From the NCBI RefSeq assembly GCF_030028105.1, contig NC_092374.1:176662057-176726056 (forward strand): a DNA stretch of 64,000 nt, read 5' to 3'. Within the stretch, counting starts at the first letter, position 1; every line of letters begins with the position of its first letter. This document shows, piece by piece, positions 1-64,000 of this stretch. The notes beneath the pieces are model-generated. The model had not been told where the DNA came from and ran no database searches. It was given only the letters and a program-made list of their open reading frames with translations. The translations under genes were made by a program, and so were the position numbers. This DNA is from Mobula birostris (Eukaryota).

Positions 1-350
1 TAACCCACTATAACAATAAGATGGAGGGTTGAGTAATCCTGTTTGGTGATAGATAGGAAATCCTGAGGCTGATGGAATTATGGCCGGGTGGAGCCAAGTG
101 GAGGAGAGAAAGTTGGAGTATGAAGGTTAAGGTCATTTGGTAATATGTGGAAACAAATGAAGAAGGTAGACTGAATCTCCACATAGGGAAAGGGAGTGGA
201 ACGGTTGAGCTGAAGGCTGATAAGTGACTGACGGAACCAAGTACGCAGGGAATGGCAGACAGTCCAACTCATTGAGGCATTTTGCCGAGTGTTGGTGACA
301 AGGAGGGCTTGTGAACTAAAGCAGCGAGAACCCTTGTAGAATACTGGAGT
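1..350 (-). mobile_element. Old Penelope-like retroelement fragment (region upstream of RT), decayed
   Basis: Pyrimidine-rich minus strand resembles, from memory, the N-terminal part of the chondrichthyan Penelope-like element family also seen at 22.3-23.1 kb. No intact motif. Confidence 0.35.
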
Positions 351-1329
351 CAGGTGAAAACTGCGAGGAGTTGGAAATTCTGAAATTGATAAACTCCATT
401 CAACTGGACGAGATGTGAAAATTGACCGTCTGTTGTGAAAATACTCCTGACTCCCAAATTCGTAAGGACAATTCAGACGATGGAACTTCCAAATTGCTCT
501 CAGAATAAAGAAATTTTACTTTCAATACAGCTGATATCCTATGACTGTCCTTCTGTCCACTGAGTAGGGTCAATTGAAAAACAAGAAGAAAAATTCTTGT
601 TGTCCCTAATTAATTCAGTGCAAATGATACATCCAACCAGGTGAGTTCTTTGAGAGTTTCAGCATTTGGCTATCATACCTTCACTAAAAGTTGCTGGTAC
701 CAGACTCATGATTCCGGATCAGTAAATGCAAGATATCCGTCGTACATGGATTCAGAAAGGAAGTGTTCCGGGCAGAGCACATTAGTTCCAGGGCTTCTTC
801 CGTAATGTCTACTCAATTCTAAGTAGGGTGTTTTCAAATTTCAGTCTTTGGACCTTACTGCTTGGTTAGATATGCCAGTGGCAAATTATAAGTCATGCTT
901 GATCACAACAAAAGATCATTGGTATTTTTATTGGTTATGTTTCTGCTGTAGCTGGTTTTGAATGTCGAAAAATAGACGTTCGTGATGAATTTGTTTAACC
1001 GTTTGCGCGATATGTTCTTTCATTTTCGCATTGGGTTTTTAAAGTTTCTTTTAATGGGTTCAATGTCGTTTCTTTTTGTTTTCCCAAAGCTGTCTTTGGG
1101 AAGACGAATCTCCATGTTGCATACTGCATACATTACGCCAATATTCAGAGTCTTAAACAGTTCTTCGAGGTGAGTCACTACTTCACTTCTGAATCCATTA
1201 GTTCCATGTATTAAAACTTCTGTTCCAAATCGGACTCCTTTGCATCGGTGAGACTCGACGTATAACGGGGTATCACTTTGTTCTACCGCCACAAGTGCTA
1301 AGATCTCCAGATGGGACTATATTTTACAA

Positions 1330-1537
1330 ATATACAGCACATTACAACCTCTCCGGCCTATAATGGTGTGCCGAATATGTAACCTACTCTAGGAACTTTC
1401 TAGAATTACGCTAGAGCATATCCCTCTATATTTCTAAGCTCCATGTACGTATCTAAGAGTCTCTAAACAGACCCTATTGTATCCGCCTACATCACCTTCA
1501 CCAGCAGTACATTTCACGCACCCGCCATTCTCTGTGT
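1330..1537 (-). mobile_element. CR1 LINE 3' end fragment, truncating the GPCR pseudogene
   Basis: Matches the CR1 3' region (ccctctatattttctaagctccatgtac...cacgcacccgccattctctgtgtg) also present at 12.6-12.8 kb in the opposite orientation. Confidence 0.7.
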
Positions 1538-1545
1538 GCAAAACT

Positions 1546-2097
1546 ACCCGTGGCATACTCTCTGTATTGTCAATGCATTTAGCAAGAGGATCAACAAAAA
1601 TAGTTGAAATGGTGTCAATATGGTATCTAACCATAAGAATACAACTCAAGAAGGTAAAGTATAGAAGCTGGGTTCTGCAACACAGAGGCATGGCAAGTTC
1701 CTATTTTTTTCTTATTCTAATGTAGAGAGTATACTGGAGAATTTTCCAAAGAACAAATGAAACAAACTGCTAATATAACCATTCTTGCATTCTTTTTTTT
1801 TCAGTGCAGTATTTTGTTCGTAAAGACTTGCAACAAATTACGACAAATCTAACAAAAGTAAATGCGACAGTTATCCAGACGGAAGTCAATGGAAATACAA
1901 ATCAAGGTCAGATTCAATTTGCAAACAAGTGTGTAATTGTGAAATGAACGTGCAAAACTAAAACACTTATTATCCGATAAATTATTCAGCTATCAAATGC
2001 ATTATATTAGCTGAAGCAGTCCATCCTAGATATTTGTTTATACACCTGGAGAGACCACACTTTCCAGTTGATAATGCTGAGATTGCCGTGGTATTAG
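1546..2097 (-). pseudogene. GPR139-like GPCR pseudogene psi1, exon 2 (TM1 end to TM5), frameshifted and 3' truncated
   Basis: Acceptor ctacag|ctaat at 2098/2097. Frame-hopping translation gives ANTTAISALSTGKCGLSRCINKYL, WITVAFTFVRFVVICCKSLRTKYCTEK (DRF to VRF) and SFYTLPS*VVFLWLDTILTPFQLFLLILLLNALTI, collinear with the intact gene at 7085-7977. Contains stops and frameshifts. Confidence 0.9.
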
Positions 2098-2194
2098 CTG
2101 TAGCCGTAGAGAAAAATGACAAAAATGATGTTACTTTGCAATGACAAAGAAATAAATTGCATTTCAATTACAACGTTTTCGCTTCATTATGGGT

Positions 2195-5100
2195 GAACGC
2201 CGAGAGAGGTGAAGGGAGCAGGAATTCAGTGCAGGGTCCCCTCAACAAAACGTATACCCTTTTGGATACTGCTGTGGGGGATAATCTATCTGGGCAAGGC
2301 AGAGGCAGCCAGACCAATAGAACTGCGGTTGGCTCTGAGCCTCGGAAGGGAAGGGTGAATTCCGGTGGAGCAATAGTCATAGGGGACTCAAAAGCTAGTG
2401 GGCATATAGAAGATTTTGCGTCAGCAAAAGAGACATCAGGAAAGTGTGTTATCTCCTGAATGCTCGGGTCCTGAATGTTTCTGAGCGGTTATGAGAAAGC
2501 GGAATGAAGATCGTTGATCTATACATAGAACTATGATGTTGCGGCCATGACAGATACTTGGATGCTCAGGGGCAGGAATGGCTGCTGAGTGTGCCAGGCT
2601 TCACATGTTTCCAAAACGACAGGGAAGAAGGCAAAAAAAGTGTGCGAGTTGCACTGGAAGTGAGGGATAGAATCACGGCTGCAGAAAAGGAGGAAGTCAT
2701 GGAGGGATTGACAGAAACAGGAAGTGGGCATTAACTCTACGGGGTGTTTTTATAGCACCCCTCCCCAATTGTAACACAGATATCATGGAGCAGATAGGGG
2801 GCAGATTCTGGAACTGTGCAATAATAATAGAGTTGTTGCAATGGGTGATTTAAACTTTCCTAATACTGAATGGCATCTCCTTAGAGCAAGGGGTTTCGTT
2901 AGAGTGGAGTTTGTTAGGTTTGTTCAGGAAGGCTTTCTGACGCATTTTGTAGATAGACAAACGAGAGGAGAGGCTGTACACGATCTGGTATTGGAAAACG
3001 AACCTGGCCAGGTGTCAGATCTCTCGGTGGGAGAGATTTTTGGAAGTAATGATCACAATTCAATCTCCTTTACCTTAGCATTGGAGAAAGACAGGAGCAG
3101 AAATGTTGGGAAACACTTACTTGGGGTCACAGGAAACATGATTAGGTAGGAACTTCGGAACATAAATTGGGAGCAGATGCTCTCAGCGAAATGCACAGCA
3201 GAAATGTGGCAAACGTTCAGGAGGACATTTGCATGATGTTCCGCATAAGTATATTCTAAAAACGAAGAAATACACAAATGGAAAAAAAATAGTACAACCG
3301 TGGCTGTCAAGGGAACTCCAAGCTAATGTAAAAGTAAAAGTGAGGGCATACAACAAAACAAAAACTAGCGGGAAGATGGAGGATTAGGAAGCTTTTAAAA
3401 ACCTATAGACAGCAATTAAAAGAATCATTAGGAGGGAAAAAATGAAATATGAAAGGAAACTAGCAAAACGTATCAAAGTGGATAGTAAAATTTTTCAAAT
3501 ATGTAAAGAAAAAGAGAGGTGAGAGTAGATAAATAGCAACGGGGGACGAGGAAATGACAGGTGCACTAAATGAGTATTTTGCATCAGTTTTCACTGTACG
3601 AGACACTAGAAATGTGCCAGATGTTATACTGCATGAAGGAAGAGAAGTGAGTGCAGTTACTATTATAAGGTGGTGGGTGCTCAAAAAACTGAAAGACTTC
3701 AACGTACTTAAGACATCCGAACCAGATAAAATGCACCCTAGGGTTCTGAAAGAGGTAGCGGTTGAGATCGTGGAGGTATTAGCAATTATCTTTCTAAAAT
3801 CATTCGACTCCAGCCTGGTCACTCCACTCTTTAATAAAGAAGGAAGGCAGCAGAAAGGAAATTATAGACCAGTTAGCCTGATGCAGTGTTTGGGAAGGTG
3901 TTGGAATGAGGTTATGGAGTACTTGGAGACACAGGACAAGATAGTACAAAGGCAGCATTGTTTCCACCAGTGAAAATCCTGCCTGATGAACCTGTTGGAA
4001 TTCTTTAAGGAGATCCCACATAGAACAGATAAAGGGGATATAGTGGATGTTGTATATGTGGACTTTCAGAAGGTTATTGACAAGGTGCCACACGTGAGGT
4101 TGTTTACCATGTTAAGAGCCTATGATATTAAAGGAAAGTCGCTGGCATGGTTAAAGCATTGGATAATTAGGCGGAGCCAGCAAGTCGGAATAAACATATC
4201 CTTTTCTGGCTGGCTGACAGTAACTAGTGGTGTTTCACAGGGGTCTGGGTTGGGAACGTTTTTTTATGCGTAACATCAATGATTTAGACAATGGAATAGA
4301 TGGCTTTGTTGCCAGTTTTGCAGATGTTACGAAGACTGATGGAGGAGCAGATATTGTTGATCACACAGGAAGGCTGCAGAAAGACTTTGAAAGATGAGGA
4401 AAATGGGCAGGCATGTTGCAAATGAAATGTAATGTTTTAAAATGCATGACCATGCTCTTTGGAGGAGAATTAAATGTGCAGTCTATTTTCACAACGGAGA
4501 AAACATCCAAAAATCTGAGGTGCAGAGGGGTTGGTGGGTCCTTGTCTAGAACACCCTAAAGGTAAATTGCACGTTGAGTCGGTGGTAAGGAAAGCATATG
4601 CATTGTTAGCATTCCTTTCAAGAGGTCTTGAATGGAAGAGCAGGGGTGTGATGTTCAGGCTCTATAAGACACAGGTGAAGCCGCACGGTGAGTATTGTGA
4701 ACAGTGTTGGGCTCCTCAGCTGAGAAAAAAATGTGCCGGCATTGGAGAGTTTTCGGAGGTGGTTTCGAAGGATGATTCCGGGAATAAAAGTGTTATTATA
4801 CGAGGAATGCTCGATGGCTCTGGGTCTGTACTCGCTGCAATTTAGAAGGATGATGGACGATGTCATTGAAACCTTTCGAATGTAAAACGGCCTAGACACA
4901 ATAGATGAGAAAAGGATGTTTTCCATGGTGGGGTGTCTAGGACAAGAGGACACATCCTCAGGATAAAGAGCTGTCCATTTAAAAGAGAGGTGTGGAGAAT
5001 TTCATTAGCCAGAGGCTAGTGAATTTGTGGAAATGTGTTAGCAGAGGCAGCTGTGGTGGCCAGATCGTTGGGTATATTTAAGACAGAGATTGTTTGGTTC

Positions 5101-5260
5101 TTGATTTGACATGGTATCAAAGGTTACGGGGGGAAGTCTGTGGAATGGCATTGAGGAGGGGAAACGGACCAGCTATGCTGGAATAGCGGAGTAGATTCGA
5201 TGGGTCCAATGGCCTAATTCTGTTCCTACGTCTGATGGAATTATGGTCTTATTGTCTTTA
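2195..5260 (+). mobile_element. CR1 LINE, decayed (ORF1 esterase remnant, APE endonuclease, RT, 3' tail), in the psi1 intron
   Basis: AIVIGDS esterase motif; MGDLNFP and GSNDHN endonuclease motifs; GNYRPVSL, VYVDFQKVIDKVPH and SGVSQGS RT motifs; ttatggtcttat tail. Confidence 0.9.
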
Positions 5261-5754
5261 TTTTGCTGAAGTTACATACAATATTAAAGTGAAGGTAGTC
5301 CACCACTACATATGTCAAGATGAGGAAGAGTGCACAAAACACCTTAAGCATGCACCGTGTGTCATTTATCATGCATGCTAGATACTGAGTTTACAAGGGT
5401 GTCGATTCTTTCCCAACCACTCTAAACACATCTTATTATGTGTTTGGATGTGTTTGGAGATAATCCCACTCGCCTACGTTTGACTAACTTCTGAAGCTAT
5501 CTTTAAAAATTAATTCATTCATGTTTTTCTTTCTTTTAATAAAATACAAAGTCAGCCCACACCTGTAGCAGACATAAACTACATATTGCATGATCAATAG
5601 CATAAAATGTGTTTTCAACAGGATGTCTTAATTACCAATGTACCAGAACTTTAATGTGAAACATTTTTCAGCTGTTTTCGTTGTTAGTTACTTAGATCAA
5701 CGACTCAACAAATACAAATATATATTATACAGATTGCATACAAGACTGGCTCAC

Positions 5755-5830
5755 CAGGAACACCGATTATTCCTGTTAAGGATAGGATAGTAAATGAGTG
5801 ATAGCATTAACTTTACAGGGCGTTCTACAT
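5755..5830 (-). pseudogene. GPR139-like pseudogene psi1, exon 1
   Basis: ATG at 5830; reads ...IYYPIL then, after a frameshift, IIGVP-G|gtgagc (donor at 5754). In-frame stop at codon 2. Same architecture as exon 1 of the intact genes. Confidence 0.8.
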
Positions 5831-7084
5831 TAGGGGCCAATTTTCGTTTCTGCTGCTTTAAGAGGTAAGGAAACCTATTGTTTTTATATTTACCCTTTAT
5901 TTATGTTCGGTTGAAAAATCCAGGGTGTCATGAGAACAGAGCTATAATTAGAAATATCCTGTGTCGTTGTTCCTCCGGAAAATAAAACGAGCTTTGTTTA
6001 CTGTCACTGATCCTGGCTATATTGAATCATTATGTTATCAATATTTTAATCTGGATTCCTCAGAAAATAGAATGGGTTAGGAGGTATCAATTACTCGTCA
6101 TACTTTCATTAAGTACAACAAATATGCTATTTCTTTTGGTTAAGTTCACTAAATAATAATTAATGTGCTCTTTCATCAGAAGAAATATAAATTACATTAT
6201 TATTGAAAATATATTCAAATACAGAGAAAGCAACATGCAATTCCACCAATTGCCCCTGGTGATTTACCAGTAAATTTGTGAGCTAAGAATATACAATAAT
6301 TAAATAAACAATCTAGTTCTATGCCTGGTATTCACATTAGAATCACCTATTTAATGTGAAGGTAATGCAAATTCTGAATTACTTCCAAAAGTGCAGAATG
6401 AGTTTTCAAATGCTCCATTTCTATGCCCATTATTTCCACTGTCTTCAACTGCATCGCCACCAGAAGCAAGTCTGAAATTAGCCAAACGTGATTTTAAGGT
6501 ATGCACTTCCGTTCAATCTGACATTGATAGTAGGTCATTAAACAAAATTATATCCGGTAAATTCCATCTTGCAGTTTTATCGAAGATTGCCAAGCCATAT
6601 AATCAGCCGTCTCTTGATTCTTTAACTATTTTTTTAATATACAATCCAATATGATTGACATTGCAAATATTTCAAGCTCTCGTCTTGTATTCTAGGCAAG
6701 TACTACATGTTAGTGAAACTCTCTTGGTCTCCGCCTTATATAAACCAAAGCATAGAACAGAAGTTCATTCTGGCATCATTGTTTGCAGTGACAAATGGGA
6801 GAATTTTCCCTGTAAAATTTAATGGGGTTAAGATTATGGCTGGTAATTAAAATGATGTAGTTTATGTAAACTCAGCAAATTCCCGAATGTCGCTTATATT
6901 TTGGCAGGATTTTTTTATAATATCATTTTAACAACACATCCCTCCGATATTTCTTAACACGGAATTCACTCAGTTGATACCTACTGAACATATAGGTCCG
7001 TGTAGCTTCATTAACGACTAAACAATTCATTTTTGCATGAGGATAATTCTCTTGAACTTATCAAATCGCAATTACTTCAATAAT

Positions 7085-7977
7085 TTAGAAAAAAAACACA
7101 AGAGGACTTTTCATTATCTTCTTCATTTCTTCCCTGAAGTTCTTTTGAGAGGCAGCGTAAATAAAGGTGTTGGTGCAAGTACTTAGGAATCGTAACTGGA
7201 AACCAGTTTCTTCTGCAATGGTGAATGGGTCATCGTAATCATATTTCATAAGTTTGTTATCGGTAAAATTAACTGAGATAAAGCAGGCAAAATTTACCAT
7301 CCATAACAGAATGAAGCTACTAGATATTGTGAGAAGTAAAATGACTGATTTCCTTCGGTTTTCCGTCTCTTGATCCATCTGGTTCTTCTCACTTTCGTTT
7401 CCTCGCAGTTTACTTCTGATTCTGTTAGCTCGCATAATGTGCTTTATCGTTAATGCGTTGAACAGAAGGATCAAAACAAATGGCAGAAAAGGAGTTAATA
7501 TTGTCTCCAACCATAAAAAAGCAGCCCAAATAGGTAAGGTATAGAAGGATGATTTTACAATACAGAACCATGATACATTGTCAATTATATCCCGAGGTTC
7601 TAGTAAGAAGTAGACTGGTATATTTTCTATAAAACATAGGAAGGAAACAACTGTTATAACCTTTGTTGCATTTTGTTCTGTGCAATAATTTGTTCGCAAT
7701 GACTGGTAACAAATCGCAACATATCGATCAAACGTAAAAGCTACAGTTAGCCAAACCGACAAATCAATAGCAACATAAATTAGGGCCAGATTAAGACGGC
7801 AAATAGGTGTGTAACTGAGGAATGAGTGTGGAAAAAATGCGTCTTTAATCTCGTAAAATACTGCGCCAAATATGAGATGCGTCAGGTCTCCTACAGCCAT
7901 CCACACCAAATAACGGGTAATGCATCTAGAGAGACCACACCTTCCAGTGGACAGAATAGCGATTGTTAGCACATTAG
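7085..7977 (-). CDS. GPR139/142-like orphan class A GPCR gene 1, exon 2 (of 2; spliced protein 320 aa)
   Basis: Acceptor ttttactgttcacag|CT at 7978/7977, phase 1. Open frame with TM1 end through TM7, GRCGLS in ICL1, TFDRY, Cys in YTPIC and WFC, CTNTFIY in TM7. Stop at 7085. Confidence 0.93.
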
Positions 7978-9275
7978 CTGTGAACAGTAAAAATGGAAAA
8001 AGTATTAAAACGCGTGTAACACCGAAAGGAGTAGAAATATTTTTTTTTCCATTCTTTCGCAACTTGGATTTATTCAACTGTTTCTTTATCCATAGCTCTC
8101 CAAATATATCGAATTAGTTATGACTTCAATAATATGTTTTGAAATGCGCCTTATTGCTCTGAATTTCTACGCAAGATAAGTGAAGTTAGAAAAGGCTACC
8201 TGAGACAGCAACCAGAAGAATGATACAGATGTGTGAAAAAAGTGTTAAATTCATACAATGTTACCGAAAATACAAGAACGACGTCTCCCATTGCAAAGAA
8301 AAACTGGTAGCCTTTTGAGAAAATTCCACAAAAGTGTACAAAAAATTCACATGGATGAGAAAATAACAGCCATGTGATCTGCATAAAATATTAATTATGT
8401 TGTTGCGTATTTTGATATTTCTCTTTCCTTCAAAATTTGAACACGTAGCAGTACTTCTGACACTGATACTTCAATAGTTCTACTGACAATAATTATAAGT
8501 CGAGATTCCAGAATGACGATATAGAACAGGTGATGTAAATGATATCTCTACATTCACAACAGTGAAGCCCCAGTGCCTTGCACTGAAATTGAAGTTTCTT
8601 ATCGATGTCTATCTACCCAGAACATATATCTACGCAAACTCAGCCGCATCTTTACATTAAAGAAGAAGTAAAACCATCACATATCAGTGAAGACATATGT
8701 ACTTTTATTCGTGGACTTAAGTACAGTGTTATAGGAAATAAAATATTTTACTATTGAATTATCATTGAAAGGGTAATTTATGGTTTTCTATCTCCTTTTG
8801 CTCGTTACAACAACGACTGGAAAAGTAGTAAGTTAGGGAACTGAGTTTCGTTCCGGCGCTGGTACCTGCCTGGTCATTCATGCAACTCACATCTAATCGA
8901 CTCTGCTGTAACCGTAGCGGAAGTATGATACTGACAATTAGTAAGAAAAGTGTCGCACTATGTTTTATTTCATTCAGCTGTATGCGCATAAAAAAGCACA
9001 AAGTACCAATTCACATGTTTTAGTATTACCTCGAGTTTATCCAAACAATTGTGATGTGATTGCTCAATGACATGCAAATACAACCAGGAATTAAAATTAT
9101 AATCGATTGCACTTACTTCAAATATAATTTTTTTTTCTTTTGGTTGATTGTAGCAGTACTGTATTTGCACAATCATCTTGACAGTCGCTTGAAATTGTTA
9201 ATATGTGTACGCTGCTGCAATGGCAAGTCAAACAAGAAAGCTTACATAGGTATTACGATCCTATAAGTGACTTAC

Positions 9276-9345
9276 CAGGAACGCCAATCATTATGAGAAT
9301 AGGATAATAAATCCGTTCTATCAGTAAATGTGCATAGAGTCCCAT
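9276..9345 (-). CDS. GPR139/142-like GPCR gene 1, exon 1 (70 nt)
   Basis: MGLYAHLLIERIYYPILIMIGVP-G|gtaagt. Phase 1 joins exon 2 in frame (70+893 = 963 nt). Confidence 0.88.
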
Positions 9346-10234
9346 GATAAGAGAGATGCTACCTTGTGAATGGTCCGATAGCAATTTCCTGCTTTGACGT
9401 TTGCGTCTTACTTGTATCTCTAGGAAATCTCTAGGGTAAAACGTCGATTTTTTTTTGTTATTATCCAGTCCCATGATTGCATGATTACGGCGTGTTTTGC
9501 CTATTGCCAATGATTATGACCGTTGCACTAATGTGTTAAAATGAACGTCTCAGTAATTAGTACGCAAGATCGGAGGTTTTGTAATTATGGTATGTTCCGT
9601 TCAAATGTGATTTATGGGCGAATTGGCTCTGTGTTGAATATGCTGGATTCTATTCCCGTTTATCAGATGAAAAAGACTGGTACTTGCAGATGCGTGTGAG
9701 ATCAATACAAGTTCGCAACACACAGCAGAAATTCTGATACTATTCAAGAACAAAATGTCTTGATGACTTGCTAAGAACATTGAAACAAACCAAATACATT
9801 ATCGTTTGTAAATACATTGTTTCTGAACCACGGTGTCCACTGGGAATCGTCAGTTAAAGCAAATTAAGCATAATAAATATTAGTGTAGAAGATTTGGAAA
9901 GAGTTCAGTTATGCTTAAAACAATGTATGTTAACCTATATGTCGCATACCAGATTGGAACCACGGAATAGACGTGTGAACCGTTTCAATTTACAGAACCG
10001 ATTACGGATCGTGAAGACCCATGTTTAATTCCATCACTATCAAACACCAAGCGTCAGCCATCGAACTAATGTATGAAACGCTGCAAAAATCAAAGATTCT
10101 ATTACTGCGATGGTTCGGTACCTTACCAAAGTAATGCTGTGCCGCAATTGGCCAATATTTTGCTTTTTATACTACAGAATGTATTCTTATGAATTCTATA
10201 AAAATGTCAAAGCGTAAAGTAAAAGTTATCGTCA

Positions 10235-10905
10235 GAGTACATATGATTCTGAGATTCTTTATTTCTGCGGGCATACTTAACTAATCGATAGAACAGTAAC
10301 TGTAACCAGGATCAATAAAAGAGAAACTGCGCAAATGCGAATATAAATAAATAGCAATAGGTAAAAGGATCAAATAACGTGAAATGAAATCGCATGAAAT
10401 ATGAAGATATAGAGTCTTTAAAGTGAGATCTCCGGTTGTGGGAACACCAGAAATAGACAAATTGTAGATATTCCCTTTTGGTCAAGAGCATGGTAGCTGA
10501 AGGGTTGTAACTGTTTTTGAACATTGTGATGCGATTCCTGAAGCACTTGTACATTTTACCTGATGGCAGCAGAGCGAAAAGCGCATAGTCTGGATGTTGT
10601 GGATCTTTCAAGGTGGATGTTGACGTTCTACGGCAACGTTCCATGCAGATCCGCTCCGTGGTTGGGAGTGTTTGACACACGATGTACCGGGCCGAATGCA
10701 GTACCCTTAGTGGGATTTTCCTCTTCAAGGCGTCGGTGTTCTTATACCAGATTATACTACAGCCAGTCAACACAATTTCAATCACATTTCTGCAGAGGTT
10801 TGCCAAGGTTTTCCTTGACATGCCGAATCTCTGCAGACTCCTAAAGAAGTGGCGGCGCTGACGTGCTTCCTTTGTAATTATATGTAAGAAACACTCTCGT
10901 TCTGT
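10235..10905 (-). mobile_element. Rex1/Babar-type LINE 3' fragment
   Basis: RT C-terminus RQRRHFFRSLQRFGMSRKTLANL...LTGCSIIWY...HPDYALFALLPSGKMY in ORF 10312-10974. Confidence 0.8.
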
Positions 10906-11485
10906 TCTTTCCATAACTCTGAGGAAGTCAATCTCTGGCTCAACCAAATGTGTAAGGTGGAGATGCGAGCCCACCCCAAAACTCCTGCGTGATTTGTTAC
11001 CCTATTACCAATCTGTACCACGAAATTAGATAGATAGATAGATAGAAATCTGATTTGTTACCCTATTACCAATCAGTACCACGAAATTACAGACAGTACA
11101 CCACATACAATTAAACGATTTAGCCTTATAATTCTAATTTGACTACAGGATTAATGAAGAAAAAGCAAAAAAGATAAGGGCCCATTTTAATGATGCAGTC
11201 TAACGTGCACAAGTTGGAGCTCACGGTTTCCCATTCGCCGACCCTCTTCCGATCTCCCCAGCCTTTGTCAGATCATTGCTCCGCTTCAGTTCGAGTCCGA
11301 CAGCTTGTTCTCTCCGGCGTCTTCTCTCTTCATCTCCCGCCCAACAAAAGACCCAGGTCACCCCGGTGTCAGGAACACGGCACGAAAGCACACTTCCGTC
11401 ATTGGACGGCTCACATTCCAAGGTACCCGTTATCTATAACCGTAACGTAAACACTGCTTCTACAGAAAAAGCATTAAATTAGCAG
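10905..11485 (-). mobile_element. Solo LTR, family A (Gypsy-type), partial
   Basis: Shares gcgagcccacccc, acagacagtacacc and gtgcacaagttggagctc blocks with the LTRs at 42200-42834 and 44247-44894. Confidence 0.75.
10990..11089. repeat. 39-bp direct duplication flanking a (GATA)n insert
   Basis: 10990-11028 and 11051-11089 match at 38/39 positions, around gatagatagatagatagaaatc. Confidence 0.9.
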
Positions 11486-12830
11486 TGCAAAGGTCGGTAA
11501 GTTGATGGAGAGGATCCTGAGAGGCAGGAATTATGAACATTTGGAAAGGCATAATATGATTAGGAATAGTCAGCATGGCTTTATCAAAGGCAGGTCGTGC
11601 CTTACGAACCTGATTAAATTTTTTGAGGATGCGTCTAAACACATTGATGAAGGTAGAGCAGTAGATGTAGTGTATGTGGACTTTAGCAAGGCATTTGATA
11701 AGGTACTCCATGCAAGGCCTATTGAGTAAGTAAGGAGGCATGGGATCTAAGGGGACATTCGTTTGTGGATATAGAATTGGCTTGGCCACAGAAGGCAAAT
11801 AGTGGTTGTACACGGGTCGTATTCTGCTGGAGTTTGGTGACCAGTGGTGTACCTCGGGGATCTGTTCTCGGACCCCTTCTCTTGATTTTTATAAATGACC
11901 TAGATGAGGAAGTTCAGGGATGAGTTAGTAAATTTGCTGATGACACAAAGTTTGGGGGTGCTGTGGATAGTGTGGAGGGCTGTCAGAGGTTACAGCAGGG
12001 CATTGATATGATGCAAAACTGAGCGGAGAAGTGGCAGATGGAGTTCAACCAAGATAAGTGTGAAGTGATGCATTTTGGTAGGTCAAATATATTGGCAGAA
12101 TATAGTATTAATGGTAAGACTCTTTGCAGTGTGGAGTATCAGAGGCATCTTGTGGTCTGAGTCCATAGGACACTCAAAGGTGCTGCGCAGGTTGACTGTG
12201 TGGTTAAGAAAGTAAACGGTGCATTGCCCTTCATCAATCGTGCGATTGAATTGAGAAACGAAGAGGTAATATTGCAGATATATAGGTCCCTGGTCAGACC
12301 CTACTTGGAGTACTGTGCTCATTTCTGGTCGCCTCACTACAGCAAGGACATGGAAACCACAGAAAAGGTGCAGAGGAGATTTACAAGAACGTTGCCTGGA
12401 TTGGGGAGCATGCCTTATGAGAATGGGTTGGGTGAATGAAGGATGAGAGGTGAGCTGAAAGAGGTGTATACAATGATGAGAGGCATTGATCGTGTGGATC
12501 GTCAGAGGTTTTTTTCCCAGGGCTGAAATGGATAGCACGAGAGGGTACAGTTTTAAGTTGTTTGGAAGTAGGAACACAGGAGAGGTCAGGGGTAAGTTTA
12601 TTTTTTACGCATTAGAGAGCGGTGAGTGCGTGGAATGGGCTGCCGGCGATGGTGCTGGACATGGATAAGATATAGTCTTTTAAGAAACTCCTGGATAGGT
12701 ACATGGAGCTTAGAAAAATAGAGGACAATGATAACCCTAGGTAATTTCTAAGGTAAGAACATGTTATGCACAGCGTTGTGGGCAGAAGGGCGTATATTGT
12801 GCTGTAGATTTTCTATGTTTCTAAGTTTCT
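11485..12830 (+). mobile_element. CR1 LINE RT to 3' end fragment
   Basis: SQHGFIKGRSCLTNLIKFF, YVDFSKAFDKV, SLVRPYLEYC motifs; ttctatg tail. Confidence 0.9.
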
Positions 12831-12849
12831 ATGAAAACTTTCCCAGGAT

Positions 12850-13165
12850 GTTACGTGTATATAATGGGCCACGACAGGTCCTCTGAGACAATAATACCTA
12901 GGAATTTATAATTACGAACATTTTCTACCTCTGATCCTTCGATGAGTACTGATTCATTGATCTTTGATTTTCCTCTACTAAAGTCTACAATCAGTTTCTT
13001 GGTGTTATTGACAAGGTGAAAGTTTGTTACTACACCACTCCACCAAATTTTCAATCTCCCTACTTTATGAAGATTCATCATCACCTTTAATATGGTCCAC
13101 ATAATATTGTCAGGAAACGTGTATATGGAGTTGGAGCAGTACATAGCCACGCAGTCATGAGTGTG
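12850..13165 (-). mobile_element. Rex1/Babar-type LINE RT fragment
   Basis: NTKKLIVDFSRG...IEGSEVENVRNYKFLGIIVSEDLSW. Confidence 0.8.
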
Positions 13166-13479
13166 ATGGTGAAAACTGCAATTTCTGAGATAAGAAGTAC
13201 TTTCTGGATCCAGTACATGTACGCATCTGACACCAGCAAAATTTAATTTTTAGATGCCTGTGAAAATGATCCAAGTACTCTAACCATCTGGAAGATTGTT
13301 GCTGTACCATGAAGGCAGCGGGCTTCACGCTGAATTGAAATAGACTCATGGGTGTAAAAAAGACAGTGAGCGTGTTGATTGATGATCCAGGGGAAACTGC
13401 CCGTAGCCTTTGCAAAGGCCCAGTTTGCCCGTCCAATAATTTCTATTGAGTCATAAATGCGGGGCATAGTATAATCACT

Positions 13480-14100
13480 AAGATTTTGTTTGAAACAATG
13501 ATTGAAATTGATAGGATAGCAATGTTTAGGACGCTTTTAGAGAATTGTGTGATCTGGCAAAGAATAAAGGGATATGGACCATACGTAAGAAGATTGGACT
13601 GATAAGGACTGGGATCATAGTTGCACATAGGCGGTGAACGTCCTATTCTTCTGCTGCGCGGGTCTGATATGCGCCAGACAGGCCCATTCTATTTTACCTT
13701 CATAAATATATCGTATTCAAGTGTTGTGGTAATCATATGCAAACAGTGGCTACCCAAAATAAACTGTATATGACCTTGTCGGATGGAGAAAATATTGTAC
13801 AAACATTGTTACAAGAAAACATATTAACTATTACCTAAATGGGAAGAAGTTTCAATAATCAGAGGTGCAGGTGGACTTAGGAGTCCTCGTGCAAGACTCA
13901 AAGAAATTAGTTTCCAGGTTGAGTCTGCGGTAAAGAATACAAATGCAATGTTGCTATTTACTTCAGGAAAATAGACTATAAAGGCAAGAAGATGATGCTA
14001 GCCTTTATAATACGCGAGTCAGGCCACACGTAGAGCATTGTCAACAGTTTGGGGCCACGTATGTCAGAAAGGATGCAGTGCCATTGGAGAGAGACCAATT
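13480..14100 (+). mobile_element. Decayed CR1 fragments
   Basis: CR1 3' end-like sequence at 13.5-13.7 kb and RT-like gaggtgcag...ggagtcctcgtgc at 13.86-14.1 kb. Confidence 0.6.
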
Positions 14101-14275
14101 CTCCTCCTGGGCAAAAAAATATATCTCATTACCTAGGATACTGATTTTCCTACTTAAAACGTTATCTGTGATCTTCTTTCTATTTGTCTATTAATGAAGT
14201 AAGTGAATAGGTAAGCACATGTGGATGGATGTATAGATGTAGATATAGCTATAGCTAGACAGGCTACACAAGTAA

Positions 14276-14288
14276 GTAAATAAGTCAA

Positions 14289-14319
<31 letters not shown>

Positions 14320-14322
14320 ATG
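14276..14322. repeat. (AAAT)n microsatellite
   Basis: Directly visible tandem aaat units. Confidence 0.9.
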
Positions 14323-14334
14323 AATGAATACTCA

Positions 14335-14560
14335 TTTGAACACCTACTCAGCCAATCGTGCGGCAGCTGGTCAGTACTTAAAAACATGCAGGCATGATCA
14401 GAACAGACATCAGGTTGGGGGACATATATATTCTAAGTTCTTTAACCGTGGAATAATGGTTGGTGCCAGACAAAGTGATTTGAGTATCTCAACATCTGTT
14501 GACTTCCTGGGACTTTTTACGCACAGTGTCTAGAGAGTTTACGGAGAACGGTGCGAAAAT
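14335..14560 (+). mobile_element. Tc1/mariner-like DNA transposon fragment (5' region and N-terminal HTH)
   Basis: tcagccaatc...ggttggtgccagac...ttgagtatctca...ctgggact...agagtttac..agaacggtgcgaaaa matches, from memory, the common fish Tc1 family. Confidence 0.65.
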
Positions 14561-14564
14561 CAAA

Positions 14565-14692
14565 CAAGAATGTGTAGTGCAAAGAACAGGAATTCTGCAG
14601 ATGCTGGAAATTCAAGCAACACACATCAAAGTTGCTGCCTGGCCTGCTGCGTTCACCAGCAACTTTGATGTGTGTTGCAAGAATGTGTAGTG
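14565..14692. mobile_element. 98-bp Penelope-terminal-repeat-derived hairpin insert with 15-bp TSD
   Basis: TSD caagaatgtgtagtg at 14565-14579 and 14678-14692. Perfect 22-bp inverted repeat at 14616-14637 and 14657-14678. Confidence 0.8.
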
Positions 14693-14879
14693 AGTGTGTG
14701 CGTATTTACGTGTATCTGTGTGTCGTATATATTAATTTACTATTCATAAAACAATAATAATTTAAGAATAAATTTAATTTGATGAGCAGGCATTTTTGAT
14801 TTTGTACAGGACGAGTCGACTATCAGCAGTCAACAATGATACTACGTAAGATGTTAGACAGAAGAAATATATATATTAT

Positions 14880-15680
14880 TGCCTAGTCTTTCTTTACGAG
14901 GTATTTTTTGTTGTTTCACGAAACAGCCTTACACTTCTATACAATTTTATCCAATGATTTGGAATGAAACATCACTATTTGCGACTACAAATTTAAGAGT
15001 TTCGGAAAACTTAATTCAAAAATGCTGCTGACTTACTAATATACCGGCAGCTTCAGTTTTTGTTCTGATATTGTGCATAATCCCTCATAACAACTGCAAC
15101 TAGCGTATATTGCGAAACACCCCTCGATAAAATGCTGGTGCCCCTCCACAGTAGTATCATTATAATGTATACTATACAGGACTCCATGTGCTGATCTATA
15201 TTTATTGTTGCTCGGAGTGGTGCATGAGAACATATTCCCAGATGCGATCACGATATTTCTTTAGCAATCGTCCGTATAATGGTCATGATTAGGTTCAACC
15301 GAGTTTCCTCATCAGAAGCTCCTCACAACAATTAATCCTGAATCCACTGACGCTTCATCATACGTTAGGATGGTTCAAGCAAACTACCTCTCAACCGATT
15401 ACACTCTTCCATTTTGAACAGAATTAGGGCCTGTATTGAGCTTTATGTCCAAACTCGTGTAAAATTTGAAATTTGAACTCCTATTGTCGATCGTTTAGGA
15501 ATGATAAGTTTAAAGCGGAAAAGGAAGGTCCAGAAGATACAAGATATAATCCAAGAAAAGTAATATACCTGTAATCTTAGTATAGCTATTAAAAATAAAT
15601 ATATTACATACCAGTCAATTCGAAATATAATAGAATAGTGTTTAAACGTTCACCTGCCTTTACCGGCATATATTGTGGAT
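14880..15680 (-). pseudogene. Probable, highly decayed GPR139-like pseudogene psi2 (exon 2 body)
   Basis: Collinear residual motifs in shifting frames: QYM..AGERL (TM2), NSYTKI..L.Y...DL (TM3), LNLSFLNDR...FQIL (TFDR region), LRA...NIDQHME...MILLW (ICL3/TM6), TEAAG...TLKFVVANS (TM7). A possible acceptor and A-N start sits at ~18790 on the far side of the CR1. Confidence 0.45.
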
Positions 15681-15689
15681 TGTGGGTGT

Positions 15690-18600
15690 ACTAACTTTCT
15701 AAACAGGGCGAAGGCGAGAAGCCTGATGGCTTTGAATATATTGGCAACAGTGTCGTAAGGAGGAAGGGTCAGGAGGTTCTGAAGAGAGATTTTAGAGAGC
15801 TAGCCAAAATGCTGGAAATAGGTCCCCCAGGGTGGTAATCTCCAGAACGATGCCTGTGCCACGCGCTAGTGAGGGCAATAATACGATACGTTGGCAGATG
15901 AATGCGTGATTGTGGCAGGAGTAGGCTATGGGACATTTTCTGGGGAAGGTACAACCTGTGCAAAAGGGATATTTTGCATCTGAACCCTAGCGTGTTCAGT
16001 ATACGGGCAGGTTTGCTACAGCTGCTCCGGATGGCTGAAAGTAATTTAGCAGAGGAATAGGAACTGAAGTGAAGTGATGGGCATGAGGCTGTTGGTTTAG
16101 GAATAGAGGAAGAGTGTAGCATTACTGCTGGTAAAGACAGCTTGATGATATGGCAAATTTGCTGTCAACGGGATAAGTTGCAACGTAAAAGACGGACAAA
16201 ATCGAAAAGGGCGAATACAGAACTGAATGTGTTATGTTTATAGGCACAGAGTATACCGAATAATGTACATGAATCCTCAGCACGGTTTCAGATTGATATG
16301 TGTGACGTGTTGGCATCACTGAATTGTGGCTGAAACAAAATCACAGCTGGAAACCTAACCTTCAAGGATATACATTGTACTGAAATATATATGAATGTGG
16401 TCTGCTATTTACAACGGTATATAGAAAATCAATACCCAACAAGACAATGCTACAATATTCATTGGAAAATATCAGGTTGATGCTTGATCCCAAGATGGTG
16501 AATTTCTAGATTGTCTACTAGATGGGTTTTTGAAGCAATTCGTGGTTGGGCCCACTAGGAGATTAGTTACTCAGGATTGGGTGTTGTGAAATGAACCGAA
16601 TTGATTAGGGCGATTCGGGTAAAGGCACCATTAGGGGGCAGTGAAGATAAAATGATAAAATTCACCGGGCAATTTCAGAAGGAAAAGATAAAGTCGGATG
16701 CAATGTTAGTACAATGGAGTAAAGAGAGTTACAGAGGCATAAGAGAGAAGCTGGCTAAAATTGATTGGATATGGACACTAGAAGGAATGCCGGCCGAACA
16801 GCAATGGCTGGAATTTCTGGGGGCAATTCAGAAGGCGTAGTGTATTTAGATGCAAAAGAAGAAACACTCCAAAGGTAGGATGACGTAATCGTGGATGACA
16901 AGAGATTTCAAATCTAACATAAAGGCCAAATATTAGAGGAAAGAATAGGGTGTGGGTGTTAGAAAATTGAAAAGATTTTCAAAACCACCAGATGGCAACT
17001 AAAAACTCATAAAGAAGGAAAAGATCGAATACGAAGGTAAGGTAGCCAATAATATTAAATAGGATACCAAAAGTTTCCTACGATATTTAAAGTGTAAAAG
17101 AGAGGCAAGAGTAAATATTGAACCGCTAGAAACTGATGTTGGACAGATATTAATGGGGATCAAGGAGATGGCAGACGAACTGAATAAGTATTTTCATTCG
17201 GTCATAACTGTGGAAGACAACGGGAGAATTCAGAAGTTCGAGAGAGACGGGGTAAGAAGTGTGTGAAGTTTCAAGTACCAGGGAGAAGGGTCTTGGCAAA
17301 CTGAAACAGCGGAAGGGAGATACAGCACCTGGACCAGTTGCACACATCTCCGGGTTCTGGAAGAGATGGCTGAAGAGCTTGTTGATGTATTAGCAATAAT
17401 CTTTCAGGAACCAAGTGATTCTGGAATGGTTCCAGAGGACTGAAAAATTGCAGCTGACACTCCACTGTTCAAGAAGGAAGAGAGGCAGATGAAATTATCC
17501 TGGTTAGCTTTGTCTCAGTGGTTTGGGAGATATTGGATTCTACTATTGAGGATGTGATTTCGTAGTCTTGGGGGAACATGAATAAATTGGCCGTAGACAG
17601 CGTAGTTTCCTCGAAAGAAAATCTTGCCTGCTAATTCTGTTGAACTTCTTTCAAGAAATACCAAGGATAGAGGAAACAGGATCGGTGGATAATGGTTTCT
17701 TGGATATTCAGAAGCCTCCGACATGCTGTCACACATGAGGATGATTAACAAGTTGAGGATTCCAGATATTACAGTAAAAATACCGGCATTGGCTGATTGG
17801 CAGAACGCAAATGCTAGGAATGAAGGGAGCCCTTTTGTGGTTGGTTGTTTCTAATACTGCTCCACAGAGGTCGATGCTCCCGTCGTTTTTTGTTAATGTT
17901 ACATGTCTATAAATTCCATGATGGAATTGATGGCTTTGTCGCCAAGTTTGCGACAGTATGAACATAGGTGGAGTGGCGGGTAATTTTGATGAACCTGACA
18001 GACTACAGAAGAACTTAGTCCGACTAGGAGAATAGGAAATACAGTGGCGGGAATCGTATGATCATACAGTTTGGTAGAACACGTAAAAGCACAGGCTAAT
18101 TACTAAATGAGATCAATTTCAAAAATCTAAAATGTAAGGGCTATTGATGATCCTCGTGCAAGATTCCCTAAAGGTTAATTTCAAAGTTGAGCCGATGGTG
18201 AGTAAGGCAAGTGGGATGTCAGCACTCACTTCGAGAGGACTAGAATATAACAGCAATGACGTAAATTTGAGACTTTATAAGGCACTAGTGAGGCATCGCC
18301 TGAAGTATTGCAAGCAGTTCTGGGCATAATATCTAAGATAGGATGTATTGACATCGGAGAGGGTTCGAAGGCACTTCAGGAAAATATTGTGGGATTGAAA
18401 TTTTGTCATATGAGGAATGTTTGATGGCTCTGGGACTCAATTCACCGGAAATCAGCAGAATGACGGGTGGCATGATGGAAACATATGGAATGATGAATGG
18501 TTTCGATGGAGTAGATGTGGAGAAGATGTTTTCTATAGTGAGTGAATTTTAAATTGGAGAACACAGCCTCATCAAAACCGATGTCCTTTTAGAAGAAGAG

Positions 18601-18770
18601 AAACTTATTTAGCCTGAGAGTGGTCAATCTATGGATTTCCTTGCTACAGACAGTTGTGCAGGACAAGTCACTGCGTATGCTAAGGCATTGGCTGACAGAT
18701 TCTTGAATAATCCGAGCATGATGGAACATGGGCAGATGCCAGAATATTTGGGCTGAGAGGAAAAGTCGAT
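15690..18770 (+). mobile_element. CR1 LINE, decayed (ORF1 esterase through 3' end)
   Basis: Esterase-like gtggtaatctcc...cctgtgccacgcgctagtgaggg; endonuclease and RT remnants (ORFs 16601, 18144); ggctgagaggaaaa end. Confidence 0.8.
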
Positions 18771-19373
18771 ATATCATTTGTTTGCTTTATAGGGAAGAAG
18801 GATATTGATAAGAGTGTCAGAAGAAATGAGACAAGTGATAAAATTAGAGAAAATAGATAATTGATGCCAAGTGATTTGGTTTTGTATGGCTTCATGAAGC
18901 TAACAATATTCATTTTTAAATATTAAAGTTAATTAAAAACCTCCTGAAACTAGTTATGACTTGTGACTATTTGAAACCGCTGAACACGTTGCTCCATGAT
19001 TGTTAGACGTTTGGAAGAATGATAATGAAGTTATTGTAGGCCGTACTGAGGTTCCTATCTGAACAACGAGTCCCCCCCCCCCGACTTCATAAAGACGCAG
19101 TCGTACCTGAGAACTCATTACTTATCTTTCTGTCCCCCAAAGGAATTCCACGTTATTTGGGTATAATGTTCAAGCAACAGCAATATTTTAAGTAGTTACA
19201 CGAATGGCTCATATCGCCTGAAACTGCAAATGTGTCAAAAACTGCATGTGCAGAAACAATTTTGAAATCACATGTTACTGACCCAATTCTGATTATAGTG
19301 TCAGACGATATGTATGTGTGCTTGAATGGCACTACAATAAGAAATTATTCCCGATTTTTCATCATTATTATTA

Positions 19374-20925
19374 AAAAATAAGAACGTATTTTCTTAGCTC
19401 AATCTGTTAATACCCGAGATATGGGCATAGCTAAGCACGTTCGTGTCTGAATTGCTAGGAACATTTGGACTGTTCTAGTGGTGTTTAGTATTTTGGCTTT
19501 CTGGATATTTATATAGATACTGCTGTGTAGCGCTAGTTATATAATGCTCTTGTGTAGTGCCTTTCAGATTATGCCCGTTGTAGATATTACTGTCGGAAGA
19601 ATTGGTAGCCTATTCATTTTCCAGAGTTTGTCAATTTTCTCTTTCAATTCAGCATATCTCTGCTGTTTTTCTCTCAATGATTTATGTACGTCATGTGTGT
19701 TTAAAATGGCTATATCTATTAAGTTAGTTGTCCTTGCTTGTTTATCCTGTATTATTATCTCCAGACGGTTATTATGGATTATTCCATCTGTAATAACGGA
19801 TCGGTCATAATATAATTTGTGATATTCTGACTCTAAAATTGTACTTATAGAAAACAATGATTTAGTTTATGAGTTTTAATTTTAAAGCATGATTTTGGTG
19901 AATGACGTTTGCAACTTGATTGGCCCTGTCTGAGTAATCACATTGAGTTAAACTGCTACAGGATCCTTCGATGTGTTGGATTGTTTTTGGTTTTCCTTTG
20001 CATTTTCTACATTTATCATCTTCAAAGTGTTGTTTTTTATGTATTGTTGACAGATGTTTTATATGTTAACCACCTAGTCCTGTATTGCCAAAACGAGCCC
20101 TTCTGTTTCATTGAAGAGGTTTCGAACTCTCAGCGAGACATTCGACATTTCCTTGTCGACATCGACGTGGCTCAGATCGTTGGTAAATCTTCCATGGAGG
20201 GTAATACTCTTCTATTGGTCAGCTTTCACTTTTTTTTCCTGGATGGTGCTTTCATTTAACTTTAGTGGTGTATACGTTTTATCAGAATTGCACACGCTTG
20301 TGTGGACTGTGTAATCCTTTTTTCCGTTGAAGAATATATATCCACAAAAGTTTCCTCTGACTGTTGTGCATATTTCTAAAGTTCACTATTTCTCTTCGCC
20401 TTTTTGTCCAAGATTGTGTTAATCTAAACTCAATCGAGTGTACATTATGTTTTTTGAAACGTTTCTTTTTCGCCCTTACTTTTCATTGTTATTTTTCCAG
20501 ATCGGTTTCAGACTAAGATATTATGCCAACAGAATACAGTACGTTTATACAGGTATACCTAAAGTGCTTATTGCCTTTGTTATATGGTTACTTTTCACCT
20601 CTATTTGGCGAGGTTTTCTTAAGCATTGAAGTAAATTCTGTCACAACAGTTTCCTTTATCCCACTATGATCTACTTCTTTTGGCTTACTGATATCCAAGA
20701 CATTTATATGTTTCCTATTAATCCATCGGTTTTATGGTACCGTACTGCTATGTTTTGTATTCCATTTGTTCTATTACACCTTTTATTAGGTTTAATGTTC
20801 TGCATTTATCCAGTCCAAGTCCATTTTTATATCTTTCGAAAATAGTTTTACCATTAGAATGAATTGCATTAGTTTATTAATGAAGGAACATCTAAATACA
20901 AGTCATCCAGGTGTAGATTATGAAA
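19374..20925 (-). mobile_element. R4/Dong-clade non-LTR retrotransposon, 5' truncated (RT C-terminus, CCHC knuckle, RLE endonuclease)
   Basis: LHGRFTNDL...ETEGLVLAIQD; CRKC...TIQHIEGSC knuckle; LYYDRSVITD..IHNNRLEII...LIDIAI...KQQRYAELK RLE domain. The 3' end abuts (TAA)n/(TGA)n. Confidence 0.85.
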
Positions 20926-21059
20926 ATGATGATGAAGATGATGAATATTGTTTTATTCATTTTTTCTCAGTTCAAACTTGTCAATCCTGAGGTACGAGTA
21001 TAGACAAGCACACTCATTTCTCAATAGCTAGAAACTTTTGGACTATTCTAATGGTATGT

Positions 21060-21720
21060 TATATTTAGATTAGATTATGAGGACCCTCGGTCCTCGTTTA
21101 TAGTCATTTATAAATGCATGCATTTAAAAAAATTGATACAAAGTTCCTCCATAATGATATCACAAGAAAAACACCGGAGAAACCAAGACTACAACTTACA
21201 AAACCACATAATTATAACATACAGTTAAAACAGTGCAAAGCAAGACCATAATTTGATAAAGAGTAGACCATGGGCACAGTAAAGAAAAAGTCTTAAAGTT
21301 TCGATAGCCTCATCATCTCACGCAGGCGGCAGAAGGGAGAAACTCTCCCTGCCATGAACCTCCAAGCACCGCAAACTTGCCGATGCAGCACCATTGGACT
21401 CTGAGTCCGTCCGAAGACTTCGAGCCTCTGACACAGTCTATCCCAGCACCATCCTCTGCTGAGCGCTTCGACCCTGCACCGGCCGCCGAGCAACAAGCAA
21501 ACCGAGAAGTCGGGGCCCTCCCCTCCGGAGATTCTGGACCATACAGTAGCAGCAGCAGCGAAGCAGGCATTAAAGAAATTTCACCAGATGTTCCTCCGTG
21601 CTCTCACGACCGTCTCCATCAAATCAGGATTGTGCACGGCACCCTACTTGACAAATAACAGACATCACCACTGGAGTGGCTGCTGTGAGCTGCTTCGCGC
21701 CGCCACCTTCTCCTCCCTCC
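21060..21720 (-). mobile_element. GC-rich non-autonomous retroposon (SINE/LINE derivative) with (CTAAT)n tail
   Basis: Minus strand starts ggagggaggagaaggtggcggcgcg and ends tcctcataatctaatctaaat. Non-coding. Recognised from memory as a common batoid repeat. Confidence 0.5.
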
Positions 21721-21724
21721 GCTA

Positions 21725-22020
21725 TTCTGATGATATGCTTAGACATTGCTATGTAGTTCAAAATGTTTAATGCTATTAAATAGTTTTGGGATGATATCGG
21801 TTGCAGATATTACAATCGGGACATAGTACACGCCTTGTGTGCTCCATAATCTTTCGATATTCTCTTTTGATTCAACACATTTTTGATGTTTTTCAGTTAT
21901 AGTTTTCTGTATATTGTGTGTGTTCGAAATGGTAATATCTATTAAGTAAGTTGTTATTTTTTGTTGATCCTGTAGTATTATATCCGGACGGTTATAATGG
22001 ATTCTTTCACTTGTAATGGC
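21725..22020 (-). mobile_element. Second R4/Dong RLE-domain fragment
   Basis: IHYNRPDIILQDQQKITTYLIDITISNTHNIQKTITEKHQK...ERLW...YVPIVISAT. Confidence 0.85.
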
Positions 22021-22023
22021 AGG

Positions 22024-22112
22024 TTATTATTATTATTATTATTGTTGTTGCTGTTGTTGTTAATATCATCATCACTGTTGTTGTTATTATTATCATCACT
22101 ATCATCATCATT
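22024..22112. repeat. Compound trinucleotide microsatellite (TTA)n/(TTG)n/(TCA)n
   Basis: Directly visible. Explains the poly-Leu/Ser ORF at 21997-22230. Confidence 0.9.
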
Positions 22113-22289
22113 TGCTTTCGTATTTGATATATGTTGTTTTAATCATAACGTCCAGGTGGTAATCAGATCATTGTCACAAAACCTCACTTCTTGTTCGCAA
22201 GATGGTGCCGGGCACAAAGAGAACCGCTAATTGAGATGAAAGCACTTTACTTTAGTTTCTAGAGGCATTACGTCCAGGATTGTAAATTG

Positions 22290-23080
22290 TTGATGGTTCA
22301 ACTTGTCCTCACTTACTACCCCAATAGCCTCCACATCCAGCATATAATGTGGCAAGTCCCCAAATAATCCTTCCAGGTGAGCCGACAATTCACCAGCGAG
22401 TCTGTTGGAGTCATCTACTCTACCCGGTGCTCCTGGTGTGGCCTCCTGTGAATCAGTGAAACATGACGTAGATTGAAAAACTGCTTCACAAGGTACCTTT
22501 GTTCCATCCGCCACAAAAAGCGGGATCTCCCGGAGCCTACCCATTTCAGTTCTATTTTCCATTCCCATTCCGATGTGTCAGTCCATTTCCTCCTCCACTC
22601 CCGCGATGGGGCCACTTTCAGGTCGGAGGAGCAACGCCTCATCTTCCGTCTGGGAAGCCTCGAACTTGTTGGCATGAGCAAAAATTTCTCATTCTTCTGG
22701 TATTCGCCCCCTTCCTTCACTATTCCCCATTCCAGTTTCCATTTCTCACGTTATTTACTTACCTACTTGTGGCGCTGCTCCTCCTCCTTTTATTTTATGG
22801 CCTTCTGTCTTCTCCTGTCAGCTGCCCCTTCGTCAACCCTATATCTCTTTCACCCATCCAGTTCCCAGCACTTTATTTCATCCCTACTCCTTTCCCGTTT
22901 TCACTTAGCACCGACCGCCTTCTGCTTCTTCCTCCCCTCCCATGACCTTGTTACATTGATTTCTCCTATTTCTTTCCAGTACTGAAGAAGGGGTTTGGCC
23001 CGAAGCGTCGTCTGTTTACACTTTTCCACACATGTTTACTGGCTGCTGAGATCATCCAGCATTTTGTGTGGGTTGCTCGA
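22290..23080 (+). mobile_element. Penelope-like element 3' part (GIY-YIG endonuclease remnant plus terminal repeat)
   Basis: GVIYSTRCSWCGLL*ISET*RRL GIY-YIG remnant; EEQRLIFRLGSL; terminal ctgaagaagggtttggcccgaagcgtc (mutated hammerhead core). Confidence 0.85.
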
Positions 23081-23895
23081 AATGAAAAGGAATTTCCTCA
23101 GCCAGAGTGTGGTGAATCTGTGGAATTCCTTGCTACTCTTGGCTGTGGAGGCGAAGTTATTGGATATGTTTAAGGCAGATGCTTGTACCTCGGGACATGA
23201 AGGTATAAGGGGAGAAGGCTGATGACTGGTAAGAAAGAAAATAAATCAGCGGACCAGACTTGATCGGCAAAATGGCTTTATTCTCTTATAGTCTTATGGT
23301 CAATATTTAGCCCACCGCTGGCATAAGGTTCACTGTGAACAAGCACCATTTGTTAACTTTCTGAAACAAAGGAACAGCATTTGGTCTCCAATTCTCTGGT
23401 GCTACCTCTGTGGTTTAAATGAAGTAACGGTCGACGTTAACGCCACACTAATATCTTCCATCTCTTCCCCTACTAACCTGGGGTATCCCGTCCAGCACCG
23501 TGGAATTCTCCTTCTGATTTTTTGTTTCCTAAAAGCTCTAAAATTGTCTCTTTCTTAAATTCGATATTCCCCAGGACATTCGGTACTTCCACGCTGACCA
23601 CATCTTCTGCAAGGAACTCGCTAGTGAGCTTTAAACCAAATTATTTATTCAGGACCTCTTCTATCCTCTCCGACTGCAATCACATGTTTCCCTCTTTAAT
23701 CCTGATCCGCCCTTGCTTCATTTGTTTTAACTTCCTTTTCTGCACGTATGTACGTATGGAAAGCCCTGGAAATTTTGTTAATGCTAATCATCATGATCTG
23801 GTCATGTGCCCTGAAGATTTTGACATGATCTCATGATAATTATGCGATCGACTTTGGACAGTCAAGTCGAAGATTAAGATACAAAGTAGATAGTA

Positions 23896-25227
23896 TGTAT
23901 CACAGTGAGGCGTGGAGAACGGAACCAAATGTAAGACACAGACACTGAAGTACTAGGAACAGGACAGGGATGCAGGACCTGGGCTAGGACATGGACAAGA
24001 AAATGGGAAACTGGACAAGGAACTATGAACTAGGTGCCTAGATTGGGCTCCAAGCCAGAGACTGGAAAAGGACCCAGAACCTGGGTCTTGCCTCAGGCTC
24101 GGGCCCCAGAACCAGGCAAGGACATGACTTAACTACAGGACGGGAGGATGGGGTCTTGAGGCCTGAGCTTGGTGACAGGCTGGGGTCCTGAGGCCTGAGC
24201 TTGGTGACAGGCTGGGGTCCTGAGGCCTGAGCTTGGTGACAGGCTGGGGTCCTGAGGCCTGAGCTTGGTGACAGGCTGGGGTCCTGAGGCCTGAGCTTGG
24301 TGACAGGCTGGGGTCCTGAGGCCTGAGCTTGGTGACAGGCTGGGGTCCTGAGGCCTGAGCTTGGAGACAGGCTGGGGGCTTGCGTCTTGAGGCTGCAGGC
24401 TGGGGGCTTGCGTCTTGAGGCTGCAGGCTGGGGGCTTGGGTCTTGAGACTGCAGGCTGGGGGCTTGGGTCTTGAGGCTGCAGGCTGGGGGCTGGGGCCTT
24501 GGAATGCGGAGGCTGATAACTTGGAGCTGGAACTCGGAGACAGAGTGGGAACTGTACATCAAACATAGAGCCGGGACTTATCTTACGAAAAGCTGGTCTC
24601 CTCTTTAACACGACACCAAGGTGGGACAGGCCCATCCGTCGGGTAACGGCAGAACGGCCGGCCTTACCCAACAGAGGCAAAGACAAGACAAGACAAGACA
24701 GATCCAACCCCCGCCGGGTAACGGCGAAACGGTCTGACTTACCCACGGAGGCGAAGACAAGAAGCTACAAACACCAAGGAACGACAGACAGTTCCATCTC
24801 CACATTGGGGTTGCTCCGGGTCGCAGTTACGGCCAGCAACCTCGGCTGGCTACGGAAACAGCTGGATCCCTACCTAGCTCGGAGTGGGTGACGGCCAGTC
24901 AACTGGCCCAGGAAACGGACGAATCCATACCGCAAACACACCTCCGACTACTGATAGCAGGGCTCCATGAGGCGATGGTTACCGACGCAGCCTAAAGATG
25001 GCAAGTCACCGCTCTAGCCTTCCACCGGCAGGTTGCTCCCAGGGAATCTTGACAAGGCAAACCAGCAGCCCACACCCGACCCCAAGGCAACTTATTTTCC
25101 AAGCCATGGGAATCAGGTGCTTATGATTAACCCAACCAAAACAAAGAACAGCTGGAAGACCCGGAGTCCTGAGTCCACGGACCGGACCGTGAACCGGAAT
25201 GCGGACATCACGGACCGGACCATGGCA
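23896..25227 (-). mobile_element. Solo LTR, family B (Gypsy-type), containing a minisatellite
   Basis: TG...CA termini (tgtatcac...ccatggca) with gta immediately on both sides (possible agta TSD). Minus-strand start tgccatggtccggtccgtg. No pol sequence. Confidence 0.6.
24158..24492. repeat. Compound G-rich minisatellite: 7 x 32 bp followed by 4 x 28 bp
   Basis: gaggcctgagcttggtgacaggctggggtcct x6 plus one variant (24158-24380), then tg(c/g)gtcttgag(g/a)ctgcaggctgggggct x4 (24381-24492). Confidence 0.95.
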
Positions 25228-26208
25228 GTATGACCTTTTGGAATACTGATGTACTCGGGAATTTGAGGGTCAAACTATAGATTCGCCCAATGTGGGAAAA
25301 GTAGTGAAAAAAAAAGTCCTTAATCAATCTGAGATACTAGAAAATCGAGAAGCAACGTTGTTGTTCCACAGAACATTTGTTGAAACATATTCGGAGTAAA
25401 TCACAAATAAGAGAAGATCTGTATATTTGGAGTAAAATGTGCATTCTTCCGTTTGCATTATAGGGAGGATATAAAGGCTATAGAAAGCATTCACAGGAAA
25501 TCCATCAGAATTTTGGTGGGATTACTGATCATGAGTCATGAGAAGTGCTCGACCAATTAGTTTCTTTGCTCTGAGCCTTTAAAAACTAATGTTGAACGGA
25601 TAGTAGTTTACAAAATCGCTTGTGGATTAATCAATCTATATTTTATTTTCTGATTGGTATTGCAAATACCAGGATGCATCCATTTATTCTGCCAGTAATA
25701 CATTTAAAGGGTGATCGTGGTATTTTTTTTTCAACTCAGACAATGTGACGTGCCTGGAAATTACCCATATGCGATGAGGTTGAAACTATTAAAACAGAAA
25801 CTTCTAAAGCATTTTTAACAATACAGAAAGGGCAGATAACTGTCTGACTTGTCAGTTCATGCGGATTAGTTTGCATTGGTAGCTTTGTTACCCTGTTATT
25901 GTGTTTTTGAGTTCTATGCTTTATGATTACTTATCTGCCCTCCCTTCGTAAATCAGATATTTTATGACACTGAAGTGATCCTTCAGGCTGTTCTGTCTGA
26001 AATGAATCTGTTTAAATTCTTTATTTCAACTCAGAGAACACATTGCTCGCATTGTTTCACTGATTATTTTTGTGTAACAGAAAACAATAATAAATTTCAT
26101 GAAATTTCAGCAATGGACAACACGCCACACAATAAGACATTAAGAGAATCATTTCCGTTCTGTTTAAATGTGCTAACTTTATCAACTTTACACATAGGTA
26201 GCTAAGTG

Positions 26209-27131
26209 CTAAACAACCACACAATGCTCCCATAAGTTACCAGTACAGAAAAAAAGTACATATTTTATCTTATTCTTCAATTCCTCCCTAAACTTTTTCT
26301 GAGATATTGCATAAATGAAGGTGTTTGTACACGCGCTCAGGCACCGTAACATGTAGCCAGAATTTTCTGCAATTGCGAAAGAGTTGAACGTATCTCTTTT
26401 CATAAACTGGGTGTCTGTAAACTGTACGTAAATGAAACATGCCAGATTTACCAACCATAAGAGAACAAAATTGGCAGATATTGCAATTAGGAGAATAATC
26501 GATTTCCTTCTGTTACCAGATTCTTGATCATTCTGACAACTCTCCTTGTTGCTTGCTCGTAGTTTGCTTCTGACTCTGTTGGACATTACAATGTTCTTTA
26601 TGGTTATAGAATTAAGAATAATAATGGACAGATACGGTGTAAATGGGGTTATTGCTGTTTCTATCCATAAGTACGCAATCCAGGAGGGTCTGGTGTAGAA
26701 ACTTGCTTTCATGAAACATGACCATGGCATCTGGTTAATTATACGCCGAGGTTCAAATATAAAATAAATCGGAATATTTTGTATGATGCCGAAAATAAAC
26801 ACGATTGCTATAACCTTCGATGCATTCTTGGGAGTACAATATTTTGTTCGTAATGACTGACAGGAAATAGAAATAAATCGATCAAATGTGAAAGCGACAG
26901 TTAACCATACAGAAAAATCAAGAGAAATATACATCATTTGTATAATGAGACTACAAATAGGCGTGTAATTGAGGAACGAATATGGAAAATACGCTTCTTT
27001 CAGTTCATTCAACATTACATTACTTGTCAAAACCATTAGGTCAGCTACTGCCATCCATACCAGGTACATGATGATGCATCTGGAGAGACCGCATTTTCCA
27101 GATGTCAGGATGACAATTGCAACCAAATTAG
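26209..27131 (-). CDS. GPR139/142-like orphan class A GPCR gene 2, exon 2 (spliced protein 330 aa)
   Basis: Acceptor ttttcttttttggcag|CT at 27132/27131, phase 1. Open frame with GKCGLS, TFDRF, YTPIC and WSC cysteines, CTNTFIY. Confidence 0.93.
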
Positions 27132-28794
27132 CTGCCAAAAAAGAAAATATATTACTTTAGCAACGCAAATCAGTCGAGAATCTACTGCGTTCGGTTGTCA
27201 TAATTTTTCGCCAGTGTTTATTTTTAATTTTTACCGATTCAGTGCTAATGAATTAACTTCAACAATATTGAAACAATATTGAAAAATGATGGCTAATATA
27301 TTCTCATATTTTGTTCTAGAACCGAAATTCATAATTGGCTGTGCGGTGTACTTAAGAAAACAACAAAACGTGGAAAAATCATTTTCGTAGCAAATGTTAA
27401 AGATTTGTTCTCCATCTCTACCCCCGCAATCGATATTGTCAACATTTTCTTCGATTTAAGAAGTCCCAGTTTGCTGTGTTCCCGTCTGTCTAAACATACT
27501 GTATTTAACCAGGCTTAGAGACATCCATTTTCTTTTAACAGTGTTGGAATTTATTTTAAAAACCTGATTGCATCGCACTTTGTCTCCAGTGTTACACCAA
27601 ATTTGATATCAGAAATCCACTGCCATCAATTATTTCTGAATAAAAGCAATGCAGTTTTGAATGGACTGAGTGGTTATCTTTTGAAATACATTGGTTTCCA
27701 GTCTCGAAGGGGAATGTGTACTTTAATGTATTACCAAAAAGTGAATACAATATCCTGACATCTTAATATTTATTCAACTATCGTCCCCGTGAATCTGTTA
27801 CATTCTGATAAATATTTACAGGAAGTGGCTCAAATCACTTAGCAAATATGAATATACGTGAAAAACCTTCCTTCATGTGATCCCCATATACATTTATTTT
27901 GTATATATTAAAACGCAATTATAGTTAGAATGTCGCAATTCCACAGTTTGTTAAACTTATCACCTAGTTGGAAGTTTTCGTTGTATCTGACCGGTTAAGC
28001 TTGTGTTACTATTTTTTTTCAAATAGTAATGCAATGTAAATCTATCCGGTATCACAAAGTTGTTTTGAGTAATAGCTCAGGTTTCATCAAATTGAAAATA
28101 TTAGTTACTGCCAGGTGTATGCGTTAATCAGCTGCATTGCATGATTAAGATCGAACGTATTGAGTATTAAAATGAAAGAGGAATCACCGCCTTACAGGTT
28201 AGTTTCTACCATGACTTCGGAAATTGAAATTAGAAACTCACCTTAACGCTACGCACAATAATTAGTTAGGCACGGGATATTGACTTTCCCATAGGCAGAA
28301 AGTATTCACTGGCGTGTAAAGAAAACACGAAAAATGTACGAAATACTGCAGTCTTAAATCAATCCTTCATTTGAAGCGTGAAATCCGCCCTTCATAGAGC
28401 AGACTCTTATTTGGTAGGAGCGGAAACATGTTGCAGTTTGGACATGAATAAAATGAAATACATCATTTCGCCCGTTCATAAATACTTTCACATGTTTTCA
28501 TTTTGCTCTGTCAATGCAGTGTTTAAACTACCTAGAAACGATATTAATCAAATATCGCTGTGATGATTGTACGTTCTAGTGTCAATTGTTTGGCGACAAT
28601 TAAGTATAAAGTATAAAGTACTACCGAACCATTTACTCTTTGATGATAGCCAGTCAATGTAATTTATATATCGGAATGGCGTTAGCTGTAGCATTCCAAA
28701 GGAATTGAAAAACTCTTTTTCATCGACAGTTTTGTCGTTGATTGATACTGTCGAAAGTGATGCATGTTAAAATACATTTTTATAAACAACTTAC

Positions 28795-28864
28795 CTGGAA
28801 TCCCAATTGCGCCAAGCATTGGATAGTAAATTGCTTTTATCTGTTGGATTATATGTTTGTCCAT
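28795..28864 (-). CDS. GPR139/142-like GPCR gene 2, exon 1 (70 nt; alternative ATG 6 nt upstream)
   Basis: MDKHIIQQIKAIYYPMLGAIGIP-G|gtaagt. 70+923 = 993 nt, in frame. Confidence 0.88.
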
Positions 28865-29419
28865 AATCATAAAGAAGCTATGTTTCTGTACAGTCCAACA
28901 ACTACACGAACATCGCAATTTTTAAATTTGCTGTTACTTATGTTTCAGAGGACCTTCCAATGGGAATTGTCACATACGAGATTGAGATTACTATGATACA
29001 TCAATTGCGCAATGCTTTCTGCAGGCATATGAACACGGTTAGATTGATAAGCTGTACACAGGTATTTCATCATTTTCATTTGACAACAAATGAGAACTGA
29101 TGGTGTATCCAAATATTAGTTGAACATACCTTCACGGCATGATCTGTGGAGTAAAGGAAATTTGTTTTACTTTCGTTGTACCAAGTATTGTTCTCCGCCG
29201 CATTTTATGTCTGCCATGTATCACTGATACCTAAGTTCTGAAGCGTAATTTATCACATAATGTTAAACAGCAATAAAAATAAATCACTCGAATACTGTGG
29301 CGCACGTTGAAAATTTCTCAGATATGTTTAAGAAACGCTATCCTTGAAAAACACACTAAAGCGACAAACAAGCATATAAAAAAAGAGAACTATTTAAAAG
29401 GGTTATATTCGTTTGCAGA

Positions 29420-30000
29420 TGCATGCATATGATAATGCAGATGGAATAAACAATGATCTTTTAAGAATTGGTAGATTCTGACGCTGTATCGCATGACTGG
29501 AAAATTGGAAATATTACTCCGCTATTTAAGAAGGGTAGAAGGCAGCAGAAAGGAATCTAAAGTCTTGTTATCTTGACATCAGTGGTTGGGAAGTTGTTGG
29601 AATCGATTATTAGGGATGGGATTACGGAGTACCCGGAGGCACATGATACGATAGGCCAAAACCATCATGGGTTCCTGAAAGGAAACTCCTGCCTAACTAA
29701 CTACTACAATTTTTTGAGGAAGTTACAAGCAGGGTAGACCAAAGAGATGCAGTGGATGCGGTGTACTTGGCTCTTCAGAAGGCTTTTGACAAGGTGCCGC
29801 ACATGAGGCTGCTGAGCAAGATAAGTGCAAATAGAATTACTGGTGACTTACGAGCATGAGTGGAGCATTGGCTGATCGGCAAAAATATACAGAGTGGGAA
29901 TAAAGAGATCCTATTCTGGCTGACTGCTGGTTTTCAGTGGAGTTCCACATGGATCGGTGTTGGGACCACTGCTGCTTACAATGATATTGTCAATATTAAA
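29420..30000 (+). mobile_element. CR1 RT fragment
   Basis: HGFLKGNSCLTN...F; ttcagaaggcttttgacaaggtgccgcac (FQKAFDKVPH). Confidence 0.8.
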
Positions 30001-30906
30001 CCGATCCGCAGTGCCAAAAAGGTTGGGGACCCCTGTCATAGCTGATTAAGTTTAAGTTCAAGAATAATTGTCATTCAACCATACGTGAGTACATATATGA
30101 GGATCATGTGCAATGTTAGTTTTGTAATTTCCAGTGAGGAATAGATATGTAATCAGATTAAGGGAATAAATAAAATAATACGGTTGTTGTCAAGGGCGAT
30201 TTCATATGCGGTACTTTAAATTCGTTTTGTCCAGCAGCGTTTGTTAAATTGCGTTTAACAAAGACTTATTGTTTACTAAAGACATTTGGCTGCCCCCACT
30301 ACCTCCAATCGCACAGTCATCTTACTGGAAGATTATTATCCCTCTCAACCCCATTTTCCTGCTTTTTTTCGACGGAGCATTTGACGCTCTTACTATTCAT
30401 GAAACCTCCGCTTTCAGTATATCCAACGACTTACCATCCACAGCCGTTTGTGTGAATAAATTTCATGGTTTTCTCCCTTTTGGCTAAAGAAATTTCTCTT
30501 TATTTTTGTTCTAAGTGAATGTCCCCCAATTCTCGGCCTGTGTCCGGTGGTCCGAATACTCCTCCACTATAAGACTCATTCTCTCTCCATCCTCTCATTC
30601 ACTTTACGATAGGTTTCAATGAGATTGCCCACCCCATTCTTCTGAGGTCCCGCGAGTACAGGCCCAGAGACAGAAAATGGTCCTCATATGTTAACCCATT
30701 CATTCCCGCAATCATTCTCATAAGCTGCTGTAGACACCTTCCAATGTCAGCACATTTTTCCTAATAAATTTAAGTGACCATTCTGCTAATTTGACGATGT
30801 CTGTCTGCAGAATCTCTGCTTCCTCAACACTACCTGCTGTGCCACCTATCTTCGGATCATCGGGAAACTTGGTAATAAAGCCACAATGCTAGCATCCAAA
30901 TTATTA

Positions 30907-33900
30907 CATAGAAAACATGGAAAACGTAGAAAATAGGTGCAGGAGTAGGCCATTCGGCCCTTCGAGCCTGCATCGCCATTCAGTATGATCATGGCTGATC
31001 ATCCAATTCAGAACCCTGTACCAGCCTTCCCCCCATACCCCCGATCTCTTTAGCCACAAGGGCAATATCTAACTCCCTCTTAAATATAGCCAATGAACTG
31101 GCCTCAACTGTTTCCTGTGGCAGAGATTTCCACAGATTCACCTCTCTCTGTGCGAAGAGGTTTTTCCTAATCTCGGTCCTAAAAGGCTTCCCCTTTATCC
31201 TCAAACTGTGACCCCTCGTTCTGGACTTCCCCAACATCGGGAACAATCTTCCTGCATCTAGCCTGTCCAATCCCTTTAGGATTTCATACGTTTCAATAAG
31301 ATCCCCCGTCACATCTTCTAAATTCCAACGAGTATACGCCTAGTTGATCCAGTCTTTCCTCATATGAAAGTCCTGCCATCCCAGGATTCAATCTGCTGAA
31401 CCTTCTTTGTACTCCCTCTATGGCAAGGATGTCTTTCCTCAGATTAGGGGACCAAAACTGCACACAATACTCCAGGTGTGGTCTCACCAAGGCCTTGTAC
31501 AACTGCAGTAGTACCTCCCTGCTCCTGTACTCGAATCCTCTTGCTATAAATGCCAGCATACCATTCGCCTTTTTCACTGCCTGCTGTATCTGCAGGCCCA
31601 CTTTCAATGACTGATGTATAAGGACACCCAGGTCTCGTTGCATCTCCACTTTTCCTAATTGGCCACCATTCACATAATAATCTGTTTTCCTGTTTTTGCC
31701 ACCAAAGTGAATAACCTCACATTCATCCACATTAAATTGCATCTGTCATGACTTTGCCCACTCATCTAACCTATCCAAGTCACCCTGCATCCTCTTAGCA
31801 TCCTCCTCACAGCTAACACTGCCACCCAGCTTCGTGTCATCCGCAAACTTGGAGATGCTGCATTTAATTCCCTCATCTAAGTCATTAATATATATTGTAA
31901 ACAACTGGGGTCCCAGCACTGAGCCTTGCGGTACCCCACTAGTTACTGCCTGCCATTCTGAAAAGGTCCCTTTTATTCCCACCCTTTGCTTCCTGTCTGC
32001 CAACCAATTCTCTATCCACATCAATACCTTACCCCCAATACCGTGTGCTTTAAGTTTGCACACTAATCTCCTGTGTGGGGCCTTGTCAAAAGCCTTTTGA
32101 AAATCCAAATATAACACATCCACTGGTTCTCCCCTATCCACTCTACTACTTACATCCTCAAAAAATTCTATGAGATTCGTCAGACATGATTTTCCTTTCA
32201 CAAATCCATGCTGACTTTGTCCGATCATTTCACCGCTTTCCAAATGTGCTGTTATCACATCTTTGATAACTGACGCTAGCATTTTCCCCACCACCGATGT
32301 TAGGCTAACCAGTCTATAATTCCCCGGTTTCTCTCTCCCTCCTTTTTTAAAAAGTAGGGTTACATTAGTCACCGTCCAATCCTCAGGAACTAGTCCAGAA
32401 TCTACAGAGTTTTGAAAAATTATCACTAATGCATCCACTATTTCTTGGGCTACCTCCTTAAACACTCTGGGATGCAGACCATCTGGCCTTGGGGATTTAT
32501 CTGCCTTTAATCCCTTCAATTTTCCTAACACCACTTACCTACTAAATGTATTTCCCTCAGTTCCTCCATCTCACTGGACCCTCTGTCCCCTACTATTTCC
32601 GGAAAATTGTTTATGTCCTCCTTATTGAAGACAGAACCAAAGTAGTTATTCAATTGGTCTGCCATATCCTTGCTCCCCATAATCAATTCACCTGTTCCTG
32701 TTTGTCAGGGACCTACATTTGTCTTTACCAATCTTTTTCTTTTCACATATCTATAAAAGCTTTTACAGTCAGTTTTTATGTTCCCTGCCAGTTTTCTCTC
32801 ATAATCCTTTTTCCCTTTCCTAATTAAGCCCTTTGTCCTCCTCTGCTGGACTCTGAATTTCTCCCAGTCCTCAGGTGAGCCACTTTTTCTGGCTAATTTG
32901 TATGTTTCTTCTTTGGAATTGATACTATCCCTAATTTCCCTTGTCAGCCACGGGTGCACTACCTTCACTGATTTATTCTTTTGCCAAGCTGGGATAAACA
33001 ATTGTTGTAGTTCATCCATGCGATCTTTAAATGCTTGCCATTGCATAACCACCGTCAACCCTTTAAGTGTCATTTGCCAGTCTATCTTAGCTAATTCACG
33101 TCTCATACCTTCAAAGTTACCCTTCTTTAAGTTCAGAACCTTGGTTTCTGAATTAATGATGTCACTCTCCATCTTAATGAAGAATTCCACCATATTATGG
33201 TCACTCTTACCCAAGGGGCCTCTCACGACAAGATTGCTAATTAACCCTTCCTCATTGCTCAATACCCAGTCTAGAATAGCCTGCTCTCTAGTTGGTTCCT
33301 CAACATGTTGGTTCAAAAAACCATCCCACATACATTCCAAGAAATCCTCTTCCTCAGGACCCTTACCAATTTGGTTCACCCAATCTATATGGAGATTGAA
33401 GTCACCCATTATGACTGCTGTTCCTTTATTGCACGCATTTCTAATTTCCTGTTTAATACCACCCCCAACCTCACTACTACTGTTAGGTGGCCTGTACACA
33501 ACTCCCACCGGAGTTTTCTGCCCCTTAGTGTTATGCAGCTCTACCCATACCAATTCCACATCCTCCCGGCTAATGTCCTGCCTTTCTATTGCGTTAATCT
33601 CCTCTCTAACCAGCAATACTACCCCATCTCCTTTTCTTTCATGTCTATCCCTCCTGAATATTGAATATCCCTGAATGTTGAGCTCCCAACCTTGGTCACC
33701 CTGGAGCCATGTCTCTGTGATCCCAACTATATCATATTCATTAATAACAATCTGCACTTTTAATTCATCCACCTTGTTACGAATGCTCCTTGCATTGACA
33801 CACAAAGCCTTCAGGCTCGCTTTTACAACACTCTTAGCCCTTATACAATTATGTTGAAAAGTTGCCCTTTTTGATTTTTGCCCTGGATTTGCCGGCCTGC

Positions 33901-34926
33901 CACTTTTACTTTTCACCTTACTACTTTTTGCTTCTACCCTCATTCTACACCCCTCTGTCTCTCTGCACTTGTTCCCATCCCCCTGTTGTGAATTAACCTC
34001 CTCTCTCCTAGCCTCTTTAATTTCATTCCCACCCGCCAACCATTCTAGTTTAAAGTCACCTCAGTAGCCCTCGCAAATCTCCCCGCCAGGATATTGGTCC
34101 CCTAGGATTCAAGTATAACCCGTCCTTTTTGTACAGGTCACACCTGCACCAAAAGAGGTCCCAATGATCCAAAAACTTGAATCCTTGCCCCCTGCTCCAA
34201 TCCCTCAGCCACGCATTTATCCTTCATCTCATTACATTCCTACTCTCACTGTCGCGTGGCACAGGCAGTAATCCCGAGATTACTAATTTTGCGGTCCGTT
34301 TTGTCAACTCCCTTCCTAACTCCCTGTATTCTCCTTTCAGGACCTCTTCCCTTTTCCTACCTATGTCATTGTTACCTATATGTACCACGACCTCTGGCTC
34401 CTTACCCTCCCACTTCAGGATATCTTGAACGCGATCAGAAATATCCCGGACCCTGGCATCATGGAGGCAAACTACCATCCGGGTCTCTGGACCGCGTCCA
34501 CAGAATCGCCTATCTGACCCCCTTACTATCGAGTCCCCTATTACAACTGCCCTCATCTTCCTTTCCCCACCCTTCTGAGCTACTGGGCCGGACTCTGTGC
34601 CGGAGGCACGGCCACTGTCGCTTGCCACAGGTAAGCCGTCCCTCCCAACAGTACTCAAACAGGAGTACCTATTGTCAGGGGGCCAGCCACCGGGATACTC
34701 TCTATTACCTGACTCTTCCCCTTCCCTCTCCTAACCGTGACCCACTTGTCTGCCTCCCGTGGCCCCGAAGTGACCACCTGCCTGTAACTCCTCTCTATCA
34801 ACTCCTCACTCTCCCTGACCAGACGAAGGTCATCGAGCTGCAGCTGCAGTTCCCTAACGCGGTCCCTCAGGAGTTGCATCTCGGCGCACCTGGCGCAGAT
34901 GTGGTCGTCCGGGAGGCTTGGAGACA
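30907..34926 (-). mobile_element. Young, near full-length CR1 LINE (5' truncated ORF1 with zinc-finger remnant and SGNH esterase; ORF2 APE plus RT broken by a few frameshifts)
   Basis: ORFs 34655-34927 (CARC..LRDRVRELQ), 34224-34658 (VVIGDSIVRG, VHIGNND), 32705-34039 (ITETW, MGDFN, SDH), 31746-32534 (FQKAFD, QGSVLGP, FADD), 31293-31742, 30989-31312. ttctat-like tail. Confidence 0.95.
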
Positions 34927-35010
34927 TATTACGTGAAAAGAAGCGGTCTGTACACCAAGCTCTGAGGAATATAACTCGTCACAGTCAGGCAACCAGAGAG
35001 CTTGTTCATA

Positions 35011-35080
35011 ATGTTGCTTCCTCGTTTACTGATTCGGTAGAAGTTTTACTGCTCGATTTTTGCGCATTTTGAACCATCTG
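35011..35080 (+). pseudogene. GPR139-like pseudogene psi3, exon 1
   Basis: Exactly 70 nt: MLLPRLLIR*KFYCSIFAHFEPS-G, positionally matching M..LLI..IYYPIL..IGVP-G. In-frame stop and degraded donor. Confidence 0.55.
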
Positions 35081-35556
35081 GGTAGTTTTAACGTTGGACT
35101 GCGGTACTGAACAAGAGCATTTGCAACAAGAAGAGTATTTTCGTTTCATTAAAAATAACAGGCAGTTGGCTATTAATTCTAACAAACGGAGTGATGTTCG
35201 GGAAGTGTTCCAGAGAAGTTGATGTTAACATCGCAATACTGTACTTTATACTTTTCTAAAGTCATGATTATAAATTAGCAGCCAATCCTCAATAAGATGG
35301 CAGATCATTGAATCGCCAGCGAGAATGCTGACTATTTGGCAATATTGCCTGAGTTTGATACATGGATTTATCTTCATGCAAATTAAAGTGACCGCCAAGT
35401 GAAATTGGCCGCTGACAATCGTTGAATCCACTTTTGACATAAATGAATTTCTTCCCTTATACAAATAAAAGAATGTTAAACGAAGTATGAAGGGCTTAGA
35501 CTAAAAGCTTTAAATGAAGGTTTGACTGAGGTATTTATTCTTGTGTATTCAAACAG

Positions 35557-37215
35557 TCAATTTATGATTTTCTGCATTTACAGATAGTCTTCGGCAATTG
35601 TTATTCTATCTCGTGGGAAGCGCAGTCATTCAAAATGCATCACTCATTATCATTCGTCGGCTGTGCAAATCCAGGGAACACAATGTCTGGCCCCGCCAAA
35701 CCTGTAAGATTGAGGCACGAGCCCACCCCAAAAACCCCTGTTCGTGTGGATGCTGCCTGATTCGTTACCCTGTTACAGATAAGTATCACAAAATAACAGA
35801 CAGTACACCCCACACAATTTTTTTTTTTAAAAAAAGCTTTATACTTCTTAATTTGACTAAAGGTTTAGTAACGAAAGAACAAAACAAGAAAAGGGCCCAT
35901 TTGAATGAAACAGTCTAATGTGTACAAATTGGAGTTCACGGTTTCACTTCGCCGATCCTCCTTCAATCTCAGCCCGGGCTTCGTCGAATCACAGCCCCGC
36001 TCCGGGTCGAACCCTACGACCTCTTCTCCCGGGCGTCTTCTCTCTTCATCTCCATAACAAAAGCCCCAAAACCAACCTTAAATTCTTCTATCTCTTATCT
36101 TCAACAGTAACCCAAACAGGCAGCTTGCACTGAACAGCACAAATTAAATACAGAGTAGCATAACAGTAACGAAATATGAACCAGGGCATTACAGTTGCAA
36201 TGGCTGTGGAAGATCGACTGGTGATAACAACACTTGCTGTAATATTATATGAGGTGAATGATGTTATGTTTTGTAAGTTCAAAACATTAAACTAATTCAA
36301 AGGAAGACAAAGGAGTACGAAAAAAGTGGGTGCAGCTTCGTCTTTAAGTGGTTCCCTCGTATATCCGGTAATAGCGTGATGACGTATGCAATTAATGTAT
36401 TTATACATATAATCCATAATGAATTATTTAAACGAACAGGAAAGTTTAATCCACCACGATATACTCGAGATTACGCAAGAATAACTAAAATATTAAATAC
36501 ACAACAAATAGCGTGTTTTCCATGTGCAGCCTCAAGATCACTATTTTTTTCAGCCTTAGATTGCTCCATGTGATCGATTGATTACCATTTGTTGACAGAA
36601 CCTGAGAACACTCTACAGTATTACGCTGAGGAAACTGCAGCTGTGGTTATAATGATTAAAGTTGGATTTAGTTTCGTACAAAATATGCCAATTAACTTTG
36701 AAAATGAACACTTGGGAACTTATTCGCAATGCTCTCTGGTTTTGCAAAGAGGTCTCATCCGTATAGTTTACCAACATAGATTGCATACTTTCTTTTAGAC
36801 ATCGCCTTAACAACTTTTGAGCCATTTTCATTGGCTGTGCTCTTTAATGCTCTGACCATCCAGCATATATTATGGGGCAATAAGCTCAGAAAGTGACATG
36901 AGGAGACAGAATTAGGTAAGCTTGCAATGGTCCACAGTATATGAACCGCAGGAATTCGATGATATTACTTCTCTCTATCTCTAGCTGTTTTACTCTGTTT
37001 TGGCTGGTAACATCTATGCAGAATTTCCAGAGATTTAGGGTACGCTCACAGATTGTAATGATTTAATCGATATCATGGAACATATTGTGCATATGCTTCA
37101 GTGTCTCAGTTCGTATACGGATTTACTTTAAGTGATGGCTCGGGTTAAATTGAGAAAAAAAAACATTGGTGAAAGCTATTAAAAACCCCTTCAATTTATT
37201 TTTCAAACCGTGGGA
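35557..37215 (+). pseudogene. GPR139-like pseudogene psi3, exon 2, interrupted by a solo LTR and a ~225-bp insert
   Basis: aaacag|TC AAT TTA (VNL); AIVILSRGKRSHSKCITHY | LTR | VAMAVEDRLVITTLAVILYEV; PMCSL..ALDCSM; DRLITIC*QNLRT; QNMPI; ALWFC; LFNALTIQHI; NRRNSMILLLSISSCFTLFWLV; HMLQCLSSYT. Confidence 0.9.
35652..36193 (-). mobile_element. Solo LTR, family A, inserted in the psi3 coding exon
   Basis: Shares blocks with the 42.2/44.2-kb LTRs and ends cagggcattaca. GPCR codons stop at TAT C and resume at GTT GCA ATG. Confidence 0.85.
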
Positions 37216-37364
37216 ATAAAGTTGAAGTAGAACGTAATCCATCTTCAGATTTGAGATCGAGTCTCATTAATGATATTTCAGTACAAATTCTTTCTCACGT
37301 GTTCATAATGAAATTGTTTCAACAAAGCTAATACAGATACAGAATTGGGACTTTTTAAAATTAT

Positions 37365-37635
37365 CTGTAGGGCATTTCAGAAGTAGTTAAATAGGCATCC
37401 GTTAGTCTCATGAGACCATGGATTTGCGCCTTCGAAGGTTTCCCCGGCAGTTGCCTATGCTGCGAGTCTCCCCTCTCCACGCCACCGATGTTGTCTAAGG
37501 GAAGGGCACCGGTGTCATTGCAGAGCAATGTGTGGTTAACTGCCTTGCTCAAGGACACAACACGCTGCCTCAGCTGAGGCTTGAATTAGCGACTGTCAGA
37601 TCACTAGACCGACGCCTTATCCAGCTGGCCACGTG
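37365..37635 (-). mobile_element. tRNA-derived SINE with CORE-like centre and LINE-type tail
   Basis: Minus strand: A/B-box-like head cacgtggccagctggataaggcg...attcaagcc, then gtgttgtgtccttgagcaaggca, ending catgagactaacggatgcc. Confidence 0.7.
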
Positions 37636-37721
37636 AAGTAGTTATCAGCGCATTATTTCATGTTGAAATCCCATCTATAGGGACTGTAGCAATGGGCGTC
37701 GCAAATTTCATGCTGTCAAAA

Positions 37722-37796
37722 TTGACTCTATTTAAACGACGTCAGTAAGCATAATATTTTCATTATGCTTACTGACGTCACACTTAAAATAGTCAA
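37722..37796. repeat. Palindrome: perfect 18-bp arms, 6-nt loop, imperfect extension; contains a CRE-type TGACGTCA
   Basis: gacgtcagtaagcataat (37738-37755) and attatgcttactgacgtc (37762-37779). Outer ttgact...agtcaa. Confidence 0.85.
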
Positions 37797-38144
37797 ACAC
37801 AACTGAAAAACTTTCCGTCTATCCTGTCACAAAAAAAAGTACAGGATGCTGCCAAAGGGTCTCAGCCCGAAAAGGCGACTGCATTTTTTCCCATAGATGC
37901 TGCCTGGCCTGCTTAAGTCCTCCGGTATTGCCATGTACCCTGCTCCTACTCCTGTTCTCTTTCTCTTCTCAACCAAAACCATCGTGATAAAGGGTTAAAC
38001 AAGTTAAATGATGAACACCATTACAATCTCAAGCTGGTGTCAATGCATTTTATAAAATATCTTTGCCAGAGCATAGAATATAGACCATAGAATATCAATC
38101 TTCCATCTTCTTATTTAAATAAAAGAGCTTTCAGATTTTTTCCT

Positions 38145-39300
38145 CAGGGTTCCACATGCTACGCTTATTCAGAAAGACAGAAGGCATGGGATCCAGGGAA
38201 GTTTGGCCAGGTGGATTCAGAATTGGCTTGCCTGTAGAAGGCAGAAGGTCATGGTGGAGGGAGTACATTCAGATTGGAGGATTGTGACTAGTGATGTCCC
38301 GCAAGGATCTGTTCTGGGACATCTACTTTTCGTGATTTTTATTAACGACCTGGATGTTGGGGTAGAAGGGTGGGTTGGCAAGTTTGCAAATGACACAAAG
38401 GTTGGTGGTGTTGTAGATAGTGTAGAGGATTGTTGTAGACTGCAGAGAGACATTGATAGGATGCAGAAATGGGCTGAGAAGTGACAGATGGCATTCAACC
38501 CAGAGAAGTGTGAGGTGGTACACTTTGGACAGACAAACTCCAAGGCAGAGTACAAAGTAAATGGAAGGATACTTGGTACTGTGGAGGAGTAGAAGGATAT
38601 GGGGGTACATGTCAACAGATCCCTGAAAGTTTCCTCACAGGTAGATAGGGTAGTTAAGAAAGCTTATGGGGTGTTAGCTTTCATAAGTCGAGGGACAGAG
38701 CTTAAGAGTTGCGATGTAATGATGCAGCTCTATAAAACTCTGGTTGGGCCACACTCTGAGTGCTGTGTCCAGTTCTGGTCACCTCATTATAGGAAGGATG
38801 TGGAAGCATTGGAAAGGGTACAGAGGAGATTTACCAGGATGCTGCCTCGTTTAGACTGTATGGATTATGATCGGAGATTAAGGAAGCTAGGGCTTTACTC
38901 TTTGGAAAGGAGGAGGATGAGTGGAGACATGATAGAGGTGTACAAGATAATAAGAGGAATAGATAGAGTGGATAGCCAGCTTTTCTCCAGGGCACCACTG
39001 CTCAATACAAGAGGACATGGCTCTAAGGCAAGGGGTTGGAAGTTCAAGGGGGATATTAGAGGAAGGTTGTTTTTTTTTAATATATATATAATATTATACT
39101 CAGAGTGGTTGGTGCATGGAACGCACTGCCTGAGTCAGTGGTGGAGGCAAATGCACTAGTGAAGTTCAAGAGACTATGAGACAGGTATATGGAGGAATTT
39201 AAGGTGGGGGGGGGTAATATGAGAGGCAGTGTTTGAGGGTCGGCACAGCATTGTGGGTTGAAGGGCCTGTAATGTGCTGTGCTGTTGTTCTATGTTCTAT
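38145..39300 (+). mobile_element. Young 5' truncated CR1 (RT C-terminus and 3' tail)
   Basis: ORFs 38203-38484 ([16 protein letters not shown]) and 38599-39159; (gttctat)n tail. Confidence 0.92.
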
Positions 39301-42199
39301 GTTATTTTAATCCTGTGTTTATTTGAAACATAGGAAATTGGATTATTGGTTAATTTCACAGTGCAAACTGTTTCTTTTCAATACACAGATCTATTTCCAG
39401 AATTATATTAATTGTTACCACACCTTCTGTAACAAAATACATTAAAAGTTGTAACCATGTATAAACCAATAGATCATTTCACAAGTTCCCCTTAGGCTTG
39501 CTGGCATGAACAAATTGATATCCACCTTGGCTTTTGCCTTCACGTGTGCTGATACTCTGTTTCCTATACCAGGCCTATGTGTTACCTGACTTTCTGGCTT
39601 ATTTAAGTAATCTATATAGTTGCATAAGTGATTGGCCACATAAACTGTGTCCACAAAAAGCCGTTTAATTTTGCTTTGCATTAAGTGTACAAGAATATAT
39701 TGCCCATTCCCTGTTGGCTTTAATAAAGGGGTCACAGGTTTCATGATTGAACCTCAGGGAAGTTCTGGTGAAGGAACTCAAAAGGTTTTGAAGAAGTTTC
39801 ATACAAAATGGGATGAACAATATATCTCTAAATCAGGATGTCAATTTGGAGGAAATTCAACAGGTGAGATTGTTCAGAGTGGTAAATTTCAAAGCAAATG
39901 GCCAAAGTTCATTATATGGAAAGGAAGCTATTTCCATCAGCCAGAAAACAGACAGACTGAGGTCATTCATTCATGAATGTTTATTTGAGAGACAGAAATA
40001 GCAGAGACTGAGCATGTACGTGACGCACACTACTCTGATATTTTGGTACTCCAGGACACACGTGGAGCAACACAGATTCTCTAAGCCACAGCATACTTTT
40101 TTTTTTCCTTTGTGATTTTACATGATATTATAATAAATTTTCCAGCAAACCAGAGGAGAGTGGGGGCTGGTTTAAAGAAAGAATGGGAAATGAGGCATTG
40201 TTGAGATCATGATAGCACGGGAATACAGATCATAGAGTTCAAAGACAGTGGATTAAGAGAAATCTGTGAATTTAAAGTATATTCAAAAAACAACCTACTG
40301 CCCAAAATCCAAATAATTGAGATGTCCAGATGTATGTATATTAGATTATTGGAGTGTTCTTATATTTATTTAGCTAATTATTTCTCTTTTAAGTGCAATT
40401 GCAGGAAAACATTGTTTAGTTTAATGTAATCAAGTATTCTCTGGTCATTTCTTGCTCCAATCCTATTCTGATTCCATTGCAGTGGAACAAATACTACTCA
40501 CTGCTTCCCATGCTCTAACTCCATGAAGTAAAATTTCCATTCCAATATTACTAAATTACATTGTGGTCTTTGCCTTGTCACTTCTAAACTGAAAATCTAA
40601 TTATTCATGTATCTTTGTCCTTTTTATGCCAAATCATGGTCATTACCACCAAAATAACACTCTGGACTGCAGCTTACATGATAAAACTGTCCAGACTCTC
40701 TGGCTTATGAATTTTTCATACATTTATGTAAACAGTTTTTCTTGTATGTATTTTAAGAAATCAGCACCATAATGTTTGGCACTAACTTTGCCCCAGATAA
40801 TACGAAGCTGAAATCCTCAACAACTACTTATTATGAAGCATTTTTGAGCTGTAACTATGTACAAGAATTCCTGCTTCAATTTATCTTTGATTATAAATTA
40901 TGATGAATGTCAGGTACTAAATAATAATAACAACAGGACTCCTGTGACACAAGCAGAGGCCATTCAACCTAACAAGTCTCTGCCTACTCTCTTCTGGAGC
41001 ATCTCACCAATTCCACCGCTTGGCCCATCACCATAATCCTGCATTTCTTTTCTTACAATATGTTCATCTAATTCTCCTTTAAAGAACACAATGATACACC
41101 ATCCACCACAACTACAAGCAATACATTCCAAGTTACCATAACACACTGCATGGAAATGTTATTCCTCGTTATTATTGTTGTGTTATTCTTTTTCTTCATG
41201 ACTATTAGCCCTCACCCTCTCCACAAAAGCTTAAAATGATTTAAGTAGATGCATATGATCACTGTAACACATACAAATGCTGGAAAAACTCAGCAGGTAG
41301 CAGGACAGTGAAAATGCTGTATAACATGGAAAAGTATGAAACCATCCAATTTAGTTGCATTAACAGCTAGTCACATTATTAACTGAACTAAAACAAACTC
41401 TCAAAAAATGAATATCCACAATTCATGGAAAATGTGCATGGGTCTTCATAGCAAAATTCAAGCCTTGGAAGAGTAATACCTTTCTGCAGATGTTTGTTGA
41501 TTCTGAGTTATGCCTTGAATGTTGTTTGCAAGCTTGGTTTCCAAATTTGCAGAAAGACTACCTTGCTATGCAACACGCGCAGTGAAGGCTTATTAGATAC
41601 ATGGGCTGGAAGGATTGAAGGGAGATGAGCTAAATTAGGGTTATACTGTATTTGAGACATACTTGAAGAAGATTAGATCTGATAAAAGACCCACAAAATT
41701 CTAAGAGCTGAATAAACTAGATGCAGTAAGGATATCGGGGCACCTCACAGCCCAGCATTCATAATCTAAAGGCAAGTAGTCAGGTATGTAGTTCTGAGTC
41801 AGAGAGACATATTTTCTCCCTAAGAATAAATCCATTGACCTTTCTGTTGTGTTTGTTTGACTGCTAATTCATCAGTGATTGTTTTGCCCCCACAGTAACT
41901 ATGAAGAACGAGAATTTTGTAGCAGCATCTATAATTCATACTTCTGCTAAGAAATTCAAACAGAGATTTTACCAAACAATCAATCATTGTCGACTTCTAC
42001 ATATTAATTGACAATATATTCTGTTTCCACATGTGAGATTGATCCACTATAACAAATGCAAGTAGACCTTTTGGAAAATACAGCTTAATGCATTTTTTAT
42101 TCAAAATATTCATGCTCAGAGTTGTAATCTCAAGGTATATTCTACAGAAAGGGGAATCACAAGAACAGCACCAATAATCAGAATGTTTTAGCCTTGGTA

Positions 42200-44894
42200 C
42201 TGAAACACTTGTTTTCTCGGCTGTGTAAGTCTTGACAGGACAACTTCTGGCCCCACCAACATGTGAGATTAATGCACAAGTTCCCCACCACTCCTGCACA
42301 CCCCCTGTGAGTGCCGATGGTGTGTAATTCGCTACCAATTAATGCCACAAAATAACAAACAGTACACTGATTAAAGGAATTATATTTATGAATCTTAATT
42401 ATAGGGTTAGTAAAGAATAATGAAAAGAGAAGAACCCATTCTAATTAAACAGTCAATTGTGCACAAGTTGGAGCTCATCTTGATCTTCTGTCACTCATGC
42501 GCTGTGCCTTCGGTAATATGTGAAAACACACACCACCTTCTGAACATTGCTCACAATCAATCTCGAACAAATGGGTCTCCCACCGGATTGTATGCCCTGA
42601 CTGGTTCTCCCCTGCGTCTTCTCTCTTCACCTCTTCTCGAACTAAAGCCCAAGACCAACCTTACTGTCCCTCACCAAGAAAGAATATCCCACTCTTTGGA
42701 TGGCACACATTCCACCTCATCCCTTATCTTCAACAATAACCCAAAGAGTTTGAAAGCAGAAGAAACAGCTCTTACAAAGCTGCTAAATGAAATAGATGCA
42801 GCATAACAGTAAAGATGAGAAGCAGGGCACTACACTCTCCCCCCACCACAAATAGTCAGGTCTGGATGATTTTGAAATAATTTGTCATCCATTCTTTGAT
42901 AATGGCATTTTCAAAGGAATTTTGTGATGTCAGAACCTCCAATCCATTTGTAAATGGTAGTGACATATCTTGCTAGGAGGGTAGTCGCAATTCTCTCTTC
43001 CACCAGTATAACATAGGTCAGCCTATGTGGGAGTTTCCCGAATCTTTGTGACCTCCATAACCCATCGTCTACAACTTCAGTTTCAGACATTCCCTGGGAT
43101 ACTTCTGGTCTACATGGCAATGCATCCCATCTATTACTCGTGCTATCTGGCAACTCAGATCCCTCTGCCACTTGGCTGAGATCAGCTTCATTCCTGTTTA
43201 CATTAGAGCCCAGTTCCTCTCCAGGTTCCAGCTGCAAACCTGCCTGCCCATAGAGAGACCCCTGATTTCACCTGCCTCAGCAAGAGAAAGGTTTGGAAAC
43301 GTTTTCTTGATTAGTCAAGAGTTAGCAAAAGGCAGCATATACCACATCCCAATTTTCTCATCCTCCCAATCCACATCCCATTCAGGGGCTGGATTCTTCC
43401 TGCTGCTGATCCTACAGTGTCTCCATGTAGCTGCAGAGTACTCTTACTAGGTGTAGGGTCCAGGTCAAGCTTTGGGTTAGAAGGTGGTACGGATGGAGAA
43501 TTTTAACAGACCAATTCCCATCCTTTGGTTTCACCCAGAAAACTGACACATTTGGCATCTGATTCTCCACTACATAGGGCATAGCCACCCAGCAGGCAGC
43601 CAACTTATGCTTCCCAGGTTGCCTCAGATTTGACTCGGTCTCCAGGCATGAGGTGGGAGAACCAAACTTTTTGATCATACACCCTTTTCCCCTTCAGGTG
43701 TGGGCTTCATTCCTGAGAACAGGCTGAGCCTAGAATAACTGCAACTTTGAACCTGGCCATTTTGTCATTTATTCGCAAGGGAGGTGAGTCCTGCTACCAA
43801 CTCAGAATGCTCAGCCCTCTCCAGAAGACACATTGGATCCTTTACAACAGGCCACTCCTTCCGCTTGCTCTGCAGTAACAAGAACAGCTTGTTTTTAAAG
43901 CCTCCGCCCTCAGTTGTGGAAAACTCTGCTTCTGATTCAACATGCTCGCCTTTACTCCCCTCTTCCAGAAAGTATGGACAGCCGATAGCACCCCCACTCC
44001 CGGGGCCACAATAGTACCAGGGCAGTTCTACTGCCGTTGGGTCAGTGCTAGTCCAAACTAAAACAAAGCCTTTGCAAGCCCTGTTATCTAATCTTCGCTC
44101 CACCACTGCAGCATCCATAACCGTGCATTGCAATCATTTTAACGACCAATAGTTTAACACAGACTTAGACATACAAGCCACTTGATCAATGCTCAGGGCA
44201 ATGACACTGCATGCAACATAATCGATCCCAGATGAGCCCCCCCCAATGAAACACTGATTTCCTCGACTGTATAAGTCCAGGGAAGACAGGCTCCAGCCCC
44301 AGCAAACATGTGAGATTGAGTTGCAAGCCTGCCTCCCCCACCACCCCCAAACCCCCCGTTTGTGTGGATGCTGTGTGACTCCCTACCCTGTTACATATTA
44401 ATGCCATGAAATAACAGACAGCACGCTGCATACAATTAAAGTAAACATCTATGAATCTTAACTAAAGGGATAGTAAAGAATACGTAAAAGAAAAGGGCCT
44501 ATTCTCATTAAACAGTCAAATGTGCACAAGTTGGAGCTCATCTTGAACTTCTCTGTCACTCACATGCTGGGCTCTTGGTTAATGTGAAGCACACACCACC
44601 TTCCAAATGTTGCTCACAACCCATCTCGAACAAATGGGTCTCCCAACGGATCATATGCTACGACCGGTCCTCCCCAGCATCTTCTTTCTTCACCTCCCCT
44701 CGAACAAAAGCCCAAGACAAGAAAAACCCCTCTCCAAGAAAAACCTTCCATTAATTGGATGGCCCACATTCCACATCATCCCTTTAATTCACCCAGTAAC
44801 CCAGACAGGCTGAAAGCAAAGCATACTGCTCTTACAGAGCTGCTAAATGAAATACCTACAACATAACAGTAAAGGTGTGAACTAGGGCACTACA
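42200..44894 (-). mobile_element. Internally deleted Gypsy/Ty3 provirus, family A: 5' LTR 44247-44894, tRNA-Pro-type PBS, integrase C-terminal remnant, PPT, 3' LTR 42200-42834
   Basis: Both LTRs run TGAAACAC...GGCACTACA on the plus strand. Minus-strand PBS ttggggggggctcatctgggat (~44225-44246) resembles TGGGGGCTCGTCCGGGAT. PPT ggtggggggagag precedes the 3' LTR. PYVVENQMP..VFWVKP..G...KILH and RSQR..KLP.RLTY integrase tail. Flanks gtac/gtaa. Confidence 0.85.
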
Positions 44895-45499
44895 GTAATA
44901 TTTTACACAAGAGCAGAACACAATTGACGAAAAAGTCTGCAATGTTCTGGAAGTTTACTTTAAATTGTTCCATATTCTTCAATTCCTACATTCCAACTTA
45001 CATGTGAGATGTAGCTTGTTCAGCAACTGATCAGCAGTTCACATTCCGGTGTGCAGGAATGTTTTCATAATCTGAGGAGTGAAGCCAAATATTAGACAAG
45101 CTACAAACGTTAGACTAGAGCAAAACATTGAGAAAGATGACAGTTGCTTATCTCTTCTGATTTTCCTTCATCTCACATGTCACTATTAAAGTATTCATCT
45201 TCCTTTTATACTCTTAAGAGTTTAAATTAAATATTCAACAAACTTGTCTTTCCCCAACCCAAGGCAAAAGGAATAATGCCATGAAAATTATATAAATTGT
45301 TTGAAGTGATTTACAATCTACAATATTGTAAATAAATTAAAACAGCACAATCACACAGCCAGGCCTAAATAATAGACAGTTCTATGAAATATGGAGAATT
45401 TAACTGAGTGTCAACCTGTAATGATCTTAATCAGATCTCAATATCTCATTCCATTTGTTTGGTGGGTTGTACTTGAATACTAGCTTCACTCCTATACAT

Positions 45500-45870
45500 T
45501 TTTGTCGGCTTCACTATTTTGGCAATATCTGGTTTCAAGTCATCAATAAAAGTTGAATTCAAGGGTCAATGTAGTTGTCTTCGATATTTTTTATCATCTT
45601 TCTTGTAATATAGAAAATCGCTTGCAGTCACATCGCTCAAACATGAATTTTTCAGCTGATGCATAAGTATTTCAATAAAATTTGCACTTCACACATTCGA
45701 TTTTATACTGCAGTATTCAATACAATGAACTTTAACACTAGGGTGAAAAGTGAGAGCCAATTCCTTGCCAATTTTGATTCCTATAAATTTCAATCCTGCA
45801 AATGACAAAGTGCTCATAGGCAAGAAATCACTAATAGAATTCACTGTTTCATCAGCATTAAATGTCTAAC
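45500..45870 (-). mobile_element. Possible hAT (Charlie/Buster-like) transposase C-terminal remnant
   Basis: Frame-shifted CKRFS...KKYRRQL...LKPDIAKIV resembles the hAT dimerisation motif CExxFS...KxKxRxxL...PDI. Confidence 0.3.
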
Positions 45871-46444
45871 AATCTGGCACGCTCAAGACTTTGGCTACAC
45901 TGGAGCAACTGATTTTCCAGACTATTGGATGCAACTTCAAACCCACATTTAATTCACATTTTGCAAAATGCTTTACAGTAGACAATGAAAGCAATGACGA
46001 ATCTTGGCCCGAAACATTGTCTCTTTATTCATTTCCATGGATTCCACCAGATCGGCTGAGATCCTCCACCACATTGTGTGTGTTGGTCAATGAACCCAAT
46101 GAGCTCAAAAGGGAGTAGGAAATATCAGAACACTCCTAACTCTTGAAACGTGTGAAAAATTTATCAGTGAGCCAAATTACAGGCTAGCAAGATTTCTGAA
46201 CAACCATCTGCCAAATTTTCAGAGCTTCAGGACAAAACTTTTCAGAGCCAACATATGACTTGGCTCTCAGTCCAAGCTGCCATGAGTACAAGTCATTTTA
46301 GAGCTGTACCATAGATTACTGTAAATTAATTTCAGTCAGTAATAAAACTGCTGTTGGATTAAGGTCTTTGTAGTTTTAAATGCTTTTGTCTCCTTATATG
46401 TATTATAATCACCTCTTTGTTGTAAACCTCTAGTAAATTGCAGT

Positions 46445-46736
46445 TTATTCTTCTGTGGGCCCTGTCTCCAAAGCTGAGGTGTGATACAACTGGTACCTGC
46501 AAAAGCAGTTTTCTTATCTAAACTGGCCCAAAGCAGTTTCAGAATTAAAAAAGGATGTGTGTTCATGATCCTTTATTGCAGCCGGATCGAATTACAGTGA
46601 AATGGGTTTAAAACCAGGCAGCTACAGCTAAATTCACCTTATTACAATTACAGTTCCTTTGTAATTTACCTGCCTTGCTTACTAATGCTGTTTGACTCTA
46701 TCTGACCTTCACCATGATGAACATTTAATAAGCCAG
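46445..46736 (-). CDS. Candidate cytoplasmic-tail exons of the class I-like gene (46670-46736 and 46445-46496)
   Basis: gtag|67 nt|gtaaat is open in phase 1 (AGLLNVHHGEGQIESNSISKQG). A 173-nt intron leads to ttttgcag| and, in phase 2, RYQLYHTSALETGPTEE*. Based only on phase compatibility; no homology support. Confidence 0.2.
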
Positions 46737-46969
46737 CTACAACCATAAGATTTATATCTCATTCCTGATTTCCAAGGAACTTTCCAGATCCAACAATGCC
46801 AAGCTGATACCTGTTGCATCTCTCAAATAAATTAGCAGACACAAAGTTTATAATTCTGCAACTAAGGAGACTGATCTTTAATTAAAACTCTTAAAAGCTG
46901 CACAGCATCTTCTTTGCACAACCCACTTTTTTTTATTCTGGAGCCTTCTCTCTTCTTTTCAGTCCAGAA

Positions 46970-47560
46970 GATAGGTCTCTGCCGAAAATGTTGGCAATTT
47001 ATTCACTTCCTGACTTTTTCACACTATTCATACTATTTAATTTATTCACACTACCTGACTTGCTGAGTTCTTCCAGAATTTCGTGTTTTACCTTGGATTT
47101 CCAGCATCTGCAGATTTTCTTATGCTTACAATTTGCTAATTCACTGTGAAGTCTCAAGGGATGCCTATCCTGAAGGTGTTTAAACCTACTCTTCAATGGG
47201 AGTTCAGGAGACCCTCTCTAGCTACTTCCACTCTGTGATCTCTGCTCCCTTTGACTCTTTGACCATGTCATCATCCAAACTTGCTAGCACAGTCACATAT
47301 CCTTCCCAGGCAGATTCCTTAATCTCCAGCCCTTTATCTTTCCCACCCATCTGACTCCACCTATCAAGTTCTAGCTAGCCTACCTCCACTCCCCCCAACC
47401 TTTTTATTCTGGCATCTTCCCCTTTCCTTTCCAGTCACATCTGATCTCCAAGCTGGTCTCAGCAAAGCCTATTAGATTTACTGAGCTATACATGTCACCA
47501 CATACATCCCTGAGATTCTTTCCCTGTGGACATACCGAGCAAATCCATAGAGTAGTAAAT
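46970..47560 (+). mobile_element. Penelope-like terminal repeat and 3' fragments
   Basis: ccgaaaatgttg...gctgagttcttccag...ttccagcatctgcagatttt, plus a pyrimidine-rich 3' segment. Confidence 0.6.
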
Positions 47561-47589
47561 GTAAACATCAGGCACTGTAAACTGTAAAA

Positions 47590-49770
47590 GGACCCTAATG
47601 GCAATTGTACACATGCCTCCAAACAGCAGCCGGGATGTGCATTACAAATTACAGCAGGAGATAGAAGAGGCGTGTCAGAGAGAATTTGTAAAATGTCTAA
47701 GGGATAGCTTTTCAGAACAGTGTGTTGTTAACCCCACTAGGGATCGGCTGTGCTGGATTGGGTGTTGTGCAATGATCTGGAGGTGATAAAAGAGCTTAAT
47801 GTTAAGGACCCCTGAGGGAACAGTGATCACAATATGATTGAATTCACTTTGAAACTTGAGAAGGAGAAACAAAATTCCAATGTGACAGTATTTCAGTGGA
47901 ATAAAGGAAATTACAATACCATGAGAGGGGAAATGGCAAAAGTTGACTGAAAAAGGGACACTAGCAGGAAGGACACCAGAGCAGCAATGGCTGGAGTTTC
48001 TACAAAAAAAAATGAGGGAAATGCAAGACAGATATATTCCAAAATAAGAAGAAATTTTTGAATGGAAGAAAGACACTACTTTGGCTGACAAGTGAAGTCA
48101 GAGTCAAAGTAAAAGCAAAAGAGGGGGCATACAAGGAAGCCAAAGCAAGTGGGAAGACAGAGGATTGGGAAGCTTTTAAGAACTTGCAGAAAGAATCTAA
48201 GAAAATCATTAGGAAGGAAAAGAAGAATTATGAAAGGATGCTGGCAACTAATATCAAAGAAGATACTAAATGGTTTGTTTAGGTATATAAAGGGTAAAAG
48301 AGAGTTGAGGACCAATAGAAAATGACGCTGGAGATATTGTAATGAGAGATGTAGAGATGGCAGAGGAACTGTATGCATGTTTTGCAACAGTGTGATGTCT
48401 GTGGTATACTGGACATAAACTCGTCTGACATCAGTGGTTGGCAATTTGTTGGAATCAATTGTTAGGGATGCGTTTACAAAGCACCGGAGGCACATGACAA
48501 AATAGGCCAAAACCAGCATAGTTTCCTGAAAGGAAAATCCCGCCTAACTAATCTATTTCAATTTTTTGAGGAAATTACAAGCATGGTAGACAAAGGAAAT
48601 GTCATAGATGTGGTGTACTTGGATTTTCAAAAGGCCTTTGAAAAGGTGCCGCACATAAGGCTGCTTTGCAAGATAAGAACACATGGGTGGAGCATTGGCT
48701 GATCGGTAGAAGACAGAGAGAGGGAATAAAAGGATCCTATTCTGACTGGCTGCCAGCTACCAGTGGAGTTCTAAGGGTGTCGGTGTTGGGACCATTGTTT
48801 TTTATGATTTATGTCAATGATTTGGATGATGAGATTAATAGATTTGTGGCTAAATTTTCCAATGATACAGACAGGTGGAGGATCGGGTAGTGTTGATGAA
48901 ACAGAGCCCACAGAGAGACTTAGATAGTTTAGGGGAATGGGCAGAAGTGGCAAATGAAATACAATGTTGGAAAGTGCATGGCCATGCACTTTGGTGGAAG
49001 AAATAAATGGCCTGACAATTATTTAGATGGGGAGAGAATTCAACATGCAGAGATGTGAAGGGACTTGGAAGCCCTTGTACAGGATACCCTAAAGGTTAAC
49101 CTCCAGATTGAGTTGGTGGTGAAGAAGGCAAATGCAATGTTCACATTCATTTATAGAGATATAGAAGATAAGAGCAGGGATGTGATTTTGAGGCTCTATG
49201 AGGCACCCGTGAGACCACTTTTGGAGTATTGTGTGCAGATTTGGGCTCCGTATTTTAGAAAGGATATATTGACATTGGAGAAGTTTCAGAGAAGATTCAC
49301 AAGAATGATTCCAGGAATGAAAGGGTTACTGTATGAGGAACACCTGGCAGCTCTTGGGCTGTATTCCCTGTAGTTCAGGAGAATGGGGGGGGGGGGGGGC
49401 GGGGTGGAATCTCAGAGAAACATTCCGAATATTAAAAGACCTAAACAGATTAGATATGTTATATATTGTTATTTCCTGTGGTAGGGGAGTCTAGGACAAG
49501 AGGGCCCAACTTCAGGACTGAAGGGCGTCCATTTAGAACAGAGATGCGGAGAAATTACATTCGTCAGAGGGTGGTAAACCTGTTGTCACGAGTCAGCTGT
49601 GTAGGCCAAGTCTTTGGGTACATTTAATTGAGAGATAGATACGTTCTTGATAAGTCAGGGGAGTGGGGATGACTGGAAGAATTGGATCAGCCCATGATTA
49701 AATGGTGGAGCAGACTCAATGGATGAAAGGACTACTTCTGCTCCTATATCTTATGGTCTAAACTATGCAA
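47590..49770 (+). mobile_element. CR1 LINE, internally deleted and decayed
   Basis: Endonuclease remnants; [13 protein letters not shown]; GVLRVSVLGP; VRPLLEYCVQIW; cttatggtct tail. Confidence 0.9.
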
Positions 49771-49774
49771 ATGC

Positions 49775-50450
49775 AGATATGAATAAATAGCAATATTATA
49801 ACAAGCATGAAATAACAATATAACATCCATCTATATAACAAAGTAACAGAGTCCTTAAATGAGTGTAGCTATCCACTTCTGTTCAAGAGCCTGGTGGCTG
49901 AGAGGTGGTAACTGTTCTTGAACCTGGGTGGTGCGAGTTCTGAAGCACCTGTACCTTCTACCTGATGGCAGCTGTGGGAAAAGAGCATGACCTGCATAGT
50001 GAGAATCTTTGCTGTTTTCCTATGGCAAGTTTCATGTGGATATGCTCAGTGGTCGGGAGGGATTAACCCATGATATACTGTGCCGAATCCATTACCTTTG
50101 TAGGATATTCTGCTCAAAGGCATTTGTGTTCCCATACAGGGCCATAATGCAGCCAGTCAGCACACTTTCCACCACACATCTATAGAAATTTACCAATGAC
50201 ATGCCAAACCTCCACAGACTCCTGAGGAAGTAGAAGTGCGTTTGTACTTTCTTAACAATAATAGTGATATGATAGGTCCAGGGGAAGATCATCTGAGATA
50301 GTAATAACCAGGAATTTAAAGTTACTGATCTCCCAATGATTACCGGTTCATGGACCTCTGGTTCCCCTCTCCTGGAGTCCACAACCAGTTCCTTGGTCTC
50401 ATTGGCATTGAATGAGAGGTTGTTATTATTACACCACTCAGCCATTTTTT
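49775..50450 (-). mobile_element. Rex1/Babar-type LINE 3' fragment
   Basis: EWCNNNNLSFNANETKELVVD...HFYFLRSLWRFGMS. Confidence 0.85.
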
Positions 50451-50504
50451 TTCCAATCTCTCTATTCTGTATGCTGATTCTCCACCCCCTTTGATACTAT
50501 AGTA

Positions 50505-51090
50505 AGACCATAAGATATAGGAGCAGAATTAGGCCATTTGGCCCATCGATTCTACTCCACCAATTCATCATGGCCCATTCATTTTTTTTTCTCAGTCCTA
50601 TCCTCCACTCTTCCCCCATATCCCTTCATACCCTGACCACTCAAGAATCTTCAGCCTTTGCCTTAAATATACGTAAAGCTTTGTTCTCACCAGCTGCCTG
50701 TGGCAACGAATTCCACACGTTCAGCACTCTCTGGCTAAAGAAATTCCTCCTCATCTCCATTCTAAAAGGACACCCCTCTATTTTGAGGCAGTGTCCTCTG
50801 GTCTTAGTCACTCCCACCATAGGAAACATTCTTTCCGCATCCATGCTATCATGGCCTTTCCACATTCAATAGTTTTCAATTAGATCATCCCTCACTATAC
50901 TAAATTCCAGTGAATAGAGGCCCCAAGCCATTAATGCTCTTCATATGACAAGCTGTTTAATCCTCCAATCATTTTCATTTAATCCAGTTTCAGCACATCC
51001 TCTCCAAGATGAGTGACCCAAAACTGCACAGAGTGCTGCAAGTGAGGCCTCACCAGTATTGTATGACATCTCAAGATTACATCCTTGTTT
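50505..51090 (-). mobile_element. CR1 3' fragment
   Basis: ERMFPMVGVTKTRGHCLKI...NFFSQRVLNVWNSLP; cttatggtctt tail. Confidence 0.85.
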
Positions 51091-51672
51091 TTATATTCCA
51101 AAATAAATGATAAAACTAAAGAGAACCTCTTGCACTCTGGAATACAAAAATACTTCAGAGTGATGTGATAAATTACAAAGAAATTCAGGCAGTTTTTACT
51201 TTAACAGGTGTGGTAAATTTCAACATTCGTGTATCTACCCTGACATATCACATATCAGACTATGCTCGATGTACATGCAATTAATAAACTTAAATCTGAA
51301 ATCTGCTCTATAGATCCTTGTGCTAAGAAAGAATGATTTGCCTCAACACTGCAGATCTCGATCTGAAATTACTTTATCAAATTTACTTCCTGACAATGTA
51401 ATCAGTCATAGATAATATGAAATTTCTGGTCATGGCACTACTATGGAGAATCTCAGATGGAAACAAGGAGACATAGGGGAGTGAGATGGGTTGTCTAGTT
51501 GAGTGGTTTTGCAACATCCTTTTGGTGAGCAACAGAAAGACCAAAGAACTGATTGCAGACTTAAGTCAAAGTCGGGTGGACATGCTCTAGCTCTTACAGC
51601 ACCCTTTCACTGATGGAAATGGTGAGCAGCAGCTCCTCAGTGTCAACATCTCAGTGGATCTATTCTTCGCTG

Positions 51673-52602
51673 AATACATTGATACAGTCTTGAAGAAAGC
51701 ATGCAACAGCTCCACCTTATTAGCAATCTGAAGAGCTTTGGCATGCCGCTAAAGCCTTGTGTAACTTTTCGCATGTCTCTGATGGATAGCACACAGGCTG
51801 ATCCTCCTCGCTGACAATTCACACTGGCGCATTTCAGGGGTGTGTTGTAAAACCACTCAACTAGACAACCCATCTCACTGCTCTGCTCTCAGTATACACA
51901 TGTCTGTGTGTCTAGGCATAGCTCAAATACCATCTATAAATTTGCTGACGATACAACCATTGTTGGTAGAATCTCAAATGGTGATGAGAGGGCATACAGG
52001 AGTGAGATATGCCAACTAGTGGAATGGTGCCACAGCAACAACCTGGCACTCAACAGCAGTAAGACGAAAGAGCTGATTGTGAACTTCATACCAATCCTCA
52101 TAGAGGGATCAGAAGTGGAGAGAGAGAGAGCAGGTTCAATACATTGATACAGTCTTGAAGAAAGCATGCAACAGCTCCACCTTATTAGCAATCTGAAGAG
52201 CTTTGGCATGCCGCTAAAGCCTTGTGTAACTTTTCGCATGTCTCTGATGGATAGCACACAGGCTGATCCTCCTCGCTGACAATTCACACTGGCGCATCTC
52301 AGGGGTGTGTTGTAAAACCACTCAACTAGACAACCCATCTCACTGCTCTGCTCTCAGTATACACATGTCTGTGTGTCTAGGCATAGCTCAAATACCATCT
52401 ATAAATTTGCTGACGATACAACCATTGTTGGTAGAATCTCAAATGGTGATGAGAGGGCATACAGGAGTGAGATATGCCAACTAGTGGAATGGTGCCACAG
52501 CAACAACCTGGCACTCAACAGCAGTAAGACGAAAGAGCTGATTGTGAACTTCATACCAATCCTCATAGAGGGATCAGAAGTGGAGAGAGAGAGAGCAGGT
52601 TC
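51673..52602. repeat. Near-perfect 2 x 465-bp tandem duplication
   Basis: 51673-52137 and 52138-52602. Only one difference seen (catttc vs catctc). Duplicated ORFs are offset by exactly 465. Confidence 0.92.
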
Positions 52603-53021
52603 AAGTTCCTGGGTATCAAGATATCTGAGGATCTAAACTGGTCCTAACATACTGATGTAGTTATAAAGAAGGCAAGATAGCAGCTATACTTTATTAGGAG
52701 TTTGAAGAGATTTGGCATGTCAAAAAATACACTCAAAAACTTCTATAGTTGTACCATGGAGAACATTCTGACAGGCTGCATCTCTGTCTGGTATGGAGAG
52801 GCTACTGCACAGGACAAGAAGAAGCTGCAGAAGGTTGTAAATCTAGTCAGCTCCATCTTGGGCACTAGGCTACAAAGTGCCCAGGACATCTTTAGGGAGC
52901 GGTGACTCAGAAAGGCAGCGTCCATTATTAAGGACCCCCAGCTCCCAGGGCATGCCCTTTTCCTACTGTTACCATAGGTAGGAGATACAGAAGCCTGAAG
53001 GCACACACTCAGTGATTCAGG

Positions 53022-53215
53022 AGGCCAGGCAGCATCTATAGGAAGAGGTACAGTCGACATTTCAGGCCGAGACCCTTCATCAGGACTAACTGAAAGACCC
53101 GAAACGTCGACTGTACCTCTTCCTATTCATGCTGCCTGGCCTGCTGTGTTCACCAGCATTTTTTGTGTGTGTTGCTTGAAATTCCAGCATCTACAGATTT
53201 CCTCGTGTTAGCAAA
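53022..53215. mobile_element. Inverted Penelope terminal-repeat insert with 5-bp TSD (tcagg)
   Basis: 37-bp inverted arms at 53022-53058 and 53106-53142 (2 mismatches). tcagg at 53017-53021 and 53216-53220. Confidence 0.8.
53052..53087 (-). ncRNA. Minimal type I hammerhead ribozyme motif (Penelope-associated)
   Basis: Minus strand AGUC-CUGAUGA-AGG GUCUCGG CCU-GAAA-UGUC|GACU: helix I AGUC/GACU, intact core, 3-bp helix II, loopless helix III (dimer type), GUC cleavage triplet. Confidence 0.6.
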
Positions 53216-55247
53216 TCAGGAACAGCTTCTTCCCCTCTGCCATCCGATTCCTAAATGGACATTGAAGCTATGGACACTATCTCACTTTTTTAAATATACA
53301 GTATTTCTGTTTTTGCACATTCTTTTAAATCTATTCAATATACATAATTGATTTACTTGTTTATTAATATTTTTATTTTTTTATTATTATCTCTCTACTA
53401 GAATATGTATTGCATTGAACTGCTGTTGCTCAGTTAACAAATTTCACGGCACATGCTGGTGATAAGAAACCTGATTCTGATTCAGATCTATCATTAAGGG
53501 AACTCACCATCCAGACATGCCCTATTCATATTATTACCACCGAAAGAGGTGCAATAGCCTGAAGATTAACACTCAACATGTAAAGAAAAACTTCTACATC
53601 CCCACCAGATGTCTAAATGGTCTACGAACCTAAGAATGCTGCCTCATTGTTTGTCTCTTGCAGTATTTGCTTTTGCATTTTAAAGTAAGGTCTATGTCTC
53701 ACACAGCACCATACCTGCAAAATGACAAATTTCACAATATGTGCAAGTGATAATAAACATTCAGATTCTGTAAGGCTTTCATGAATCCTCTCTTCCAAAT
53801 CAATATCATTCACAAGTAAAAATAATTTTATTTGATTTCCACAGTGATTGCCAACATCCTCATCAGCACAGACCTCAGATTGATGTCAACTGAAATTCCT
53901 ACTGGAAGCAGAACCCTGAATTTATTTATGTATTCATAAAATCAGTTGATATCTTGATGGTAACTGAAGTACTGTTAGACTGTAGAATCTAATCCCTCAT
54001 AGCGGCATTACTCTCTTCATGTGCAAATGCTCATCAACTTCCTCAGTTTTGTTCATACTTTACTGTATTTAATCCTTCTTAAATGATGAGATTGGTCTCT
54101 CTATATTTGTAAGTGTCCAGTAAACAAAACCACAAACTTTGAAATGTATTCCTACACTTCTATGCAAATCTCTAGCACTAATTCTGGTATGTATAACCAG
54201 TGGCTATTTTAAACTAATCATCCTGTTGTGAAACCGTTTGGTTAAAGCATGCGAGAGACAGGGTGCTGGAGCACCTTGTCAGTCCAGATGCACAGTACAA
54301 GTCCCAATTCCCTGTTCTAAAGGAGTCATATAGACCTTCAGCAGAGAAACAAAGGTCCTCTATCCATCTAGTCCATCTGCCATGTGGATACCCCTTGTGG
54401 TCTTGGGTACCTCTGTGATGGAAATGGGCTCTTAATATTTGCTTTGTGTTTGAGCCTTATAAGTTTGTACATTTGATACAACTGAAATCCCCTGTGCTAC
54501 AAGTAAAATGAAGTTCAGTCTCTCCTCATAACTGAGACAGTCCATGTCCAACAACTTCCTTTGGAATCTCCTCAGCACAATCTAGAATACCAGCAACCAA
54601 TAGGGTAAGCCTTTACTGTACATTCTCTAACAAGCACACCTTTGCAGTGTAGATAGGTCAGTAGTAAACCTCAATATTCCTTCTTTACACTCTCAGCACT
54701 GATGCTGTCTTGACCTTAAATGTGAACTAAATTATATGAAATGTGAACCACTACTTTGCCTCCACAGATGATGCCTAACTCAGCATTATACCAGCAGTTT
54801 GTTTCTTGTGCCTTTCTTTACAGAATTATGCAGTTTTCAAATTCATTTTTGGGATATCATGCAGGTGAATTCATTATGTTTCTAGAAGTGTGCAGAACAG
54901 TATAGGCCCTAGAACACAATATAAATATATAAAAATCTACTCCATATCAATATAACCTATTCTTCCCACACAACCTCTAGACTTCCATTTTATATCATTT
55001 CCATATCCAAGGATCCTTCAAATATATTAATGTAATGAACTGCATTATTTTCAGATACTCCACATCTACATAAATAGTTTTCAAATATCTGATTGTGGGA
55101 AAAATATACCAACAGTACAAAGGCTGCATGATAGCAGTGTGCAGTTTGGGCATTTCAGTAACAGATTCTCATCATCTACTCCATTATTCTACTTGGGATT
55201 GATCATTTTCTTCAAAGTCAATGTTTTCATTAGCAATTTCATCTTAC

Positions 55248-55355
55248 CGCTTCTCTTCTTTGTCCAGCAATAAATTCCTGCAAGGATAGCACTCAGCAAT
55301 AAAAGAACACATACACCGATCAACCCAATGTGCCTGTCCTTCTTCCCACTGTCTT
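55248..55355 (-). CDS. MHC class I-like gene, connecting peptide/transmembrane exon (108 nt, phase 1-1)
   Basis: tattatttttcag|AA ... AGC G|gtaaga. EDSGKKDRH-IGLIGVCVLLLLSAILAGIYCW-TKKRS: hydrophobic span followed by a basic stop-transfer. Confidence 0.8.
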
Positions 55356-55899
55356 CTGAAAAATAATAGTTTTGCAATTATACTAATATAATGATAAGCT
55401 TTGCAGATATGGCATTGTTCCAAATAAGTAGGTTATATGTTGTTTTAGAAGCCTGGCATTCCCTTGAACTATGTATACAGTGCATTATTTTATAAAGAGT
55501 AACTTCTCTTCTCCATAGACTTTGCAGAACAGGTCTTTGCAAACAACACATTGCAGAACAAAGCATGAAGCTGACAGCAAAGGGTTAAGTGTTAATAATC
55601 AGAGAGGATCAATTAAATGCTTGATATAAAAGTATGATTTGAAGAACAATGATCAAAAACTCAATTTTGTGATTAGTTTGAAAGGAACCTGGGTCTGAAA
55701 CAATGTGTTAAAGTAATGCAGTGGATAGGGTGTATATTGGCAAGTTGTAGTGTAATCAAATCAACTTCATAGTAGAATGCAAAAATTAAGATGTAAAATT
55801 AGAATGAATTTTCATAATGTTGTGCTAGCATGGACTTTGTGTTCTTGTTTGTTTTACTGCATTTCTCCTTAAAAATGAGTATAAATTATGATCAATGCA

Positions 55900-56860
55900 T
55901 GTTTGATAGGAGGTTCTTAATGAATTTTTTGTTTCTGCTTTCACCAGTGAGAGGCAACTTGATGATTGTGAAGGTAGTGCAAGGACATGATGATATGTCT
56001 GACCATACTCATATTAAGTGAAATCACTGGAACTTCTGAAGAACTTTGGGATAGATAAGTCCCTAGGACTGGATGGTGGTATACCCCAGGCTACTATGGG
56101 AAATGAAGGAGGAGATTGATACACTTTTTCTGATGTTTTTGCGTGCTCACTGGAAGCAGTAATAGGACGAGATGAGGGAAGCTTGGCAAATATTCTTTTG
56201 TTCAAGAAAGGGAGTACAGATAACCCTGGAAGTTATAGACTAGTGAGTTTGACATCTGATGTGGACAGGCCTTTGGAAAATGTTCTGAGATATAGGATGA
56301 GTATTTGGAGACACATGGGTTTATGAGGAGCAGGTCATACCTCACAAAGCTGATTGAACTTTTTGGAGTTGTGACAAAGCACATTGAGAAGGCAGAGCAG
56401 TAGATAGGATGCTTATGGATTTTAGTAAAGCAGTTGATAAGGTTCCAAATTGTAGGCTTGTTCAGAAAGTCTGGAAGCATGGGATACAGGGAAGCAGGTC
56501 TGTTTGGATACAAAATTGGCTTGCCAATAGAAGACAATAAGTCACTGTAGATGAAGCATATTCTGTCCTGAGGCTGGTGACCAATAATTTCCTGCAGGAA
56601 TCTGTTTTAGGATATCTGCTCTTTGTGGTCTTTATAAAGGAGTCGTTGATTACATGGAATATGCTGTCATGGAGTGGTACTAGAGGTAGATACATTAAGG
56701 ATAATTAAAAGTATCCTAGATAGGCACATGTGATAGGAAAACATGGGGCTATGTTACAGGGAAGGGCAAGGTTGATCATGGAGTAGGTTAAAACTGGCGC
56801 TCAACATCATGAGCTGTAGTGCATGAACTCTACTGTAACATGCTATATTCTATGCCTTCA
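55900..56860 (+). mobile_element. Decayed CR1 RT fragment
   Basis: gataagtccctaggactggatgg; ccctggaagttatagactagtgag; ggattttagtaaagcagttgataaggttcc. Confidence 0.75.
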
Positions 56861-57786
56861 TCGTACATGGTTGTACTGGTCATATATTTGCTTCTTGTTG
56901 CTAGAGTATCCTAGGCAAATGACTGCAGTGTATTTTACAGACAGTGCACACTACATACGTGGAAGCAAAAAGTTTGTGGCTTCACACACACAGTAGAAAT
57001 CAGGCCTCATGATTTTGTGCTGCTTGAACCATGAAGATAGTGGAGAGGCTTTAGCATATCATGTGTAAGTCATTGGCTACTGACTGGGTAAGATAACCAC
57101 AGCTTTAAACACTTAGTCCAGTTAAGGTTTTGCACCATGGTTAATGCAAGAGGCCAATTGTGGGGCAGTATTTAATGGCAATGGCATTTTATATCAAAAG
57201 GTAGCCAGATTACCACTTGATGGGCATGATCGTACCCAGCATTTGTGATAAAAATATTATTATGCACTTAACAATCCAATTGAACATTTTATCCAGGGCT
57301 TATAAATAGATAAATCAATTACACTTTGGTGGCTAATTCAGTTGATTAAAGATAGTTTATTTTCTAACATTTAATTAAAACCTCAATAATTACAAAATAT
57401 GACAGGGCTTCTCTCTCCATTCTCACAGCTTTCTTGGTTCAATACATTTGATAATACTTCTTTCAATTTCACATGAGTAACAACTGGAACAAGTTGCATT
57501 TGTGGTACCAATGTCTGATGTATAACTAAATGCTGTGTAAAGCAAAGGACAGAAATTTACACTGTGATGAACATTGGAAGATGGGAATTATAAATTGTTA
57601 GTTTTTGCTTTCATTCATCAGCAACATGGAAGACTACACAATATATTAGTATAAACAAGATTCAAAGGAATTAGAATACAGGATGCAGTCTGGAGGATTA
57701 AAAAGGAAATAGGAAATGATAAAGATAAACTCTGTTATTAATAGTTCTAAAACTTATTCTATCTGCTCAGATATGAATGTCCTTAC

Positions 57787-58053
57787 CCCAGATGACTGTC
57801 TTCCCATTCGGCATGCTACTATGATTGACATGGCAGTAATACTTTTTGCCATCAAATGGATCAATATCAAGGACAGACCGCAGTTGATATGTTCCATCTT
57901 CATTTGGTAATACTCCAGTAGATTTTGTCTCAGAGACATGTTTCTCATTCTGGAACCAACTCACTTTGATGGCCGTTGGATAAAACCCAAATACGCTGCA
58001 TTGGAGAAACCAGTAATTGCGCTTCTGTGCATCAAGACCGACCTCAGGAACAA
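57787..58053 (-). CDS. MHC class I-like heavy chain, alpha3 (Ig C1-set) exon (267 nt, phase 1-1)
   Basis: catgtag|TT ... TGG G|gtaagg. LQCSVFGFYPTAIKVSW...TGVLPNEDGTYQLRSVL...YYCHVNHSS...VIW has both Cys, the core Trp, GFYP and the class I-type LPNxDGTYQ. Confidence 0.85.
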
Positions 58054-58789
58054 CTACATGATAGAACATAGAACACAAAAAAATAGTATATAGTATATGT
58101 GCCCTTTTTTCCATAATGTTGTGTTAATATTTTAATCTATCCAAGATCAATCTAATGGTTCCCACCAATATTGCCTTCCATCTGTCTTTCTATGCCAATG
58201 AGAATCTTAAATGTCCCAAATGTATCTGTATCTACTGCAACATCTGGCAACACATTCCATGCACCCACTGCTCCCTGTGTAAAAAAAAACTACTGACCTC
58301 CCCACTATACTTTCCTCCAAACATCTTAAAATTATGAGCACCCATATTAACTATTACACCCCCTCCCGAGGAAAAAGGGGCTGCTTTCCCACCCTGTCAT
58401 CTTATCAAGACAGCTTTCATTCTCCCTTGCTCAAAAGTGAAAAGTTCATGCAACATTTTTCATAAGACATGATCTGTAATCCAGGCAGCATCCTAGTATA
58501 TATCCTCTGTTTGAAATCAATTTCTCAACTAATTAAGGCCAGCACACTACATGCCTTCTTATACACCCCATCAAATTCCATGGTGAATTTGGGTGATCTA
58601 TGGTTGAAAACTCAAAGATTCCTCTGTTGCTTTAGCAAGTGAAAAATCCTGCCATTAACCCTGTAGTCTGCATTCGTCTGTCCTTTCAAAGTATATCGCC
58701 TCACACTTTTCCAGCTTGAATTCCATCTGCCACCTCTCAGCACAGTCTGCATCCTATCAATGTACAGCTGCAAAATGTTAGTTATAGAA

Positions 58790-60500
58790 CATAGAACATA
58801 GAATAGCACAGCACAGCACAGGCCCTTCGGCCCACAATGTTGTGCTGACCCTCAAACACTGCCTCCCATATAAGCCCCCACCTTAAATTCCTCCATATAC
58901 CTGTCTAGTAGTCTCTTAAACTTCACTAGTGTATCTGCCTCCACCACTGACTCAGGCAGTGCATTCCATCCACCAACCACTCTGAGTAAAAAAATCTTCC
59001 TCTACTATCCCCCTTGAACTTCCCACCCCTTACTTTAAAGCCATGTCCTCTTATATTGAGCAGTGGTGCCGTGGGGAAGAGGCGCTGGCTATCCACTCTA
59101 TCTATTCCCCTTATTATCTTGTACACCTCTATCATCTCTCCTCTCATCCTCCTTCTCTCCAAAGAGTAAAGCCCTAGCTCCCTTAATCTCTGATCATAAT
59201 GCATACTCTCTAAACCAGACAGCATCCTGGTGAATCTCCTCTGTACCCTTTCCAATGCTTCCACATCCTTCCTATATTAAGGCGACCAGAACTGAACACA
59301 GTACACCAAGTGTGGCCTAACCAGTGTTTTATAGAGCTGCATCATTACATCACGACTCTTGAACGCTATGCCTCGACTTATGAAAGCTAACACCCCATAA
59401 GCTTTCTTAACTACCCTATCCACCTGTGAGGCAACTTTCAGGCAACTTTCAGATCCCTCTGCTCCTCCACCCTTCCAAGTATCCTGCCATTTACTTTGTA
59501 CTCTGCCTTGGAGTTTGTCCTTCCAAAGTGTACCACCTCACACTCCTCTGGGTTGAACTCCATCTGCTACTTCTCAGCCCACTTCTGCATCCTATCAATG
59601 TCTCTCTGCAATCTTCAACAATCCTCTACACTGTCTACAACACCACCAACCTTTGTGTCATCTGCAAACTTGCCAACCCACCCCTCTACCCTCACATCCA
59701 GGTCGTTAATAAAAATCATGAAAAGTAGAGGTCCCAGATCAGATCCTTATGGGAGACCAGTAGTCACAATCCTCCACCACGACCCTCTGCCTTCTACAGG
59801 CAAGCCAATTCAGAATCCACCTGGCCAAACTTCCCTGGATCCCATGCCTTCTGACTTTCTGAATAAGCCTACCGTGTGGAACCTTGTCATATGCCTTACT
59901 AAAATCCATATAGATCACATCCACTGCACTACCTTCATCTATATGCCTGGTCACCTCCTCAAAGAACTCTATCAGGCTTGTTAGACACAATCTGCCCTTC
60001 ACAAAACCATGCTGACTGTCCCTGACCCTACTCACCAAGGCCTTCTCATGCCCCCTTCTTGCTCTTCTCAGCCCCTTCTTAAGCTCCTTTCTTGCTTCCC
60101 TATATTCCTCAATAGACCCATCTGATCCTTGCTTCCTAAACCTCATATATGCTGCCTTCTTCCACCTCACTTGTCACCCATGGTTCCTTCACCCTACCAT
60201 TCTTTATCTTCCTCACCGGGACAAATTTATCCCTAACATCCTGCAAGAGATCTCTAAATGTTGACCACGTGTCCATAGTACATTTCCCTGTAAAAACATC
60301 ATCTCAATTCACATCCACAAGTTCTAGCCTTATAACCTCAGAATTTGCCCTTCCCCAATTAAATATTTTCCTGTCCTCTCTGACTCTATCCTTTTCCATG
60401 ATAATGCTAAAGGCCAGGGAGCGGTGATCACTGTCCCCCAGATGCTCACCCACTGAGAGATCTGTGACCTGACCCGGTTCATTACCTAGTACTAGATCTA
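58790..60500 (-). mobile_element. Young CR1 (internally deleted), same subfamily as 38145-39300, opposite orientation
   Basis: ORFs 58926-59264 and 59739-60170 ([22 protein letters not shown]). (ttctatg)n tail at 58.79 kb. Confidence 0.92.
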
Positions 60501-60629
60501 GTATGATTTGTACTGCAACCATAAAGAATCGATTCCACTAATCTCATTTTCCCTCTTTCATTTCCATCATCCAATCAGTCCTTAATTCTTCTCCCATATT
60601 CACCTACATTAAGAACAACATACAACAAC

Positions 60630-60905
60630 CAGCATGGTAGCATAGTGGTTAGCAGTGCAGGCAGCCTGGGTTCAATTCCCACCGCTGACTATAAGGAGTT
60701 TGTACATTCTCCTTGTAACTGCATGGGTTTGCTCCAGGTGCTGCGGTTTCCTCCCACAGTCCAAAGATCTACTGGTTAAGTATAGGTCATTGTAAATAGT
60801 CCCATGATTAGCCTAGGATTAAATGGGGGTGGGGGATTGCTGGGTGGTGTGGCTTGAAGGTCTGGAAGGACCTGTTCTGCACTATATCTCAATAAATAAA
60901 ACATA
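60630..60905 (+). mobile_element. V-SINE/HE1-like tRNA-derived SINE
   Basis: Head ggtagcatagtggttagc...gggttcaattccc; V-domain ggagtttgtacattctcc...ggtttcctcccacagtccaaaga; CR1-like 3' end; A-rich tail. Confidence 0.75.
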
Positions 60906-60926
60906 AATTAACAAGTAAATAACGTC

Positions 60927-63364
60927 TGTAACAGGGTTTCCTCTTTTACTCCGGGATTGAGTCTACTGGTATGTTGTGTGGGTGCTCTGTTTAAATCTGT
61001 AATGTGTGTCTCGGTGGGTTATTTGCTGGTTATTGCTGTATGCGTATGGGTGCCGTCTATGTTCGAGTTCAGGCTAGCATTGACGAGTTGGAAGTGGAAC
61101 GGGGGGCTGTCCATGCTGTTGGGAGAGAGAGGAAAGAGTGGTCTGATTTGGAGGTAGTGTGTGCGAATAAATGTTCTAGCTCTGGCAGGCTCCGCCTGGT
61201 GTTTCGGATAGTGTCCACTCCAGAAGGGGCGGAGGCGTGCGAGACGTGGGCGGAGCGGATCTCTCAGTTGTGAGATGAATGGCAGTGCTCGGTTGAGGGA
61301 GAGCGACAGGGATTGGTTGCAAGTTTAAGTAGGCGGGCTGGTGACGTATTTACGGTGTTAGAGCTGTCAGGTTCACTTACACTTACTTACACCGTAGTAA
61401 CAACTATCAGTTATTTGAAAAAGGGGGGAAAGTTTTCAGTGTGTCTTCTCTGGCTAGGAGGGCGGCTAAATTGTTTGCAGTGCCGGGGGATCATTTCAGG
61501 GGATCAGCCCCTCCTTCAGTTGTTCAGCTGATCAGAGAGGTGTCGGGAAACCTAGTGGAGGTCCAGTGGGGGAACGGCTTGGGGTCTCTGGGGAAGCACG
61601 CTCCCAGCAATGTACCAATGAACTTCCGAAAGGAGAAGACCCTATTCTTGGAGGCTTAGAGGGAGCACACCCCAGGGTGTCGTTATGGATAGAGGGAAGC
61701 GATGCTAAAGCCATCCTCGACCCCAAGGCGCAGGTCAAGTTGTTGTACAGTTCGTTTTACAACCGGTGTCTGAAGCATTTACCCTTGACAACCGCAAGGG
61801 CACCGGAGATTTTGGGTACCAGTGCCAGTAGTTATCCAGAAGACGATGATTGGTTAATGATCCTGGAGTTCATGGGGACATTGTCTGGGCACCAAGCGTA
61901 CGAGTTGCCTCTGAGGACGTGTGTAGCAGCCTTGAGCCGGTACCGAATTTAAGTGAAAGCAGCGGTTGTACGGCCTGGGGAAAGTAGCTGAGGGTGAGAC
62001 CCTCTTAGTAGATGGCCCAAACTACCACGAAGGAGGGGAGTTGACCGCTAAAGACACCTCAGTGAGAGAGAGGTTGCGGCAGCTGGACCCTGGCGCCGTG
62101 GAAGGTGGAGGCAGCCTGTGTGCAGATTATGCGACGTGGTTTAATGTGCTGGATCTGAAGAGTGGATGTTGCCAGATCCCCAGGAGTGCGGCTGTTGAGC
62201 CGAAGACGGCCGTTATTAGTTCCCTAGGATTCTTCCAATCCGAAAAGATGCCCAGGGGCACATCCAGAGCCCCTGCATCCTTCCCGCGGGGCATGAGGAC
62301 GACCATGGGGGAAGAGAAGGTGTGTGGAGTTTTGACGTCTGTGGATGACCTCCTAGAGCTTGGATTCGCGTGGGGGGACTATACGGCGAGGCGAGGGACT
62401 GAGCCCGGGCGACAGAAGCGAAGTGTCAAATGTGGAGGAGTTTTTGGCCGGAGGAGTTTGGTGTGTGACGAGAATACACATAGATTAAGATGTTAGCTGT
62501 CCTGTGCTGGCACCAGTGGGATCAGCAATTGGTCTGCCACCTATCTTCAGGAGAAAGATAGATAAGGAAACAATGGAGCAGCATTTGGAGATGTTAATGA
62601 AGGGACGGGAGAGTTTAACGGTAGGAGAGCTGTCAAGATCGGCTCCCCCTTTGAACCCTGAACTGTTTGAAGTGATGGACAGGCGATACCCCGCAGGGGG
62701 ATAAAAAGGGGCAGGTTCGCTAAGGCAAGACACACACGACACCACGAGGTAACAAGACCCTGGAAGCGGTGCGCCTCCCATAAGTCGGTGGGAAGTTTTG
62801 GAGGGCCGGTCGCGGGACCAAGCCATAGACGCACAGGGTGGAAAGGCACGATCGGCGGGAACCTGGTGTGTGTGTCCGCCCTTGCCTGGGTGCCAGGTTC
62901 ACCGCAGAGAAACGATCGTATCTGGAAACGGAGGGGTCACGGTCGGTGACCTCAGAAGACATCACAAAGGGCTCGCCCGAAAGCTGACTGCGAAGAATAT
63001 CGAAGGTCTGTGTGGAAGCCGTTTGAATATTCATTCGTTTTGCTCTCTCTCTCCTTCCCCCCACTGTCCATCTCCCACGGCAGTGATTACTACGAACTGA
63101 ACTGAATTCAATTGAACTGAACTTTGCATCACTTTGAAACTGGTCATTTACCCCTAGACGACGATAGAGCTTGATTGATCCTGTTATCCTAATTCTGTGT
63201 ACATGTGTGTTTATCATTGCTGAACTGTTGCATTTATTATCCTTTTGATTAGAGTACTGTGTTGTTTGTTTCTTTAATAAAACTTTCTTAGTTCTAGTAA
63301 TCCAGACTCCAACTGAGTGATCCATTTCTGCTGGTTTGGCAACCCAGTTATGGGGTACGTAACA
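60927..63364 (+). mobile_element. Deleted Gypsy element (protease and RT remnants) with 901-bp 3' LTR at 62464-63364
   Basis: [21 protein letters not shown] (protease); [12 protein letters not shown]...KTA...MPRG..APASF (RT). LTR tgtgacg...gtaaca after a purine-rich tract, with AATAAA at 63276. Confidence 0.8.
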
Positions 63365-64000
63365 GGTGCAATGTGAGAAAAATGACCCGACCTACCAGTT
63401 GAACTTCCTGGTGTTGGAACAGACGGTGGGGAACCTGGGGATGGAAATCCCATTAATGAGACACAGGGGAGAGAGGAGAGTTGCACTGCTGAACTGAGTG
63501 CTCAGAAATGCTGGCCGGAGACTGAGTGCCATGTTTGTGGGACGACCATTGCAGACTTGCAATTCACACTCATCAACGTGGAGAAGGAGCAACAGAATTC
63601 CAAGCCGACACTGCGGTCATGTACTGATGAATTAATCCAGCGAGAAGAAACAATGACCCACCTTCGAAGGGATCAGCAGAAACTCAAGACGTCGATCCAG
63701 AAAAGAATGGAAAAACTGAAAGTTCACCTGGAAGACATCATCAGGAAGAAAAAACTGGAGGCTTAACTTCCTTTAACTGCTGCTTTTCAGGTCAGGGTGG
63801 AAGAAGCTGGTGGGGTAGCTGTGTCCCAGATTGAGATGGCCAAGAGCCCTGAGTCAGAATTGCTGAGGCTGTGGCGAGAGTTGAAGGAGTCCCCGAAGAA
63901 GCAGATGTCTCGACTGCAGGAGGCTGAAGGGTAGCCCCGGCTAAATGTTTCAGTTTGGAGAAACTCAAACAGCCGCTACCGATCGAGGGAATGAGGAAGG
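63365..64000 (+). other. Unassigned, decayed coiled-coil ORF with a CxxC (possibly gag-like)
   Basis: ECHVCG followed by a heptad-rich segment (ORF 63557-63766 and a continuation). Stops present; runs off the window. Confidence 0.25.

Follow-up and report, generated by a model that had tools for sequence, protein, structure and literature searches.

Jawed vertebrates are held to methylate their genomes nearly everywhere, short promoter islands excepted, and these CpG or non-methylated islands measure about 1–3 kb and lie at promoters. Mammalian partially methylated domains cover olfactory-receptor and similar silent gene clusters, are long, have ordinary or low GC content and end at fairly sharp borders; to our knowledge, most of them occur in somatic cells or only transiently in germ cells, and they carry no marked CpG excess in their sequence. 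High GC content is not a requirement for the non-methylated islands of cold-blooded vertebrates (Long et al. 2013, PMC3583005). The liver of the elephant shark shows pervasive methylation, in agreement with the near-global methylation picture, with a window distribution broader than in mouse or zebrafish (PMC5437953). Invertebrate chordates such as the sea squirt have mosaic methylation (summarised in PMC5437953), in which unmethylated CpG-rich stretches with tissue-specific genes adjoin methylated CpG-poor ones. The closest precedent for the domain described here is provided by the ape CpG reservoirs, i.e. sperm-hypomethylated segmental duplications, lineage-specific insertions and pericentromeric extension domains (Son et al. 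2026 preprint, PMC13308097). These reservoirs keep CpG through low germline methylation, which was measured directly, and are described as transient and composed of young sequence. Literature searches yielded no account of a GPR139-like expansion in sharks, nor of receptor domains rich in CpG in cartilaginous fishes.

The window, that is the whole stretch of 64,000 nucleotides from Mobula birostris that was analysed, holds on its left side a domain of at least 38 kb with about three times the CpG of the adjoining DNA. The receptors in this domain are two-exon GPR139-like genes, represented by two intact-looking genes and two fragments. The features referred to in the following are:

1–37980, no strand: CpG-retaining domain, observed/expected (o/e) ratio 0.62 in total and 0.70 when LINE pieces are left out, continuing past the left end of the window
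1556–2206, minus strand: degraded GPR139-like fragment (pseudogene), found by tblastn
7085–8010, minus strand: main coding exon of receptor 1 (7tm_1), CpG o/e 0.77
9274–9345, minus strand: first coding exon of receptor 1, starting MGLYAHLLIERIYYP, matching 31 homologue N-termini
10312–10974, minus strand: LINE-tail ORF (the 'Rex1/Babar' copy of the preliminary description), 24 CpG, o/e 0.79
26209–27140, minus strand: main coding exon of receptor 2, 57% protein identity to receptor 1
28787–28864, minus strand: first coding exon of receptor 2, starting MDKHIIQQIKAIYYP, matching 42 homologue N-termini
30561–34250, minus strand: young LINE forming a CpG-poor pocket, o/e 0.34, with long endonuclease and RT ORFs; LINE similarity at 31067–34622
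36572–37009, plus strand: degraded GPR139-like fragment, the receptor remnant closest to the boundary
37912–39251, plus strand: CR1-like LINE fragment on the boundary, very high-copy, RT-like similarity at 38125–39093, o/e 0.19
39251–60900, no strand: CpG-depleted DNA containing LINE fragments as well as exons of an MHC class I-like gene, o/e 0.19
49800–50445, minus strand: right-side relative of the LINE-tail ORF, 5 CpG, o/e 0.16
57767–58114, minus strand: Ig C1-set exon (MHC class I alpha3-like; PF07654, E 1.7e-17) inside the depleted domain
60921–64000, no strand: CpG-island-like GC-rich block past the depleted domain, GC 0.51, o/e 0.64, in which no coding match was found

CpG o/e is 0.62 in positions 1–38000 (959 CpG) as compared to 0.19 in positions 38001–60900 (176 CpG), and these 23 kb of right-hand DNA provide the estimate of the depleted background for the ray genome. 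Since the two sides have the same GC content (0.404) and nearly the same GpC o/e (0.97 left, 0.98 right), the step is specific for CpG. The sliding-window check proposed in the preliminary description indeed revealed a step, the medians of 2-kb windows being 0.66 left and 0.19 right (Mann-Whitney p = 5e-6), and the contrast is present in each GC bin (left/right 0.78/0.16, 0.62/0.21 and 0.55/0.22). The o/e of TpG plus CpA shifts in the opposite direction (1.18 left, 1.31 right), and dividing it by CpG o/e, which gives a rough gauge of CpG decay, yields 1.9 for the left side and 7.0 for the right. Hand counts of 26, 19, 3 and 1 CpG per 720 nt given in the preliminary description were exact on recount and correspond to o/e values of 1.11, 0.76, 0.13 and 0.05. 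The accompanying expectation of ~30 CpG per 720 nt was too high, the computed value being about 21–25, and AT-richness does not distinguish the domain, as GC content is the same on either side. Absence of CpG depletion was likewise an overstatement: depletion is relaxed rather than absent, with 0.62 overall and 0.34 in one LINE. Within the left domain, o/e is 0.70 in non-LINE DNA and 0.42 in LINE pieces (LINE-derived parts about 0.4–0.65), and values of 0.8–1.0 are confined to ~12 kb near the receptor genes; the stretches at 6.5–11.5, 26.5–30.5 and 35–38 kb have 0.79–0.89. The raised CpG spans introns, intergenic DNA and pseudogene fragments.

Like the ape reservoirs, the ray domain is multi-kb, lies outside CpG islands and is tied to a duplicated gene family, and low germline methylation would be the cause here as well. 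Unlike the reservoirs, it is neither recent nor recently duplicated but consists of old sequence with distant paralogues and decayed fragments, and it recurs in skates; its methylation state is inferred. With mammalian partially methylated domains it shares length, ordinary GC content, a receptor cluster and a distinct border (1 to ~38.0 kb, open to the left), but unlike these it bears an evolutionary CpG footprint. As to the silent, tissue-specific clustered genes of such domains, the ray domain offers its two GPR139-like genes and two fragments; receptor 1 is absent from the RNA runs listed, which carry no tissue labels and are weak evidence on silence. An o/e near 0.6–1.0 is shared with CpG and non-methylated islands (0.62 overall and 0.79–0.89 around genes, where islands have at least ~0.6), and protection from germline methylation may be shared too. 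However, islands are short (~0.2–3 kb), usually GC-rich and located at promoters, whereas the ray domain extends over at least 38 kb of genes, introns, intergenic DNA and pseudogenes at the GC content of its flank. Its layout would be similar to that of the sea squirt genome, except that the DNA around the ray and skate arrays is depleted as in other vertebrates. A Polycomb-type methylation valley or canyon does not fit, as the content comprises lineage-specific receptors, pseudogenes and LINEs and not conserved developmental regulators.

A single change point in CpG was located at 37880 (log-likelihood gain 167); by segmentation, it lies at 38350. The preliminary description let the domain end abruptly at a CR1 element at 39.3 kb. 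The step does coincide with the CR1-like LINE, but with its left edge (~37.9–38.35 kb): as the element itself is CpG-poor, the domain ends at ~38.0 kb. The transition occupies no more than 1.35 kb and runs across the LINE, whose presence is confounded with the sharpness of the boundary. The CTCF motif CCASYAGRKGGCR (at most one mismatch) has four matches in the window, none less than 20 kb from the boundary and without excess over chance. Neither Rfam nor tRNA scans detected RNA genes in the window.

We consider it probable that the receptor array has long carried little or no methylation in the germline. Weak or absent germline methylation would have spared the CpGs of the left domain from deamination of 5-methylcytosine, placing its non-repeat DNA near an unmethylated equilibrium (o/e 0.7–1.0). 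LINEs would insert already CpG-poor and may be methylated one by one, which would yield intermediate values, and the neighbouring DNA with the MHC class I-like gene, presumably methylated by default, would have been depleted to 0.19. The sequence comparisons demonstrate the step in composition, the recurrence at loci of this family in skates and, on small numbers, a lack of CpG hypermutability on the left, whereas the methylation state, the germline cell type concerned and the factor that sets the boundary are inferred. Alternatively, the domain may be a transient CpG reservoir, that is a young, structurally dynamic array that has not yet eroded, with the boundary at the LINE representing a structural junction such as the edge of a rearrangement or duplication. 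In apes, recently duplicated DNA and insertions specific to one lineage are indeed CpG-rich and sperm-hypomethylated (PMC13308097), the family turns over fast, leaving intact receptor genes beside fragments, and the narrow step coincident with a LINE also fits a structural junction. Nevertheless, we regard this explanation as rather unlikely. It too requires low germline methylation, differing mainly in the duration of the state, and the 57% identity between the two receptors speaks against a young array. There is no recent internal duplication either: a minisatellite array at ~24.1–24.5 kb is the only internal similarity above 77% in the window, and the unique parts of the array are single-copy by read depth. 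Copy-number collapse was rejected.

The LINEs also argue against a young reservoir. On the left side, the lowest o/e is found in the youngest LINE, whose proteins are 85–90% identical to stingray and skate LINE proteins, and decayed receptor fragments as well as old LINE pieces are CpG-richer, which is contrary to the notion that young means CpG-rich. When LINE fragments at like protein decay (33–47% identity) are compared, as the preliminary description had proposed for repeats inside and outside the domain, o/e is 0.46–0.65 on the left and 0.11–0.22 on the right, i.e. a two- to three-fold difference. Across 19 left-right repeat alignments, 79 sites have CG on the left and TG or CA on the right, as compared to 23 sites with the reverse pattern. 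The Rex1-like pair, previously put forward as an internal control, behaves accordingly, with 14 CpG (0.69) at 10463–10850 versus 3 (0.15) at 49864–50231 and six sites with CG left and TG or CA right versus one reversed, although the name Rex1/Babar was not confirmed. Retention even over old transposons holds in part: old LINE pieces exceed their right-side counterparts but stay well under the non-LINE DNA of the left domain. The ratios of CpG to non-CpG transitions in within-side repeat pairs (2.3 left-left, 3.2 right-right; for the best pairs about 2.6 on the left at 76% identity and 7 on the right at 85.6% identity) are a hint only, given their saturation and the contribution of changes older than insertion.

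Comparison with a sister-species contig covering positions 36409–37416 (4.1% diverged) revealed transitions at 1 of 42 CpG positions and at 20 of 843 other positions, corresponding to an odds ratio of 1.0. Thus, the CpGs of the left domain do not appear to change faster than other sites, as judged from the small numbers of ~1 kb with 21–23 CpGs on the left side alone. At most one CpG transition would be expected with a probability of 0.0075 if CpG decayed 7-fold faster, and of 0.0005 if it decayed 10-fold faster. No CpG was gained by transition among the differences listed; 6 of the 41 differences fall outside this set, in contig ends holding just 2 CpGs. The apparent lack of present hypermutability of these CpGs is a further point against a reservoir in the course of erosion. 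Rhinoraja arrays do contain duplicates that are 99.3–99.8% identical, as a young reservoir would have. Two near-identical Rhinoraja copies differ by transitions at 1 of 1468 CpG positions and 13 of 21243 others, whereas a 3.27-kb internal duplicate in Rhinoraja shows CpG-biased change (4 of 226 versus 4 of 3041 positions).

The GPR139-like family is greatly expanded in sharks and rays, with 627 database matches (E <= 0.001) and sharks and rays as the named sources among the best 120 of these. At GPR139-like loci, CpG o/e is 0.58 and 0.71 in Leucoraja, 0.64, 0.65 and 0.71 in Rhinoraja and 0.49 in Heptranchias, as compared to 0.31–0.45 at random loci of Leucoraja (little skate). In 2-kb windows, the medians of receptor and control loci are 0.68 and 0.37 (p = 2.5e-6), all four control loci coming from Leucoraja. 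Relaxed depletion hence recurs at other clusters of the same family in little skate and Rhinoraja, where the preliminary description had suggested looking for it, and occurrence of the same state in skates and in this ray again speaks against a young reservoir. Skate LINE fragments differ slightly, with 0.42 inside receptor loci and 0.32 in controls. Long-lasting germline hypomethylation of the cluster, as originally suggested, would agree with the sister-species, LINE and skate comparisons, its extension to old transposons being partial.

A cause other than methylation, such as local repair, replication timing, CpG-restoring biased gene conversion or selection on CpG, appears improbable. The equal GC and GpC values reveal no GC-biased process, for which reason GC-biased conversion was rejected, no CpG-creating transition was seen against the sister species, and the effect spans introns, intergenic DNA and pseudogene fragments alike. 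Still less probable is an assembly join of unrelated regions at the repeat. Read contigs break at the boundary and none crosses 37416–39251, because the repeat there is very high-copy. However, source-sample contigs match either side near-perfectly at equal depth, unique-sequence read depth is alike on both sides (about 9–11 in the source sample, about 11–15 in the sister species), and the sister species possesses the left as well as the right side, at 3–4% divergence. Moreover, MHC class I alpha1-alpha2 and a GPR139-like receptor are fused in a gene model from little skate, indicating that these genes adjoin in skate too. A join could account for the adjacency but not for the state of the left side. 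As this state is found again at loci of the family in other species, the misassembly or rearrangement offered as an alternative in the preliminary description does not explain it, though either may apply to the junction itself, where no contig spans 37.4–39.25 kb. GPCR genes occur in some large DNA viruses, yet a large integrated GPCR-bearing element with an unmethylated history was rejected as extremely improbable, given two-exon genes of a host family with hundreds of matches, interspersed host LINEs, normal depth, a sister-species orthologue and no viral hallmark domain in the ORFs searched against Pfam.

If germline hypomethylation of the receptor array is the correct reading, a broader and more tentative possibility arises from the GPR139-like arrays considered here. 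Sharks, rays and skates might hold large, stable germline-unmethylated compartments over lineage-specific receptor arrays, in which only transposon insertions are methylated, as a mosaic part of an otherwise globally methylated genome that is older than the ray-skate split. CpG o/e would then offer a sequence-only route to germline epigenetic compartments in species without a methylome, and the prediction is open to sperm and oocyte methylomes and to substitution spectra of species pairs. If true, entire gene arrays in cartilaginous fishes would be able to escape germline methylation over very long times, which would lower the CpG mutation load of receptor arrays and might affect silencing and the choice for expression of fast-evolving receptor genes.

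CpG observed/expected (o/e), GC content and GpC o/e were computed along the whole 64-kb window, and segments were defined by recursive segmentation.

CpG composition of the two sides and of the segments
1-38000: 959 CpG, o/e 0.62, GC 0.404, GpC o/e 0.97
38001-60900: 176 CpG, o/e 0.19, GC 0.404, GpC o/e 0.98
Segment 1-30560: o/e 0.65, GC 0.397
Segment 30561-34250: o/e 0.34, GC 0.437
Segment 34251-38350: o/e 0.72, GC 0.423
Segment 38351-60920: o/e 0.19, GC 0.403
Segment 60921-64000: o/e 0.64, GC 0.514

As GC content is equal and GpC o/e nearly so, the contrast between the sides lies purely in CpG; TpG+CpA o/e runs in the opposite direction (1.18 left versus 1.31 right). A binomial change-point scan revealed a single dominant step at 37880 (log-likelihood gain 167). 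The difference persists whichever GC bin is compared, and the distributions over 2-kb windows hardly overlap (median o/e 0.66 versus 0.19, p = 5e-6). The CpG contrast proposed in a preliminary description is thus real, albeit with corrected coordinates and degree: its four hand counts (26, 19, 3 and 1 CpG per 720 nt) proved exact on recount, whereas ~21-25 rather than ~30 CpG are expected, giving o/e 1.11, 0.76, 0.13 and 0.05. AT-richness, named there as a mark of the domain, does not separate the sides, and depletion on the left is relaxed rather than absent, o/e reaching 0.79-0.89 in blocks at 6.5-11.5, 26.5-30.5 and 35-38 kb. The intact-looking receptor genes, with their introns and upstream DNA, occupy the blocks at 6.5-11.5 and 26.5-30.5 kb; the block at 35-38 kb contains a receptor fragment adjoining the boundary.

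Genes of the two sides
9274-9345 and 7085-8010, minus strand: GPR139-like class A receptor, intact-looking, two coding exons
28787-28864 and 26209-27140, minus strand: GPR139-like class A receptor, intact-looking, two coding exons
1556-2206, minus strand: degraded GPR139-like fragment
36572-37009, plus strand: degraded GPR139-like fragment
57767-58114, minus strand: MHC class I alpha3-like Ig C1-set exon, in the depleted domain

The two intact-looking receptors share 57% protein identity. The family has 627 database matches at E <= 0.001; among the best 120, named sources are sharks and rays, with top identities of only 66-75%. It is very large in these fishes (dozens per chromosome in Heterodontus, Heptranchias and Rhinoraja), and its members have a conserved arrangement of two exons, the first spanning ~24-26 residues. 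We found no paper describing this expansion in cartilaginous fishes; the family is a candidate chemosensory one. The right side also contains LINE fragments, a possible downstream exon of an MHC class I-like gene (55246-55356, minus strand) and a 465-bp unit in two tandem copies 99.8% identical (51673-52604). In the little skate, gene model P0053 has MHC class I alpha1-alpha2 fused to a GPR139-like receptor, so these genes adjoin in skates too, which suggests conserved linkage of the two families. At 60921-64000 lies a CpG-island-like block (GC 0.51-0.56, o/e 0.64-0.73), with ORFs that lack a Pfam match; it may act as promoter, either for the MHC class I-like gene or for a gene not recognised here.

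Unique and repeated DNA at the boundary was distinguished by word depth from read contigs. Unique CpG-rich DNA (36404-37416 and 37556-37912, the latter with 14 CpG in 357 bp) extends to 37912, and unique depleted DNA (39251-41000, o/e 0.13) begins at 39251, so the change occurs within <=1.35 kb filled by a very high-copy CR1-like LINE. Since this LINE is itself CpG-poor, the domain ends near 38.0 kb and not at 39.3 kb as first described. No CTCF-type consensus was found near the boundary, and no read contig crosses the repeat. Source-sample contigs show 0-2 differences to each side at equal depth (~9-11), and the sister species has both sides (4.1% and 3.0% divergence, depth ~11-15 each), which argues against contamination, collapsed copies and hemizygosity. 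At 36770 the assembly has A and contigs of both its own source sample and the sister species have G, which points either to heterozygosity at this site or to an error in the consensus.

GPR139-like loci of other species (gene plus 10 kb per side) gave o/e 0.58 and 0.71 in Leucoraja erinacea, 0.64, 0.65 and 0.71 (the last over 34 kb) in Rhinoraja longicauda and 0.49 in Heptranchias perlo, as compared to 0.31, 0.44, 0.34 and 0.45 at four random Leucoraja loci reached via LINE gene models, the controls being from this species only. In Leucoraja, 2-kb windows had median o/e 0.68 versus 0.37 (p = 2.5e-6); non-LINE DNA differed more (0.71-0.77 versus 0.32-0.51) than LINE fragments (0.42 versus 0.32). 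Relaxed depletion thus recurs in the family's arrays and is no accident of the junction at ~38 kb.

Within the window, o/e is 0.70 in non-LINE and 0.42 in LINE-derived DNA on the left, versus 0.20 and 0.17 on the right. The youngest element, a LINE whose endonuclease and RT ORFs are long (31067-34622, minus strand), is the CpG-poorest on the left (o/e 0.38 over its LINE-similar span), and older fragments of similar decay, matched by 33-47% protein identity to common references, have disjoint ranges (0.46-0.65 left versus 0.11-0.22 right). CpG-richness of young repeats therefore fails to explain the domain; if anything, longer residence goes with more CpG. In 19 left-right repeat alignments, CG on the left faces TG/CA on the right at 79 sites and the reverse holds at 23; the Rex1-like pair, chosen earlier as an internal control, bears this out (14 CpG left, 3 right). 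LINE-tail ORFs at 10312-10974 and 50092-50445 (both minus strand) match Pfam ALKBH8_N (PF09004) weakly to moderately (E 0.007 and 4e-8), and this model may be partly built on LINE-derived sequence. The protein of the youngest LINE is 83-90% identical to those of Hypanus sabinus and Leucoraja erinacea and 56-73% to shark ones, suggestive of either very slow evolution in batoids or exchange between them. A minisatellite inside the domain (24145-24501, 32- and 28-bp units, GC ~0.63) has o/e 0.09.

Current CpG mutability was assessed in the sister-species contig at 36409-37416, for which 35 of 41 differences were listed, the other six falling close to its ends, which contain just two CpGs. In its 885-bp interior, a small sample, transitions affect 1/42 CpG and 20/843 other positions (odds ratio 1.0), and no listed difference is a CpG-creating transition in the sister species. 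Assuming a 5-, 7- or 10-fold CpG decay excess, 7-fold being suggested by right-side composition, P(<=1 CpG transition) is 0.04, 0.0075 or 0.0005. Two 22-kb receptor loci of Rhinoraja longicauda (CM130181.1, 34.03 and 41.32 Mb), 7.3 Mb apart and 99.6-99.8% identical, either arose by duplication very recently or are one haplotype entered at two places in the assembly; transitions affect 1/1468 CpG versus 13/21243 other positions. A 3.27-kb internal duplicate shows the contrary trend (4/226 versus 4/3041). The evidence, not clean, leans toward weak or no CpG hypermutability at receptor loci.

The simplest account, and probably the right one, is that the receptor array has long been kept at low germline methylation, relaxing CpG depletion, while LINE insertions would be either methylated one by one or CpG-poor on arrival. 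Three independent indirect tests partly support this hypomethylation, already put forward in the preliminary description. Its main rival, a transient CpG reservoir as reported in apes for young duplicated DNA (PMC13308097), likewise requires low germline methylation; however, neither the age of the sequence nor the cross-species recurrence agrees well with it, and we consider it unlikely. A cause of CpG retention other than methylation finds no support and is improbable. Misassembly, which could account only for the adjacency of the two sides, appears more improbable still, and foreign origin of the left DNA, equally unsupported, is hardly credible. In elephant shark, liver DNA shows pervasive methylation, although its distribution over windows is broader than in mouse or zebrafish (PMC5437953). 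Our literature search returned no account of CpG-rich receptor domains in cartilaginous fishes. Read this way, the domain would be related to known germline-hypomethylation footprints and distinguished by its length, ordinary GC content, age and conservation over a receptor array of cartilaginous fishes.

Follow-up and report, generated by a model that had tools for sequence, protein, structure and literature searches.

A Tandem Array of GPR139-Related Receptor Genes in Mobula birostris and Its Relation to a Receptor Family of Cartilaginous Fishes

GPR139 and Its Single-Copy Relatives

Position 7.50 is a proline in 94% of class A receptors, and Arg6.51, which is said to be found only in GPR139 and GPR142, is crucial for recognizing ligands and binds the amino-acid carboxylate (PMC8807744). 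Human GPR139 (7VUG, 7VUH, 7VUI, 7VUJ, and 9M42), of which GPR142 is a close homologue, is the best solved-structure match for all groups of receptors compared here and gave the top sequence identity in fold searches (22 to 25%). It has in common with the family described below the TM1 motif YY..G.PAN.LT..ILS, an Asn at 5.58, and a residue other than proline at 7.50, which is Phe in GPR139 and Thr in the family. Judged by these features (non-proline 7.50, Asn 5.58, and TM1 YYP..G.PAN), the two intact genes in the window (the whole 64,000-nucleotide stretch of Mobula birostris DNA that was analyzed), referred to as genes A and B, belong to the wider GPR139-like clade.

GPR139 is a single-copy, highly conserved gene, whereas each genome carries the family in dozens of copies. 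Its Arg6.51 is replaced in the family by Asn, Thr, or Ile and its Pro6.50 by Val, and His5.43, Asn7.38, and Glu3.32, which are contact residues in GPR139, have not been retained. Within the core subfamily to which the window belongs, none of the 68 members has Arg or Lys at 6.51 (both A and B have Asn), and such a residue survives only in the basal subfamilies P0405 and P0158. A preliminary description of this DNA had proposed an amino-acid-sensing repertoire, a proposal whose premise is the pharmacology of GPR139, a receptor activated by L-Trp and L-Phe; the loss of Arg6.51 throughout the window's subfamily argues against transferring that pharmacology, and the proposal is not supported in that form. 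Because this anchor has been lost, the ligands are probably recognized in a manner other than that of GPR139. The same description had asked whether the genes are simple 1:1 orthologues of a known receptor, which they are not: even for human GPR139, the best solved relative, the match to the family is weak (33 to 50 bits). Orthology of A and B to GPR139 or GPR142 was rejected on these scores together with the dozens of paralogues per species, the placement of the genes in their own clade, and the lack of Arg6.51.

A tree that contained no true GPR139 or GPR142 sequences recovers the expanded family as a monophyletic group (96/92), and the sister clade of the family (100/100) is a group of amphibian and sturgeon genes named “probable GPR139” (the P0222 group). 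After their own orthologues, the members of this group have the shark and ray family as their next-best matches, and they carry the same TM3 end, WLTVAFTFDR. However, they are present in one copy per genome, are 66 to 74% identical across amphibians, and keep Pro6.50 along with a Lys at 6.51. The next clade out, a conserved gnathostome-wide group (the P0226 group), includes genes from coelacanth, catshark, sturgeon, teleosts, amphibians, and reptiles that are ~30% identical to the family and have the same TM1 and TM7 motifs, but these genes are single-copy, their gene tree mirrors the species tree, and Arg6.51 is invariant among them. The expanded family is separate in the tree from this gnathostome-wide group (catshark included), so that sharks have a conserved GPR139-like gene of the P0226 group besides it.

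Receptor Genes and Pseudogenes in the Window

Gene A (9345-7085, minus strand) has two exons and encodes an intact protein of 320 amino acids (Pfam 7tm_1, E 1e-19). Its exon 1 (9276..9345, 70 nt), located by a search for an ATG and a donor site, supplies the initial Met, 22 further residues, and the first base of an Ala codon, a stretch that comprises ~4 extracellular residues and the greater part of TM1; this N-terminus agrees with annotated shark proteins, such as P0004. A phase 1 intron of 1,298 nt (7978..9275) separates it from exon 2 (7085..7977), which extends from the TM1 end through the stop codon and was defined by its open reading frame, its acceptor, and the spliced translation. Gene B (28864-26209, minus strand) is likewise intact, with two exons and 330 amino acids (Pfam 7tm_1, E 4e-16). 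It consists of a 70-nt exon 1 (28795..28864), found by the same kind of search and aligned to exon 1 of A, a phase 1 intron of 1,663 nt (27132..28794), and an exon 2 (26209..27131) supported by its open reading frame, acceptor, and translation. A second in-frame ATG lies 6 nt upstream in gene B, with which exon 1 would be 76 nt. The splice sites are the same in both genes (donor G/GTAAGT; acceptor a pyrimidine tract followed by CAG/CT), and the 70-nt exon 1 and phase 1 intron of the preliminary description are exact in both. A search upstream of the genes for O/E-type sites found none.

The two proteins, earlier judged by eye to be about half identical, are 56% identical, and the motifs said to be conserved, G(R/K)CGLSRCI, WLTVAFTFDR, and CTNTFIY, are all present in both. 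Divergence is greater in the outward-facing half, as had been suggested (50% identity versus 62% in the inward-facing half; Fisher P = 0.03). A variable N-terminus was borne out for the comparison of A with B but not for the family as a whole, in which exon 1 is well conserved.

The activation switches are complete in both proteins (N1.50, D2.50, the disulfide between C3.25 and ECL2, DRY/DRF, P5.50, W6.48, and N7.49..Y7.53), while Pro6.50 and Pro7.50 are missing. The AlphaFold model of P0004, which is 68% identical, has a pLDDT of 87.5 and displays seven helices together with an ECL2 hairpin and a helix 8; fold searches gave TM scores of 0.7 to 0.8 to many class A receptors. Genes A and B, each intact and made up of two exons, encode class A GPCRs with an N-terminus of ~4 residues, and their gene-family identity is close to certain.

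The window contains a portion of a tandem array whose genes all belong to a single receptor family, and the array also contains pseudogenes. The exon 2 relic of pseudogene P1 (1520..2107, minus strand) was recovered as tblastn pieces in three frames and as a match to the family profile (1550-2107, E 4e-22). It spans TM1 to the end of TM5, with the 3′ third gone, and is 70% identical to gene A at the DNA level; the damage includes at least three frame changes, several stops, and a change of the DRY Asp to Val. Its exon 1 relic (~5755..5830, minus strand), found by a motif scan and by aligning the DNA with the first exons of genes A and B, keeps the IYYPIL motif and the GT donor, but an insertion of 4 nt puts it out of frame, and the former start region reads ATG-TAG. 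A second pseudogene lies on the plus strand (35573-37200); its reading frame is broken by several stops and frameshifts, and a dispersed repeat divides it in two. Its TM1/ICL1 piece (35573..35650; family-profile positions 21 to 46 and tblastn) is followed by the repeat (35651..36193), which has copies of 65 to 76% identity elsewhere in the window (11050-11355, 42217-42477, and 44259-44540), and then by a piece from TM2 to the C-terminus (36194..37200; profile positions 48 to 73 and 106 to 319 in three frames, tblastn, and a three-frame read) with several in-frame stops and frame changes. Exon 1 was sought upstream of this pseudogene and was not found. Between it and gene B sits a LINE remnant (31746..34039, minus strand) with endonuclease and reverse transcriptase open reading frames (Pfam Exo_endo_phos, Exo_endo_phos_2, and RVT_1).

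Of the five loci first counted (two intact genes, two clear pseudogenes, and one probable pseudogene), the two intact genes stand, but a six-frame scan with the family profile finds only four exon 2 loci; the extra one is probably a pseudogene fragment that was counted separately. With two of four loci dead and LINE and dispersed-repeat debris abundant in the cluster, the copies might be mostly functionless passengers of segmental duplications in DNA rich in repeats, with the intact frames being recent survivors in decay. This is highly improbable: A and B have stayed intact despite a dS of ~1.5, with a dN/dS of ~0.2 and every activation switch preserved, and gene B has a full-length counterpart of 72% identity in another ray, Hemitrygon akajei.

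Distribution of the Family

A family search returned 1,631 sequence-cluster matches at E ≤ 1e-5; the best 120 of these are all from sharks and rays and include at least 17 to 23 distinct paralogues per species. At 50% identity there are 101 family clusters with E < 1e-30, and the ESM Atlas holds 26 + 18 family clusters having at least 50 members. Callorhinchus has members, as do many sharks and rays. Family genes in tandem, accompanied by pseudogenes, are the pattern that had been proposed from this window, and the pattern recurs in a skate; Leucoraja has two tandem family genes ~9 to 11 kb apart. The shark Heptranchias has four family paralogues on one 2.1-Mb contig. The family is spread across cartilaginous fishes and derives from a GPR139-related gene that is single-copy in amphibians and sturgeon. 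The suspicion that it is hidden under automatic annotation proved correct: it is present only under names such as “probable GPR139,” which are misleading. A literature search for this receptor family, including its expression, found no paper.

Pocket Variability, Selection, and Possible Function

The pocket was defined as 35 canonical positions fixed beforehand, with the list and the helix numbering set from motifs and not from coordinates. With sequences taken as independent regardless of phylogeny, the entropy in the expanded family is 2.38 bits in the pocket and 1.7 bits at other TM positions (P = 3e-5; pocket more variable), whereas the pocket is nearly invariant in the amphibian sister group (0.18 versus 0.60 bits; P = 6e-6; pocket less variable) and conserved in the P0226 (coelacanth) group (0.67 versus 1.15 bits). 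On the same footing, the normalized pocket excess of the expanded family differs from that of the two single-copy sister groups at P values of 7.5e-8 and 1.3e-9. Across the subfamilies compared, diversification of the sequence is greatest in the pocket, and the G-protein side is constant. Each receptor would then bind a different small extracellular ligand, and all would signal via a common intracellular partner, a combination with which the family would work as a sensing repertoire. We offer this reading of a ligand-diversifying repertoire tentatively, as one that may or may not prove correct.

Within the window's own subfamily, the pocket shows no such excess (1.27 bits, versus 1.27 bits at other outer-helix positions; P = 0.85). 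In this subfamily, several charged residues of the pocket are conserved, and A and B have 20 of 35 pocket residues in common, which is about the protein average. The flat variability and the conserved charges mean that a family with a single class of ligand also fits. These conserved charges would suit GPR139-like neuromodulatory receptors, that is, receptors of the brain or endocrine system with amino acids or neuropeptides as ligands that have been segmentally duplicated and have no sensory role, as would the rare motifs shared with GPR139, the nearest solved relative, and the low dN/dS of old pairs. However, the residue needed for ligand recognition by GPR139 has been lost, the pocket is the part that differs most between subfamilies, and the single-copy sister genes, which would be the natural neuromodulatory receptors, are kept separately. 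Furthermore, we know of no vertebrate neuropeptide receptor family with dozens to hundreds of copies, half of them pseudogenes. We therefore regard a neuromodulatory role as quite unlikely.

Old paralogue pairs have dN/dS values of 0.1 to 0.25 and, by this measure, are maintained by purifying selection. Among the four young Heptranchias paralogues (dS, 0.09 to 0.15), dN/dS is 0.42 to 0.84 overall, 0.62 to 1.16 in the outer half, and 0.26 to 0.64 in the inner half. Variable sites are concentrated in the outer half (44 of 132, versus 27 of 173 in the inner half; P = 0.0004), and 12 of 35 pocket sites vary, a pocket-specific excess that is not significant (P = 0.13). On these counts, new duplicates change fastest in the outward-facing half. 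A dN/dS as high as 0.84 could be taken as a sign of decay, but the inner-half values indicate that constraint is present even in young copies, and the idea that the copies are mostly functionless is already hard to hold.

Pocket diversification and fast-changing young copies also suit host-pathogen dynamics, and the predicted fold is nearest to peptide-type receptors (CCK, TRH, galanin, neurotensin, and chemokine). The family could accordingly be an immune or barrier repertoire in which receptors on leukocytes, mast cell-like cells, or epithelia sense peptides or microbial or host products in the manner of formyl-peptide, chemokine, and MRGPR receptors. Linkage to immune loci would not point to such a role, given that odorant receptor clusters of mammals adjoin the MHC and also lie within the TCR-alpha locus. 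To our knowledge, however, very large tandem expansions of class A receptors in vertebrates are nearly all sensory, and we consider an immune role unlikely.

External chemosensation, in olfactory, taste, or solitary chemosensory cells, is the most likely use of a sensing repertoire of this kind, although our confidence in it stays short of even. By analogy only, TAAR, OR, V1R, and T2R genes and rodent MRGPR and FPR genes also form lineage-specific tandem arrays of class A receptors with many pseudogenes, and they have pocket variability over a constant signaling face, which this family shows between subfamilies, and, likewise, raised dN/dS in young duplicates; they have no sequence kinship with the family beyond class A. 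Counting against the chemoreceptor reading, OR, TAAR, V1R, and T2R genes are single-exon, whereas the family has two coding exons, and the upstream search for O/E-type sites was negative. In catshark sensory organs, the 50 genes that are most olfactory-specific include no GPCR (PMC11979771); this is weak evidence against the use because expression of any single receptor is low. Of all vertebrate groups, cartilaginous fishes are known to have the fewest olfactory receptor genes (mean, 43.8), although their olfactory neurons are many (PMC10869828). A larger claim would make this the seventh chemoreceptor family of vertebrates and the chief repertoire with which sharks and rays detect odorants or tastants, derived from a GPR139-like orphan receptor whose pocket would have diversified after the Arg6.51 anchor was lost; it is somewhat unlikely.

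With its hundreds of clusters, its spread across cartilaginous fishes, and a pocket diversified between subfamilies over a constant signaling face, the family is a concrete candidate for the “missing” smell receptors of sharks and rays. Cartilaginous fishes are famed for their sense of smell, and, if the family were their main odorant or tastant repertoire, this would explain large olfactory organs in animals whose canonical olfactory receptor genes number only ~40. Expression in leukocytes would instead make the family an unrecognized immune receptor repertoire. The family also provides a natural experiment in which one orphan-receptor lineage is a single copy with a frozen pocket in amphibians and an explosion of copies with remodeled pockets in sharks and rays, a contrast that could help to find the ligands of GPR139-like orphans generally.

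Intact and decayed receptor genes in the window

Two long minus-strand open reading frames in the window represent exon 2 of two class A G-protein-coupled receptor genes, A and B (Pfam 7tm_1; E values of 1e-19 and 4e-16, respectively). Exon 2 of each is preceded by a pyrimidine tract and a CAG|CT acceptor. Searching upstream for ATG-initiated phase-1 exons yielded one matching candidate per gene, each exactly 70 nt long and ending in G|GTAAGT (minus strand; 9345-9276 for A and 28864-28795 for B), with introns of 1298 nt (A) and 1663 nt (B) and spliced proteins of 320 aa (A) and 330 aa (B). The N-termini of both products agree residue for residue with those of annotated shark proteins, e.g., P0004, a 68%-identical family member. 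The exon search and spliced translation thus bear out the preliminary description of two intact genes with a 70-nt exon 1 and a phase-1 intron; the computed identity of A and B (56% for protein and 67% for DNA) agrees with its estimate of about half, and the three motifs that it quoted are identical between the two.

A pyrimidine-rich block lies just 5′ of the start codon on the minus strand (9346-9366 in A and 28865-28885 in B). Its approximate consensus, CTTCTCTCT, followed by 4 to 6 nt and then the ATG, is common to A, B, and two skate genes (L003), and it could represent either a 5′ UTR element or the terminal part of an upstream intron. In the five genes examined, the 600 nt preceding exon 1 contain no O/E-like sites. 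The N-termini of A and B are too short for glycosylation. The N-glycosylation site conserved in ECL1 of the family (N-Y-T, positions 78 to 80) is kept by B and has been lost from A (S-Y-T), where N-V-S in ECL2 and N-F-T at the boundary of TM6 and ECL3 occur instead. ICL1 (protein positions 34 to 42; about 7945-7915 in exon 2 of A) reads R-G-x-C-G-L-S-K/R-C-I-T-R-Y-L, with two near-invariant cysteines, the first of which is also present in distant single-copy relatives. It is among the most conserved parts family-wide (0.63 bits), and this unusual conservation is suggestive of lipid modification or of an intracellular partner common to the members.

The preliminary description had counted five loci, but a six-frame scan of the window with a profile built from 76 family members finds four exon-2 loci, namely, A, B, and two pseudogenes. 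Weak tblastn matches near 12.1 kb and 15.8 kb (E values of 0.2 to 0.9), considered in the search for a fifth locus, were dropped for want of support from the family profile. The minus-strand pseudogene P1 (1520-2107) is disrupted by several frame changes and stops; Val replaces the Asp of its DRY motif, and nothing of the receptor remains beyond TM5. Its broken exon 1, at about 5755-5830 and 3.6 kb upstream of exon 2, retains IYYPIL and the GT donor and carries a 4-nt insertion. The other pseudogene (35573-37200, plus strand) contains several stops and frame changes and is interrupted by a dispersed repeat of 543 nt, of which three further copies occur within the window. Between B and this pseudogene is a LINE remnant with endonuclease and reverse transcriptase frames.

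A second dispersed repeat family has copies at 38145-38600, 59453-59886, and 11709-12136 that are up to 87% identical, and an open reading frame adjoining one of them (38599-39159) has no Pfam match. A 465-nt unit at 51673-52604 forms two head-to-tail repeats, whose 99% identity indicates a very recent tandem duplication. At 24145-24501 there is a GC-rich minisatellite made up of a 32-nt unit repeated 7.3 times (98% match) and a 28-nt unit repeated 4.8 times, which gives rise to long Pro/Gln/Ser-rich minus-strand reading frames (24038-24746) that are probably not genes. GC content reaches 0.48 to 0.51 at the end of the window (60000-64000), compared with about 0.35 to 0.40 over the receptor genes.

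An expanded family in cartilaginous fishes and its relation to GPR139

Gene A matches 1,631 proteins at E values of ≤1e-5, and the best 120 of these all come from sharks, skates, and rays. Most of the 120 bear the automatic name “probable G-protein coupled receptor 139,” and stray names include sex peptide, FMRFamide, galanin, and vasopressin receptor-like. Distinct proteins among these best 120 of 1,631 number at least 21 in Heterodontus, 23 in Heptranchias, 17 in Pristiophorus, and 17 in Rhinoraja. An exhaustive search returned 101 clusters at 50% identity with E values of <1e-30; subfamilies down to 36 to 45% identity are elasmobranch as well, a family member is present in Callorhinchus, and the ESM Atlas holds 44 clusters with 50 or more members. 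A and B fall in a batoid-only clade, and B pairs with a stingray protein.

The 70-nt exon 1 recurs in both tandem genes of a 21-kb skate locus and in three of the four paralogs on Heptranchias contig JAYJKY010000536.1. The 301-aa NCBI models P0063 and P0072 (Heptranchias perlo) begin inside exon 2 and omit this well-conserved exon, which sits about 0.9 kb upstream (L004:2067, L005:2061, and L006:3034); in a third paralog, P0064, exon 2 is likewise preceded by this exon 1. Annotation is probably about 23 residues short in many family members. Three Logan contigs of close relatives, considered as transcripts (P0001, P0023, and P0055), were rejected as genomic because they continue through the intron.

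Human GPR139 is the best relative with a solved structure, although the match is weak (33 bits for exon 2 of A and 50 bits for full-length P0004); neuromedin U and vasopressin receptors come next, at 35 bits. Fold searches fail to distinguish GPR139 from the other peptide-type receptors, with E values of about 1e-9 throughout. The tie to GPR139 is firmer (53 to 66 bits) for distant kin of the family at about 30% identity, among which two groups are single-copy genes, one found from catshark to reptiles and one in amphibians plus sturgeon. In trees built without true GPR139 and GPR142 sequences, which were absent from the homolog search results, the expanded family is monophyletic (96/92) and sister to the amphibian group (100/100), with the gnathostome-wide group outside (91/86). 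Thus, besides the expansion, sharks possess a conserved GPR139-like gene, and the genes of the window, lying in a separate clade, are not one-to-one orthologs of a known receptor, in line with the preliminary description.

Three rare features common to the family recall GPR139, namely, the TM1 motif, a non-proline residue at 7.50, and Asn at 5.58, but the defining Arg6.51 has been lost from the subfamily of the window. None of its 68 members has Arg or Lys at this position; they have Val6.50 followed by Asn, Thr, or Ile. Both single-copy groups and an amphioxus-like relative retain Arg or Lys there, and within the expanded family it survives only in two basal elasmobranch subfamilies. It follows that the genes of the window should not be assigned the pharmacology of GPR139, and the earlier suggestion of amino acid sensing, made by analogy with that receptor, loses weight.

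Pocket variability and selection

Helices were numbered from conserved anchors and the helices of a predicted model, and 35 positions frequently found lining the ligand pocket of class A receptors were picked before the data were looked at. Within the subfamily of the window (n = 68), the pocket shows no excess of variability over other outer-helix positions (1.27 versus 1.27 bits), and the most variable segments are ICL3, ECL3, and the tail. Among representatives of the subfamilies (n = 28; mean identity, 39%), the pocket reaches 2.38 bits versus 1.7 bits at other helix positions (P = 3e-5, ignoring phylogenetic non-independence, as do all the pocket entropy tests). The pocket is, in contrast, the most conserved part in the amphibian sister group (0.18 versus 0.60 bits; P = 6e-6, kinship ignored), and the values are 0.67 versus 1.15 bits in the gnathostome-wide group. 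Normalized for overall divergence, the pocket excess of the family over the two single-copy groups has P values of 7.5e-8 and 1.3e-9, again with kinship ignored. Of the 30 largest-excess sites, 17 and 13 in the two comparisons belong to the pocket, against an expectation of about 3, and position 6.51 tops the list. The intracellular face (ICL1 and the inner ends of TM3, TM6, and TM7) is conserved throughout. The reversal between the family and its sister groups is large, despite kinship-blind tests and motif-based numbering.

Old gene pairs (A versus B, A versus its 75%-identical relative, and a skate tandem pair) have dN/dS ratios of 0.1 to 0.25, indicating that the intact genes are maintained; with synonymous sites saturated (dS of 1 to 3), these ratios speak to purifying selection only. 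Four young Heptranchias paralogs (dS of 0.09 to 0.15) have overall dN/dS ratios of 0.42 to 0.84, with 0.62 to 1.16 in the outward-facing half versus 0.26 to 0.64 in the inward-facing half. Variable residues are likewise concentrated on the outer side (44 of 132 versus 27 of 173; P = 0.0004), although an excess confined to the pocket was not significant in these four paralogs. A and B show the same trend more weakly, with identities of 50% in the outward-facing half and 62% in the inward-facing half (P = 0.03).

Possible roles of the family

The sequences themselves are not new, as the genes are automatically annotated in many genomes, and the window represents one among numerous clusters of this type. 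Our literature search found no paper on the family, and the catshark sensory literature examined does not mention it. In the searchable literature, neither the family as such, nor its derivation from a single-copy ortholog of amphibians and sturgeon, nor the remodeling and diversification of its pocket appears to have been described.

The data show a birth-and-death receptor family, as the preliminary description had proposed, with a constant signaling face, in which the ligand-facing half alters after duplication and is then fixed within subfamilies. Some somatosensory receptor expansions also behave in this manner. Some immune expansions do so too, which is consistent with an immune or barrier role, but we regard such a role as unlikely. 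A neuromodulatory role seems more doubtful still. A constant signaling face combined with a changing ligand-facing half is how chemoreceptor repertoires behave, and by this analogy external chemosensation would be, tentatively, the single most likely use of the family.
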